This document shows positions 1 to 64,000 of a stretch of DNA of 64,000 nt, one piece after another (positions within the stretch are counted from its first letter, which is position 1; each line of letters opens with the position of its first letter). The stretch comes from Heptranchias perlo. Taxonomy: Eukaryota. The translations under genes and the position numbers were made by a program. Under the pieces are notes generated by a model, which saw only the letters and a program-made list of their open reading frames with translations, searched no databases and was not told where the DNA came from. The stretch covers positions 32,860,001 through 32,924,000 of the forward strand of contig NC_090329.1 in assembly GCF_035084215.1 (NCBI RefSeq). Reading direction: 5' to 3'.

Positions 1-609
1 ATATTCTCTGTACCAGTAATAAAACATTCACAGATCTTCTTTCTGATCAAAAAATACAACAGAACCCTTATCGCTATTCTGCAACAGAGCAGGGAACCTA
101 TCTCACTATCTGCAAGTGGTCTAAGTGGATAAAACAAGGGAGCAGAAACATCTTCCTGTTCTTAACACGGTATGCGATTAAATTTTTAGTGTTAATACCG
201 GTTTTGTATAAATGGACACTTGAGCATTGTGTATTTGTATTATAGAAACCTGTTCACCATTTCCAGCAATCACAGCTAATCATAGACATTTCATACAGCA
301 GCCCGGCTGAGACTAAGTTCCCATAGAGACTCAGTCAGCCACACAAAGTATTTCACAAAACCCATGGAAAGTATTAGCGGATCTATTCACACAGTGGCTC
401 CTATGGCTGGAAGGATTTTAAAGCACAATAAGGCAGACATCTGCTGAAAATGAGCATTGTATTATTGTTACATGCAATACAAAATCTAACACTCAATAGC
501 GCAAACTGAAATACCCAGCTTGTTCCCCTCATGGGAAGATCTACATAACTAAGTCAGAATTTCATCAGCTGGCCATTAGCTCCTTCTCACCCAAATAAGA
601 AACGGAACT

Positions 610-680
610 TAAATAAAAACAGAAAATGCTGGAAAGACTCAGCAGGTCAGGCAGCATGTGTGGAGAGAAGAGCAGAACTT
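610..680 (-). mobile_element. Short terminal fragment of Penelope-like family B
   Basis: aaataaaaacagaaaatgctgga...gtcaggcagcat matches 17177-17235. Confidence 0.6.
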
Positions 681-916
681 CTTCAAGGTGGGCATTCCTG
701 AAGCAGAATTTTCCTGTCTCTACTCCATTGAACATACACGATATCTTACAGCGATGGCTGCCATGTTCAGTACTGTGACACGTCCCCCTCTTTTGTGATA
801 TGGTTTATTTAAAGGCAGTTGAGGGGAAACAACCAGAAGCCCCCTTGAACGAAGGATTGATCTGGGCTCATCAACCCAGGAAACTCTCTCTCAAAACAAA
901 GTCAGATGCCTTTACT

Positions 917-3900
917 CATAGAAACATAGAAAATAGGAGCAGGAGTAGGCCATTCGGCCCTTCGAGCCTGCTCTGCCATTCAATATGATCATGGCTGATC
1001 CTCTATCTCAATACCGTATTCCCGCTCACTCCCCATGCCCCTTGATGCCTTTTGTGTCTAAAAATCTATCCAGCTCCTTCTTAAATATATTCAGTGACTT
1101 GGCCTCCACAGCCTTCTGTGGTAGAGAATTCCACAGGTTCACCACCCTCTGAGTGAAGAAATTTATCCTCATCTCAGTCCTAAATGTCCTACCCTGTATC
1201 CTGAGACTGTGACCCCTCGATCTGGAACCCCCAGCCAGGGGAAACATCCTCCCTGCATCAAGTCTGTCTAGCCCTGTCAGAATTTTATATGTTTCAATGA
1301 GATCCCCTCTCGTTCTTCTAAACTCGAGTGAATACAGGCCGAGTCGACCCAATCTCTCCTCATACGGCAGTCCTGCCATCCCAGGGATCAGTCTGGTGAA
1401 CCTTTGCTGCACTCCCTCTATGGCAAGTATATCCTTTCTTAGGTAAGGAGACCAAAACTGCACACAATACTCCAGTTGTGGTCTCACCAAGGCCCTGTAT
1501 AACTGCAGTAAGACATCCTTGCTCCTGTACTCAAATCCTTTTGCAATGAAGGCCAACATACCATTTGCCTTCCTAACTGCTTGCTGCACCTGCATGTTTG
1601 CTTTCAGTGACTGGTGTACAAGGACACCCAGGTTCCTTTGTACTTCAACATTTCCCAATGTATCACCATTTAAATAATACTCTGCCTTTCTGTTTTTCCT
1701 TCCGAAGTGGATAACTTCACATTTATCCACATTATACTGCATCTGCCATGTATTTGCCCACTCACTCAACTTGTCTAAATCGTCTTGAAGCCTCTTTGCA
1801 TCCTTCTCACAACTCACGATCCCACCTAGTTTTGTGTCATCAGCAAACTTGGAAATATTACATTTGGTTCCCTCATCTAAATCATTGATCTAGATTGTGA
1901 ATAGCTGGGGCCCAAGCACTGATCCCTGCGGTACCCCACTAGTCAGTGCCTGCCAACCCGAAAAAGACCCATTTATTCCTACTCTCTGTTTCCTGTCTGT
2001 TAACCAATTTTCAATCCATGCCAGTATATTACCACCAATCCCATGTGCTTTAATTTTGCACACTTATGTGGGACTTTGTCAAAGACCTTCTGAAAATCCA
2101 AATAAACCAAATCCACTGGTTCTCCCTTATCTATTCTATCAGTTACATCCTCAAAAAACTCCAGTAGGTTTGTCAAACATGATTTGCCTTTCATAAATCC
2201 ATGTTGACTTTGTCCAATCCCATTGATATTTTTTAAGTGCCCTGTTATCACATCCTTTATAATAGACTCTAGCATTTTCCCTACTACTGATGTTAGACTA
2301 ACCGGTCTGTAATTCCCTGTTTTCTCTCTCCCTCCTTTTTTTAAATAGTGGGGTTACATTTTCCACCCTCCAATCTGCAGGAACTGTTCCATAATCTATA
2401 GAATTTTGGAAGATGACAACCAATGCATCCACTATTTCCATGTCTACCTCTTTTAGTGCTCTGGAATGCAGATTATCAGGCCCTGGGGATTTATCGGCTT
2501 TCAGTCCCATTAATTTCTCCAGCACTATTTTTTTACTAATACTAATTTCCTTTAATTCCTCCTTCTCACTAGTCTCTTGGTTCCCTAGCATTTCTGGGAA
2601 GTTATTTGTGTCCTCTTCCGTGAAGACAGAACCAAAGTATTTGTTTAATTGGTCTGCCATTTCTTTGTTCCCCATTATAAATTTTCCTGTTTCTGACTGT
2701 AAGGGACCTACATTTGTCTTCACTAATCTTTTTCTTTTTACATACTTGTAGAAGCTTATGTTCCTTGCAAGTTTACTCTCATACTCTATTTTTCCCCTCT
2801 TAATCAATCTCTTGGTACTTTTTTGCTGAATTCTAAACTGCTCCCAATCCTCAGGCTTGCTACTTTTTCTGGCAACTTTATATGACCCCTCTTTGGATCT
2901 AATACTATCCTTAATTTCTTTTGTTAGCCATGGTTGGGCCACTTTTCCTTTTATGTTTTTGCACCAGAAAGGAATGTATAATTGTTGCAATTTGTGCATT
3001 CGTTCCTTAAACGTTAGCCATTGCCTATCCACCGTCATGCCTTTTAATGAAGCTTCCCAATCTATCATTGCCAACTCACTCCTCATACCTTCATAGTTTC
3101 CTTTGTTTAGATTTAGGACCCTAGTTTCGGATTGGACTACTTCACTTTCCACCTTAATGAAGAATTCTATCATGTTATGGTCACTCTTCCCTAAAGGACC
3201 CCGCACAACAAGATTATGAATTAACCCCTTCTCATTGCACAATACCCAATCTAGGATAGCCTGTTCCCTGGTTGGCTCCTCAATGTACTGGTCTAAAAAA
3301 AAATCTCATACACACTCCAGGAATTCATCCTCCACAGTATTATTGCTAGTTTAGTTTGGCCAGTCGATATGTAGATCAAAGTCACCCATGATTACTGTAG
3401 TACCCTTGTTACATGCATCTCTAATTTCCTGTTTGATGCCATCCCCTACATTACCACTACTGTTTGGAGGCCTATAGACAACTCCCACCAGTGTTTTCTG
3501 CCCCTTCGTGCTTCTTAACTCCACCCAGACTGATTCTACATCTTGATTTTCTGAGCCAATATCCTTTCTCACTATTGCTCTGATTTCATCCTTTACTAAC
3601 AACCCTACCCCACCTCCTTTTCTTTTTTGCCTGTCCTTCCTAAATATCGAATATCCTTGGATATTCAGCTCCCAGCCTTGGTCACCCAGCAGCCATGTCT
3701 CTGTAATTGCAATTAAATCGTATCCGTTTACATCTATTTGCGCTGTTAATTCGTCCACCTTATTATGAATGCTTCGTGCATTCAGATATAGTGCCTTTAG
3801 ATTTGTCTTTTTAACCTTTTTAGACATCTTAACATTTTTTTGTGCTCTGGCCCTCTTTGTCTTATTACCATTTTTTCTTACCCAGACCCTATTTGTTGTC

Positions 3901-4215
3901 TTTTGTTTGTACGCTCTGTCCCTTCCTGACACAATCTGGTTATCCTTACCCCAATCACTTTCCTGCACCGCTTCTTTGTCTTTTCTCTTCCCCGGGACCC
4001 TCTCCCCGCTTATTTACTTTAAAGCCCGATCTACCTCCCTAGTTATTCGACTCGCTAGAACTCTGGTCCCAGCGTGGTTCAGGTGTAGTCCGTCCCAATG
4101 GAACAGCTCTCTCTTTCCCCAGTACTGGTGCCAGTGCCGCACGAATCAAAACCCACTTCTCCCACACCAGTCTTTGAGCCACGCATTCATCTCTCTGATC
4201 TCATTTACCCTGTGT
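917..4215 (-). mobile_element. CR1-clade LINE, 5'-truncated in ORF1, with ORF2 (APE endonuclease + RT) broken by stops and frameshifts
   Basis: ORF pieces 3351-3968 (YLNARS, ITETWL, YRPPN, GDF), 2298-3242, 2000-2275 and 1026-1817. ORF1 esterase end (WDGLHLN) near 4080-4140. (TTTCTATG)n tail at 917. Confidence 0.95.
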
Positions 4216-5174
4216 TCTTTTTGCTCATGTTCTGGACAGAGTTTGGTGCAAAAAAGTAAATTTATTACTGCAAAGCAACAGACACTGAACTGAAGTGCTA
4301 GCCTAGATTATGTGTTCAAGACTCTGGAGCGGGACCTGATATAAATCTGATTATATAAATGTAAGTGGTCATTGATACATGTAACAATATTTAAAATATT
4401 AATTTTTTTGTGAAAATATTTTGGAAATGCTGGGGTCAAGTTTATAGAAACTTTTACTTCTTTGGGGTGGAAACTGGTTATGGCTCGTTTATGGATCTGT
4501 ACCCAGCAGCCTGCCGACAGCGCATGCCCCAACCAGGAGGCCTGAGGCCAGCCCAAAATTGGTCCTCAGGCCTCATTAACATTCGTCACATGAGCTGTCG
4601 GCACCTGTCACCCCGCCACAGGCAGCTCACACAATTTACATTGTTGAATATCAGGCTGCTTATTTCGCCAGCAATGGCTCTAAGGTAAGTCCCAGGAGGG
4701 AGTTGGAGCAGCAATGCGGGGAGGGGGGTGCCATCAGGATACTGCAGAATACTGCTTATCCTGGCTCCACAGAAATACTTTTTAAATGGGTGTCTCCAGG
4801 CAGCTCACAAGCGAAGAAGACTCGAAAATCGGGCCACCATGAGGGGACTGGGAAGGGGGCGACCTTGTCGGGAGGGAGAGCAGGCGGGTCGGGAGGGAGA
4901 GTGGTCGGGCCGTGAAGGTAGCAATGCTCAATGATCAGGGAGGACAGAGGCAAAGGCTGGGGTCTGGCTCTCACATGGGGCTTTTACTGTATCTGGCCCT
5001 ATAAAGCCGGAATTTCCCCTGATCTTCCTGCCCTTACTGGCCTTGCACCCAATAGTGCAGCTCCAGATGTGTCCGAACTCCATTACAATGGGGATCCCCA
5101 GGAATATCACACGCTATTTTTCACTGTAAGGAGTCTTACAACACCAGGTTATAGTCCAACAGTTTTATTTGAAA

Positions 5175-5211
5175 TCACAAGCTTTCAGAGGCTTCCTCCT
5201 TCGTCAGGTGA
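5175..5211 (-). ncRNA. Minimal type I hammerhead ribozyme motif
   Basis: Reverse strand reads UCAC-CUGACGA-A-GGAGG-AAG-CCUCU-GAAA-GCUU-GUGA. Confidence 0.7.
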
Positions 5212-5532
5212 GTGCAGGATTCCATAAAGGTATAGCATATCTAGTCATTGAACAATGCCTGGTGATTACAGATAATCTTTCCAACTGCCCGTTATCAAAG
5301 CAATCAAAGGAGTTGAATGGTGTTCAGACAGGGAAACATTACATACAAGACTACCGAATACACAAACGGTCACAACACAATGACACAGAGAGAGAGAGAG
5401 ACACACCCGAAAGGCAGAGAAAGAGATAGAATGACCAGTTGTATTAAAAACAGATAACTTTATTTCGCTGGTGGGGTTACATGTAGCGTGACATGAACCC
5501 AAGATCCCGGTTGAGGCCGTTCTCATGGGTGC

Positions 5533-5745
5533 GCAACAATCGCCAGACAGGAGGGTTCCCTCCCAGTTGGGGAACACTTCAGCAGTCAAGGACATTCAGC
5601 CTCCGATCTTCGGGTAAGCGTTCTCCAAGGCAGCCTTCGAGATACACGACAACGCAAAATCGTCGAGCAGAAATTGATAGCCAAGTTCCACACCCATGAG
5701 GACGGCCTCAACCGGGATCTTGGGTTCATGTCACGCTACATGTAA
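5533..5745 (+). pseudogene. C-terminal fragment of a Penelope GIY-YIG endonuclease (ATIARQEGSLPVGEHFSSQGHSASDLRVSVLQ...RKIVEQKLIAKFHTHEDGLNRDLGFMSRYM*)
   Basis: Manual translation. The VxxHF...H...DL...R...E...I...GLN pattern is typical of PLE GIY-YIG domains. Confidence 0.85.
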
Positions 5746-7009
5746 CCCCACCAGCGGAAAAAAAAGTTATCTGTTTTTAATACAACTGGTCATTCTATCT
5801 CTTTCTCTGCCTTTCGGGTGTGTGTGTGTGTCTCTCTCTCTCTCTGTCTTTGTGTTGTGACCATTTGTGTATTCGGTAGTCTTGTATGTAATGTTTCCCT
5901 GTCTGAACACCATTCAACTCCTTTGATTGCTTTGATAACAGGCAGTTGGAAAGATTATCTGTAATCACCAGGCATTGTTCAATGACTAGATATGCTATAC
6001 CTTTATGGAATCCTGCACTCACCTGACAAAGGAGGAAGCCTCCGAAAGCTTGTGATTTCAAATAAAACTGTTGGAAAATAACCTGGTGCTGTAAGACTCC
6101 TTACATTTGTTCACCCCAGTCCATCACCGGCATCTCCACATATTTTTCACTGCCCAGCCGAGCATACTTCTGGGTAAGTAAGTGAGTTGTGTCCATAACC
6201 ACTTTACGCTTGAGTATCCGCTATCTTTTCTGGTGGTTAAAAAGTCCCTTTGCTCAAGGCAGTCCCCGCCCACAAAACTGCCCATGCCCCCAGGTCGGAA
6301 AGGAGAGTTTCCGCCGATTGTGCCTGTTCAGGAAGATTCGTCAGATTATGCCCAGAATCTCGGGTGTACAGGCACCCGTGGTCATGTGAGTCCAGCCTTA
6401 ATCACCTGACCTGCATTTGACCAGACGTCAATTCAAGCCACTGTCCGGCCTTTTTCTTCAGCTGCTGCAAATACTTGAACAAATCAGTTTAAAACTAGTT
6501 TAAATTCAGTCAATTGATCTGCCCTTTGTAAATAACACTCGTGGCCAGCCAGCAGATAATTGAATCCACAGAGGAGTGTCCCACTATGCTGCAGTAATTG
6601 GTTTATTCAAGACAGCAGTGACCAGCAGTCACCTTGAGCCACAGGCCCTGCTGCTGCAAACAAAATGGCTCAATTCCTGCTCAGGAGAGTGATCAAAGCA
6701 TAAAAGCTGTAAAAAGTTTGCAGAGAGAGAGAAAAGTGTATTACCTTGTGATCTTCAACTTCACTCCGAAGGGAATGTTTTCTTCATTGCTTTTTATATG
6801 ACCGCATCCCAGCCTCATGATGTCCCATTGATTCTGTTCTGTTCCTGTCATGAATCGATTACGTTCAATTACACTGTTTGGTTGTGTTGATTCATGGCAG
6901 ATTCATGCTAATGGGTTTGTGCAGAAACTTGAGCGTAACTTCACCTCGGCAAAACTGGTGCAGTGTCCAGAGCATTCAGGGCACATTTTTCCAATTGCGC
7001 CTTAGCAGA

Positions 7010-7330
7010 AATTCCACGGTGAGATGATAAACCGAGGCCCCATCCGCCCTCCCAGGTGGATGTAAAAGATCTCTCGGCACTATTCGAAGAAGAGCAGAGG
7101 GGTTCTCTCTGGTACCAATTGTTATCCCTCAACCAACATCACTAAAACAGATTATCTGGTCATTATCACATTGATGTTTGTGGGACCTTGCTGTGCACAA
7201 ATTGGCTGCTGCATTTCCTACATTGCTTCCACAGTGACAATACATCAAAAGTACTTCTTTGGCTGTAATGTGCTTTGGGATGTCCTGGGATCGTGAAAGG
7301 CATTATATAACTGCAAGTCTTTCTTTATTT
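7010..7330 (+). mobile_element. DeuSINE-type (SacSINE1-like) SINE, 5'-truncated
   Basis: Matches the body and tail of the copy at 29915-30382. Confidence 0.75.
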
Positions 7331-7457
7331 TCTTTATAGTGCTCATTACATACAACGAGACATCACCAGGTACTTTATATAGCTCGTGATATCAACACTT
7401 TATATGCTGTATGTTGAATAATACTGTGTCATTCACTGATTTTGATTTACAATTTGA

Positions 7458-10400
7458 GAGCAACCGAGGCTCCAGGATGGTATGTTGCCTCCCTGGTGCA
7501 AAGGTCAGGGATGTCTCGGAGCGGCTGCAGGACATTCTGGAGGGGGAGGGTGAACAGCCAGTTGTCGTGGTGCATATAGGTACCAACGATATAGGTAAAA
7601 AACGGGATGAGGTCCTACAAGCTGAATTTAGGGAGTTAGGAGTTAAACTAAAAAGTAGGACCTCAAAGGTAGTAATCTCAGGATTGCTACCAGTGCCACG
7701 GGCTAGTCAGAGTAGGAATGACAGGATAGCTAGGATGAATACGAGGCTTGAGAGATGGTGCAAGAGGGAGGGATTCAAATTCCTGGGCCATTGGAACCGG
7801 TTCTGGGGGAGGTGGGACCAGTACAAATTGGACGGTCTGCATCTGGGCAGGACTGGAACCAATGTCCTAGGGGGAGTGTTTGCGAGTGCTGTTGGGGAGG
7901 GTTTAAACTAATGTGGCAGGGGGATGGGAACCGATGCAGGAAGTCAGTGGGAAGTAAAGTGGTGACAGAAACAAAAGGCAGTAAGGGAGAGTGTACAAAA
8001 CATGACCAGACAGATGGTCTGAGAAAGCAGGGCAAAGACCAAGGGAAGTCTAGATTAAACTGCATTTATTTCAATGCAAGAAGTCTGATGGGCAAGGCAG
8101 ATGAACTCAGGGCATGGATGGGTACATGGGACTGGGATGTTATAGCTATTACTGAAACATGGCTAAGGGAGGGGCAGGACTGGCAGCTCAATGTTCCAGG
8201 GTACAGATGCTATAGGAAAGATAGAGCAGGAGGTAAGAGAGGAGGGGGAGTTGCGTTCTTGATTAGGGAGAACATCACGGCAGTAGTGAGAGGGAATATA
8301 TCCGAGGGTTCGCCCACTGAGTCTATATGGGTAGAACTGAAAAATAAGAAGGGAGAGATCACTTTGATAGGATTGTACTACAGACCCCCAAATAGTCAAC
8401 GGGAAATTGAGGAGCAAATATGTAAGGAGATTACAGACAGCTGCAAGAAAAATAGGGTGGTAATAGTAGGGGACTTTAACTTTCCCAACATTGACTGGGA
8501 CAGCCATAGCATTAGGGGCTTGGATGGAGAGAAATTTGTTGAGTGTATTCAGGAGGAATTTCTCATTCAGTATGTGGATGGCCCGACTAGAGAGGGGGCA
8601 AAACTGGACCTCCTCTTGGGAAATAAGGAAGGGCATGTGACAGAAGTGTTAGTGAGGGATCACTTTGGGACCAGTGATCATAATTCCATTAGTTTTAAGA
8701 TAGCTATGGAGAATGATAGGTCTGGCCCAAAAGTTAAAATTCTAAATTGGGGAAAGGCCAATTTTGATGGTATTAGATAGGAACTTTCAGAAGTTGATTG
8801 GGAGAGTCTGTTGGCAGGCAAAGGGACGTCTGGTAAGTGGGAGGCTTTCAAAAGTGTGTTAACCAGGGTTCAGGGTAAGCACATTCCTTATAAAGTGAAG
8901 GGCAAGGCTGGTAGAAGTAGGGAACCTTGGATGACTCGGGAGATTGTGGCCCTAGTCAAAAATAAGAAGGAGGCATATGACATGCATAGGCAGCTGGGAT
9001 CAAGTGGATCCCTTGAAGAGTATAGAGATTGCCGGACTAGAGTTAAGAGAGAAATCAGGAGGGCAAAAAGGCGACATGAGATTGTTTTGGCAGATCAGGC
9101 AAAGGAGAATCCAAAGAGCTTCTACAAATACATAAAGGGCAAAAGAGTAACTAGGGAGAGAGTAGGGCCTCTTAAGGATCAACAAGGTCATCTATGTGCG
9201 GAACCACAAGAGATGGGTGAGATCCGAAATGAATATTTCACATCGGTATTTACGGTTGAGAAAGGCATGGATGTTAGGGAACTTGGGGAAATAAATAGTG
9301 ATGTCTTGAGGAGTGTACATATTACAGAGAGGGAGGTGCTGGAAGTCTTAACGCGCATCAAGGTAGATAAATCTCCGGGACCTGATGAAATGTATCCCAG
9401 GACGTTATGGGAGGTTAGGGAGGAAATTGCGGGTCCCCGAGCAGAGATATTTGAATCATCCACCGCTACAGGTGAGGTGCCTGAAGATTGGAGGGTAGCA
9501 AATGTTGTGCCTTTGTTTAAGAAGGGTGGCAGGGAAAAGCCTGGGAACTACAGACCGGTGAGCCTGACATCTGTAGTGGGTAAGTTGTTAGAGGGTATTC
9601 TGAGAGGCAGGATCTACAGGCATTTGGAGAGGCAGGGACTGATTAGGAACAGTCAGCATGGTTTTGTGAGAGGAAAATCATGTCTCACGAATTTGATTGA
9701 GTTTTTTGAAGGGGTAACCAAGAAGATAGATGAGGGCTGTGCAGTAGACGTGGTCTACATGGACTTTAGCAAAGCCTTTGACAAGGTACCGCATGGTAGG
9801 TTGTTACATAAGGTTAAATCTCATGGGATCCAAGGTGAGGTAGCCAATTGGATACAAAATTGGATTGACAACAGAAGACAGAGGGTGGTTGTAGAGGGTT
9901 GTTTTTCAAACTGGAGGTCTGTGACCAGCGGTGTGCCTCAGGGATCGGTGCTGGGTCCGCTGTTATTTGTTATTTATATTAATGATTTGGATGAGAATTT
10001 AGGAGGCATGGTTAGTAAGTTTGCAGATGACACCAAGATTGGTGGCATTGTGGACAGTGAAGAAGGTTATCTAGGATTGCAACGGGATCTTGATAAATTG
10101 GGCCAGTGGGCCGATGAATGGCAGATGGAGTTTAATTTAGATAAATGTGAGGTGATGCATTTTGGTAGATCGAATCGGGCCAGGACCTACTCCGTTAATG
10201 GTAGGGCATTGGGGAGAGTTATAGAACAAAGAGATCTAGGAGTACAGGTTCATAGCTCCTTGAAAGTGGAGTCACAGGTGGATAGGGTGGTGAAGAAGGC
10301 ATTCAGCATGCTTGGTTTCATTGGTCAGAACATTGAATACAGGAGTTGGGATATCTTGTTGAAGTTGTACAAGACATTAGTAAGGCCACACTTGGAATAC

Positions 10401-10953
10401 TGTGTACAGTTCTGGTCACCCTATTATAGAAAGGATATTATTAAACTAGAAAGAGTGCAGAAAAGATTTACTAGGATGCTACCGGGACTTGATGGTTTGA
10501 CTTATAGGGAGAGGTTAGATAGACAGGGACTTTTTTCCCTGGAGAGTAGGAGGTTTAGGGGTGATCTTATGGAAGTCTATAAAATAATGAGGGGCATAGA
10601 TAAGGTAGATAGTCAAAATCTTTTCCCAAAGGTAGGGGAGTCTATAACGAGGGGGCATAGATTTAAGGTGAGAAGGGAGAGATACAAAAGGGTCCAGAGG
10701 GGCAATTTTTTCACTCAAAGGGTGGTGAGTGTCTGGAACGAGCTGCCAGAGGCAGTAGTGGAGGCGGGTACAATTTTGTCTTTTAAAAAGCATTTGGACA
10801 GTTACATGGGTAAGATGGGTATAGAGGGATATGGGCCAAGTGCAGGCAATTGGGACTAGCTTAGTGGTATAAACTGGGCGACATGGACATGTTGGGCCAA
10901 AGGGCCTGTTTCCATGTTGTAAACTTCTATGATTCTATGATTCTATGATTCTA
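7458..10953 (+). mobile_element. CR1 LINE, near-intact: partial ORF1 (SGNH esterase) to 7911; ORF2 7911-10859 with a single in-frame TAG at 8778-8780; (TTCTATGA)n tail
   Basis: ORF1 has VVHIGTND and DGLHL. TAATG stop/start overlap at 7909-7913. APE motifs (FNARS, ITETWL, GDFN, SDH) and RT motifs (QHGF, DFSKAFD, GVPQG, FADD). ORFs 7755 and 8811 share one frame. Confidence 0.97.
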
Positions 10954-10969
10954 ACTATTTTTCATATAA

Positions 10970-11190
10970 TGAAAAACAGCTGAGCAGATAGCTTCAATTT
11001 TAGATACAAAGAAATCCAAAAACTCCTCATCGAAACTGGCATCGGAAATAAAAATGGAGGGATTAGAGAATGGAACTTGAAGGAAGAGATAAGAACCGGA
11101 GCTTGAAGGAGGGAGCTTGTCGTGATGATGAGGAGTTTGGAATATTTCCTCGCCCTCCAGTAAGACCCTGGAGTAGAACGATTTTTCTGT
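10970..11190 (-). mobile_element. Degenerate L2-type ORF2 fragment
   Basis: Minus-strand peptide EEFLDFFVSKIEAI resembles the L2 ORF2 linker region. Confidence 0.5.
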
Positions 11191-12436
11191 GGAGATGGAG
11201 AGCTGATATCTATTTTCGGGTGTTTGAAACAGACCTGGGGATGGATAACAAGGCTGGGTTGTGGACCCTGAGCACAATCCTCAAACAACATGGAAATAAA
11301 AAAAAATATTCCTATCTATATAAAAAAATACTTCTACTCAAACCAGGACAATGCAGTCGAATAGGTCAATTTAAAAAGTTAGAAATTTATGCACAGCTAC
11401 ATAATACAAAAAAAACTTTGAACCATTATTATTTTTGTAAGCTGGTAACTTGGACTACACCGCTCTTTCTTGACGTCAATAGCAACAAGGAGTCTTGAGT
11501 CCAACTCTGGTTTGAAGGATCTGCATGAGCACTTATGACACTTTCTTTCCGAAAAGCTTGGGTAAAAGAGCATGAAGGATGTTTAAAGAGTCGAGATATT
11601 CAAGGCAAGAAGGAAACGAAGAAGCAAAAAAATATCTCACTCTTAAATCTGAGAGAGCCACAGCTTTAGTGAAACCCAAAGAAATCAAAGTCCTAAAGGA
11701 AAAACATTGAAATACAATCTGGTTAGTATTATTTTAGTGATTAATCTGCTTGGGATCTAAATTCATGTTTTGTCTCTAATAGATGCTATTGTTTAAAATG
11801 TTTATAATATTAGCATGCTTTATTTTGTTATTAAAAGCTTAATCTTTACTCAATTTTTTTATTAAGTCGCTTTTTGCAGTTAAACCATACTGCTCTTAAT
11901 TCGAAGTTGCTTAATTTATATAGGTAATTCCATTTTTAAGACTAAATTCCCACTTTTGCTACTTATGCTGATTAGTTAAAATTATTGGATATTTCAATTA
12001 TTTCAGTGCGAAAAAAGACTTTGAATTATCAGGAGTAGACTGTAATGGGACTGATAGAATTTTAAAGATGTAACCACCTAAAATAATTCAAGATGATAAA
12101 AAAAAAATCTTTTCAATGTAAGACACTGTTTTTAACTACTGATTTCTTGAAAATTTTGCTGTGGTGAAAAGAAATGCCAGTCAACATGTTCTTTGTATGT
12201 TCTCTAACATTCTGCTCCAGCTACATTGCCCCATTGTTCGTTTGTGATTCTGAATGATTCATAGCTTAAGAGCTCTAGACATGGAAAGCCACTCAGAAAT
12301 TCTTTGAAATGAGTGAAAAGAGAAAAGTGAAGGTGAATCGACATCAGCTAGTGCAGGGCTGTATTTACCTGATAGCTTTCAGTTCCCCCAGAATAAAGCT
12401 ACTGTACAAAGTGTTGGTAATTGTGAAAACAATAAA

Positions 12437-13188
12437 GGCCCAGAAATTGCTCTGAGCGACAAACCAACTGTACCCGCTGCTCATTAGATTTAAGTCTCAC
12501 CCACTAAGTATCTGTGGGTAATCCGACGGCAACTTCCTTCAATGGTGAGCTTAAACAAGAGCCGCGTTCTTTCCCGGGCTTCTCTGAGCTGTGAGAGCAG
12601 GGAAAGGATCGCGCTCTCTCCCCTCAACCAATCAGCTTGAAGCATCCTTGACTAGCCGCGCAGACTTAGAACCAGGAAGTATCAGATAGATTAGTAAATT
12701 CACTATAAAATCAGCTCTAGAAAGAGAATTAACGAGAGGGTAAGATTAAAAGACAGAGATAAAAGAGACAGAAAGAATCATTTAAAAAATTAAAATTTTT
12801 AATTTTTTTTAAAAATGGCCAACAACAATTAAAATCGGAAATAATGAGACTCCACATTTTTAAAAGTTGATTTTCAGTGCCAGAGAGCTGTTTGACAGTC
12901 ATTAATACTTACCACGCCGTTAAAAGTTAGTTTGGACCTAAAAAACGCAGCGCACCTTTTTTAGGGAGAGATTAGTTCATTTCCAGCTGGGCAGTGCAGC
13001 AAATTTGCACTGATTCATTCATTCAGCTGGCGAGCTGACTTCCCGCATAACTTTCAAATGAGCAGGGCAAATGGTGGAGCAATTTCTGGATTTTCGTGTT
13101 TGATCACATGTGTGCTTGCTCCGGAACTTGCTCTTCCATTTGCCCTGAAATAACGGTGAGCCCTATTAGCCAGAGCAATTTCCAAGCC
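12437..13188. mobile_element. Non-autonomous DNA transposon (Harbinger-like MITE)
   Basis: Imperfect TIRs GGCCCAGAAATTGCTCTG / CAGAGCAATTTCCAAGCC. The interior is homologous, in inverted orientation, to 58030-58270. Confidence 0.65.
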
Positions 13189-13227
13189 AATCTTCTGCAT
13201 TCTCTGCTGTAAGCAATTAACATTATA

Positions 13228-13560
13228 AGAAAGATTTGCATTTGTATAGCAACTTTCATAACCTCTGGATGTCCCAAAGTGCTTTACAGCCAATGAAGTA
13301 CTTTGAAGTGTAGTTACTGTCGTAATGTAGGAAACGCGGCAGCCAATTTGCGCACAGCAAAGTTCCACAAACAGCAATGTGATAATGAACAGATAATCTG
13401 TTTTAGTGTTGTTGGTTAAGGGATAAATATTGGCCAGAACTCCCCTGCTCTTCTTTGAAATAGTGCCATGGGATCTTTTACATCGATCTGAGAGAGCAGA
13501 TGCGGCCTTGGTTTAACATCACATCCGAAAGGTGGCAACTCCGATAGTGCAGCACTCCCT
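13228..13560 (-). mobile_element. DeuSINE-type SINE, partial
   Basis: Reverse complement of the 30035-30380 segment. Confidence 0.75.
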
Positions 13561-14774
13561 TGTTACTATAAGGAAACTTTATGATTATATAATGGAATGG
13601 GGAGGGGAAAGAAATGTTTGAAATAGAAATATACTGACTTCTCGTACCAAGAAATTTTAAACTTCAAGCAATTGGGGTGAAATTGCATTATGCAATAATG
13701 CAATCATATAAAATGTCTTTGTCCACTATTTTAATGAAGGTATTAACCCATTTAAAATAGATAACCTAATGCCTTCATTAAAACAGTGGGGAGAAGAATT
13801 TCATACAATTGTACGATACATTTACATGCCACAATCACAGATTTCAATTCAATTATTGCTTTGCTTGTTAACATGCAAGTTAAATTCTACTTAATATACC
13901 TCAATGTTATGAAAAATGATTGTAGTTTCTAAATATCACTCACTAAGTAAAGACATTGGCTGTGTTTGCGATGGTATTGAAATCTTAAAAGATGTACTGG
14001 CTCGTGGTTGTTAATTTCTCCCCTTTTAGATTTCCATTTATTTATGTACAAAATTTTCAGTGGAAGGAACAGGTGGGCGATCGACTCTCTCTCCGTGCTG
14101 CATTGTAACTGGCCATCAGAAAGTGCTTGAGATCAGCCAGGAGCGCTCTAGTTTGCCGACCCTTTTCCTTTGGATAAACAACTATCTCCATGCAGCACCG
14201 TTCCAAGATAGGGTGTATATTTTAAAGTAAAGTTTCTAGTGGCACAAAGAATTAACAAACAGAAACAAATTCTAACACACTATGAAACAGACAATACATG
14301 ATAGTTACAGAATAAACAGCCTTATTAGATTTTAATAGTGCATGAATGTGGCATGGAATGACTGTAAAATACATGTTTTCTGCAATAATAACCTGGACCC
14401 TATGAAATCATTCCAGAAAATGTCTATGAACTCTTAAGCTGTAACCCTTCAACCTCAAACAAGAAACAAACTTCATCTTGTTTGCTGTTTATGCAACCTT
14501 GATTTGTGCAAATTGACTGCCATGTTTGCCGAAACTGTTAATAGCATCTGTGTCTTGATCCTTCTCCGTTCTGCTATAGTATCGAGGGATATGATTTAAT
14601 GAGCAAATCATTCATTACGGCTTGATGAATATGTCTCCAACTCCTGATTCTCGCTTCACTGTCAACATCTTCCTCATCTATATCCTGCTCCAACTGTGAT
14701 GCCTCAACACAGGGTGTATCTCTCTTATTTGCAATCAGTCAATACACTATCATGGATTTTATAACACCTCAAGA

Positions 14775-15061
14775 AAAATATATTGGCCTTGGAAGGGATA
14801 TAGTGCAAATTCGCCAGAATGATACCGGGGGGGGGGGGGGTTAAAGGGTTAAATTATGAGGCCTGCTTGCATAAACTTGGCTTGTATTCCCTTGAGTATA
14901 GAAAATTGAGGTGTAATTTAATCAAGGTGCTTAAAATGATAAAAGTATTCGATAGGGTAGATAAAAAGAATTTAATTCCCCTGGTGAGGGAGTCCAGAAC
15001 AAGGGGGCATAATCTTAAAATTAGAGCTAGGCCATTCAGGAGTGAAATCTTCACACAAAGG
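14775..15061 (+). mobile_element. Degenerate CR1 3' fragment
   Basis: Peptide LGLYSLEYRKLR...RTRGHNLKIR. Confidence 0.8.
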
Positions 15062-16105
15062 TACCCAGCATATTCAGGTCCCAGCTTAATTTTTGGCCCT
15101 TCTGGTGCACTCCTGCTAAAGTTATAGTGGGAGTGAACTACAACTGCTGTAGATTTTCAGCCCCAAATTATCCATCAGTAATAAGCAAAGGTCAATATAT
15201 GCCTCACAAAATTACATAGCCATTGTGAACAGCCCTGTCCCACCAACAATTACAATAAGAGACTCTTGCACGGGTCCTGTAATACATTGAACAGTGTTAT
15301 TTTACATGTTTCTAGAATGCCCAAAGACTAGCAATAATTCTTAATTGCTATTACACACACTTTCTGCATTATTATTCAGCCCAGCACTTCCTGTTAAGGC
15401 AAATTTCAGAACTAGCAGCCAAAAATGGAAGAAATTGGCATGGCCATGGATACTTAAAATCCCACTGTGGTAATGCACATTTTACACATTGATTTAACTG
15501 TAATAACTGCAGGATTTCGAACCTCAGTCTCCTGGGTGTAGTGTTTAAGATCTTGCGGTAGAAATTACATAGACGCTGTTCATTGGCTGTAAAGCACTTT
15601 GGGACGTCCAGAGGCTGTTCTCATACCAACATTTAACAGGTCGAGGCAATGACCACAATTTTCCTCTCGTTAATGTCAATGGACGAAAATCGCAGGCAGA
15701 GCATCCAATTTTTTTTGATAAGCCACCCGCTGTATGTGAGTGCCCTTCCCCTCCCCTAACTAAATATGTAAAAATTAGTCAACACAGTATGAAGTAAACT
15801 TGATGGGAGTCCATTCAACATATAAACCGCCCTGTGTGGGTACAATAATTCTAACCTGGAATCTCACATGAGGTTTGCTGCTTTTCTATTTACATGTCAG
15901 TGACTTTATCGATCAGCAGAGAAGAATATCGCCAGAGCTGTATTCATAGTCCTGCCCACCCCCTGCGTCAACATGATCATGTTAATAAAAGTCATCAGGC
16001 TGCCCTTAGTCTGTTCATCTCATGAGATAATTATTTTCAGATATTCGCAGGGTATGTTACTTTTTTTTATTCTCCACACAACTAGGTTTGACCTCATCCT
16101 TCAAA

Positions 16106-16199
16106 ATGAGATTAATGACCGTTCTGGGGATTGTATTCATGATAATTTGTGTAGGATTACTGCTCCCTTCTAATAAGGAAGATGAAATGATTGTGACTG
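16106..16199 (+). CDS. TPO: Thyroid peroxidase, first coding exon (human exon 2 equivalent), signal peptide MRLMTVLGIVFMIICVGLLLPSNKEDEMIVT
   Basis: ATG at 16106 in AAAATGA context, hydrophobic signal peptide, acceptor AG at 16084-16085, donor GTAAGT at 16200. 94 coding nt, phase 1, as I recall for human TPO exon 2. Confidence 0.85.
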
Positions 16200-17312
16200 G
16201 TAAGTTTTCAAGTTTATTGCTTCAATGTGTTACTTTCAAAAACAACCTTTTTTTTGGAAATGAGAGAGTCTCTGAGTTCGTTTATGTACTGAAAATTATG
16301 TCTAACGTTAATTGTTTTCACAATGTTCTTAACTTTATGCTTTTGGGGTTTCTTGGAGCAAAGGTTTGAAGAGTATTTTCATCTGATGTGAGAGATATAA
16401 ATGTACGTATTATTTTGGAAAGATCCAAAATCAAGTCTAAGTTTTTTTTTAAATGTGAGTAAGTTCTCGTGCTGGCTCAGCCAAATAACTGAGTCATACA
16501 GACCAGGAAGGCCCCAAGTCCTTCTCTGAGCTAACTGAACTAAGCTGGGGTGGCAGTAGGAGTGCTACAATAGGCCCCTGGGTTAGCAAGGAAAATGTCA
16601 GTCACATATCCTGCTCCTGATCAAAGTACAGTGACCGCTGCTGGATGTGCACATATATGGACATCAGATAAGGAGAGGATAGGGCCCCACTGTAAAATGG
16701 AGAATCAACACTGACTGTAAAAGTTCATGCCTGAGTATTAGCCATTTGGGCAAGGCTCTGGAGGGTGAACATCTATGGAACTATACTTCAGTATGAGTCA
16801 GTGGGGTGGAAATTGGATTGGGCCTATTTTCGGGCCCAAAACAGGCAATGTGCTGAAGTAGAAGGACTGAGGCTCACCTGAAATTGGGTGTCGGGCTTCA
16901 TTTTAACAATAGGTGTGAGCTGCCAGTGCCTGTCGTGTCTCTGAAGGCAGCTCCTCCGATTGCAGCATCCAATTTGGGCCGTCTGCCTCACCAGCAGCAG
17001 CCCTCGGATAATTCCTTTGGAAGGGGGTAAGAAAGACAGGAGGGGGTCAATCACTGGCCAGTAGAGGCCCTCAGGAATGCAGCAGAGCCAGGAGCAGCAT
17101 TTATGCTCCTCCCTGCTCCACAGAAAGGTAAGAAAAAGAAAATCAAAAGCAAAATACTGCGGATGCTGGAAATCTGAAATAAAAACAGAAAATGCTAGAA
17201 ATACTCAGCAAGTCAGGCAGCATCTGTAGAGAAAGAAACAGAGTTAACGTTTCAGGTCGATGACCCTTTGTCAGAACTGGAAGAAGTTGAAGATTAAACA
17301 GTTTTTAACTAA

Positions 17313-17673
17313 TGTAAGGAGTCTTACAACACCAGGTTATAGTCCAACAGCTTTATTTGAAATCACAAGCTTTCGGAGCTTTCCTACTTCGCCAGGTGAG
17401 TGCAGGGTTCCATAAAGGCACAGCATATATAGTCAGAGAACAATGCCTGGTGATTACAGATAATCTTTCCAACTGTAAATCTTTCCAATCTGTAATCACC
17501 AGGCATTGTTCTCTGACTATATATGCTGTGCCTTTATGGAACCCTTCACTCACCTGACGAAGGAGGTAAGCTCCGAAAGCTTGTGATTTCAAATAAAGCT
17601 CTTGGACTATAACCTGGTGTTGTAAGGCTCCTTACATTTGTCCACCCCAGTCCATCACCGGCATCTCCACATC
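17313..17673 (+). mobile_element. Penelope-like family A, fold-back insertion 2
   Basis: ~150 bp inverted arms plus tail. TSD ACAGTTTTTAACYAA at 17298-17312 and 17674-17688. Confidence 0.92.
17550..17586 (+). ncRNA. Minimal type I hammerhead ribozyme motif
   Basis: UCAC-CUGACGA-A-GGAG-GUAAG-CUCC-GAAA-GCUU-GUGA. Confidence 0.7.
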
Positions 17674-18827
17674 ACAGTTTTTAACCAAGCACAGAGTTAG
17701 GGAAAGGGGGGTGTGGAAAGAGGAGGGGAGGGAGGAAAGAACAAAAGGGAAGGTCTCTGATAAGGTGGAGGGCAGGAGTGACTAAATGACAAATGGGATG
17801 ATGGTGCAGGCAAGGAGGGTGGTAATGGGACAAATAAAGAAACAAAAGATGAATCTAAAGGAGCTGCAAATGGCAACAGCAGAACCATTACCAGCACCTG
17901 CTGTCTGAAAAAAAAAGGAGCAGTGTTTATGATCTGAAGTTATTGAAATCAATGTTGAGTCCAGGAGGTTGTAAAGTGCCTAATCGAAAGATGAGCTGCT
18001 GTTCCTCAAGCTTCCATTGAGCTTCATTGGAACAGTGTAAGAAAAAGTAAATATTTGGTCGGCTCCAGTAACTCCACCAAAGCCCGGAGTCTGCTTCGCT
18101 CAGCACTGATGAATTTTGCTGAGGGGGCCTTAAACATGTGTTAATCTCCTCATTAGCATATGCAAGAGGCCTAACGCCTGTTTAAGACGGCCACCCGGGA
18201 GGCCTGAAAATCATCAGAGGACCAATTTCTATCCCAGTGCCTTCAGGAGAGCTGGGAAGGGAAGGAAAATTTGGCAAGAAAAGCTAAAACAAACCATGAA
18301 ATGTAACAATTATTTTTGTTGGATGTTTAAGTTGAAGGCAATCAGATGAAATCACTTAATAGTGTCTCTTTGAATATTGATTTTTTTTTGCACTAATATC
18401 TATTTACATGGGGTTACTTTTGGTGTGCATTGTGATTTACTTGATATAAAAGAAGAGGATGTTATGCTTGGTTGGGTCCATGAGTTATATAAATATCTTC
18501 TCATTTGATAGCCATGAGGTATATAAATATTGTATCATATTGATTTTTTTTCAGCTCATTAATGTTGAAACTTCTTTTTTCAGCTGTTCATTTTTAATTG
18601 GTGTACTTGCTTCCATGGGGACAGAGCTTTCTGACAACTGGGTCAAAAATGCACTGTTCATAAAGCCCTTTGCTAAGAATCTTGACCATTCACTCATTTA
18701 TTGTTAATGTAGCAACATTATGTGAATAAAGGCATAATGAACCAAATTAGATTCCATATCATTGAGCTGTCCAGCCAGTTGAATGGGTGAGTCTACTATT
18801 TCTAATTTGAATGAGAGAAGACATCTG

Positions 18828-19865
18828 GGGCTCAATTTTAAAAGCAAAGTCCGGATGCGCTGAGGGCAAAGAAAATCGGAGAAATCCAGAGCGAGCAGGA
18901 TTCCCGGCTCCAACTCGCTGAAGGATGCCCACGACCCAGAGTCATCTGGGTGCACGCGCCGTTCCCGAACCCGGAAATCCCACCGGCAATTAAAACCAGT
19001 GGGACGATATTTAAACAAGCAAATTTACCTCATTGAGGTACTTAAGGCAATTTATTTTTGGCATATTGGCCACCTCAAAAGATTTTGGCCTTACCTGGGC
19101 GGCTTTCCCACAGCTTCCAATTCACGTCTGGTGAAAGCAGAAGTGAAGGGCCGCATCAGGCAAAAATAAACTAAATAAATTAAATAAAATTACATTTCCC
19201 ATTGTAAAAAAATAAATAAACATCTTTGCAAACGATGTCACCTGCAACCCCTGCTCCGATGTCTCTCCCCCCCCCCCACTCCGATGTCCAATGACTCTAT
19301 GATGTCCGATGTCTCCTCCGCTCCAATGTCCGATGTCTCTCCCCCCCTTCCAATGTCCAATGACTCTCCGATGTCCGATGTCTCTTCCACTCACATGTCC
19401 GATGTCTCTCCCCCCTTTCCGATGTCCAATGTCTCTCCCCTACCTCCAATGTCCGTTAACTCTTCGCGCCCTCCGATGTCCGATGCCTCTACCCCCCCTC
19501 CCGATGTTCGATGTCTCTCCCTCCCCCATCCCCCCGATGTCTCTTCCCCCCTTCCGATGTCCAATGTCTCCCCCCTTTCCCCCTCCCTCCGCTCTTTGTC
19601 TACCCCCCACTCTCTCGCAATGGCCGATGAGGTCATTCTCTGTCTCATTCTCTCCGCCCCCCCCCCACCAAAGGATATACAGCTCCTGTCAGCAGCCAGC
19701 CTGTCAATCAGGCTGGCTGCCGGGTGCAAAACCCGGAAAAGGCTTTAATTGGCCTCATTAGGGTATAGATCGCAACCCGCCTACTTCCGGGTTTGGCACT
19801 AGCAAATCACACCCACCCCCCCACCCCACCCACTGCCATCCCGCTGCCCATTTAAAATTGAGCCC
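18828..19865. mobile_element. PIF/Harbinger-like MITE with an internal C-rich CCGATGT array
   Basis: Perfect 15-bp TIR GGGCTCAATTTTAAA and 3-bp TSD CTG. Related copy at 43543-44558. Confidence 0.8.
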
Positions 19866-20134
19866 CTGGTCTCCAGGAACCAGAAATATAAAAGCCAATG
19901 TTAAATATAAGACCCTATGTTGTTATTTTCATAAATTCCTTCCACTTACATTTTTCCATTCTGAGCTCTGCCAGTAACACATGTCAAGAAGAGGCCACTA
20001 TTAGCAGTTTACTGTCTTTACTATAATGCTCTTCGCAGGTGTCTGAACGATGATTCTGATCACAATTATTATGTTTTAAAGCATGATGCCAACCTGAATC
20101 AAACTATCAAATCATCTTGATCATAGTTCATGAA

Positions 20135-20357
20135 TTGTAAACAATTTTACAACACCAAGTTATAGTCCAGCAATTTTATTTGAAATTCACAAGCTTTCGG
20201 AGGCTTCCTCCTTCCTCAGGTGAATGTGAACATTCACCTGAGGAAGGAGGAAGCCTCCGAAAGCTTGTGAATTTCAAAGAAAATTGCTGGACTATAACTT
20301 GGTGTTGTAAAATTGTTTACAATTGTCAACCCCAGTCCATCACCGGCATCTCCACAT
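20135..20357 (+). mobile_element. Penelope-like family A variant, fold-back insertion 3
   Basis: ~94 bp near-perfect arms with a ~4 nt loop and the same tail. ATCATAGTTCATGAA is duplicated at 20120-20134 and 20356-20370. Confidence 0.92.
20232..20272 (+). ncRNA. Minimal type I hammerhead ribozyme motif (identical motif on the - strand at 20185-20225)
   Basis: AUUCAC-CUGAGGA-A-GGAGG-AAG-CCUCC-GAAA-GCUU-GUGAAU, with 6-bp stem I and 5-bp stem II. Confidence 0.75.
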
Positions 20358-21247
20358 CATAGTTCATGAAGAACACTTTGCTTGTGGTCTTGATGCTTTC
20401 CCAAAACATAATAAGCTCAGAATGTGTTCTGGTTTTCTCCATGACACTACTGGACAATGTGAGAATTATATGTAATGATGTGCTCGGTTGTGCTCACTCC
20501 TAACTTACTTTCGCTGTTTCAGTTAAAGCCCAATGCTGCTTTATGAGTCACCCCTACATTTAGAACACAGATATACATATATGTGCAAACCTATACACCA
20601 GAAAACACCAGAAAACAGCGTGGGATCACGCTGTGCAATATTAGCATAAGATCTCAATGCGTTCGTATGACATTCCTTTTGTCTATTATTTTTATGGAGG
20701 TACTAACCCATTTAAAATAATGCCTCTGTTAAACTAGCAGGCAAAGAAACTTCATGCGAACAAGTTCAGCATTTACATGTACACTGTACGATCCCAATCC
20801 AATGATTGCGCTCTTTAAACTATAACATTGCAGGAACTCAATTGCAGTATTTCTCACACTGACCGTGATGTTGAAATGATCAACGCATTTCACCACAAAC
20901 AAGTAAAACTGCTCTCAATGGGTTTCATGGCTCTGCTCTCCAAGGAACCACAGATAGTTATTTATTATACTTGCACTTGATGCACTAACCTTCTGTTGCT
21001 CCTGCCAATGCATCTTATCCATAAAGATTAGCATATCTGTCACCATTAGAGGACTGAAACACCCCCACATATCCTATAGAACCAGAAAAATATTAATATA
21101 ATAATAGCATCAACAAAACATGATGAAGTATGAGATTCTTTTTCTGCTCCACCCTCACAAAGTGAAAACCCATCCTAAAAATTACATTTATAAAATCATC
21201 ATTTAATGGAAATTGTTATTCTTTTATTCTGATATTTACCAGTATAT

Positions 21248-21670
21248 GATAGCGTAATGGTTATGTTAGTGGACGAGTAATCTAGAGGCCTGGATTAATA
21301 ATACAGGGACTATGCGTTCAAATCCCACCATGCAATCGAGAATTTGAATTCAATTTTTAAAAATCTGGAAATAAAAAGCTGGTCTCAGTAAAAGTGACCA
21401 TGAAGCTGACAGATTGTCGTAAAAACCCAAATAGTTTATTAACAGGAAACCTGCCATCCTTACCTGGTTTGGCCTGTATGTGGCTCCAGTCCTACACCAA
21501 CGTGGTTGACTCTTAATTGTCCTCTGAAGAGGCCTAGCAAGCCACTCAGTTACATCTAATACTATTGCAACAGCTCAAAAATAATTTCCACCACCTCCTT
21601 CTCAGAGCAACTAGGGAGGAGAATTAATACCAGCCTTGGCAGTGGTGCCCACAGCTTGAAAATGAAGTTT
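21248..21670 (+). mobile_element. tRNA-derived SINE whose 3' tail resembles the LINE at 54855-56272
   Basis: A-box-like TAGCGTAATGG and B box GTTCAAATCCC. Other copies at 26740-27112 (-) and 35395-37185 (-, split by L2). Confidence 0.7.
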
Positions 21671-22308
21671 TAAATAAGAAATTATACTGTATCCTTACTC
21701 CACTCCTAGGATACCAGTGCAATCCTATTTTTGATACACTCTCAAGAGTATAAAACTGCATCAACATTGATATTCTCATTCAGACTGGCCAGGTGGCTCA
21801 TGCTGGTGACTGAGGGAATATTGGATCATAAAGCTGAGTGTAAAATCCCTCATCAACACTTTGATCAGCACAAAAACTCACAGGCAAACATAAAGAAATA
21901 CCACACAAAACAATCTCAATTCGGTTCCAGTAGACATGGCCCACTTTACAAAAACCACCCTCACTCAGAAAGGCTGCAGGATGGTTACTGTGGAAAATAG
22001 AAAAATGTCACATTGGTGGAATTGCTGAGGTTGCATTCCTGAGGTTGGAGCTGAACCAAGAAATGATGTAGTGAGAATGAATGAGAAAATGTAAATAATG
22101 AAATGAGCATCAACTCAGTTACAATCATGCTAACCCTTAAATATCTGCAAAGCTGAAAAGTTGTTGAAGTGAGTGAAACTTCAATAAACAGAGCTATTGG
22201 TATAATAAATCAATAAATCATAAATATAGTCACCACATTGCTTAATGGTATATCAGAAGATGCTACTGTGCAAATCATCATTTTTCTTGTACTACGTAGA
22301 ATATTTAG

Positions 22309-22393
22309 AAAAGCTTGGCGACCCCTTTTTATCCAGTGTGGTTCAAGAAGGATTAAACATGGTGGACAGTGCTGTGTATCACACAATGAAAAG
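22309..22393 (+). CDS. TPO: TPO exon 3 (EKLGDPFLSSVVQEGLNMVDSAVYHTMKR)
   Basis: 85 nt, AG/GTAAGA boundaries, phase 1 to 2. Resembles human [21 protein letters not shown]. An in-frame alternative acceptor would start the exon at 22300. Confidence 0.88.
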
Positions 22394-23498
22394 GTAAGAG
22401 CAACACTAAGACCGAAAAACCTATTACAAATAAACAGTTCTCTAAAAAATTAAGTTAGACTAGTAGATGCCTTGTGGCCTTGCCCACAGGTTCCCTGAAT
22501 TTCCACAGAGGCTGTCCTGATCGCCTGCCATAATTTTGGCAAGGGGTTGGTGAAAAGCGGACTCCTAGATTTAATTGTCCTCATTGGTCTTGTGATGTGC
22601 AGACTCCGAATGGCATTTTCAGGTCTTGAGTAACCTAACCAGCGGTCCTTAAAGAGACTGCTGGAGGCCGCTCAAAAATGGCCCAAAAGTTTGGGACATT
22701 GTTAGTATTTTGCAGAGTCAGAAGGACCAGGAATGTTCCTCTTGGTTCCACAATACAACTGTGAGCTACAACTACAACTACAACTACAAGCTGCTACCGA
22801 CCCGCCCTCGCCCCTTCCCAATTGCCTCCTCCCCCCAGGACTCAGGCGGGAGCCAAAATTTGTAAGGCCATGACAGGTGAACAGGGGCACCTCATTGGCA
22901 CTCGTAGCTCACCTGATTTATTCTGAGGACGCCCAAGGATGAATTTACCTCAGTCCTCGAGCCTCTCCATTCAGGTGCACCATCGCTGCGCACTGCCAGA
23001 ATGGCACCAATTGGGGCGCTTGGGAATTTAAGCCATTCTGTCCTTACTTTTGTGTATCCATTATAGTTCACATTTATAATGGAAACTGCCAGGTAAACTT
23101 GTCACATTGTAATTACACCCTCCCACCAATGGAGACAAGATGAAAGATTCCTTATAGCGATTCTTTATGAGAATGAGTACTTGAAATTTAGTTACAGATA
23201 CAATTTGGATGATCTGAAGTTGAATTCTAATCCAAATTAAAGATTTCTTAATTACATCAACTAATCAGAGATTGTTTAGATTGACAGAATCCTAAAGAAC
23301 AATATTTGGCTTCACCATCAAAAATGCATCCAAAAGAAAAGACCTAAAAGTTCAGCTCCAATTGTCTAGCGTAAACAGGATCCTCTAAATCTGTAATTCA
23401 TCCTGTGTTTCATAATCTGCCTTATACATAACACATTTAAATAACAATCAGATTAATGGGTTGAAAAATTAGAATGTAGTGATTAAGCTCTCCCTGTA

Positions 23499-25423
23499 CA
23501 TAAGAACATAAGAACATAAGAAATAGGAGCAGGAGTAGGCCAATCGGCCCCTCGAGCCTGCTCCGCCATTCAATAAGATCATGGCTGATCTGGTCCTAAC
23601 CTCAAATCTAAAATCATGTCCAATTTCCTGCCCGCTCCCCGTAACCCCTAATTCCCTTTACTTCTCGGAAACTGTCTATTTCTGTTTTAAATTTATTTAA
23701 TGATGTAGCTTCCACAGCTTCCTGGGGCAGCAAATTCCACAGACCTACCACCCTCTGAGTGAAGAAGTTTCTCCTCATCTCAGTTTTGAAAGAGCAGCCC
23801 CTTATTCTAAGATTATGCCCCCTCGTTCTAGTTTCACCCATCCTTGGGAACATCCTTACCGCATCCACCCGATCAAGCCCCTTCACAATCTTATCATAGA
23901 ATCATAGAATCATAGAAGTTACAACATGGAAACAGGCCCTTCGGCCCAACATGTCCGTGTCGCCCACTTTATACCACTAAGCTAGTCCCAATTTCCTGCA
24001 CTTGGCCCATATCCCTCTATACCCATCTTACCCATGTAACTGTCCAAATGCTTTTTAAAAGACAAAATTGTACCCGCCTCTACTAATGCATCTGGCAGCT
24101 CATTCCAGACACTCACCACCCTTTGAGTGAAAAAATTGCCCCTCTGGACCCTTTTGTATCTCTCCCCTCTCACCTTAAATCTATGCCCCCTCGTTATAGA
24201 CTCCCCTACCTTTGGGAAAAGATTTTGACTATCTACCTTATCTATGCCCCTCATTATTTTATAGACTTCTATAAGATCACCCCGAAACCTCCTACTCTCC
24301 AGGGAAAAAAGTCCCAGTCTGTCTAACCTCTCCCTATAAGTCAAACCATCAAGTCCCGGTAGCATCCTAGTAAATCTTTTCTGCACTCTTTCTAGTTTAA
24401 TAATATCCTTTCTATAATAGGGTGACCAGAACTGTACACAGTACTCCAAGTGTGGCCTCACCAATGCCCTGTACAACTTCAACAAGACATCCCAACTCCT
24501 GCATTCAATGTTCTGACCAATGAAACCAAGCATGCCGAATGCCTTCTTCACCACCCTATCCACCTGTGACTCCACTTTCAAGGAGCTATGAACCTGTACT
24601 CCTAGATCTTTTTGTTCTATAACTCTCCCCAACGCCCTACCATTAACGGAGTAGGTCCTGGCCCGATTCGATCTACCAAAATGCATCACCTCACATTTAT
24701 CTAAATTAAACTCCATCTGCCATTCATCGGCCCACTGGCCCAATTTATCAAGATCCCGTTACAATCCTAGATAACCTTCTTCACTGTCCACAATGCCACC
24801 AATCTTGGTGTCATCTGCAAACTTACTAACCATGCCTCCTAAATTCTCATCCAAATCATTAATATGTTTCAATAAGATCGCCTCTCATTCTTCTGAACTC
24901 CAATGAGTAGAATCCCAATCTACTCAACCTCTCCTCATATGTCCGCCCCCTCATCCCCGGGATTAACCGAGTGAACCTTCTTTGTACTGCCTCGAGAGCA
25001 AGTATGTCTTTTCTTAAGTATGGGCACCAAAACTGTATGCAGTATTCCAGGTGCGGTCTCACTAATACCTTATATAACTGCAGCAATACCTCCCTGTTTT
25101 TATATTCTATCCCCTTAGCAATAAAAGCCAACATTCCATTGGCCTTCTTGATCACCTGCTGCACCTGCATACTAACCTTTTGATTTTCTTGCACTAGGAC
25201 CCCCAGATCCCTTTGTACTGCAGTACTTTCCAGTTTCTCGCCATTGAGATAATAACTTGCTCTCTGATTTTTCCTGCCAAAGTGCATAACCTCACATTTC
25301 CCAATATTGTATTGCATCTGCCAAATCTCCGCCCACTCACCCAGCCTGTCTATATCCCCTTGTAGGTTTTTTATGTCCTCCTCACTCTCTACTTTCCCTC
25401 CCACCTTTGTATCATCTGCATAC
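23499..25423 (-). mobile_element. CR1 3' part with (TTCTTATG)n tail, interrupted by a second CR1
   Basis: ORFs 24859-25458 and 23614-23886 are consecutive pieces of one ORF2 (…DLIETY | KIVKGLDRVDA…). Confidence 0.93.
23893..24865 (-). mobile_element. 5'-truncated CR1 of the same subfamily as 7458-10953, nested in the outer CR1
   Basis: ORF 23982-24743 is nearly identical to the C-terminus of ORF 8811-10859, and the (TTCTATGA)n tail is present. Confidence 0.95.
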
Positions 25424-25552
25424 TTTCCTTTATTTTGAGCACCTTTCATAAAACACAACCAAGTCTGGATGATATTTACTATTTGAACCAGTGCATCTAC
25501 ATTTCAGTCACAGGCTAACCTGGAATTCCTTTTTCTTTATCTTTATTATCAG

Positions 25553-25722
25553 GAATATTGATGTCAGTAAACTGTCTTGTTCCGTTGAGTTGCTGTCATT
25601 TTTCAAGCGGCCAGAGCCTGAGAGCAAAAAGATTTCAAGAGCTGCTGAGGTCATGGAAATGTCTTTGTACCTGATCCAAAAGAAAGTGCACCAGAAATAC
25701 AGGAGATCAATGAATGCCACTG
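25553..25722 (+). CDS. TPO: TPO exon 4 (NIDVSKLSCSVELLSFFKRPEPESKKISRAAEVMEMSL...)
   Basis: 170 nt, pyrimidine tract plus AG, donor GTAAGG. Contains the LLSFxKxPEP...RAAE propeptide motif. Confidence 0.93.
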
Positions 25723-25977
25723 GTAAGGAGCTCATGTCCATCCTGTCACGTCCATCCCCAGCAATCATGAGGAATGTTTGCAGGGACGGGAACTTGAGTC
25801 TCAAACCTCAGACCCCTGTGTCTGAACATGGACTCAGGGCAAAGTGAATCATTATCCATTTTGTCACCCAGTGTCACTATCTACTACTCCCAGGTCAGGT
25901 AGAACATGGACATATGTAGAGTAAAGCTCCCTCTACTATTCCCCAATTATTCAACATCAGAAGAGTAACAGTGTGAA

Positions 25978-26690
25978 TGGCTTTGATTTTAACCCCCTCC
26001 CCCGACCGGCAGGAGAGGGTTGGGGGGATTAAGATTTCAGGATCGAATAACTCGACCCTAACCCGACCTCATTCCCGTCCTTTTAACTTTTTAAATTCAG
26101 GAATCAGGCCATGGACGAGGCTCCCACAAAAGGCAGGCGGGGCCTAATTAACATGCCTGATGACATCATCGGCACCTCAACTTAAATCTAATAGTACATT
26201 GGGATGGTCTGACTTGTGGGATTCCCCGCAGCTGATCCAAGGCGGGAACTGCCAGTTCCCCAAGGTAAGTGGTTCCTTTAGCATTCCTTGTGGACCAGGA
26301 GGAGCAGGAGTACTCCCCCTCATGCCCCTCAGATTTCGGCCTCCCCCAATCCCGCTCTCCAGCCTCCACCCCCAGCCCTCCCGATTGCCGACCTCCCCCG
26401 AGCCCTTTCGATCGCTGGCCTCACCCGAGCCCTCCCGATTGCCGATTGCGGAGCTCCCTTCCCAGTGCCAGAGACCACCCCCAATGGTCCCTGGCTGCGG
26501 CCTACTGACACTCGTGTCCTCTCCTGCATGCCGGCCAGGCTGTCCATTTGGCCGGCTGCCGGGCGGGAGGTAGTGCTACGATATGTTAATGAGGTGCAGC
26601 CATTAAGATCGGCAGGGCTTCCACATCCCCGGCCTTTCCTAGTTCTTTGGCCGATTTCGGCCTCTCCGCTGCCTCCCCATTAGTATCATT
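25978..26690. mobile_element. Degenerate GC-rich MITE-like repeat
   Basis: Shares cttgtggaccaggaggagcaggagt and a CCGAT array with 41630-43136. Confidence 0.5.
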
Positions 26691-26739
26691 TCTATTTTCC
26701 ACCTCAGCCATCCTTGAGTGAGATTGTCAGTTTTTAAAA

Positions 26740-27112
26740 ATTCATTCTCGGGATGTGGGCGTTGCTGCCAAGGCCGTCATTTATTGCCCATCCTTAGTTG
26801 CCCTGAAAAGATGGTGATACAATTGAGTGGCTTGCTAGGCCACTTCAGAGAACAGTTAAGAGTCAACCAATAGAGTCACATGTATTCCAGGCAGTGTATG
26901 GACGGCAGGTTTCCTCCCCTAAAGGACATTAGTGAACCAGTTGGGTTTTTACTACCGTTGACAGCTTCATGGTCACTTTTACTGGTATCAGCTTTGTATT
27001 TCCAGATTATTCAAACTGAATTCAAAATCCTCAAACTGCCCTGGTGAGATTCAAACTCACATTTTCTGGATTATTGGTCCAGCCTATGGATTACTAATCC
27101 AGTAACATAACC
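26740..27112 (-). mobile_element. tRNA-derived SINE (21248 family)
   Basis: Reverse-complement similarity to 21248-21670. Confidence 0.7.
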
Positions 27113-29360
27113 TTAGTTTAATGTTAACTAGCCTGGAGATGGGCTGACACTTGGCAAAGCACCACTGTCAGCAGAAGGAAGTAACTTTCGCCCCATCAGT
27201 CTGCACAGGATTCAAACCCTGCTCTCGGAGGTGAAAAGGATAATGTGCCGTACCTACTGTGCCATCTTATTTAATAAATCATTGCAAAACTTTTACAAAT
27301 TATATTAAATAAACTATTGGAGTATTTAAGGAATGCACTACCTATTTTAAATGTTCCTTCCATCCCCGCATGGATTCTCCCATGGAATAATTATTTACAC
27401 TGTGGTGTTATTTGAAAATACAATTCCCGACAGTATCTCTACGGTTAATTACTTGAGAGTGACCAAATGATTTATCACTTAAGTTAGGCTGTTGCTGAAT
27501 CTCATCAGATCTCCATTATCAGTAATAATAATTCTGATGGTGTAACCATAGTGTAGGTAGTTTACTGATGGGAAACATCAAGAGGTTTTATTACAAAGCA
27601 TTACACGAAGATCTGAATGCAGTATCACTAATCTTTTACTTTATATGAATCTGCAGTTTCCTTGACAGTGTCTAAGCCCAATTAGTAGATAGATTATTGC
27701 TATCAATAAATCTGTTTGCCCAAGATGGCAAGCATTAATGAATTAAACAATCTGCATTCTGAGAATTCTTAGGAGCCAAGCAGATTTGCTGCACAAACTC
27801 TTAAACGGTACTACCTGGTGCATAATTTGGCTGTAATGAGCACAGTGTGTAAGGCTTGAATAAAACTGCATCAGCTTTAATTAGTTCTTTGTCCTCATTC
27901 CAGCATGAAAGACTGACATATTTATTAGATCAAGGGCACAGCTGAGAGGTTGCTCAATGTGATGGTCAGTGTTTATCAGTGTTCAGTTGAGTATGTTGCT
28001 GCTGACACCAGAAATAAACTAATTCATCAAATGTGTTTAAACATGTATTCACATTGAGAGCTTGAAGGAATGGTACACAATAAAAGAGTAGAGCAATTAG
28101 TAATTGTTAATTGGCATTGACTGTTGATGATATAGTTTTTGTACTATTTGAAGTGAACGAGAGATGAGATCACTGTTTCATACATATATATTATAGCTTC
28201 TGGCTACAGTTAGAATTAATATGCTACTTCTGCAGTCAACAGCATTCCAGAAAGATTTATTTTATTGTGTTAAGTTTGTTGTGAGCACATTTGGACGTAA
28301 AAATTCATTTGCAAAAACAGGCGCATAGCGGGTGAAGGGAATGGTCCCTGTGCCTGAATGGGTAGGCCCGAGGTGCACCTAATATTGGGCCAAGGCCTCA
28401 TTATCATTGAACCAGCGAACTGCAGAACCAAATGAGCGCCCCCAGACAGCTTTCTGGAGAAGAGGCCACAAAGACCAGGTTGCTGTGTCGCCAGCAGTGG
28501 CCCTCAGGTACAACCCTAGAGGGGCAATCGGGAGAAAGGGGCAACCAGGAGAGGGGTGAGCAGGAGGGAGGGTAGCGGTGGCCAGGATCGGGGTGGGTGC
28601 CGGCAGCCATCAGGGGGGTGTCGAGGGGGCGAGCGGTGACTGGCAGCGGACCTGCTCGTTCTGGCTCCACATTCAAGTAAGTATTTTTTTCAAATTTACA
28701 TTTTTGGTGGCAGCCTCCAGCGATCTCTTTAAGGACTGCATGTAAACCTGATTTTCCTGAATGCAGCCGGCAACAGCGCTGGCTGCCTAATGGCAACCCA
28801 ATTGATGACAGAGGAGGCCTCAAACAGATATTAGGCCCCTTATTTGTATATGTAAAAGACCTAATGCCTGGGCTCTGGACGCCTATTTTTTTGCCTATAC
28901 CAATATCACAGGCAGCGTATTTCCGGCTCATAATGAGCATGCACTTCTCATATTTGTGGCTTAAGTGCCTTTATAGTGCCTGAAAAATAGACACAGCGCC
29001 ATCGAAATTCGAAGCCTGTGAATTTCCCGGCAGGCTAAATTCCTGGAGGGTCCTGTTCTCGAAAGTCTGCTCAAAGGTCAGCATGTTGGGTATTGGAAAC
29101 CTAAGGACAAGCATATGCAATGCTGTGATTGTTCTACTGATCATCTGGTTGTGAACCTCTCAGTTTATCTGTTAAAAGATGCTTCACCAGACAATATACT
29201 AATATGAGGCCTCTGGAAAATATGGCCCAATGGAAATTAAAAATATATATTCTATCAGTCTGGAGGAAATATGCCCTTAAAGTCTTATATGAAACCCTGC
29301 TGATTTCATATTCTCTTGTATCATTTACAACAGAATATTGTTCTTTTCACTTTGTTTTAG

Positions 29361-29493
29361 ATCTCCTCTCACCAGATGTGTTGAAGACCCTTGCAACTGC
29401 ATCAGGATGTTTACCTCATAAAATGCCTCCAACTTGCTCCAACAGCTGTTTGGCCCAAAAATACAGATCGATTAATGGAGCCTGCAACAACAG
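29361..29493 (+). CDS. TPO: TPO exon 5 ([45 protein letters not shown])
   Basis: 133 nt, SGC...KYRxIxGxCNNR motif of animal haem peroxidases. The donor GTTTCT is weak. Confidence 0.95.
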
Positions 29494-29914
29494 GTTTCTG
29501 GAAAGTTCTTCATTTACTCAAATAGTAGCTCAGAATTATAGATCAGATATAAAGCTAATTGGCTGTGGATGATGATCAATTTCTTAAAGGAACTTTTCCA
29601 AATAGCTCATGCACCAGATGTCTGATCCTTGTAATCGTCTTTTGTACTGAGCAGGATAATGTTAACCCAGTTATTTTTGCCTGTAGTGGCTAAACAATCC
29701 AAAGCTTGGTGAATATTGCTTCACAATGATAGAAAGTGCTGAAACTGAATGACCAAAAAGTAATATCAAAGGACCACCAAAAATTGGCTATGGTTTTCCA
29801 TCCTCACTCTTCTCTGGTCCTGTCGATAAAGGTGTATTAATGTTAGGGTTGAGAAAAGTCACCCGCAGGGAAAAAAACAGGCATCCAGAACAAAAGTCAG
29901 GTTCAATGTTTTTA

Positions 29915-30382
29915 GGGTGTCAGCCGTTGCTCAGTGGTAGCATTCTCGCCTTTGAGTCAGTCGGTAGTTGGTTCAAGTCCCACTCCAGAGACTTAAGCAC
30001 AAAATCTAGGCTGACACTCCAGTGCAGTGCAAGGAAGTGCTGCCCCGTCGGAGGTGCCGTATTTCGGATGAAATATTAAACCAAGGCCATGTCTGCTCTC
30101 TCAGGGTGGATATAAAAGATCCCCTGGCACTATTTTAAAGAAGAGTAGGGGAGTTCTCCCCGGTGTCCTGGCCAATATTTATCCCTCAACCAACATCACC
30201 AAAACAGATTATCTGGTCATTTATATAATTTCTGTGTGTGGGACCTTGCTGTGCACAAATTGGCTGCCCCATTTCCTACATTACAACATTGACTATGCTT
30301 CAAAAGTACTTAATTGGCTGTAAAGTGCTTTGGGATGTCCTGGGGTCATGAAGGGTGCTATATAAATGCGAATCTCTCTTCT
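29915..30382 (+). mobile_element. Full-length DeuSINE-type (SacSINE1-like) SINE
   Basis: A box TGCTCAGTGGTAGC, B box GGTTCAAGTCCC, central domain (...TAAAAGATCCC...GGGAGTTCTCCCCGGTGTCCTGGCCAATATT...) and an L2-like tail GCTATATAAATGC. The family name is from recall, not from a database search. Confidence 0.8.
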
Positions 30383-30590
30383 TAAATACATTACTTTTCC
30401 TTCTGATTGCTAAAAATCCACAGAGCTGCAATTTACGACATTGACTATGCTTCAAAAGTACTTCATTGGCTGTAAAGTGCTTTAGGATGTCCTGCGGTCA
30501 TGAAAGGTGCTGTATAAATTGAAGTCTTTCTTTTTAAATACATCAAATTGCCTTTTGATTGCTAAAAATCCACAGAGCCACAAAATCCAC
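30282..30590 (+). repeat. ~150 bp tandem duplication of the SINE tail plus its 3' flank
   Basis: acattgactatgcttcaaaagtactt...gattgctaaaaatccacagagc occurs twice in tandem. Confidence 0.85.
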
Positions 30591-30993
30591 AGAGTTGCAC
30601 AGAGCATGATATTTGAAAAAGTTACGAAGAGGTGCATGGACACAATTTTAGATCCTTTTCACTGCTTCAGTTCTACAACAAGGAAACTAATAATGGGTGG
30701 TAACTAACAACAATTCAGCAAGTTATTACTATTCTTCTGGGTGCGCATTGAAAAATCATATAGTTGGCTGAGCTGAGCTATTGGTAAACTGGATGGTGTT
30801 TACACTATGTTTTGGAAATGCATCCTCTCCATGTTCACTCACCCACTTACTATTGCTGAATTGGTAAAAATGTAACAAATGCCATCTGCCTATGGCAAAT
30901 TATCCAGTTATCCAATGAGTAAGACAATCATAAAAGACCGGGTTCAATCATTATCAGTACCTCGTTCACTGACCTCAGTCAGGACAGAAGAAT

Positions 30994-31195
30994 TGTAAGG
31001 AGTCTTACAACACCAGGTTATAGTCCAACAGCTTTATTTAAAATCACAAGCTTTCGGAGGCTTCCTCCTTCGTCAGGTGACGAAAGAGGAAGCCTCCGAA
31101 AGCTTGTGATTTTAGATAAAGCTGTTGGACTATAACCTGGTGTTGTAAGACTCCTTACACTTGTACACCCCAGTCCATCACCAGCATCTCCACAT
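30994..31195 (+). mobile_element. Penelope-like family A, fold-back insertion 4
   Basis: ~82 bp arms with a 2 nt loop inside the hammerhead core. TCAGGACAGAAGAA is duplicated at 30979-30992 and 31195-31208. Intact hammerhead motif on the - strand at 31044-31080. Confidence 0.92.
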
Positions 31196-33261
31196 CAGGA
31201 CAGAAGAAAGAGTGGTACAGCTTTGGGCTTGGGAGGAGAGAAAAAAAATCAGCCTGAGTTTCTGCTCCTGATTTTATTCAGTGGCCTTGCTGTAAGTGCA
31301 CATGCTCCCAGCAGTTCAATAGTCTGCTAACACACTCTGTCGAAGCTCGCACATGAATAATGGTCACTTGGGTGAGGTGCTAGAGGCTGATCAATGCCTG
31401 TGGAATTGTACTCCAGCAAGGAGTCAGCATCTTCAGGAGAGGAGGGGTGAAGATAAGGTCGCTGAGAAAAGTAGATCACAACAAAGTGATAAATGATAGA
31501 TAAATACGGATGTCAACCTACTCTGCTGCTTATCCACTGACCCCAGTAAATTCAACCAAATTTATGCTATCAGTTTTAGCCTACCTTCCTTTTTTCTCCC
31601 TCACTTTTCTGCAAACATTTTTTTTCAACCTAGCTTCATGTATCCACGGTGTACCATTCTGTCAGAAGAGTAGGAAGGTCAAACCCATAAATATTTCCAC
31701 AGATATCATTAATCTTACTTGTTGGTCATCTATCCAGGAGGCACCGTGGGTACTTCAAGAAGGATTCCAAACAGATTTGATTTATATTTTGTGCTACACG
31801 CCTGATGGACTAACAAGCTGTAAAGACTTGGCTAGCTCCCTCACCTCACACCAGAATGGAAACCCAAGAGAAGGGAGAGAGAGAGATTAAATAAGGTCAT
31901 CTCCATTAAGCCTATTGGGTGCGCCACTAATCTTCAATTCCATAGCAAATAACCAGGTTTTACAAAGGTAGGTTCTGCAACACTGTGGCAAGCATTTCTT
32001 GTAGCTCCTGTAATCTTCTATTTTCCCCTATATCCTAAAACAGGGTAACAGGTTGTCCATTGTGATTTTTATTGTTACATTCCAATTCTACACAGTTTTG
32101 CTGCTTAATGGCATTGTAAGTAAATGCAGTACCTGGTATGCTGCTGAGCAGAACACACAGAAAGAGCCTAGGTATGATCCCTATACTAAACTGAGTTAAC
32201 CCGGTGTGAGCTGAGGCAATGGTAAAGGCACTACAACTCGCCTCAGTATCCCTAGGCTAGGGAAGAGGGGAAAAAATCTGCCTGCATTCCACTTCCGATC
32301 ATTCCTCATGCCAGAAAATGTAAGGTGAGGAAGGGATTAAGTTCACCTGTGATATCCCCTCATAGTCAATGAGTTGGCTGACACTCACTATATGGGAGTA
32401 GGATTTGAATGTGAGAGATGTACAGGTGGGCTTCCATCACCCATAGTCTTACTGTCAGCCCGAGTCAGTGCCTTCAGATGAGGATGGGAGAAAATTGCAG
32501 AAAGAAAATATTTCACATGGCTTTAAAAACAGGATTGCCTTTATTATGTTTACAGGACTTTGTACGTAACAAGTGTGATCTGAAAAATGTTTTTTTCTGA
32601 TGATTCTCTGACTAAAGTGTAGACCCTTTTCCATCATTTTACAGACCACACAAGCCTCTCTGCACCACTGTAAAACTTCATGCTGATTATTTTCCTCTGT
32701 TCACTATATTTCCCTTTCCTTACTCTGTGTGTCCTCTTCAAGATCAGCTTCAACACATTTCTGAGGAGGGAGCTGGTTTCCCATCTGCTCTCTTCAACAA
32801 CAGACAGAAATGGGATCTGATGTGCAGAGTATAAAATCTACACAATCACTTCACTTAATGTCACACGAGAATTCAAACCAACGACACCTCACGCATTTAG
32901 ACCGAGGCCCACTCATTATAGTTTAACAAGGAAACCTATTTTAAAGCATATCACTATGGAAAAGAAACATGCCTAATAATGTATAAATGGGGCTCCAATT
33001 TGTCTCACTGTTTTTCATCATAAATTTCACTTCTAACATTTTCCTGATACCAATCCACGCTACCAACTTCTGTTTAATAGAAGACACCTCCCTTCTTTCA
33101 AATTACAACCCTAACCACAGTGTGTGTGATATATATCAATTGTAACCACTCAGTATAAATGGTTTATGGAAAGGTAAATCAAGTGGTATCACACAGTATA
33201 ATCTGTTCGCCCTGTGGACTCACAGTTTAGGTTACTCGGTGTTTGCCCATCTATGGCCAAT

Positions 33262-33530
33262 TCCGGCCTCTTGCACATCCATGATTTTTATCGCTGCACC
33301 ATTGGTGGCCATGCCTTCAGCTGTCTAAGTTCTGCAATTCCCTCCTGAAACCTCTCCGCCTCTCTACCTTGCTCCTCCTTTAAGATGCTCCTTCAAACAT
33401 ACCTCTTTAACCAAGCTTTTGGTCACCTCTCCTGATATCTCCTTATATAGTTTGATAACGCTCCTGTGAAGGTGCCTTGGGACGTTTTACTATGTTAAAG
33501 GCGGTTTATAAATGCCAGTTGTTGTTGTTG
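33262..33530 (+). mobile_element. L2-type LINE 3' end fragment
   Basis: Matches the reverse complement of 35481-35780 and ends ATAAATGC..(TTG)n. Confidence 0.7.
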
Positions 33531-34082
33531 TATTAAGTATCCCATTGATCCTCATTCTTTCGTCCCCATCTATTGTAAGGTTTTAAGTTTCTCCACACAA
33601 TAAAGATTTAAAGAAGCGCTGGAAATTTTTTAATGGTTTACCTACTGACGGTCCATTGAAAGAGTAAAATAAACAAAGAATACAAATAATGCAAAAAAAA
33701 ACCAAAGGAAAAAGAGATCAGCATCACACTATATACAGCAGAGTAGTAATATTCCAAAAATAACAAACTGTTTGTTATAATCAATGAGGCAAGATTAAGC
33801 CAATCAATACTTACATTGAAAAATCAAATTAAGGTCAAGAGGTTTTGTCGTGAAAATTTTGACAAGGACTAGGCCAAGGGGAACCATGAGAGATCTATTC
33901 AGGCCGAATATTAGCAAGGTGGTTGGAACAAGGGCAGCAAAGCCATAGAATTTATACTAGGAAAGGTCTTGAGTCTGATTATCAAGGCTCTCACAGAGCA
34001 ATGCAAAAAGAAAGAATAAATATATTTGGGCAAATAAGTGATTATCGTGGTGCCAGAAATTGGAGAACGCATCATAGCGTAA

Positions 34083-34355
34083 CTGCTGAGATGAGCCCCC
34101 CCTCCTCCCCCGTACATCTGCTGCTGAGATGAGCCCCCCCCTCCTCCCCCATACATCTGCTGCTGAGATGAGCCCCCCCTCCTCCCCCATACATCTGCTG
34201 CTGAGATGAGCCCCCCTCCTCCCCCATACATCTGCTGCTGAGATGAGCCCCCCCTCCTCCCCCATACATCTGCTGCTGAGATGAGCCCCCCCTCCTCCCC
34301 CATACATCTGCTGCTGAGATGAGCCCCCCCTCCTCCCCCGTACATCTGCTGCTGA
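34083..34355. repeat. Minisatellite, ~38 bp unit x 7.2 (CTGCTGAGATGAGCCCCCCCTCCTCCCCCRTACATCTG), inside a MITE-like element at ~34050-34862
   Basis: Units counted directly (37-39 bp). They differ only in C-run length and one A/G. Confidence 0.95.
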
Positions 34356-35480
34356 AGTCCCCAAAGCTTTCGGGGACTGTGGGAATTTCCACAGTTTGTG
34401 TGGCCACAGAGGGCTGGCAGCACATCTGGGGTGTCCTCCCCTCATCAAAGTTGCAGGAAAGTGCAGCATAAATACCCCCACCCCCACCAAAGTAACTTTT
34501 AGTTGTCTGCGTGGTTCCCTTGCAAAGATCTTCAGGTATACAGGCTGCAATATTGACCCAGACCCCCAGGAGAGCCCCACTTCTGCCCCTTGGTCAGCTG
34601 GCATACCTGGTCTCACCAGGTATACCTGCACTGACCATACACTGGTTCCCAAAGAAGGCCAAGGGCATAGGAACTCCAATGTTCAGGGTCCCTCCTCCCA
34701 GTTGCACACCCCTCACACCTGTGGTCTTGTAAGTCGTGGGCGGAGGCTTCGCTCTCACAAAGCCATTCTGAAAACATCAGCCTAGTTTTCCGACTGTTAC
34801 AGCTGACTCCCACCAAAGTTACGGTGAGAGTTTACTGGAACAGCTGTGGATTTTCTGGGCCCATATCTATAGGATGATAATGGTCAAATGGGATGGCAAT
34901 AAAAGGGGGAAGGGAAGGGCTAGACACAGCTGGACAGTCTTTGATGCTGACGTCCTTCTCACCAGTACAATAGGGAGAAATTGCTGCAGAAATTGCTCTA
35001 GAACTGCAGCATTGCTAAGCCCATTCTCAACGAAGGTTCCATTGAATCCTTTGAATGAAGTTCTAAACTAAAATCTTGCCAGCCTGTTTTGGGGGACGTT
35101 AAAGGTGACATGGTATTATTCAAAAAAGGACAGCAAGTTTTCCTAATGTCCTGGTCAACATTCTTTACTCAATCAATATCATCCGAATTGACTGGTCATT
35201 TATCTCATGGTTTTTTTGCGGGTGGTGCAGATTTGCTGCAGCATTTGCCAATATGAGAGTAATGACTGCATTCCAGTAAGTAAATCATTGCATGGAATGC
35301 TTTCAAAATTTCAATGTGAATTGAGCTATATAAATTCAAGTATTTCTTGGAAAGTCCAGACCTAGTGCAGTACTGGTACTCTTCATGTTTTTTAAGCATT
35401 CTCAGGATGTGGGAGTCACTGGCAAGGCTGGCATTTATTGCCCATCCGTAGCTACAAATGAGTACCTTGCTAGGTCACTT

Positions 35481-36930
35481 CAACAACAACAACAACTTGC
35501 ATTTATATAGCACCCTAAACATAGTAAAATGTCCCAAGGCACTTCACAGGAACGTTATCGAACAAAATTTGACACTGAGCCACATAAGAAGATATTAGCA
35601 CAGGTGACCAAAAGCTTTGTCAAAGAGGTAGATTTTAAGGAGTGTCTCAAAGGTGGAGAGAGAGGCAGTGAGGTAGAAAGGTTTAGGGAGGGAAATCCAG
35701 AGCTTAGAACCTAGGCAGCTGAAGGCAAGGCCGCCAGTGGTGGAGCAATTACTATCAGGGATGCACAAGAGGCCAGGGTTGGAGGAGTGCAGAGATCTCG
35801 GAGGGTTGTAGAGCTGGAGCAGGTTACAGAGATAGGAAGGGGCGAGGCCATGGAGGGATTTGAAAACAAGGATGAGAATTTTAAAATCGAGGCATTACCA
35901 GACTGGGAGCCAATGTAGGTCAGCGAGCGCAGGGGTGATGGGTGAACGAGACTTGGTGGAACGAGACTTGGTGGAACGAGTTTATGGTGGGTGGAAGATG
36001 GAAGGCCAGCCAGGAGAGCATTGGAATAGTCAAGTATGGAGGTAATAAAGGCATGAATGAGGATTTCAGCAGCTGATGAGCTGAGGAAGGGGCGCAGATG
36101 GGTGATGTTGCGGAGGTGGAAGTTGGCGGTCTTGGTGATGGAGCAGATATGTGGTCAGAAGCTCATCTCAGGTCAAATAGGACGCCAAGGTTGCGAACGG
36201 TCTGGTTCAACCTCAGACAGTGGCCAGGGAAAGGGATGGAGTTGGTTGCTAGGGAATAGAGTTTTAGTGGTGACCAAAGATAATGGCTTCAGTCTTCCCA
36301 ATATTTAGTTGGAGTAAATTTCTGCTCATCCAGTATTGGATGTCGAACAAGCAACGTGACAAACCAGAGACAGTGGAGGAGTCGAGGGAGGTGGTGGTGA
36401 GGTAGAGCTGGGTGTTGTCAGCATACGTGTGGAACCTGACATTGTGTTTTCGCATGATGTCGCCGAGGGACAATAATGGATGAGAACTAGGAGGGGTCCA
36501 AGGGTAGATCCTTGGAGTACTCCAGAGCTAATGGTGTGGGTATGGAAAGAGAAGCCATTGCAGATAATTCTCTGGCTATGAATGGATAGATAAGAATGGA
36601 ACCCGACGAGGGCAGTCCCACCCAGCTGGACGACAGAAGAGAGGCATTGGAGGAGGATGGTGTGGTCAACCCTGTCAAAGGCTGCAGACAGGTTGAGAAG
36701 GATGAGGAGGGATAGTTTACCATGGTCACAGTCACATAGGATGTCATTTGTGACTTTGAAAAGGGCCGTTTCAGTGCTGGAGCGGGGACAGAAACCTAAT
36801 TGGAGGGGCTCAAACATGGAGTTGTGGGAAAGATGGGCACAGATTTGAGAGGTGACAACATGTTCAAAGACTTTGGAGAGGAAAGGGAGCTGGGAGATGG
36901 GGTGGTAGTTTGCAATGACAGAGGAGTCAA
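35481..36930 (-). mobile_element. L2-clade LINE 3' portion, degenerate, inserted in a SINE
   Basis: Peptides STETALFKVTNDIL, LNLSAAFDRVDH, GVLQGSTLGP and YADNTQLY, plus a (TTG)n tail. SINE halves flank it at 35395-35482 and 36929-37185. Confidence 0.9.
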
Positions 36931-38401
36931 GGGCAGTTAAGAGTTAACCACATTGATGTGGGACTTGAGTCATACATTGGCCAGAATGGGTAAGAACAGC
37001 AGGTTTCCTTCGCTGAAGGGCATTTGTGAATCAGTTGTTTTTTTACAACAACCCAACAGCTTCATGGTCACTTTTACTGATGCTAGTTTTTTATTTCCAG
37101 ATTTTTTAAAACTGAATGCAAACTCTCAAACTGCCATAGTGAGGTCCAGGCCTCTGGATTACTAGTCCAGTAACATAACTAGTACATTAATATATCCAGT
37201 TATGATGTACATCCGTTTCCCTGCAATCAACTAGTTAACTACTAATTATTAGCTTGTCTTTTATCTAACTCTTTTTAACTTTGGGGATGACCAAAGCTTC
37301 ACTATGAACCTTTTCCATTCAACTTTTTCATCAAAATGATATCATGCTTAAATAACACAATGATGCATTTTGACATGTCATAGTATGTGTTTGTAAATAA
37401 AACAGGTAGTGACAAACTAAAGACAGTGTCACGTTAACAGGAGACCATAAGTAGGTTCTTGCATGTTCAGTATAGGGAATGTATGTTCACAGTTTACAGT
37501 ATTTGAACCACAAGTGACTCCAACAACTTGATTAGTGAGTCTTGAAGCAATGAGCTAAATGTAGAGGTTGAGATATAGCAAACTTTCTAATAGCAAGTTA
37601 TGTACTCAGTCAGTGGAACAGTTAAGAAGTGTTTTGATTTTTTTCGAAATGGTAATTTATTTCCTTCAATTTTTTTAATCATTGCAGCTGTTTTCAATAC
37701 AGAATGACGAAGTAAGGGCTCCCTGAGTATAACTAGGAAATTACCATGTGATTGTAATTGTAAATTAACACTGGAAAATCCCTTCCTAAGATTATATAAA
37801 ACCTAATGTTATTAGCAAAGGGGATGACTAACAGAGAGAATGGCTGGGATGTTTTTGGGAGGGGTGGGGGTTCGGGAAGAATTATTGTGGATTAGATCTG
37901 GCAATTTTGCCATTAAGTCAGAATGCTTGTTATCACAGTATACACCCTGTCAATCAAACTTGTAATATTGCAGGCATGAATCAGGAGTCACATATTTTGT
38001 TTAAAAGAGCAAAAGGAACAGCACAAATTACTCGCCAGATGTATAATAATTATTTTAAAAATTGGGCAAGTTCTCCCACCACTTGTAGCCCAGAACAGCT
38101 CCAGTCATTAACAGGGGAGCTGACACTTTAAACTTGCCTGAAGTGTCTGAGCCAGGAAATTTAGTACTGGCTAAGAACACAGTGCCATTTCTTCCTCCTA
38201 CCCTTTGCAGTATTTCCATTCTAAGTGAAAACATTTTAAATATAGCTTAGTGGCTGGAAGCATGGTGTGAGAACAACAATGCTACCTTCATGAATAACTA
38301 GGAATTCTTAAAAAATAAAAAGGACCGGCATTCATTCGATTATAATGAAAAGGACCAGTATTCTCAGGATTTAGTCCGTTTTTTTCTGCATTCTCTTTTA
38401 G

Positions 38402-38531
38402 AAATAATCCCAGGTGGGGGGCCTCAAACACTGCTCTCGCACGATGGCTTCCTCCAGATTATGAGGATGGATTCAGCCAACCTAAAGGATGGAATCCTGA
38501 ACGCTCGTACAGAGGCTTTAAGTTACCCCTT
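38402..38531 (+). CDS. TPO: TPO exon 6 ([43 protein letters not shown])
   Basis: 130 nt, AG/GTGAGT boundaries. [27 protein letters not shown] is nearly identical to TPO. Not in the ORF track; found by reading. Confidence 0.96.
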
Positions 38532-40579
38532 GTGAGTATTTTACTTTTCAACAAGCTGTTCACTTGGCTCAGTGTACAGGAATAAAAGTTTGTTCCTTTT
38601 AAAGGAGCAGTGTCCTATTTCTTGGCATGATGCCAAAATTGTAAAGTAACACCTTAACGCACAAAGTATGCACATACCCAACATTATCTAAAATGGAGAT
38701 CGCCTCTACATATGTTGTAATATTTTCATTAGTAATAATTTGAAGTGTTTCAATAATGTCATTTTTGTATAGAGGCTTCTAAATAGTGAACACTTAAAAT
38801 AGTGTTAATGAAAAATTAATGGCAGGCTATCTTGGGTATTGCTGTTGGACTGTTCATTTGCACAATGAAATTTTGATTTCCAAACCAGAAGCATGTAATG
38901 TTAGTCCCCTCATTAAAAGATAGTTATTCTTGTGATTTCTATCCCTCCAATCCACTTCTGTCAGTAATGGTCAGAGTGCAGGTTGGTTACATTATACAAA
39001 GTGGTCAAAGCTTCACATTAATGCAAACTATGCACAGCTCTGTTTGTCATAGTTAGAGTAGCATGGAAAAACAGTATAACTCAGGTTTGCTGGCTCTGCA
39101 TTGCTCTAATTGGGTACCAATATCAACCAGTACCATTGGTATAACAATGACCTTAGAATCCAGTGTTGTGACCTTTTGTTTGATTTCAAATGGATACAGA
39201 ATAAAATTTTACTTTTGATTGTAAAACGAAGGTGAAGGGCCAAGCTCAGTAGCACAGGACAATATCAAGGTTGAAAAGATTAGAAGAGAAATCAGGAAGT
39301 AATGATTAGGTGATGCCAAGGTTGTTTTTTAAAGGCCTGAAGATTGAACAGTGGTGGAAAGATGAAGTAAGTAATTCAAACTTTGGAGTGGAAGTTGTGA
39401 GCACTGAGGTCTTGTTATCTGCTACATTTGAAAGTGATGGCAAGTGCAAGGAGTATAACCTTCAGAGAAAGGCTTTTGAAATTAATGGGAAACTGTGCCA
39501 TTTGAACTTTGATGCTGTTTTTTAAAATTGAGATTCAAAGGATATAAAAGAATTCAATTCAGAACACTATAATCAATGCAAACGATAATCCAAGATTCAG
39601 TAGTTAAACAGTTAAAAAGCTTTTAGCCAAGGTTACATTTGAGAGAATGAGCAAAGACAGCCTTTGAAAAATGTTGACACGTACGACCTTTTATTCTTAG
39701 TGACCATGGTAACCCAGGGTACTACGCAAGATATAGAGGGACAAGCTCTGTCGGTCATATCTGAAATAATTCAACAACTGAAAGAAAAGAACCTTTCTTG
39801 AGTGAAATGAAAATTTGATGTAGCCAATTGTTCTGCTTTATTAGTTTCTCGACTGATCTTTACTTCTGAACATACTATATGCCAGGCATTTCACTTCATT
39901 TATACCAATAGAACAACAGATTTCTATTTCTCATATTTGAAATTTGTTCAAATGACTGAGAATTATTAAGCCAGCTTAATTAACAAAACTTTTAGCATTA
40001 AGAGGGCAGAAACCTAAGATTTAATGGCTTTTAGTCATAAAACAAAGTTGAATTGACATCTACAACTCATCTTCTCTAATGTACAGCTCCTGGAGAAGGC
40101 CATTGTCGTTATCAGCAGTTGCCATGGCTAATTTCTTCAACTGCTCTAACAGCGCACAGGGATAATTACTTATTACTCTTGTCAGCAGAGAAAAATTAAG
40201 AAAGGAAAAATACATTAAAGGAAGCTAAGTGAAATGGTTGACTTCGTACTCTATTATTATTGTCATGAGAAAATCACTGCCCCAGATATTGTGTGCGCCT
40301 TTTCACTTGTAAAGATTATACAGGAAGTATTTATGTTTTTTGCCAATATTGACAGCAAGTTCAGAGTGTGTTTTGCTTCTTTTTAACTTGAGAAAGTACA
40401 ATTATCAAACCACGAATCAAGTAAGCATCCAGTGAATAAATAGCGTGACAACCATCAGCATTTGTAAGCTTTCTGCCTGGCTCCCCTGTGGAAGACAGTT
40501 AACATTTTGTAAAAATTACCCAGATCTTATTAGTCTAAATAAAGAATTGGACTTTGGCTGGGGATGCTAACACGCTAAT

Positions 40580-41275
40580 TAACACAACAATTAACAGTCA
40601 CTTGGACGAGTGTGGATTGATTAGGGAAAGCCAGCACAGATTTGTTAAAGGCAAATTGTGTTTAACCAATTTGATAGACTTTTTTGATGAGGTAACAGAG
40701 AGGGTAGACGAGGCCAATGCGGTTGATGTGGTGTATATGGATTTTCAAAAAGCGTTTGATAAAGTGCCACATGGTAGGCTTGCTATTAAGATTGTGGCCC
40801 ATGGAATAGAGGGGGCAATAGCCACATGGATACAGAATTGGCTAAATGATAGGAAACAGAGACTAGTGGTGAATGGTTGTTTTTTGGACTGGAGGGAGGT
40901 GTACAGTGGTGTTCCCCAGGAGTCGGCGCTGGGACCACTGCTTTTCTTGATATGTAATAATGACTTGGACTTGGGTGTACAGGGCACAATTTCAAAATTT
41001 GCAGATGACACAAAACTTGGAAGGGTAGTGAACAGTGAGGAGGATAGCGATAGACTTCAAGAAGATGTAGACACGCTAATGGCATGGTCGGACACGTGGC
41101 AGATGAAGTTTAACGCAGAAAAATGCGAGGTGATGCATTTTGGTAGGAAAAATTAGGAGAGGCAATATAAACTAGAGGGCACAATTCTAAAAGAGGTGGA
41201 GGAACAGAGGGATCTGGGGGTATATGTGCATAAAACATTGAAGGTGGCAGGGCAGGTTGAGAAAGCGGTTAAAAC
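40580..41275 (+). mobile_element. CR1 RT internal fragment
   Basis: ORF 40554-41156 contains DFQKAFDKVPH, GVPQ and FADD. Confidence 0.93.
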
Positions 41276-41629
41276 CTTCAGAACCTCTACTCACAAACGA
41301 GCAACAGGTTAGCACTGATGCAAAATACTATAAAATGCCATCTGGCACCCTGAGTTTCAGTATATAAATTGATATAGGTATTAACCCCAAGGTATTTTAG
41401 AGATCTCATTACAGTTGTATATGTAAATACAGTTCCCTCATACTTATCAGGCTTAGTAACTCCGCCAGGTAAATTCTATCCAATTATGTCATCAGCACTC
41501 ACAATTTAAGTACTGTAGTTAAATTAAACAAAATATAAATGATAAAGTAAAGATGTTGTAAAATTAAAGGGGAACCTTATTATTGGGAAAGTACTTTCAA
41601 ATGTAAAGTACTTCCCAACTTTATAAAGT

Positions 41630-43136
41630 GGGGGTAATTTTAACCCCCAAGAACGGGTGGGTTGGGGGCGGGTGGGGAGTAAAAATAGTTAGTTTTTGGA
41701 GCGAGATCACATCCCAGCTCTAATGCGCCCACTTCCGGTGCGCGCATCCTAACCCAGGCACTCCAGGATGCGCGCACGCAACTGAAACCCAGAAGTCCCG
41801 CCCCCATTTGAAGCCGGCAGGCCGATACTTAAAAGCGATAGTTGAGGTGCTTAATTTTTTGTGTTTTACCTTACCTATTCGGGTTTCCCATCGTTTCTGA
41901 TTCATATCAGGTGAAAGCAGGTGGGAAGGGACAGATCCATGAAGTGAGAGCCTTTTTTGCATTGCTTGTGGACCAGGAGGAGCAGGAGTGCTTCATCCAG
42001 GCCCAAGAAGCTCATCTAGCCCACAGGACCCCTGCGATCAGTTGGCCCCCACCATCTGGACCTTCCCTCTGATGCTGGATTCTCCCCCCGATGGTGGACA
42101 ATCCCCCCTCCGATGCTGGACCCCCCCCTCCCTGCGATGCTGGACCCCCCCAATGCTGGAACCCCACCCCCCGATCTTCTCCAAGGCCCACCTGATCTCG
42201 TCTACGTCCCCCCACGTCTCCCCACCCCTCCGATTTCTTCCAGTGTCTTATCCTTTGCCCCTCTTCTCTTTGCTCCTCTGCTGCTTCTCCTTACTGCTAC
42301 TTTCTTTGATTTCATGCAATAACCTGCCTCACACTTTTTGTCTGAGTCTCCCTTTACTTATTTTTGCTTGTCTCTCCCATTATGTCTCTCTTATCGTAAA
42401 TCATTCCTCCAATCCCAGCATCCTTTCATTACCTATACTTTCTCCTTTCCTTCTCGAAAATGATTCCACAATTTATAATTTATCCCTGAATTACCTTTAA
42501 TGCCAGCCACCCTTTTTTAACATTTGTAGTATTTCCAATAAAGATCGATTCAATGGGATAGCCCCAACAGCTATTGGACTGTTTGACTGCCAAAAGCCCT
42601 GGAACTTCAGACTCCTGAGCTAACCATTTTTTTCCAGATTTCAGCTCACCTATAGCGACAGTGAAACAAGCTTTAATATTAGTGTTAATGCTGCTCAGGT
42701 ATTAGCAATAATTTTATCACTGTAATATAACTATAAGCTACTAAAATACTTAGTTTTTAAAAAAATTACACCTTGACCTGCCCAGTTTTTTTTCTCATGT
42801 TTTTTCTTTAATTTTGCTGTTTAAACCTTAGTCTTGTTATTTCTAAATGATACGGTCTATTTTAACTTTTCTGGGGTTTTTTTGGAATCATTTAAAAATG
42901 ATTTATGGCCCACGATCTCTCTCCCACTTTCCCCCCTCTCCAATTCATGGCTCCTTTCCCTCCTGAAAGACAGCCAGCCTGTCAATCTGACTGCCTGACG
43001 CGTGAGAAACTGGAAGCACAAATACCTTCAATTGAGTTGCGATCACAGATTGGGATGCACTCAATTTGCTTCCAAGTTTCCCACACTAACATCTGCCCAC
43101 CCGCTCAATTTCCGGCTCCTTGATAAAATCATGCCC
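41630..43136. mobile_element. Degenerate Harbinger-like MITE pieces (41630-42240 and 42900-43136)
   Basis: Ends GGGGTAATTTTA / TAAAATCATGCCC. Shares cagccagcctgtcaatc and ttgaggtrctta blocks with the 18828 family. Confidence 0.5.
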
Positions 43137-43542
43137 ATCATCTCTGCTGCTATGGTGGATAACTCTGTTTTCTAAATGCCTCAGCCCAACATTTCAGCTC
43201 TGACATGCTGCTCAGCACACCTCAGCAGGCTCCATCAGTAAGTGGCTCCATAAAACCAGCATGGATAAGCGTACCCTTCAATTCGAGTCATCAATAGAAC
43301 TGACAGACTCATAGAGCATGAATGCCAGCCAAAACTGAGAAATATAGCGTTCAATCCTGTAAAGCAGACAGGATATCATTTTATTTTTGAATCCATTTTT
43401 TTTTTGTTGCGTGGTCAAGTAAAATAATAACATAAAAATAAAATAATAGATCCTACCCACTTCAAAACCCAGTCCTCTGCTGTGGGCAGTCGCTGTGCCC
43501 TATGTCATTGAAGCATATCTGCATTGTAGCTGCTGGGATAAA

Positions 43543-44558
43543 GGGCTCGATTTTCCCGGGAAATTGAGGGTGCTTTGGGGGCAGGGGGCTCTGAAAATCG
43601 GGGAAATCCCATTCGGTTTCGGAAGGTGGTTCCAACCCGCCAACTTCCGAGTTCCCCACGTACGCACCTGTGTGCGCGCGGGCGCACACAGGTGCGTACG
43701 TGGGGAACTCGGAAGCCGGCGGGATGACAATTAAAGAGCCAAATGTACCTCATTGAGGTACTTAAGGCACTTTACTTGTGACAGATTATGCACTTAGAAC
43801 GATTTTTAACTTACCTGGGCAGCTCGCCCACTGCTTCTGATTCACGCCTGGTGAAACCAAGCATGAGGGTCGGATCAGGGAAAAAGAAACAAAATGAATT
43901 AAATAAAAAACCATTGCATGAAGTTAAAACACAAAATCAACCTACCTTTCCACCCTGCTCTGATGTCTGATATCTCCCTCTCTGATCTCCCCCTCTTCAC
44001 CCCCTGATGTCCCCCCTCGATTTCCCCCTCTTCACCCACTCCGATGTCCCCCCCGATCTCCTCCTCTTCATCCCAATTTTCCATTCTCCCCCCAGATCTT
44101 CCACTCTCCCCCCCCCCCACCACCGATCTTCCCCTCTCCCCCCCCCCCCCCCCCGATCTCCCCTTCTTCACCCCGATCTTCCATTCTCCCCCCGGATCTT
44201 CCCCTCTCCCCCCCACCCAATCTCCCCCTCTTCACCCCGATCTTCCATTCTCCCCCCGGATCTTCCCCTCTCCCCCCCCCCCCCCCCTCCACCCCGATCT
44301 TCCAGTCCAGCGCCAGATGACGTTTCGCTTTCTCTCTTTCTCTTCCCCCACCCTGCGTTGGAGCTCCTGACGGCAGCCAGCCTGTTAATCAGGCTGACTG
44401 CCGGGCGCGAAACCCGGAGAGGATGTTAATCACCATCAATCACGATGCGATCGTGTCGGAAATGGTAAGTTTTGTTTGTTCTGGTTTGCCATGTGCGCCT
44501 TCACCCATCACCCCACCCCACCCTGCTGCCAACTCACCACCATTTCAAAATTGAGCCC
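43543..44558. mobile_element. PIF/Harbinger-like MITE (18828 family) with an internal perfect hairpin and a C-rich array
   Basis: TIRs GGGCTCGATTTT / AAAATTGAGCCC, flanked by AAA. Shared blocks tacctcattgaggtacttaaggca and cagccagcctgtyaatcaggctg. Confidence 0.78.
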
Positions 44559-45399
44559 AAAATGTCTGATTTGTGCTTTAGCAGGATTATACATAAAAAC
44601 GGTTAGTCTCCCCACCCCAATGATTTGATGGGTATGTACTCCACATTGTGTGGAATTGAGCCATGAAGAACTGTTAAGACCCCTGATTTGATTTCTGAAC
44701 TGTACTAAGTTTGCTGATGTCAGTTAAGATGGGGGTAAGGGCACTGCTGTCAGCCTCAGTAATCCTGCATGAAGAGGGGGAAAATCAGCTCGGATTCCCC
44801 CTCCTGATCACTATCCAGAGCCCCTACTGGAAAGTGTGTGTGTCCGTGTCGGATGAGGACAGCATCATATTTAGCAGTGATTGCCTGCCCACAGTCAAAG
44901 AGCCCGATGACATTTACTGATCAGATTCATACGTGAGAAGTGACCACTTGGTTGAAATATCGGGGGGGAGGGGCAAGGCCTGTGGAACCATATGACAGCA
45001 CGAGCCTTCAACAAGGGAAAGGAGAAAAAATGAGAAAATTGGAAAACAGAAATTGAGTTTTTTCAAATGAGACATGTATGTACTTAACCATAGCTTCTAC
45101 ATTTAAGCAAAAACAATAATCATCTTTTAGGGGCAGTGAATGGATGTTTTTTTCTTCAATAGTTTAATATTACTTTTTCAGTCTGTGCATGGTTTAAATC
45201 AAACAGTCAAGCCTTGGAGAAATTATCACAATAAGAATAGGCCAAGCTTAAATCAATGTGGATTTTAATTTCAATTTACTTTAACAAGATTTATTTATTT
45301 GCAATTCACTTATATTGAATTGACTTTATAATGTAATGTAGCAAATAGTGCCTGAAAGCAAATCCCTTTGTGTACAGTTTAAGATTCTGACTAACACCT

Positions 45400-46143
45400 T
45401 GTCTTATTAATTAATAGGCACGAGAGTCTGGTTGCAGCAACTTTAATATTTTATCAAGAAATACAAGATTTAGCTTCTGCCTTATCTTATACTAATATAT
45501 CAATCATAGTAAACATGAACGTCCGGTACGCCCACGTTACTTCCATCAGGTCAGCCCACTGGATGAAAGCTTAGGTGCTCTGAGGTTGATCTCTAGAGTC
45601 CTAACTCCAAGCTGCACACCTACACCAGGATGCTTCCACTTTTTACACCCTACAATGATCCAACTATGTTACCTGACCCTTCTTTGTGTTCACTGCTGTT
45701 TTTGGTGTAAAGCTAGCAATAGCAATTGGAACTTCTCTAACCTATGATTACAAGGACATATTCCTTCGTATCGAGCAGCATTCAGTTACTTTTCTTCAGT
45801 AATTCCCTCATTATCCTTAGACTTTCGTGCCCACTGTTAATGATGTTATCTCTTATGGTTTCACAATCATAGGTATAAACATCACATGTTATAATCCAAC
45901 CTGTTCTATTACTCATTCTGGCTTAATCATCTATTGTATTTAATGATAGGCAAACCCCTGTTCTCCCTCCTTACCCCACTAAAGGTTCCAACTAACCTGT
46001 TCCGAGGAAACTCTTACCATTGTTGCCTTGGTGACCTGTCTGCAGTGAAGTGCCTGTCTGAGTTTCTAACTTAGGCTAACTCCACTTTCCCATTCTGCTT
46101 ATATCAGCCATTTTATGTTAATATATGTTAAAACCTACATGCA
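45400..46143 (-). mobile_element. Probable solo LTR
   Basis: TG...CA ends, flanks ACCT/GCCT (4-bp TSD with one mismatch), minus-strand TGTAAAAAG TATA-like motif at ~45640 and ATTAAA ~45 nt from the end. Confidence 0.45.
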
Positions 46144-46190
46144 GCCTATGTGTGCCAGTCTCTGTATTAAACAGATTCTTTCTCTGACAG

Positions 46191-46400
46191 GTCCGAGAGG
46201 TAACCAACAAAATTCTACGTATAGCCAATAAGACAAATGCGACAGAAGATCATCTATATTCCCACCTCATAGTTGAGTGGGGCCAATATGTTGACCACGA
46301 TTTTGCATTCACACCTCAGAGCACCAGTCAAGCTGCTTTCATAGGAGGAGTAGACTGTAGGAACACCTGCCAGAATCTGAATCCCTGCTTTCCAATAAAG
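46191..46400 (+). CDS. TPO: TPO exon 7 ([10 protein letters not shown]...[21 protein letters not shown]...[11 protein letters not shown]), with distal His and haem-linking Asp
   Basis: 210 nt, phase 0-0, WGQYxDHD catalytic motif, AG/GT boundaries. Confidence 0.96.
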
Positions 46401-46789
46401 GTATTTGCACTCCTTTAGGTTATGAACAACAGTAGGGAAAGATTTGAATTTCAAGGTTTCTTTGGTAGTTTTAGGGGTGAGCATGGATCTGAACTGAGTG
46501 TACCACTGACCCAATCTTTTATGGCTCACTTGAACATTTCTGGGACAGAGATTTTGTTTCACTTATGGACCTGAAGAAAATATCCTGTATGATTTTTACT
46601 TTGAATCAAAGAATGATTTCAAATCTTCTCTCCTCCGACTTTTGCCTGACCACAGTTTAACTGTCCATTCTTAGAGTGGATGATGAAGAGATAGGAAAAG
46701 TCATTGATTTACACCATACATAGTGCAAGTTTTTAATATAAAAGAAGCTCCGGGAATGACTTAGGTGGTGTTTATAGCCAGATTGTTTC

Positions 46790-47405
46790 TAAAATGTATG
46801 TTTAAATTTGAGCTGTTCAGTTAGTATTTGTACAAGGCAATGGTTAGACCACAGTTGGAGTACAGGCTGAAATTTTGGGTGCCCCATTATAGAAAGGACA
46901 TTAAAATCATAGAGAGCTTGCAGTATAGATTCACCAAGGTGATACCAGGCGTAAGAAATTATAGTTATGAGGAGAGAATTGAGATACTGGGATATTTTAA
47001 CTAGAGCTGAGAAAGCTAAGACAAAACTTAATAGATGTTTATAAAATTATGAAGGGTTTTGATAAGGTGTATAGGGAAAGACTCTTTCCTCTGTTGGGGG
47101 AGTCAGTAATAAGGAATCATCAAATTTAAATGGTCACTAAGAGAGTGAGGAAAAAGGTAAGGAGAAATGTCTTCATGCAGAGAGTTGTTGGAGCATGACA
47201 TGCTTTGCCACAATGGGTAGTTGAGGCAGAGACATTGCAACTTTTAAAAGAAGAGTAGATAAACATTTGAAGCAGAGAAGATACAGGGATATGGAGAGAG
47301 AATAGGGCAATGAGATTAGTTTTGGATTGGTCCAGCAGAGAGCCAACCCAGATATGATAGGCCAAATGGCCTTGTTCTTTATTGTAAATGTTTTATGGTT
47401 CTATC
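46790..47405 (+). mobile_element. Old degenerate CR1 3' fragment
   Basis: ttgtacaaggcaatggttagaccacagttggagtac... through a CR1-type 3' UTR. Confidence 0.8.
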
Positions 47406-47589
47406 GTTGTTTCTGCTGAGATTGGGGGATTGCAGTTGATAGGCAAGAGATCTAAAAGGGAATCTTTAAATGTAGACCCACAATATGTGTTGTTATGACT
47501 TCTTTGATTGTATTGACTGGAAGTCAGAAAAAAATTCACAGTAGTGCTGATATTTTTAACCTTGTCATATTTTAATATTCATCCAACAG

Positions 47590-48105
47590 GTACCTCAAAG
47601 TGATCCTGGTTCCAGAATCAATGAGTGCATCACATTCTATCGTTCATCCCCTACGTGTGGAACAGGAGATCAAGGAGCTGACATTGAAACTCTGTCAAAC
47701 CTGAACTCTCGACAACAGATTAATGCAGTAACTTCCTTTATTGATGCCTCAACTGTCTATGGGAGCACTCCAGTTCATGAAATAAAGCTAAGGAATCATT
47801 CAAGTAATGAGGGCCTCCTTCTTACTAATACAAAATACATGGATGGCAGACATGAACTGTTGCCTTTTGTAGATCAGGTACCATCTCCCTGTGTGCAAGA
47901 GCCTAATGTTACTCAAAATGAAAGAGTAGAATGTTTCCTGGCAGGAGAGAGTAGAGCAAATGAAGTTCTTACTCTTGCTTCAATGCACACACTGTGGATG
48001 CGTGAGCATAATCGTTTAGCAAAGGCCTTGCACAAGATAAACCCTCACTGGAATTCAGAAACCATATACCAAGAGGCACGTAAAATTATTGGCGCTCTGC
48101 ATCAG
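47590..48105 (+). CDS. TPO: TPO exon 8 (...CGTGDQGA...RQQINAVTSFIDASTVYGS...CFLAGESRANEVLTL...REHNRLA...YQEARKIIGALHQ)
   Basis: 516 nt open frame. Contains the TPO-characteristic CGTGDQGA, the Ca-binding TSFIDAS, the distal Arg, and the haem-linking Glu followed by Val as in TPO (MPO has Met). Donor GTTAGT. Confidence 0.97.
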
Positions 48106-49011
48106 GTTAGTTGGTTAACTATTCCTACATTGCTCAAAGGTCGTTACGGGAACAGGGCATAGAAATATTAGCCCCAAAATTCTACAGCATTTAAGGAAGA
48201 TTCAGGGTACAATATGAGTGAACGGGGAAGATTTTGGAGTAGGTGTCAGTTTTGCTGGATCTCCACCCCGTTTGGCAGCACCAAGGTTTCGGGGGGGGAA
48301 CAGGTGAGATTCCCTTCAATCCGAGCGTACTGAATGTCTGCATGAAGTAGGCATAGACTACTGCCAGTTAGTGGAAGTGGAGTCCACCAAGCAAAGGCCA
48401 TCTTCCTAAGCAGCAAGTCACAAAGCCTAAGGAAAGTGGCCTTTTTAAGGAAGGGACCAACTCTTCTCCCCCAAGCGTTCTTCAGCCAGGCCTGCTGACT
48501 CTCAGGCGCAGTGGCTGCAATTTTCAACTCGTTTGCTGGCACCCCAGCTATGCCAATACTCACCCATTTTATACCAACTGCTTGAGCTCATGAATTCCAA
48601 TAGGGTCAGGCACGTCAGTGGTCAGTGCAGGGCAAGTCCTGCTCTGCCATTGTAATGGCGGTGGAACGAGATCCTGGATTTTCATCCCTTTTACATTTGC
48701 GACCTACCAATCAGAAGTATACAGAACACTCCAATTTGTCTTCAGCTTTTTGCATCCCAAAATCCAGATGTTTCCAAATCTGACTAAAGATACAATCCCA
48801 AGGCCTGTTAAGAGTTATCATTGTATCTCTGTCACTATTACACTGAGGAAAAAGGATGCAAAGTCACCTTTATACTGTTGTTGGTTTTCCCTTATATGAT
48901 CAGTGCACTGGTGTTAAAGGAATCTTGATTATATAAATATTTGGAACTGAATGTTGAAACAAATGTCCTTTGCTGTCTTAGTTTACTCAGCTAATTAGGA
49001 CCTGCTGATCT

Positions 49012-50168
49012 TAGAATCAAAGAATCATAGAATGGTTATGGCACAGAAGGAGGCCACTTGGCCCATCAAGTCCATGCCGGCCCTTTGTAAGAACAATCCA
49101 GTTAGCCCCATTCCCCCACTCTTTCCCTGTAGCCCTACAAATTTTTTCCCTTCAAGTATTTATCCAATTGGTTTTTGAAAGCCACGATTAAATCTGCTTC
49201 CACCACCCTTTCAGGCAGCACATTCCAGATCATAACTACTCACTGCGTAAAAATGTTTTTCCTCATGTCACCTTTGGTTCTTTTGCCAATCACCTTAAAT
49301 CCGTGTCCTCTGGTTCTCAACCCTTCTGCCAATGGGAACAGTTTCTCTTTATTTACTTTATCTAATCCCTTCATGATTTTGAAAATTCCTATCAAATCTC
49401 CTCTCAATCTTCTCTGCTCCAAGGAGAACAACCCCAGCTTCTCCAGTCTATCCTTGGAACTGAAGTCCCTCATCCCTGGAACCATTCTAGTAAATCTTTT
49501 CTGCACCCTCTCTAAGGCCTTCACATCCTTCCTAAAGTGCAATGACCAGAATTGGACACATTACTCCAGTTGTGGCTGAACCAGTGTTTTATAAAGGTTT
49601 AACATAACTTCCTTGCTTTTGGACTCTATGCCTCTATTTATAAAGCCCAGCATCCCATATGCTTTTTTAACCACTTTCTCAACCTGTCCTGCAACCTTCA
49701 ATGATTTGTGCACATATACCCCCAGATCTCTCTGTTCCTGCACCCCCTTTAGAATTGTACCATTTAGTTTATATTGCCTCTCCTGTTCTTACTGCCAAAA
49801 TGTATCACTTCGGATTTCTCTGCGTTAAATTTCATCTGCCATGTGTCCGTCCATTCCACCAGCCTGTCCATGTCCTCTTGAATTCTATTACTATCCTCCT
49901 CACTGTTTACTACACTTCCAAGTTTTGTGTCATCTGCAAATTTTGAAATTGTACCCTATCCACCCAAGTCCAAGTCATTAATATATATCAAAAAAAGAAG
50001 TGGTCCCATCACCGACCCCTGGGGAACACCACTGTATATCTTCCTCCAGTCCAAAAAGCAACCATTCACCACTACTCTCTGTTTCCAGTCACTTAGCCAA
50101 TTTCGTATCCATGCTGCCACTGCCCCTTTTATTCTATGGGCTTCAATTTTGCTGACAAGTCTATTATG
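49012..50168 (-). mobile_element. 5'-truncated CR1 (RT C-half plus 3' UTR)
   Basis: ORFs 49956-50195, 49561-49743 and 49240-49542, plus a TTCTATGA-type tail. Confidence 0.93.
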
Positions 50169-50371
50169 GGGTTGGTAAGTAATTAATACAGCCATCGGTC
50201 ACTAAAATAGTAATTCATATAATTATTCCATTAAGTCTATTCAGGTTCATATTGTAGTAATTAGAAATGGTCAATTTTCCATTAAGGATTTCTAGCTTTC
50301 CCTTCCTTTACAATCAAAGTTCTGCAACAGTTTTTCAGCCGTATGTTGCAATAAACATCCAGAGACATAGA

Positions 50372-50765
50372 GGTAGATTTTCAGCTTGTCGCCCCGGCTT
50401 GGAACTGGTGTTGTGGATCGACCACCCATTATAGAGACAGCCCAATTTTCATTGGAAATATATCGCCATTTCTTCATTGTCGCTGGGTCAAAATCCTGGA
50501 ACTCCCTACCTAACAGCACTGTGGGAGAACCGTCACCACACGGACTGCAGCGGTTCAAGAAGGCGGCTCACCACCACCTTCTCAAGGGCAATTAGGGATG
50601 GGCAATAAATGCTGGCCTCGCCAGCGATGCCCACATCCCGTGAACGAATAATAAAAAAAAATTTCCATTGAAATCAATAAAAATGAAATACAGGTGTTTT
50701 CTATAATGTGCAGCTGATCCGCATTGTTAGTTCTACACCCGGGAGACAAGCTGAAAATCTACTCC
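50372..50765. mobile_element. Small palindromic MITE interrupted by a ~200 bp LINE 3' end (50452-50660, + strand)
   Basis: TIRs GTAGATTTTCAGCTTGTC / GACAAGCTGAAAATCTAC. The insert matches the reverse complement of 54855-55057 and is flanked by tttycattg. A similar MITE lies at ~56294-56472. Confidence 0.7.
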
Positions 50766-51297
50766 ATGAAATTCAAGATGAAAATAAGCTGTTTCAAAGG
50801 AGCTGATTACAAGCAGTAACCTTCATCCTGACTAAAGAGGACACAAATGCAAAATTAACAGGGCTCAAAGTGTTCAAAGCAGATCAATGGGTTTCTCATC
50901 AATGACTTGCCTTTAATGTACAAAATGTCCCGAGAAATAATAAAGGGAGAGAAGTTTGAAGTGGTGGCTAAAGGATAGGCCAAATGTTTTTTAAATAAGG
51001 AAAGTGAAATAGAGAAGTGGAGGGTTTAGAGAGGAATTTCCAGAGAGTAGGGCTGAGGCAACTGAAAGCTCTGCCACCAGTGGTGGGTTATTGCAGACAG
51101 GAAAGGAAAGGGTGGGTTAGTGACGCTGATAGCATACAGTCAAGCAAAAAGTAAAGGGACCATGTTTTGAGGTTCAGTTCAACGCTGACAGTAGAGGAGA
51201 GGCACCTTTGTTGTTTTTTGACATTTTGAAGGGATTAGTAAGCTTTGTAATTACTATAAATTTACTGAATATTGTGCCTTACCAAGATCTAGATAAA

Positions 51298-51548
51298 TGT
51301 GAGGAATCTTACAACACCAGGTTATAGTCCAACAGTTTTATTTGAAAATCACATGCTTTCGGAGGCTTTCTCCTTCGTCAGGTGAGTGTGAGATTCCATG
51401 GAAGGTACCGCATATCTCACACTCACCTGACGAAGGAGAAAGCCTCCGAAAGCTTGTGATTTTCAAATAAAACTGTTGGACTATAACCTGGTGTTGTAAG
51501 ATTCCTTACATTTGTCCACCCCAGTCCATCACCGGCATCTCCACATCA
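51298..51548 (+). mobile_element. Penelope-like family A, fold-back insertion 5
   Basis: ~97 bp arms plus tail. TAGATAAATGT is duplicated at 51290-51300 and 51549-51559. Confidence 0.92.
51423..51459 (+). ncRNA. Minimal type I hammerhead ribozyme motif
   Basis: UCAC-CUGACGA-A-GGAG-AAAGC-CUCC-GAAA-GCUU-GUGA. Confidence 0.7.
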
Positions 51549-51780
51549 TAGATAAATGTAGTGAGACCTAGGGGCTGATCAGAAAGCCGTTGTCAGTTTA
51601 CTGGAAAATATCACACATTTCCATGTGACCTCCTTGTCTTTGGTAGAATTTACCTTCTATCAGACCATAGCTGAGGTATAAACCAATATTCTATCCAACC
51701 TCCACTATTGGAATGGAATGGCTAGCGGCAGTCAAGCAAATTGGCTAAGACTACAGATGTTCTCTATCCTAGCCTGGAAA

Positions 51781-51945
51781 GAAAGAATAAAATAATTTGC
51801 ATTTCTATAGTGCCTTTCACAAGTCCCAAAGCACTTCACAGCTCATGAAATACTTTTTGAAGCGTAATCACTGTTGTAATGTAGGAAAACACGGCAGCCA
51901 ATTTGCGCACAGTAAGGTCCCACTAACGGCAATGAGATAAATGAT
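51781..51945 (-). mobile_element. DeuSINE-type 3' fragment
   Basis: Matches 13228-13395. Confidence 0.65.
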
Positions 51946-52292
51946 CAAAGACAGAGAAACTGCAGACCTGTGTGCTGCAACAGTATGAACCTATCTTGGC
52001 AGCCAACCTGACAAAGCCCTAGTAATGATTTTGGAACTAACTATTCATGTTGTTGAAAACGTTTCAAAGAAGATTCAAAGGCTCGTTCATTGTCAGCTGC
52101 AGTGCAGCATTCGAAAGCTCACTGGCTGTCGACAAGTGCAAAATTTGCATATACATGTCTAGTAATAAAAAAGACCTGCCTGGGGTGATGTTTTTAAACT
52201 TTCTGACTCGAGAATGATGTATATGACTATATCCAGTTATGCCATTCCTCTGACAGTTACTCACAGAAAGGATTTTACTGTATTTGTTGCAG

Positions 52293-52551
52293 ATTATCAC
52301 AATGAGAGACTACATTCCTAAAATCCTTGGTTCCCAAGCTTTTGATCAGTTTATTGGAAAACACGATGGATATGATGAAACGCTGAATCCCACAGTGTCC
52401 AATGTGTTCGCAACCGCAGCTTTCCGTTTCGGTCATGCGACAATCAGCCCTAAAATACAAAGACTTGACGAAAATTACAAGGAGCATCCCATGTACCCGA
52501 GCATAAATCTGCACAAGGTTTTTTTCAGTCCTTGGAGAATCATTAAGGAAG
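52293..52551 (+). CDS. TPO: TPO exon 9 ([13 protein letters not shown]...[15 protein letters not shown]...[10 protein letters not shown]), with proximal His
   Basis: 259 nt, AFRFGHAT motif, AG/GTGAAT boundaries. Confidence 0.97.
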
Positions 52552-52648
52552 GTGAATATCTGAGTTGGTGATATAAATCAGAACACAATAGCACATCGTG
52601 CTTATAATAGGCTACACACTAACTCAGTATTTCTGTTGTGATTGGTAG

Positions 52649-52819
52649 GTGGTTTAGACCCCTTGTTCAGAGGACTTCTGGCAAAGCCAGCAAAACTGCA
52701 AACATCGGATCAAATGATGGTTGAAGAACTGACAGAGAAACTATTTGCTCTGACAAATGCTGTTGCACTGGATCTGGCATCGCTAAACCTGCAACGAGGG
52801 CGTGACCATGGACTTCCTG
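52649..52819 (+). CDS. TPO: TPO exon 10 ([18 protein letters not shown]...[17 protein letters not shown])
   Basis: 171 nt, phase 1-1, [14 protein letters not shown] motif, donor GTAAAT. Confidence 0.97.
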
Positions 52820-53205
52820 GTAAATTGAACCCCTGAGCAGTTGCAACCTGCAAATAAGATTAATATTTATGTCTGTGTTTTTAAGTCCATTCAGCAACTA
52901 ATCAGGAACCAATTAGCAACCTAAAATGCAACAGAGGGGCTTATTTTTTGACTGGCTCAACCTAAATTGCTCAATGTGCTTTCTTTTAATGCAGACATTA
53001 AATATGTTTATTTTAAATGGGTAAGGGTTCGCATTTAAAAAAAGCACGGAAGACATTGGTAAGAATGCATTAACAATTTATACAGGAACACCTCAGTTGG
53101 AAAATAAACTCAGTGGGGCCGATTTTTGTGTCCCTATGGCCCTGTTTGCAGTTAAAATTGGGTGATAGGAAGGCCAAACTAGTGCATATGTTTAAAGTGC
53201 CAACT

Positions 53206-54100
53206 TTGGTGGCATTGTGGACAGTGAAGAAGGTTATCTAGGATTGCAACGGGATCTTGATAAATTGGGCCAGTGGGCCGATGAATGGCAGATGGAGTTT
53301 AATTTAGATAAATGTGAGGTGATGCATTTTGGTAGATCGAATCGGGCCAGGACCTACTCCGTTTATGGTAGGGCATTGGGGAGAGTTATAGAACAAAGAG
53401 ATCTAGGAGTACAGGTTCATAGCTCCTTGAAAATGGAGTCACAGGTGGATAGGGTGGTGAAGAAGGCATTCAGCATGCTTGGTTTCATTGGTCAGAACAT
53501 TGAATACAGGAGTTGGGATGTCTTGTTGAAGTTGTACAGGACATTAGTAAGGCCACACTTGGAATACTGTGTACAGTTCTGGTCACCCTATTATAGAAAG
53601 GATATTATTAAACTAGAAAGAGTGCAGAAAAGATTTACTAGGATGCTACCGGGACTTGATGGTTTGACTTATAGGGAAGAGGTTGGATAGACTGAGACTT
53701 TTTTCCCTGGAGAGTAGGTGGTTTAGGGGTGATCTTATAGAAGTCTATAAAATAATGAGGGGCATAGATAGTCAAAATCTTTTCCCAAAGGTAGGGGAGT
53801 CTATAATGAGGGGGCATAGATTTAAGGTGAGAGGGGAGAGATACAAAAGGGTCCAGAGGGGCAATTTTTTCACTCAAAGGGTCGTGTCTGGAACAAGCTG
53901 CCAGAGGCAGTAGTAGAGGCGGGTACAGTTTTGTCTTTTAAAAAGCATTTGGACAGTTACATGGGTAAGATGGGTATAGAGGGATATGGGCCAAGTGCAG
54001 GCAATTGGGACTAGCTTAGTGGTATAAACTGGGCGACATGGACATGATGGGCCGAAGAGCCTGTTTCCATGTTGTAAACTTCTATGATTCTATGATTCTA
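53206..54100 (+). mobile_element. 5'-truncated CR1, same subfamily as 7458-10953
   Basis: Nearly identical to 10038-10950 apart from small indels, with a (TTCTATGA)n tail. Confidence 0.95.
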
Positions 54101-54854
54101 TTCCGCCAAGGTCCTGCCCTTTCCGATTTTCAGTCAAAACCTGATGGCCAGAGCTCCCACTGGAAACAGGCTAGAGCCTCCTGAATATATGCTAATTGGG
54201 GTCAAATGATGTGGTCACGACCCCTGACACCATTTTCGTCTCTGTCCACCGGATTACTGCCGGTTCCTGCTCCCGTCCACCAGAAGTTGAAAGGCGGCCA
54301 TTTTGAGTGTAATTGAAAGGGATCCTTAGCTGCAGTCAGGGAAAGTTGGAAACCAGTTTGGCACTGATTTTTGCTTAGTTGGTTGTGGGTATTGAGGATT
54401 AAAGGCTTCCATATTTAATCTCCATGTTGCTGTCAGTGCTGCAAAAATGTTGCCTGCTGTTCTTCCCTGGTGCTTCCTTTCATTTCTGACTTTTCCACCC
54501 CTTCCCTTTAAGGGGTTGCTGCAAGCCCTTTATATTCGACCGCCCTTCCGTATTTTATGGCCCCAGATCGGCAAGCTGCCTAAAAGGAACACATCTCACG
54601 CTGACAGCTCATCAAATGAACGTAAATGAGGCCTTACCATGAAAATGGCTCGGGCCCCATGCCAATTCTTTCAGGTGGCCGGAGTGCTGGCTCAATTTAC
54701 ACGGGATTCGAAAATTACCTCTCACCCATCTTTAATAAATTGAATAGTGTACATAGAATTTTAAAAAATGAAAATAATTACAAAATATTAGAAGGACTTT
54801 AAGCTGACAGAAAGGAGAAAGAGTGAGGAATAGATGGAGGACATATATATATAT

Positions 54855-56272
54855 TCTTTTATTCGTTCATGGGATGTGGGCGTCGCTGGCGAGGCCGGCA
54901 TTTATTGCCCATCCCTAATTGCCCTTGAGAAGGTGGTGGTGAGCCGCCTTCTTGAACAGCTGCAGTCCATGTGGTAACGGTTCTCCCACAGTGCTGTTAG
55001 AAAGGGAGTTCCAGGATTTTGACCCAGTGACGATGAAGGAACAGCGATATATTTCCAAGTCGGGATGGTGTGTGACTTGGAGGGGAACATGCAAGTGGTG
55101 TTGTTCCCATGTGCCTGCTGCTCTTGTCCTTCTAGATGGTAGAGGTCGCGGGTTTGGGAGGTGCTGTCGAAGAAGCCTTGGCGAGTTGCTGCAGTGCATC
55201 CTGTGGATGGTACACAGTGCAGCCACAGTGTGCCGGTGGTGAAGGGAGTGAATGTTTAGGGTGGTGAAAGGGGTGCCAATCAAGCGGGCTGCTTTGTCCT
55301 GGATGGTGTCGAGCTTCTTGAGTGTTGTTGGAGCTGTACTCATCCAAGCAAGTGGAGAGTATTCCATCACATTCCTGACTTGTGCCTTGTAGATGGTGGA
55401 AAGGCTTTGGGGAGTCAGGAGGTGAATCACTTGCCGCAGAATACCCAGCCTTTGACCTGCTCTTGTAGCCACAGTATTTATATGGCTGGTCCAGTTAAGT
55501 TTCTGGTCAGGACCCCCAGGATGTTGATGGTGGGGGATTCGGCGATGGTAATGCCATTGAATGTGAAGGGAAGGTGGTTAGACTCTCTGTTGTTGGAGAT
55601 GGTCATTGCCTGGCACTTGTCTGGTGCGAATGTTACTTGCCACTTATCAGCCCAAGCCTGGATGTTGTCCAGGTCTTGCTGCATGCGGGCTCGGACTGCT
55701 TCATTATTTGAGGGGTTGTGAATGGAACTGAACACTGTGCAATCATCAGCGAACATCCCCATTTCTGACCTTATGATGGAGGGAAGGTCATTGATGAAGC
55801 AGCTGAAGATGGTGGGGCCTAGGACACTGCCCTGAGGAACTCCTGCAGCAGTGTCCTGGGGCTGAGATGATTGGCCTCCAACAACCACTACCATCTTCCT
55901 TTGTGCTAGGTATGACTCCAGCCACTGGAGAGTTTTCCCCCTGATTCCCATTGACTTCAATTTTACTCGGGCTCCTTGGTGCCACACTCGGTCAAATGCT
56001 GCCTTGATGTCAAGGACAGTCACTCTCACCTCACCTCTGGAATTCAGCTCTTTTGTCCATGTTTGGACCAAGGCTGTAATGAGGTCTGGAGCCGAGTGGT
56101 CCTGGCAGAACCCAAACTGAGCATTGGTGAGCAGGTTATTGGTGAGTAAGTGCCGCTTGATAGCACTGTCGACGACACCTTCCATCACTTTGCTGATGAT
56201 TGAGAGTAGACTGATGGGGCGGTGATTGGCCGGATTGGATTTGTCCTGCTTTTTGTGGATAGGACATACCTG
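54855..56272 (-). mobile_element. 5'-truncated LINE of a distinct CR1/L2-group lineage (RT domain plus C-terminus)
   Basis: RPISLLSIISKVME, QFGF, DIKAAFDRVWH, GVPQGSVLGP and FADD, with a frameshift near 55510. Confidence 0.92.
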
Positions 56273-57849
56273 TACTGGAACATAAATAAAGAAGTAGATT
56301 ATCACTTTCTTCTGTGGCGGAAAACAAGCGGCTGCAGATCGGCCGCCCGTTATTCGCCCCACCCAATTTCCCTTTCCATTGATCTCTAGAAGGGAAACCA
56401 AGCAGGGTGGATGATGGGCAACTGATCCACTACAACCTGTTTTCCGCTGTCACCTGAAGTAAAAATCTACCCTAAGGTTACCTGCTCTTCAAGTGGAAAA
56501 GGTCCAACAACTTCGACCCATGAGTCTTAAAGGAGCTGGGGACTGCATTTAATGAAACTTTAACTGACATTTTCTCAATACCCTAAATTCAGGAGAGATT
56601 CCTGAGGACTGGAAAGTGGGGGACACATCTGACACAAGAGCCGGGATGTGCCCATCTGGGACCTCCGCTGTTGACCCCACCAAAGTAAATGGGGTCAGGT
56701 GGAAGGACTCTTTGTTCTCATGCTAATGGCAGGCCACTAGGAGCACATCTAGGCAGCCTGCCATGGTGGAGAGGCCAGGAAGTCTTACCACTTCAGGGAT
56801 GGAGTGCTGTAAATGGGAACTTTTCAGGCTGGAGAGAGATTAAAAGATGGATCGGTCTGGAGACCCTTGCTATTTTTAATTTAAATTAAAGATTTGGAAA
56901 AGGATATCCTAAGCAAAATCTCCAAGCTTGTGGATCACTCCAAAATAGTTGGCAAAGAATGAGAAGCAATGCAACTTTGTTTTTTGAGTAAATGCATCAA
57001 TAACTATCTGATGCAGTTCACTGTGGATAAGTATAAAATAATTAGTATGACAGCTAGGAACCAAAGAGAGTATCGGATGGATTTTCCCTGGGATTTCCAG
57101 GGCTTTCCTAGGATGCAGGGAGGCTGGAAGAGAAGGAAGGAGGGTGGGAGAGCTAGGCTTGCACCTGCAATAGCTGCAGGTGTGACAGAGCTATTCTAAG
57201 GAGGCAGGCTGGTGGGGGGGGCGGGGGGGGGGGGGTTCCTGACCTCCTGCCTCATTTCCCTGATGCAATGTCAACTCCGTACCCCAGCGTAAAGGCATCC
57301 GAAGAGCATGATGCTGTGGTCTGCCGCTGGACACCTTTGATTGGAGGGTCTGCAGGGATCCCAGGGCAAGCCAAAGACTCCTTGTTTTGACAACCACCTC
57401 CACCTCACGGCCCCCCACCCCGCGCCCAACATCGTCTGATAGAATCGGAACCTTTGGGTGCCAAACTCCAGATCCCAATATCCAAGGTCCGAATTGCAAC
57501 TGCACAGCTTGAGAAGCCTGCAGTGGTGCCTTATTTTCTTCCACCTTCTGCCAGACAGCAGGCCTGTGCCAGGGGTGTCCTGGACCATGTGAATGGCCCT
57601 CAGCCGGACATCCTGGTGATCTTGAAGATAGACCATATAAATGAGTTTAAGATAGAATTTGATATGTTTCTGGAGAAAGGAGGGATTGAGATTTGATGAG
57701 AATGCAGGTAGGTGGCAGCTCATGTCTGAGAAGGGGACGGGTTTGTGGGTCTTTTGGCCTTTTGCAGTTCCTAAAAGTTCTTGAACAACATATGAACGAC
57801 GTTATTAATATGCAAATCATCCAGCAACTTGTGACAAGAAAGAGATACC

Positions 57850-58513
57850 CTGTGAATTGTGAATTGCCACAGATTGCAGGACAATTTGTGCTATTCTGCC
57901 AACAGCTTCGCGAAAACGGCATCTCGCTGTTAACCTCCCTGTGATTTTCATGAAGTTGCTGCATTTGCACATTAATTGCCCATTAAACTCACCACAGAAA
58001 GTTAAGTCTAGTAATTAGCAGTGTAAGTACCCTTTTAACGATGTGATAATTGTTAATGACTGTCGATCAACCTCGCTGGCCTAGGAAGTAAATAATTAAA
58101 AGTATGGAATCTCATACCTTCAGGTTTTGAATTGTTGTTGGAGATTTCAAAAATGTAAAATTTAAAAAAAATTTTCTTACTTTTCCTTTCTGTCTCTTTT
58201 TTTTCTCTCTTAATCCAATCTTTCTTTCTCTCCCTTTATTTCTCTTTCTGTACCTGATTTGACATTGAATTCACCCACTCTAATTCACCCACATTTTCAG
58301 TCCTTCCTCTGTCTTTCTCAATCCTTAAATCTCCTTGGTTAATTGGACTGTTTGTCCCATATTGTTCACCAAGGTCCCAGTTGCCCTCTTGCCCTGGCCA
58401 CACTGTTATCAGCTCGCCCTTCCAGCAATTTTATAGACGAAAAAATGTAAAACCTAAATGTGCACAAACAAGTCTTAACCAAGAGGTGCCACGCTCCAGC
58501 AAATTTTGGGCCC
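57850..58513. mobile_element. MITE related to 12437-13188, inverted
   Basis: Interior homology, and it ends AAATTTTGGGCCC. Confidence 0.55.
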
Positions 58514-58710
58514 TTACGTTTTTATGTAAAAGTGTGCGAACAAAGTCAAAAGAAATAGATAACATAAGAAAGAAATATTGGGATAAAATCTTTATTTACA
58601 TTAATGAACAGAAACTAGTTGGGCCATGAATCGGTACGTGCCGAGACTGCTGATAACAAAAAATAGAGAAGAAATATCACACGTGTTTAGCTGAAATTGA
58701 ATGGCATTAA

Positions 58711-58920
58711 ACATAGAATCATACAGCATAGAAGGAGGCTAATTAGCCCATCGTGTCTGTGCCGACTCTTTGAAAGAGCTATCCAATTAGTCCAGGTCCC
58801 CTTCAACTTCCCCATGACCCTGCAAATATCTCCTTTTTACATATATATCCAGCCCCCTTTTGAAAGGTACGATTGAATCTGCTTCCATCACCCTTTCAGA
58901 TAGTGCATCCCTGATCATAA
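58711..58920 (-). mobile_element. CR1 3' UTR fragment
   Basis: catagaatcatacagcatagaaggaggc...gcccatc, similar to 49025-49235. Confidence 0.7.
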
Positions 58921-59166
58921 TGAACTCATGTAGTCTTGGAATTACAATGTGATTACTATGTTTGAAATTCCACTCTCTGTTATTTTAGTGGATACGTAGA
59001 CTCATTTATTAGTTTAATGCCTCTGCTGAAATAATAGAGCAAAAAATGGAAGATTGACGCATTAAGACTTTGCAGGATAATATCCTACGTTGTAATTTCA
59101 GGGCCAGAGTTTCCTGTTGACTGTTCCTAAACTTACAGAGAACGTCTGACTTTTCTTTATTTCTAG

Positions 59167-59404
59167 GATACAATGACTGGAGGGAATTCTGTGGACTGGA
59201 AAGATTGGAAACTAAAGCCAATTTAAAGAAAGCAATATCTGATTTAGATTTAGTTGAAAAGATAATGGATCTCTATGGGCATCCAAACAATATTGACATA
59301 TGGCTTGGTGGCTTGGCAGAAGATTTTCTCCCTGGAGCCAGAATTGGCCCATTATTCGCCTGTTTAATTGGAAAACAAATGAAAGCTTTAAGAGAAGGTG
59401 ATAG
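59167..59404 (+). CDS. TPO: TPO exon 11 ([11 protein letters not shown]...[45 protein letters not shown])
   Basis: 238 nt, AG/GTGAGT boundaries, strong TPO similarity. I found no later exons in the window. Confidence 0.97.
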
Positions 59405-60716
59405 GTGAGTTTTGCATTGCATTGTTCCATCCCAATCCAGTCACATAAACAGGCAGTTAGCTCACACTATTCTGGTAAATATCAAGCCTGGTATTATTAA
59501 CCAGCTTAATACAGATTAATCAAGCACTTTGGAGCAGAACAAATAGGACTAAACAAAACCGAACAATATTGAAAAATACCAGCTTCTTTTTCTTAGAAAC
59601 TATATGAGACTGACTTTCAAAGGAAGTAACTCCGCAGTGTTATTTTTGGAACCTTCCTTTTGCACAAATAGCAACTGCAGTGATTGCTTGGTTGGCAGTT
59701 ATTTGGCAGTCATGGACCTGGGCTTCTGCAATTTTAGGGGAAGGGGCTAATAAGTGGAATCCAGTAATTTGTATTGTTGAAAAAAAATTCCACAGATTAC
59801 AAATCGTGCTACCTGACAGTAAATGTAAGATCATACAGCACTCACATACATACAGAGAAGTACATAGCATTGCTGATTAACGCTAAATAAAAAGGATCAG
59901 ACCCATTTTCTTGCAGCTAGTCATAGGCTATATGTGAAGGGGGGTCATTTCTGGTTTTGAAACCAATATAATCTGTAGTGCCTTATCGTCTTCAATGGCA
60001 TAAACTCCATAAGTGTTTTGACAATGGCACAGATGTATTTTTATGAAAAAAGCATAACACACACTAGTTTTGTTTATATTGCATAATTATTAAATCTCTG
60101 TCTTAGTATTAGTGATATTACTATTAGTATTAGTATTATGCAGCCTTGCCAATAGATTTATTTCATGATTAAATATCAGATGTTTGAATCGGTTAAACTA
60201 AAAATGAGCCCAAGTGAATGCAACCTTTTTGGACTGAAGGGACAATTTACCTTCAGACACTTACCAGATGTGCAAAGTCACCACAGAGACATTTGCAAAT
60301 CTTTTGTTTTGATCAGTGTGCTCTGAAAATAGTTTTGAATGACCTCATTTGCAAGCTGTTGTCATAGTTATCTGCCCCAGCAGAAGATTGCAAGTGCTGT
60401 TATAGTGCTACACTAACAACAATAACCTAAATCAGTAAAAATCAGCGCAACAGTCAGCGCAAGGTCAGAAGAAGGTCCTTTAGACTCACATGGGGGAGAT
60501 AGATAGATGATAAGGACATAATTTATTGCAATACGTGAAAAGTAGTGAGTTGAAATTAAATGCAATATACACAATAAAGTAGTTAATAAATAAAAAACAA
60601 GACTAATTGATTGCAAATTTATCTGAAATCAAGCCAAATCCATCTACTAAATATAATCTAGAGCTCAATTGCATTATATCTAGAATTAAATTGCTACGAA
60701 TAAATAAATAAATAAA

Positions 60717-63700
60717 AACTAGAAATGGCAGTGCAGGCTACTGCACTGTGTCGGGACTGTGATATGTGGGAGTTTGTGGACAGTGAGACTGTCCCGGATT
60801 GCCACATCTGCAGGAAATGTTTCTGCCTTGACACACTCCAGCTCAGAGTCCTTGTTTTCTCCAGAGTACAGTCACACCTCAGAGGAAAACACAGGTACAG
60901 GAAGGGGAGGGTGACTGTATGTCAGCAGGTTAAGGGGTACCAAGGGGAGGTAGAGAAGGAGATCCCGCAGATCCCGCTGGTCCTATCCAACGGGTAAATG
61001 TACTTGTTATCTGTGAGAATAAGGATGTAGGCTGTGGGGTGGACAAAATAGTAACCATGGCACCATGGAGCAGGAGGCAGTCCAAGTGGGGGATGAGCAG
61101 AATATAAGGGATATATTCATAGGGGATTCGATAATTAGGGGGATAGGTAGCATCCTCCCCAGTCACGACCGAGAGCCCAGGAAGGGGTATTGTCTACCTG
61201 GTGCAAGGGTAAAGGACATCTTGGAGCAACTGGAGATGAACTTGGAAAGGGAGGGGGATGATCCAGTTGTCGTGGTCCATGTTGGAACTAATGACATAGA
61301 GAAGAAAAGGGAGGAGATCCTGCTAAGAGGATATCAGAAGTTAAGAACTAAATTAAAAAACAAGACCTCACGGGAGGTAATCTCAGGATTACCACCTGAG
61401 CCATGTGCTAATTAGCATAGGGATAGGCAGATCAGGAAGGTGAATGCGTGGCTGAAAGATTGATGTGGGAAGTAGGGGTTCAATTTCATGGGACACTTGC
61501 ACCAGTACTGGGATAGGACGGAGCTGTACCACTGGGATGGACTCCACCTGAATCAGAATGGGACCAGTGTCCTAGCGGAAAGGGTAAATAGGGCTTTGGA
61601 TAGGACTTTAAACTAGTAAGACAGGGGGAGAGATCTGGTGAAAATAACATAAGTCTGAAGATAAAAGAAATAGGAGATGAGAGTAATGAATAGGGGTAGC
61701 ATAAACAGTCAGGGAACAAATACATTTATAGAACATAAGTACAAAATGACTGTTAAAAGTAAAGTCAGGGGAACAATTATTAAAAACAAATTAAATTGCC
61801 TGCAATGTGCACAGTATCCGAAACAAAATGGTGGGACTGGAGGCAATAATTCATAGCGAGGGGCCAGATATAGTGGGATAACTGAAACATGGCTACATAA
61901 AGAACAGGACTGGCTGTTAAATATTGCAGGATATAACGTATTTAGAAAGGATAGGGAAAGAAGAAGGGGGTACTAATTAGAGACAACATAATGGCAATTG
62001 AAAAAGGGACATAAGTAATATTAAGGTAGAAACAGAGTCCATGTGGATTGAGACAAAGGATAAGAAGGGATCAATCACATTAATAGGTATATTCTACAGA
62101 TCACCAAATAGTGGAAGGGAAGTGGAGGATGAAATATGTAGACAAATCTATGAAATGAGAAAAAAACATCAAATAATAATCATGAGACATTTTAACTAAC
62201 TACCCCCAAATAAACTGTCAAGAAGAGGAAAGGAAAAGGGGAAGGAAACCCTTGCCCCAGGTAGGCAACACACCTTCCTGGACTCTCCGTCACTACTGCA
62301 GAGGACACTATCTATCTCCCTAATTATTGAATCCCCCATGACTATAACCTTTCTATTCTGCTCCTCCCCACCTTGGACTGCCTCCTGCTCTACGGTGCTA
62401 TGGTTGGCATTCTGTCCACCCCAGAGCCTGCAACCTTAACCTCACAGATAGAAAGTATATTGTACCTGTTTGATAGGACCAGTGTCTGCTGGACCTCCTT
62501 CTCTACCTCCCCTTGGTTCGCCTTAACCTGCTGACTAACAGTCACTCTCCCCTTCCTGTACCTATGGTTTCATAAGAACACAAGAAATAGGAGCAGGAGT
62601 AGACCATCCGGTCCCTCGAGCCTGCTCCGTCATTCAACAAGATCATGGCTGATCCTCAACTCCATTATCCTGCATCATCCCCATATCCCTTGATGCCTTT
62701 AATATCTAGAAATCTATCAATCGCTGAGTTGTGACTGTACTCTGGAGAAAACAAGGACTCTGAGCTGGAGTGTCTCAAGGCAGAAACATTTCCTGCAGAT
62801 GTGGCAATCTGGGACAGTCTCACTGTCCACAAACTCCCACATATCACAACCCTGACACAGTGCAGTAGCCTGCATTGCCATTTCTAATTATGGAAAAGGA
62901 CAGAGATAGAATAGGAGTAAAAGTTCCAAATTGGGGAAAGGCCAATTTTAATAAGTTGAGAAGTGATTTAGCAAAAGTGGACTGAAAACAGCTACTTGAA
63001 GGTAAATCAGTGTCAGAGCAGAGGGAGGCATTCAAAGGGAAGATTCACGGGGTCCAGAGTAAACATGTTCCCACAAAAAACAAGGGTGGAACTGCCTAAT
63101 CCAGAGCCCCCTGGATGACAAGGAGCATACCGGGTAAGATAAGGCAAAAAGGGAAGCTTATGTCAGAAACCAAGAGCTCAAAACTGCAGAAAGCCTAGAG
63201 GAGTATAGAACGTGCAGTGGTGAAAGTGGAAAGGAAATTAGAAAAGCAAAGAGAAGACATGAAAAAATACTGGCAAGTAAAATTAAGGAAAACCCAAACA
63301 TGTTTTATAAATACATAAAGAGCAAGAGGATAACTAAGGAAAGAGTAGGGCCTATTAGAGACCAAAAAGGTAACCTATGTGTGGAGGCGGAAGATGTGGG
63401 TATGGTTCTTAATTAATACTTTACGTCTGTCTTCACAAAAGAGAGGGACGATGCAGAGATTGTAGTTAAGGAGGAGGAGTGTGAAATATTGGATGGGATA
63501 AACATAGTGAGAGAGGGAGTATTAAAGGGTTTAGCATGTTTGAAAGTGGATAAATTGCCAGGCCCAGATGAAATGCTGTTAACAGAAGCAAGGGAAGAAA
63601 TGGCAGAGGCTCTGACCATCATTTTCCAATCCTCACTGGCTACAGGCGTGATGCCGGAGGATTAGAGGACTGCTAACATTGTACCCTTGTTTAAAAAGGG

Positions 63701-64000
63701 AGAAAGAGATGGGCCAAGTAATTATAGGCCAGTTAGCCTAACCTCAGTGGTGGGCAAATTATTGGAATCAATTCTGAGGGACAACATAAATCGTCATTTA
63801 GAAAGGCACAGGTTAATCAAGGACAGTCAGCATGGATTTGTTAAGGGAAGGTCGTGTCTGACTAACTTGATTGAATTTTTTGAACAGGTAACAAGGAGGG
63901 TCAATGAGGATAACGTGTTTGATGTAGTCTACATGGATTTTAGCAAAGCTTTTGACAAGGTCCCACATGGCAGGCTGGTCAAAAAAGTAAAAACCCATGG
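60717..64000 (+). mobile_element. Degenerate long CR1: ORF1 (CxxC..CxxCxxC zinc finger, GDS/GTND/DGLHL esterase) and ORF2, rearranged at 62246-62888, running off the window
   Basis: ORFs 60725-60997 and 61065-61415, APE motifs ~61800-62215, and RT start (YRPVSLTS, QHGF, DFSKAFD) at 63720-64000. Confidence 0.9.
62246..62888 (-). repeat. Inverted copy of the CR1 ORF1 5' region (60717-61211), containing a ~150 bp CR1 tail insert at 62571-62722
   Basis: Direct reverse-complement comparison. Confidence 0.88.

What the first reader, a model, noticed from the sequence alone, without database searches (positions are those of the whole stretch)
5125..51548. Five stereotyped fold-back Penelope-like insertions: variable-length palindrome plus fixed unpaired tail
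Seen: 5125-6141, 17313-17673, 20135-20357, 30994-31195 and 51298-51548 share one architecture: TSD (11-15 bp), inverted arm, short loop, direct arm, a ~36-38 nt tail (TTGTCCACCCCAGTCCATCACCGGCATCTCCACAT[CA]), TSD. Arm length varies (~410, 150, 94, 82, 97 bp), but the outer end of the inverted arm is always the same element position. Only the longest copy reaches the GIY-YIG coding end. Known: PLEs often carry inverted pseudo-LTRs and a short 3' tail. Inference: each insertion joins two cDNAs head to head, one from the true 3' end and one started at a fixed internal site, or folds back during synthesis. The series is then a clean mechanistic footprint of an apparently recently active family, about one copy per 13 kb here.
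Basis: partly seen in the sequence, partly recalled or inferred. Interest (0 to 1): 0.7.

Follow-up and report, generated by a model that had tools for sequence, protein, structure and literature searches.

The report
Two-ended Penelope retrotransposon insertions, shark
These five mirror-image repeats are old, truncated copies of a very abundant Penelope-like jumping gene of a known kind, and because the short tail sits on only one arm while either arm can be the longer one, each was likely built from two DNA copies started at the two cut strands and joined head to head.

Summary
All five copies have a target duplication, an inverted arm, a direct arm and a 36-38 nt tail. They are 5'-truncated insertions of a shark Penelope-like element (RT, CX5CxxC linker, C-terminal GIY-YIG, minimal hammerhead; 11,357 exact tails genome-wide). 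The tail is the last 37 nt before the ORF's ATG. The architecture is published, and so is the tail as the stretch between two RT start sites (PMC11167929). Measured here: 48 of 48 neutrally sampled pairs carry exactly one tail. At a junction found 679 times, the loop comes from the tail-less arm in 16 of 30 loci and from the tailed arm in 14. That rejects one-way fold-back and favours two cDNAs. Arm 5' ends are coupled (rho 0.77, n=58) and pile up about 30 nt below a TATA-like box. Both ends share 1-2 more bases with the target than chance. This scan found the same pattern before, in this genome and in others.

The parts
5115..5126 (+). Copy 1 left target duplication (12 bp at longest; last 2 bases shared with the element)
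5125..5537 (-). Copy 1 tail-less arm, element 2616-3028 (ATG = 1), outer end at site A
5531..6105 (+). Copy 1 direct arm, element 2462-3028; 7-nt overlap with the inverted arm at 5531-5537
5533..5745 (+). Last 70 codons and stop of the ORF (C-terminal part of the GIY-YIG endonuclease)
6019..6055 (+). Minimal hammerhead motif (stem I, CUGANGA core, stem II, GAAA); also present in the direct arm of the other four copies
   Evidence: sequence; covariation over 19 copies; no Rfam hammerhead hit
6090..6105 (+). 6-bp hairpin whose 3' base is site A
6106..6141 (+). Copy 1 tail (site A to site B; last bases before the ATG in full-length copies)
6141..6152 (+). Copy 1 right target duplication
17298..17688 (.). 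Copy 2: duplication 17298-17312, inverted arm 17313-17475, 12-nt filler resembling neighbouring element sequence, direct arm 17488-17636, tail 17637-17673, duplication 17674-17688
20120..20370 (.). Copy 3 (different subfamily): duplication 20120-20134, inverted arm to 20227, 2-nt loop, direct arm 20230-20321, tail to about 20357, duplication 20356-20370
30979..31208 (.). Copy 4: duplication 30979-30992, inverted arm 30994-31080, recurrent 3-nt-overlap junction at the hammerhead 5' edge, direct arm 31078-31159, tail to about 31197, duplication 31195-31208
51290..51559 (.). Copy 5 (third subfamily): duplication 51290-51300, inverted arm 51298-51415 (includes the loop), direct arm 51414-51510, tail 51511-51548, duplication 51549-51559

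Best explanation
The five palindromes are truncated insertions of an endonuclease-bearing Penelope-like retrotransposon, each likely made when both strands of a staggered cut primed a separate cDNA, one at site A and one 37 nt further on at site B, and the two cDNAs were likely joined head to head by short microhomology. Steps. (1) The GIY-YIG domain cuts both strands about 10-12 bp apart (duplication shown; cutting inferred, and shown in vitro for the anole element). (2) Each 3' end pairs over about 1-3 bases with the RNA and starts reverse transcription, one end at A (3' foot of a conserved hairpin), the other at B (at the AUG) (end positions and microhomology shown; pairing inferred). (3) The cDNAs stop, most often 85-125 nt in, about 30 nt below a TATA-like box, which is likely the 5' end of the mRNA (hot spot shown; transcription start inferred). 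(4) The two cDNA 3' ends anneal, or one snaps back and lands on the other, and repair completes both strands (junction types shown; route inferred). When only one cDNA survives, a single arm ending at A or at B results. The one-tail rule and the coupled 5' ends suggest one protein dimer on one RNA, but this last step is not shown.
For: One tail per pair in 48 of 48 pairs sampled without regard to the tail: 18 from unselected blocks outside the window (16 by script, 2 read by eye) and 30 junction-anchored. In the exact-match lists, 21 head-to-head pairs had one tail in 19, both in 0 and neither exact in 2; P(no double) = 3e-4 under independence. Loop donor at the 679-fold junction: 16 tail-less vs 14 tailed. 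Tail-less arm longer in 24, tailed arm longer in 12, within 5 nt in 22 of 58. Single arms end at A (8) or B (10). Genome-wide, 3027 of 3690 matches extend 6 nt up to A but only 1713 of 3027 extend 6 nt past it, about 31% extra loss. Duplications in 96 of 98 pairs, mode 12. Target-element overlap 1.94 and 1.59 nt against 0.88 and 0.69 in 2000 permutations, none reaching the observed value, n=94. 59 of 148 arm 5' ends lie in element 2935-2949; a TATA-like box was found 36-46 nt above the ribozyme core in 87 of 139 references. In vitro, the anole protein cuts and extends both strands, starts at two sites bounding the tail, and is predicted to be a dimer (PMC11167929).
Against: Tight coupling of the two 5' ends (40 of 58 within 25 nt vs 20 expected; 12 of 26 vs 3.6 away from the hot spot) is also what snap-back predicts, so the joining step is not resolved. 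One locus (L207) has a short inverted piece that does not start at A, which looks like snap-back. Exceptions to the one-tail rule in selected sets: L229 and L186 have no tail on either end (L186's ends are from two subfamilies); L006 is unresolved. In vitro, start-site use did not differ between strands and the start was described as not homologous to the cut DNA (PMC11167929). The test of TATA versus ribozyme edge as the cause of the hot spot was inconclusive (n=45 vs 10, P=0.13; 17 arm ends left out for lack of a mapped TATA). No sign that both arms came from one RNA molecule: 13 A>G vs 16 T>C among 93 shared rare variants. Later deletions across a palindrome centre could distort the arm-length data.
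Confidence: 0.75

Rival explanations
1. One-way fold-back: a single cDNA starts at B, snaps back on itself, copies itself, and the hairpin is resolved at site A by the endonuclease or by a block.
For: Many near-perfect hairpins with 0-4 nt loops at self-complementary spots; strong coupling of 5' ends; L207. Self-priming was proposed in PMC3846280 and endonuclease resolution of the tail in PMC8557442 (passages).
Against: It predicts that the loop always belongs to the tailed arm; observed 14 of 30. It predicts the tailed arm is never shorter; it is shorter in 24 of 58. It does not explain 8 single arms that end at A.
Confidence: 0.12
2. Two separate RNA molecules (or a circular or multimeric RNA) template the two arms independently, and the one-tail rule comes from asymmetry of the protein alone.
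For: Both arms can exceed 1.5-2 kb with very different lengths (L073, L089, block C27). L175 repeats one internal jump twice, as a circular template would. Arms share subfamily variants, which needs only one master copy.
Against: Independent templates do not explain 5'-end coupling away from the hot spot (rho 0.89, n=26) unless the joining step imposes it.
Confidence: 0.3
3. The short palindromes are a non-autonomous element (MITE-, SINE- or retrozyme-like) copied as a unit from a few palindromic masters.
For: One junction recurs 679 times.
Against: That junction occurs in at least six arm variants and in both polarities. Arm lengths form a continuum from about 40 nt to 2.6 kb. The five window copies have five different junctions.
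Confidence: 0.04
4. Assembly artefacts or inverted duplications that arose after insertion.
For: No independent long reads were available.
Against: Arms differ by 1-4% substitutions in the window; duplications bracket the whole structure in 96 of 98 pairs; short-read contigs match copy 3's outer junctions without difference, with 21 element bases each, from what may be the source sample.
Confidence: 0.02

Closest known systems
Canonical endonuclease-bearing Penelope-like elements with inverted pseudo-LTR and 30-40 bp tail (Pen2a of Adineta vaga, PMC3846280; overview in PMC8557442 and PMC8969392; passages read)
   Same: 5' truncation, partial tandems, inverted truncated copy joined head to head, tail on one end only, short target duplication, TATA-like box in the pseudo-LTR.
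   Different: Here the tail ends at the ATG instead of inside the ORF. The one-tail rule, loop polarity, 5'-end coupling and end microhomology are counted here; I did not find such counts in the passages read.
Poseidon element of Anolis carolinensis, PAc (PMC11167929; parts 1-2 of 4 read, supplements not read)
   Same: Two internal start sites bounding the tail; both strands cut and extended; AT-rich targets (duplications here 69% AT); hammerhead upstream; stem-loop at a start site.
   Different: PAc is Penelope/Poseidon, a clade without the linker zinc finger, and its start sites lie inside the ORF. It was reported to start without homology to the cut DNA and without strand difference; this family shows 1-2 nt excess microhomology and strict A+B pairing.
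Neptune/Nematis clades (PMC8557442)
   Same: CX2-5CxxC linker motif before the GIY-YIG core; CCHH motif; C-terminal endonuclease.
   Different: Neptune versus Nematis was not resolved by a tree; 'Neptune' is likely from host range (passages of 10.64898/2026.07.22.740005) and recall.
LINE-1 twin priming (recalled, not read)
   Same: Both target strands prime cDNA and the products join by microhomology into an inversion.
   Different: In L1 the two segments come from non-overlapping parts of the RNA and the second start is variable; here both starts are fixed, 37 nt apart, so the arms duplicate each other.
Minimal hammerhead ribozymes of metazoan PLEs (PMC4209133; parts 1-2 of 4 read)
   Same: Short stem I, extra base before stem II, G-C closing pair, palindromic bases in place of stem III.
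   Different: Cleavage not tested; no excess of copy ends at the predicted cut site.

Membership tests
Endonuclease-bearing Penelope-like elements | Single ORF with RT and C-terminal GIY-YIG endonuclease | tested here: met
   Script consensus of 40 long loci gives an open 891-codon ORF. Natural copy L186 is open throughout but has YIDN and lacks the usual stop. RVT_1 E=6e-9. Pfam GIY-YIG is not hit directly, but the C-terminus aligns (E=2e-25) over the GIY-YIG domain of relative P0020.
Endonuclease-bearing Penelope-like elements | [quoted passage not shown] | tested here: met
   VYLIRCRKGC...WYIG followed by two histidines in L186; definition from PMC8557442.
Endonuclease-bearing Penelope-like elements | Pseudo-LTRs from partial tandems, inverted truncated copies, 30-40 bp tail | tested here: met
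   Full-length copies preceded by a truncated copy (L071, L080, L086, L184, L189 and others); 37-nt tail.
Endonuclease-bearing Penelope-like elements | Hammerhead motif in the pseudo-LTR | tested here: met
   Core conserved; 95.9% of cells paired and changes on both sides in stems I and II over 19 copies of related origin. Rfam gave no hammerhead hit.
Endonuclease-bearing Penelope-like elements | RT groups with PLE/telomerase RTs in a phylogeny | not tested
   No tree built; 637 relatives at E<=1e-20, many listed ones with RVT_1 plus GIY-YIG.
Neptune/Nematis clades | CX2-5CxxC zinc-finger-like linker between RT and endonuclease | tested here: met
   CX5CxxC at consensus residue 753 and in L186.
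Neptune (versus Nematis) | Placement in the RT tree with named Neptune references | not tested
Non-LTR retrozymes / MITE-like autonomous hairpin family | Fixed-length unit copied as such, tandem monomers | tested here: not met
   Continuous arm lengths, many junctions, both polarities, several subfamilies.
Currently active family | Identical arms or empty alleles in other individuals | tested here: inconclusive
   0 of 22 arm pairs of 250 nt or more are identical (0.6-5.2%). Empty-site tests on other runs gave no bridging contig.

The most novel reading that the evidence does not exclude
A PLE dimer binds one RNA and starts two nested cDNAs on it, one subunit at site A and one at site B, each primed by a different strand of the cut and each choosing its exact start by 1-3 base pairs with the target end. 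The trailing enzyme displaces the leading cDNA, both run to the same RNA 5' end, and the commonest genomic product is a copy of the mRNA's own 5' leader. This would be a general integration mechanism for the class and would explain inverted pseudo-LTRs, the one-sided tail and the short stubs together.
Probability: 0.3. Interest if true: 0.68.

Novelty: new member of a known kind. Interest (0 to 1): 0.45.

Why it matters
How Penelope-like elements form their inverted repeats and one-sided tail is called unresolved in PMC8557442, and the steps after priming are unvalidated in PMC11167929. This family, with roughly 100,000 insertions by extrapolation, gives countable rules: one tail per pair, symmetric loop polarity, coupled 5' ends and slight primer pairing. 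These rules discriminate between published models and can be tested in the existing in vitro system. The element and its architecture are not new in kind.

Tried and rejected
Hammerhead cut as a truncation hot spot: 24 ends at the predicted cut versus 4 and 29 at neighbouring control positions; 13 of the 24 begin with AG, mostly consistent with a stem I microhomology join, and the 29 include tandem-array repeats. Not supported. RNA-editing trace of a single template (lead from e1-10280452): no A>G excess, Fisher P=0.45. Cap-derived extra G at single-arm 5' ends: none evident by eye in the 25 listed. TATA versus ribozyme edge: medians favour TATA (32 and 31.5 nt from TATA; -5 and -11 from the core) but P=0.13 (P=0.26). 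Empty alleles: organism C has orthologous flanks of copy 3 at about 88% identity but no contig bridges the site; inconclusive. Expression: no RNA holder listed. Rfam: no relevant hit. Whole-region folding is not better than shuffles (z -0.38). Matches spaced 2983 bp apart are a host tandem array holding two stubs, not element multimers. One alignment held a wrong row (redone) and one structure string was out of register (redone). Literature searches for a twin-priming model of PLEs listed none; none of the 20 listed papers held 'twin priming'. [quoted passage not shown]
Full report
OBSERVATION. The 35-nt tail occurs five times in the window at the stated places and never in 100 shuffles. Each copy has an inverted arm on the left, a direct arm and tail on the right, and a target duplication of 11-15 bp at its longest. 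The junctions differ: a 7-nt overlap with 154 extra bases on the direct arm (copy 1), a 12-nt filler (copy 2), a 2-nt loop (copy 3), a 3-nt overlap (copy 4) and a loop supplied by the inverted arm (copy 5). Both arms of a copy share subfamily variants, and the five copies fall into three subfamilies by the site A hairpin.

WHAT IT IS. The genome is 3.25 Gb. The best named protein hits, at 80-96% identity, are labelled as shark proteins. Walking upstream from copy 1 gave full-length elements. A script consensus of 40 long loci has a 3,065-nt unit with an open 891-codon ORF: RT motifs, a CX5CxxC linker and a GIY-YIG-type C-terminus. One of the 40 loci, L186, is open throughout, though with YIDN in the active site. 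Pfam finds RVT_1, and the C-terminus aligns to the GIY-YIG domain of a relative. Counting from the ATG, the stop is at 2676, the hammerhead core at 2946, site A at 3028 and site B at 3065, the base before the next unit's ATG. The tail is therefore the end of the 5' leader, not the RNA's 3' end. The hammerhead stems and a 6-bp hairpin ending at site A show changes on both sides across 19 related copies; these counts are sequences, not independent events. This is a canonical endonuclease-bearing Penelope-like element of the Neptune/Nematis type; Neptune is likely but was not tested by a tree.

ABUNDANCE AND AGE. The exact tail occurs 11,357 times. In 1.264 Mb of blocks chosen by position, window included, there are 43 clusters, which merge to 41 insertions: 23 two-armed, 10 single with tail and 8 single without. 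That is about one per 30 kb and about 100,000 genome-wide by extrapolation. Arms differ by 2.6% pooled over 57 pairs, and none of 22 long pairs is identical. At the pedigree rate of another shark, 7e-10 per base per generation (PMC10587355, passages), this means millions of generations. The figure is rough, because C>T and G>A changes dominate the unshared differences (104 of 281). Current activity is not excluded, but nothing here shows it.

RULES OF THE INSERTIONS. (a) Ends are fixed within a few bases: 83 of 98 tail-less ends lie within -1..+5 of A and 84 of 98 tailed ends within -1..+5 of B (1 pair failed parsing and 9 with upstream tandems were left out). Genome-wide, survival over the six bases up to A is 3027 of 3690 and over the six bases after A 1713 of 3027. 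(b) One tail per pair: 18 of 18 unselected pairs outside the window (one has a deleted tail centre and one is cut by the block edge; both read by eye) and 30 of 30 junction-anchored loci (one tail-less arm is cut short). In selected sets, 20 of 20 tail-anchored pairs and 17 of 18 arm-anchored pairs obey it. L229 and L186 have no tail on either end, and L006 is unresolved. No two-tailed insertion was seen. (c) One junction, at a small self-complementary spot on the 5' edge of the hammerhead, occurs 679 times exactly. Its two-base loop comes from the tail-less arm in 16 of the first 30 loci and from the tailed arm in 14, across at least six arm variants. (d) Arm 5' ends are correlated (rho 0.77, n=58; 0.89 for the 26 pairs away from the hot spot), yet either arm can be longer (24 vs 12). 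(e) 59 of 148 5' ends fall in 2935-2949, single arms included, about 30 nt below a TATA-like box that is conserved while the spacer diverges. (f) Duplications in 96 of 98, mode 12, 69% AT. (g) Target and element overlap by 1.9 nt at A and 1.6 nt at B, about twice the permuted values (94 of 96 used).

MECHANISM. One-way fold-back from B predicts a 0:30 loop split, a tailed arm that is never shorter, and no single arms ending at A; all three fail. Two cDNAs primed from the two strands of a staggered cut explain (a), (c), (f) and the single arms. The same chemistry (both strands cut and extended, two start sites bounding the tail, predicted dimer) was shown for the anole element (PMC11167929, parts 1-2 of 4 read). 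Rule (b) needs asymmetry: the two primers do not choose sites independently. Rule (d) needs coupling, either a shared RNA 5' end or snap-back of one cDNA that then lands on the other. My data do not separate these, and the editing test for a single RNA was negative. Rule (e) fits run-off at the transcription start, since the mRNA would carry sites A and B in its leader as well as at its 3' end. The discriminating test against a structural stop at the ribozyme was inconclusive. There is no hot spot at the predicted ribozyme cut.

COMPARISON. Inverted truncated copies, a one-sided 30-40 bp tail and short duplications are the typical structure in PMC3846280, PMC8557442 and PMC8969392 (passages). 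Minimal hammerheads in vertebrate PLEs are in PMC4209133 (parts 1-2 of 4). PMC3846280 favours self-priming and PMC8557442 endonuclease resolution of the tail; the loop-polarity count argues against the simple forms of both. Six searches listed no paper with these counts or a twin-priming model for PLEs; older subscription papers and the anole paper's supplements were not seen. L1 twin priming is recalled, not read. This scan's notes hold 146 findings with these words in at least 29 genomes, and several on this same family in this genome. They reach the same reading and are unchecked AI notes, not support. My two-cDNA reading and the TATA test preceded those look-ups.

VERDICT. Real, correctly described, a new member of a known kind. 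Interest 0.45: the architecture is known, but the counted rules make an open mechanistic question testable.

Noticed in passing
L175:4819-6672: A copy in which the same blunt jump (element 1574 joined to 2975, the predicted hammerhead cut) occurs twice in tandem, as rolling copying of a circular RNA would give. A single case; no genome-wide excess at that position.
   Followed up: partly
L281 (G000:C42:203601-212600); similar spacing on C1173: A 2,983-bp tandem array, 99.9% identical between units, each unit holding a tailed and a tail-less stub head to head about 1.9 kb apart and an internal minisatellite.
   Followed up: partly
L186:3910-7006 and L187:4127-6321 (G000:C6, about 70 kb apart): Two copies share the same left junction; L186 has ends from two subfamilies and an uninterrupted frame, probably a recombinant.
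   Followed up: partly
L243, near 1586-1610: A tail-less arm paired with a tailed 'arm' of only about 11 nt, read by eye; some apparent single arms may be such pairs.
   Followed up: no
block C2a (L056:551-982) and L211: Unrelated DNA (about 213 and 28 nt) lies between the two arms, pointing to repair synthesis at the joint.
   Followed up: no
element 2940-2948, antisense; e.g. window 5205-5213: The antisense strand at the 5' edge of the hammerhead reads as a near-perfect splice donor (CAG/GTGAGT), at the truncation hot spot; it may be a by-product of ribozyme conservation.
   Followed up: no
window 9976-10946, 23919-24865, 53200-54101: Three 97-99% identical copies of a LINE RT 3' end (318-codon open frame, CR1-like by recalled motifs), younger-looking than the Penelope copies.
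   Followed up: partly
window 60717-62889: Nested inverted repeat (166 and 214 nt arms) with a frame that resembles a LINE ORF1 esterase-like domain (recalled resemblance).
   Followed up: no
window 34058-34376 and 44018-44318: A 38-nt minisatellite and a C-rich 20-nt low-complexity array.
   Followed up: no
protein P0013: A database gene model labelled epn2 carries a 96%-identical piece of this element's RT, suggesting exonisation or misannotation.
   Followed up: no
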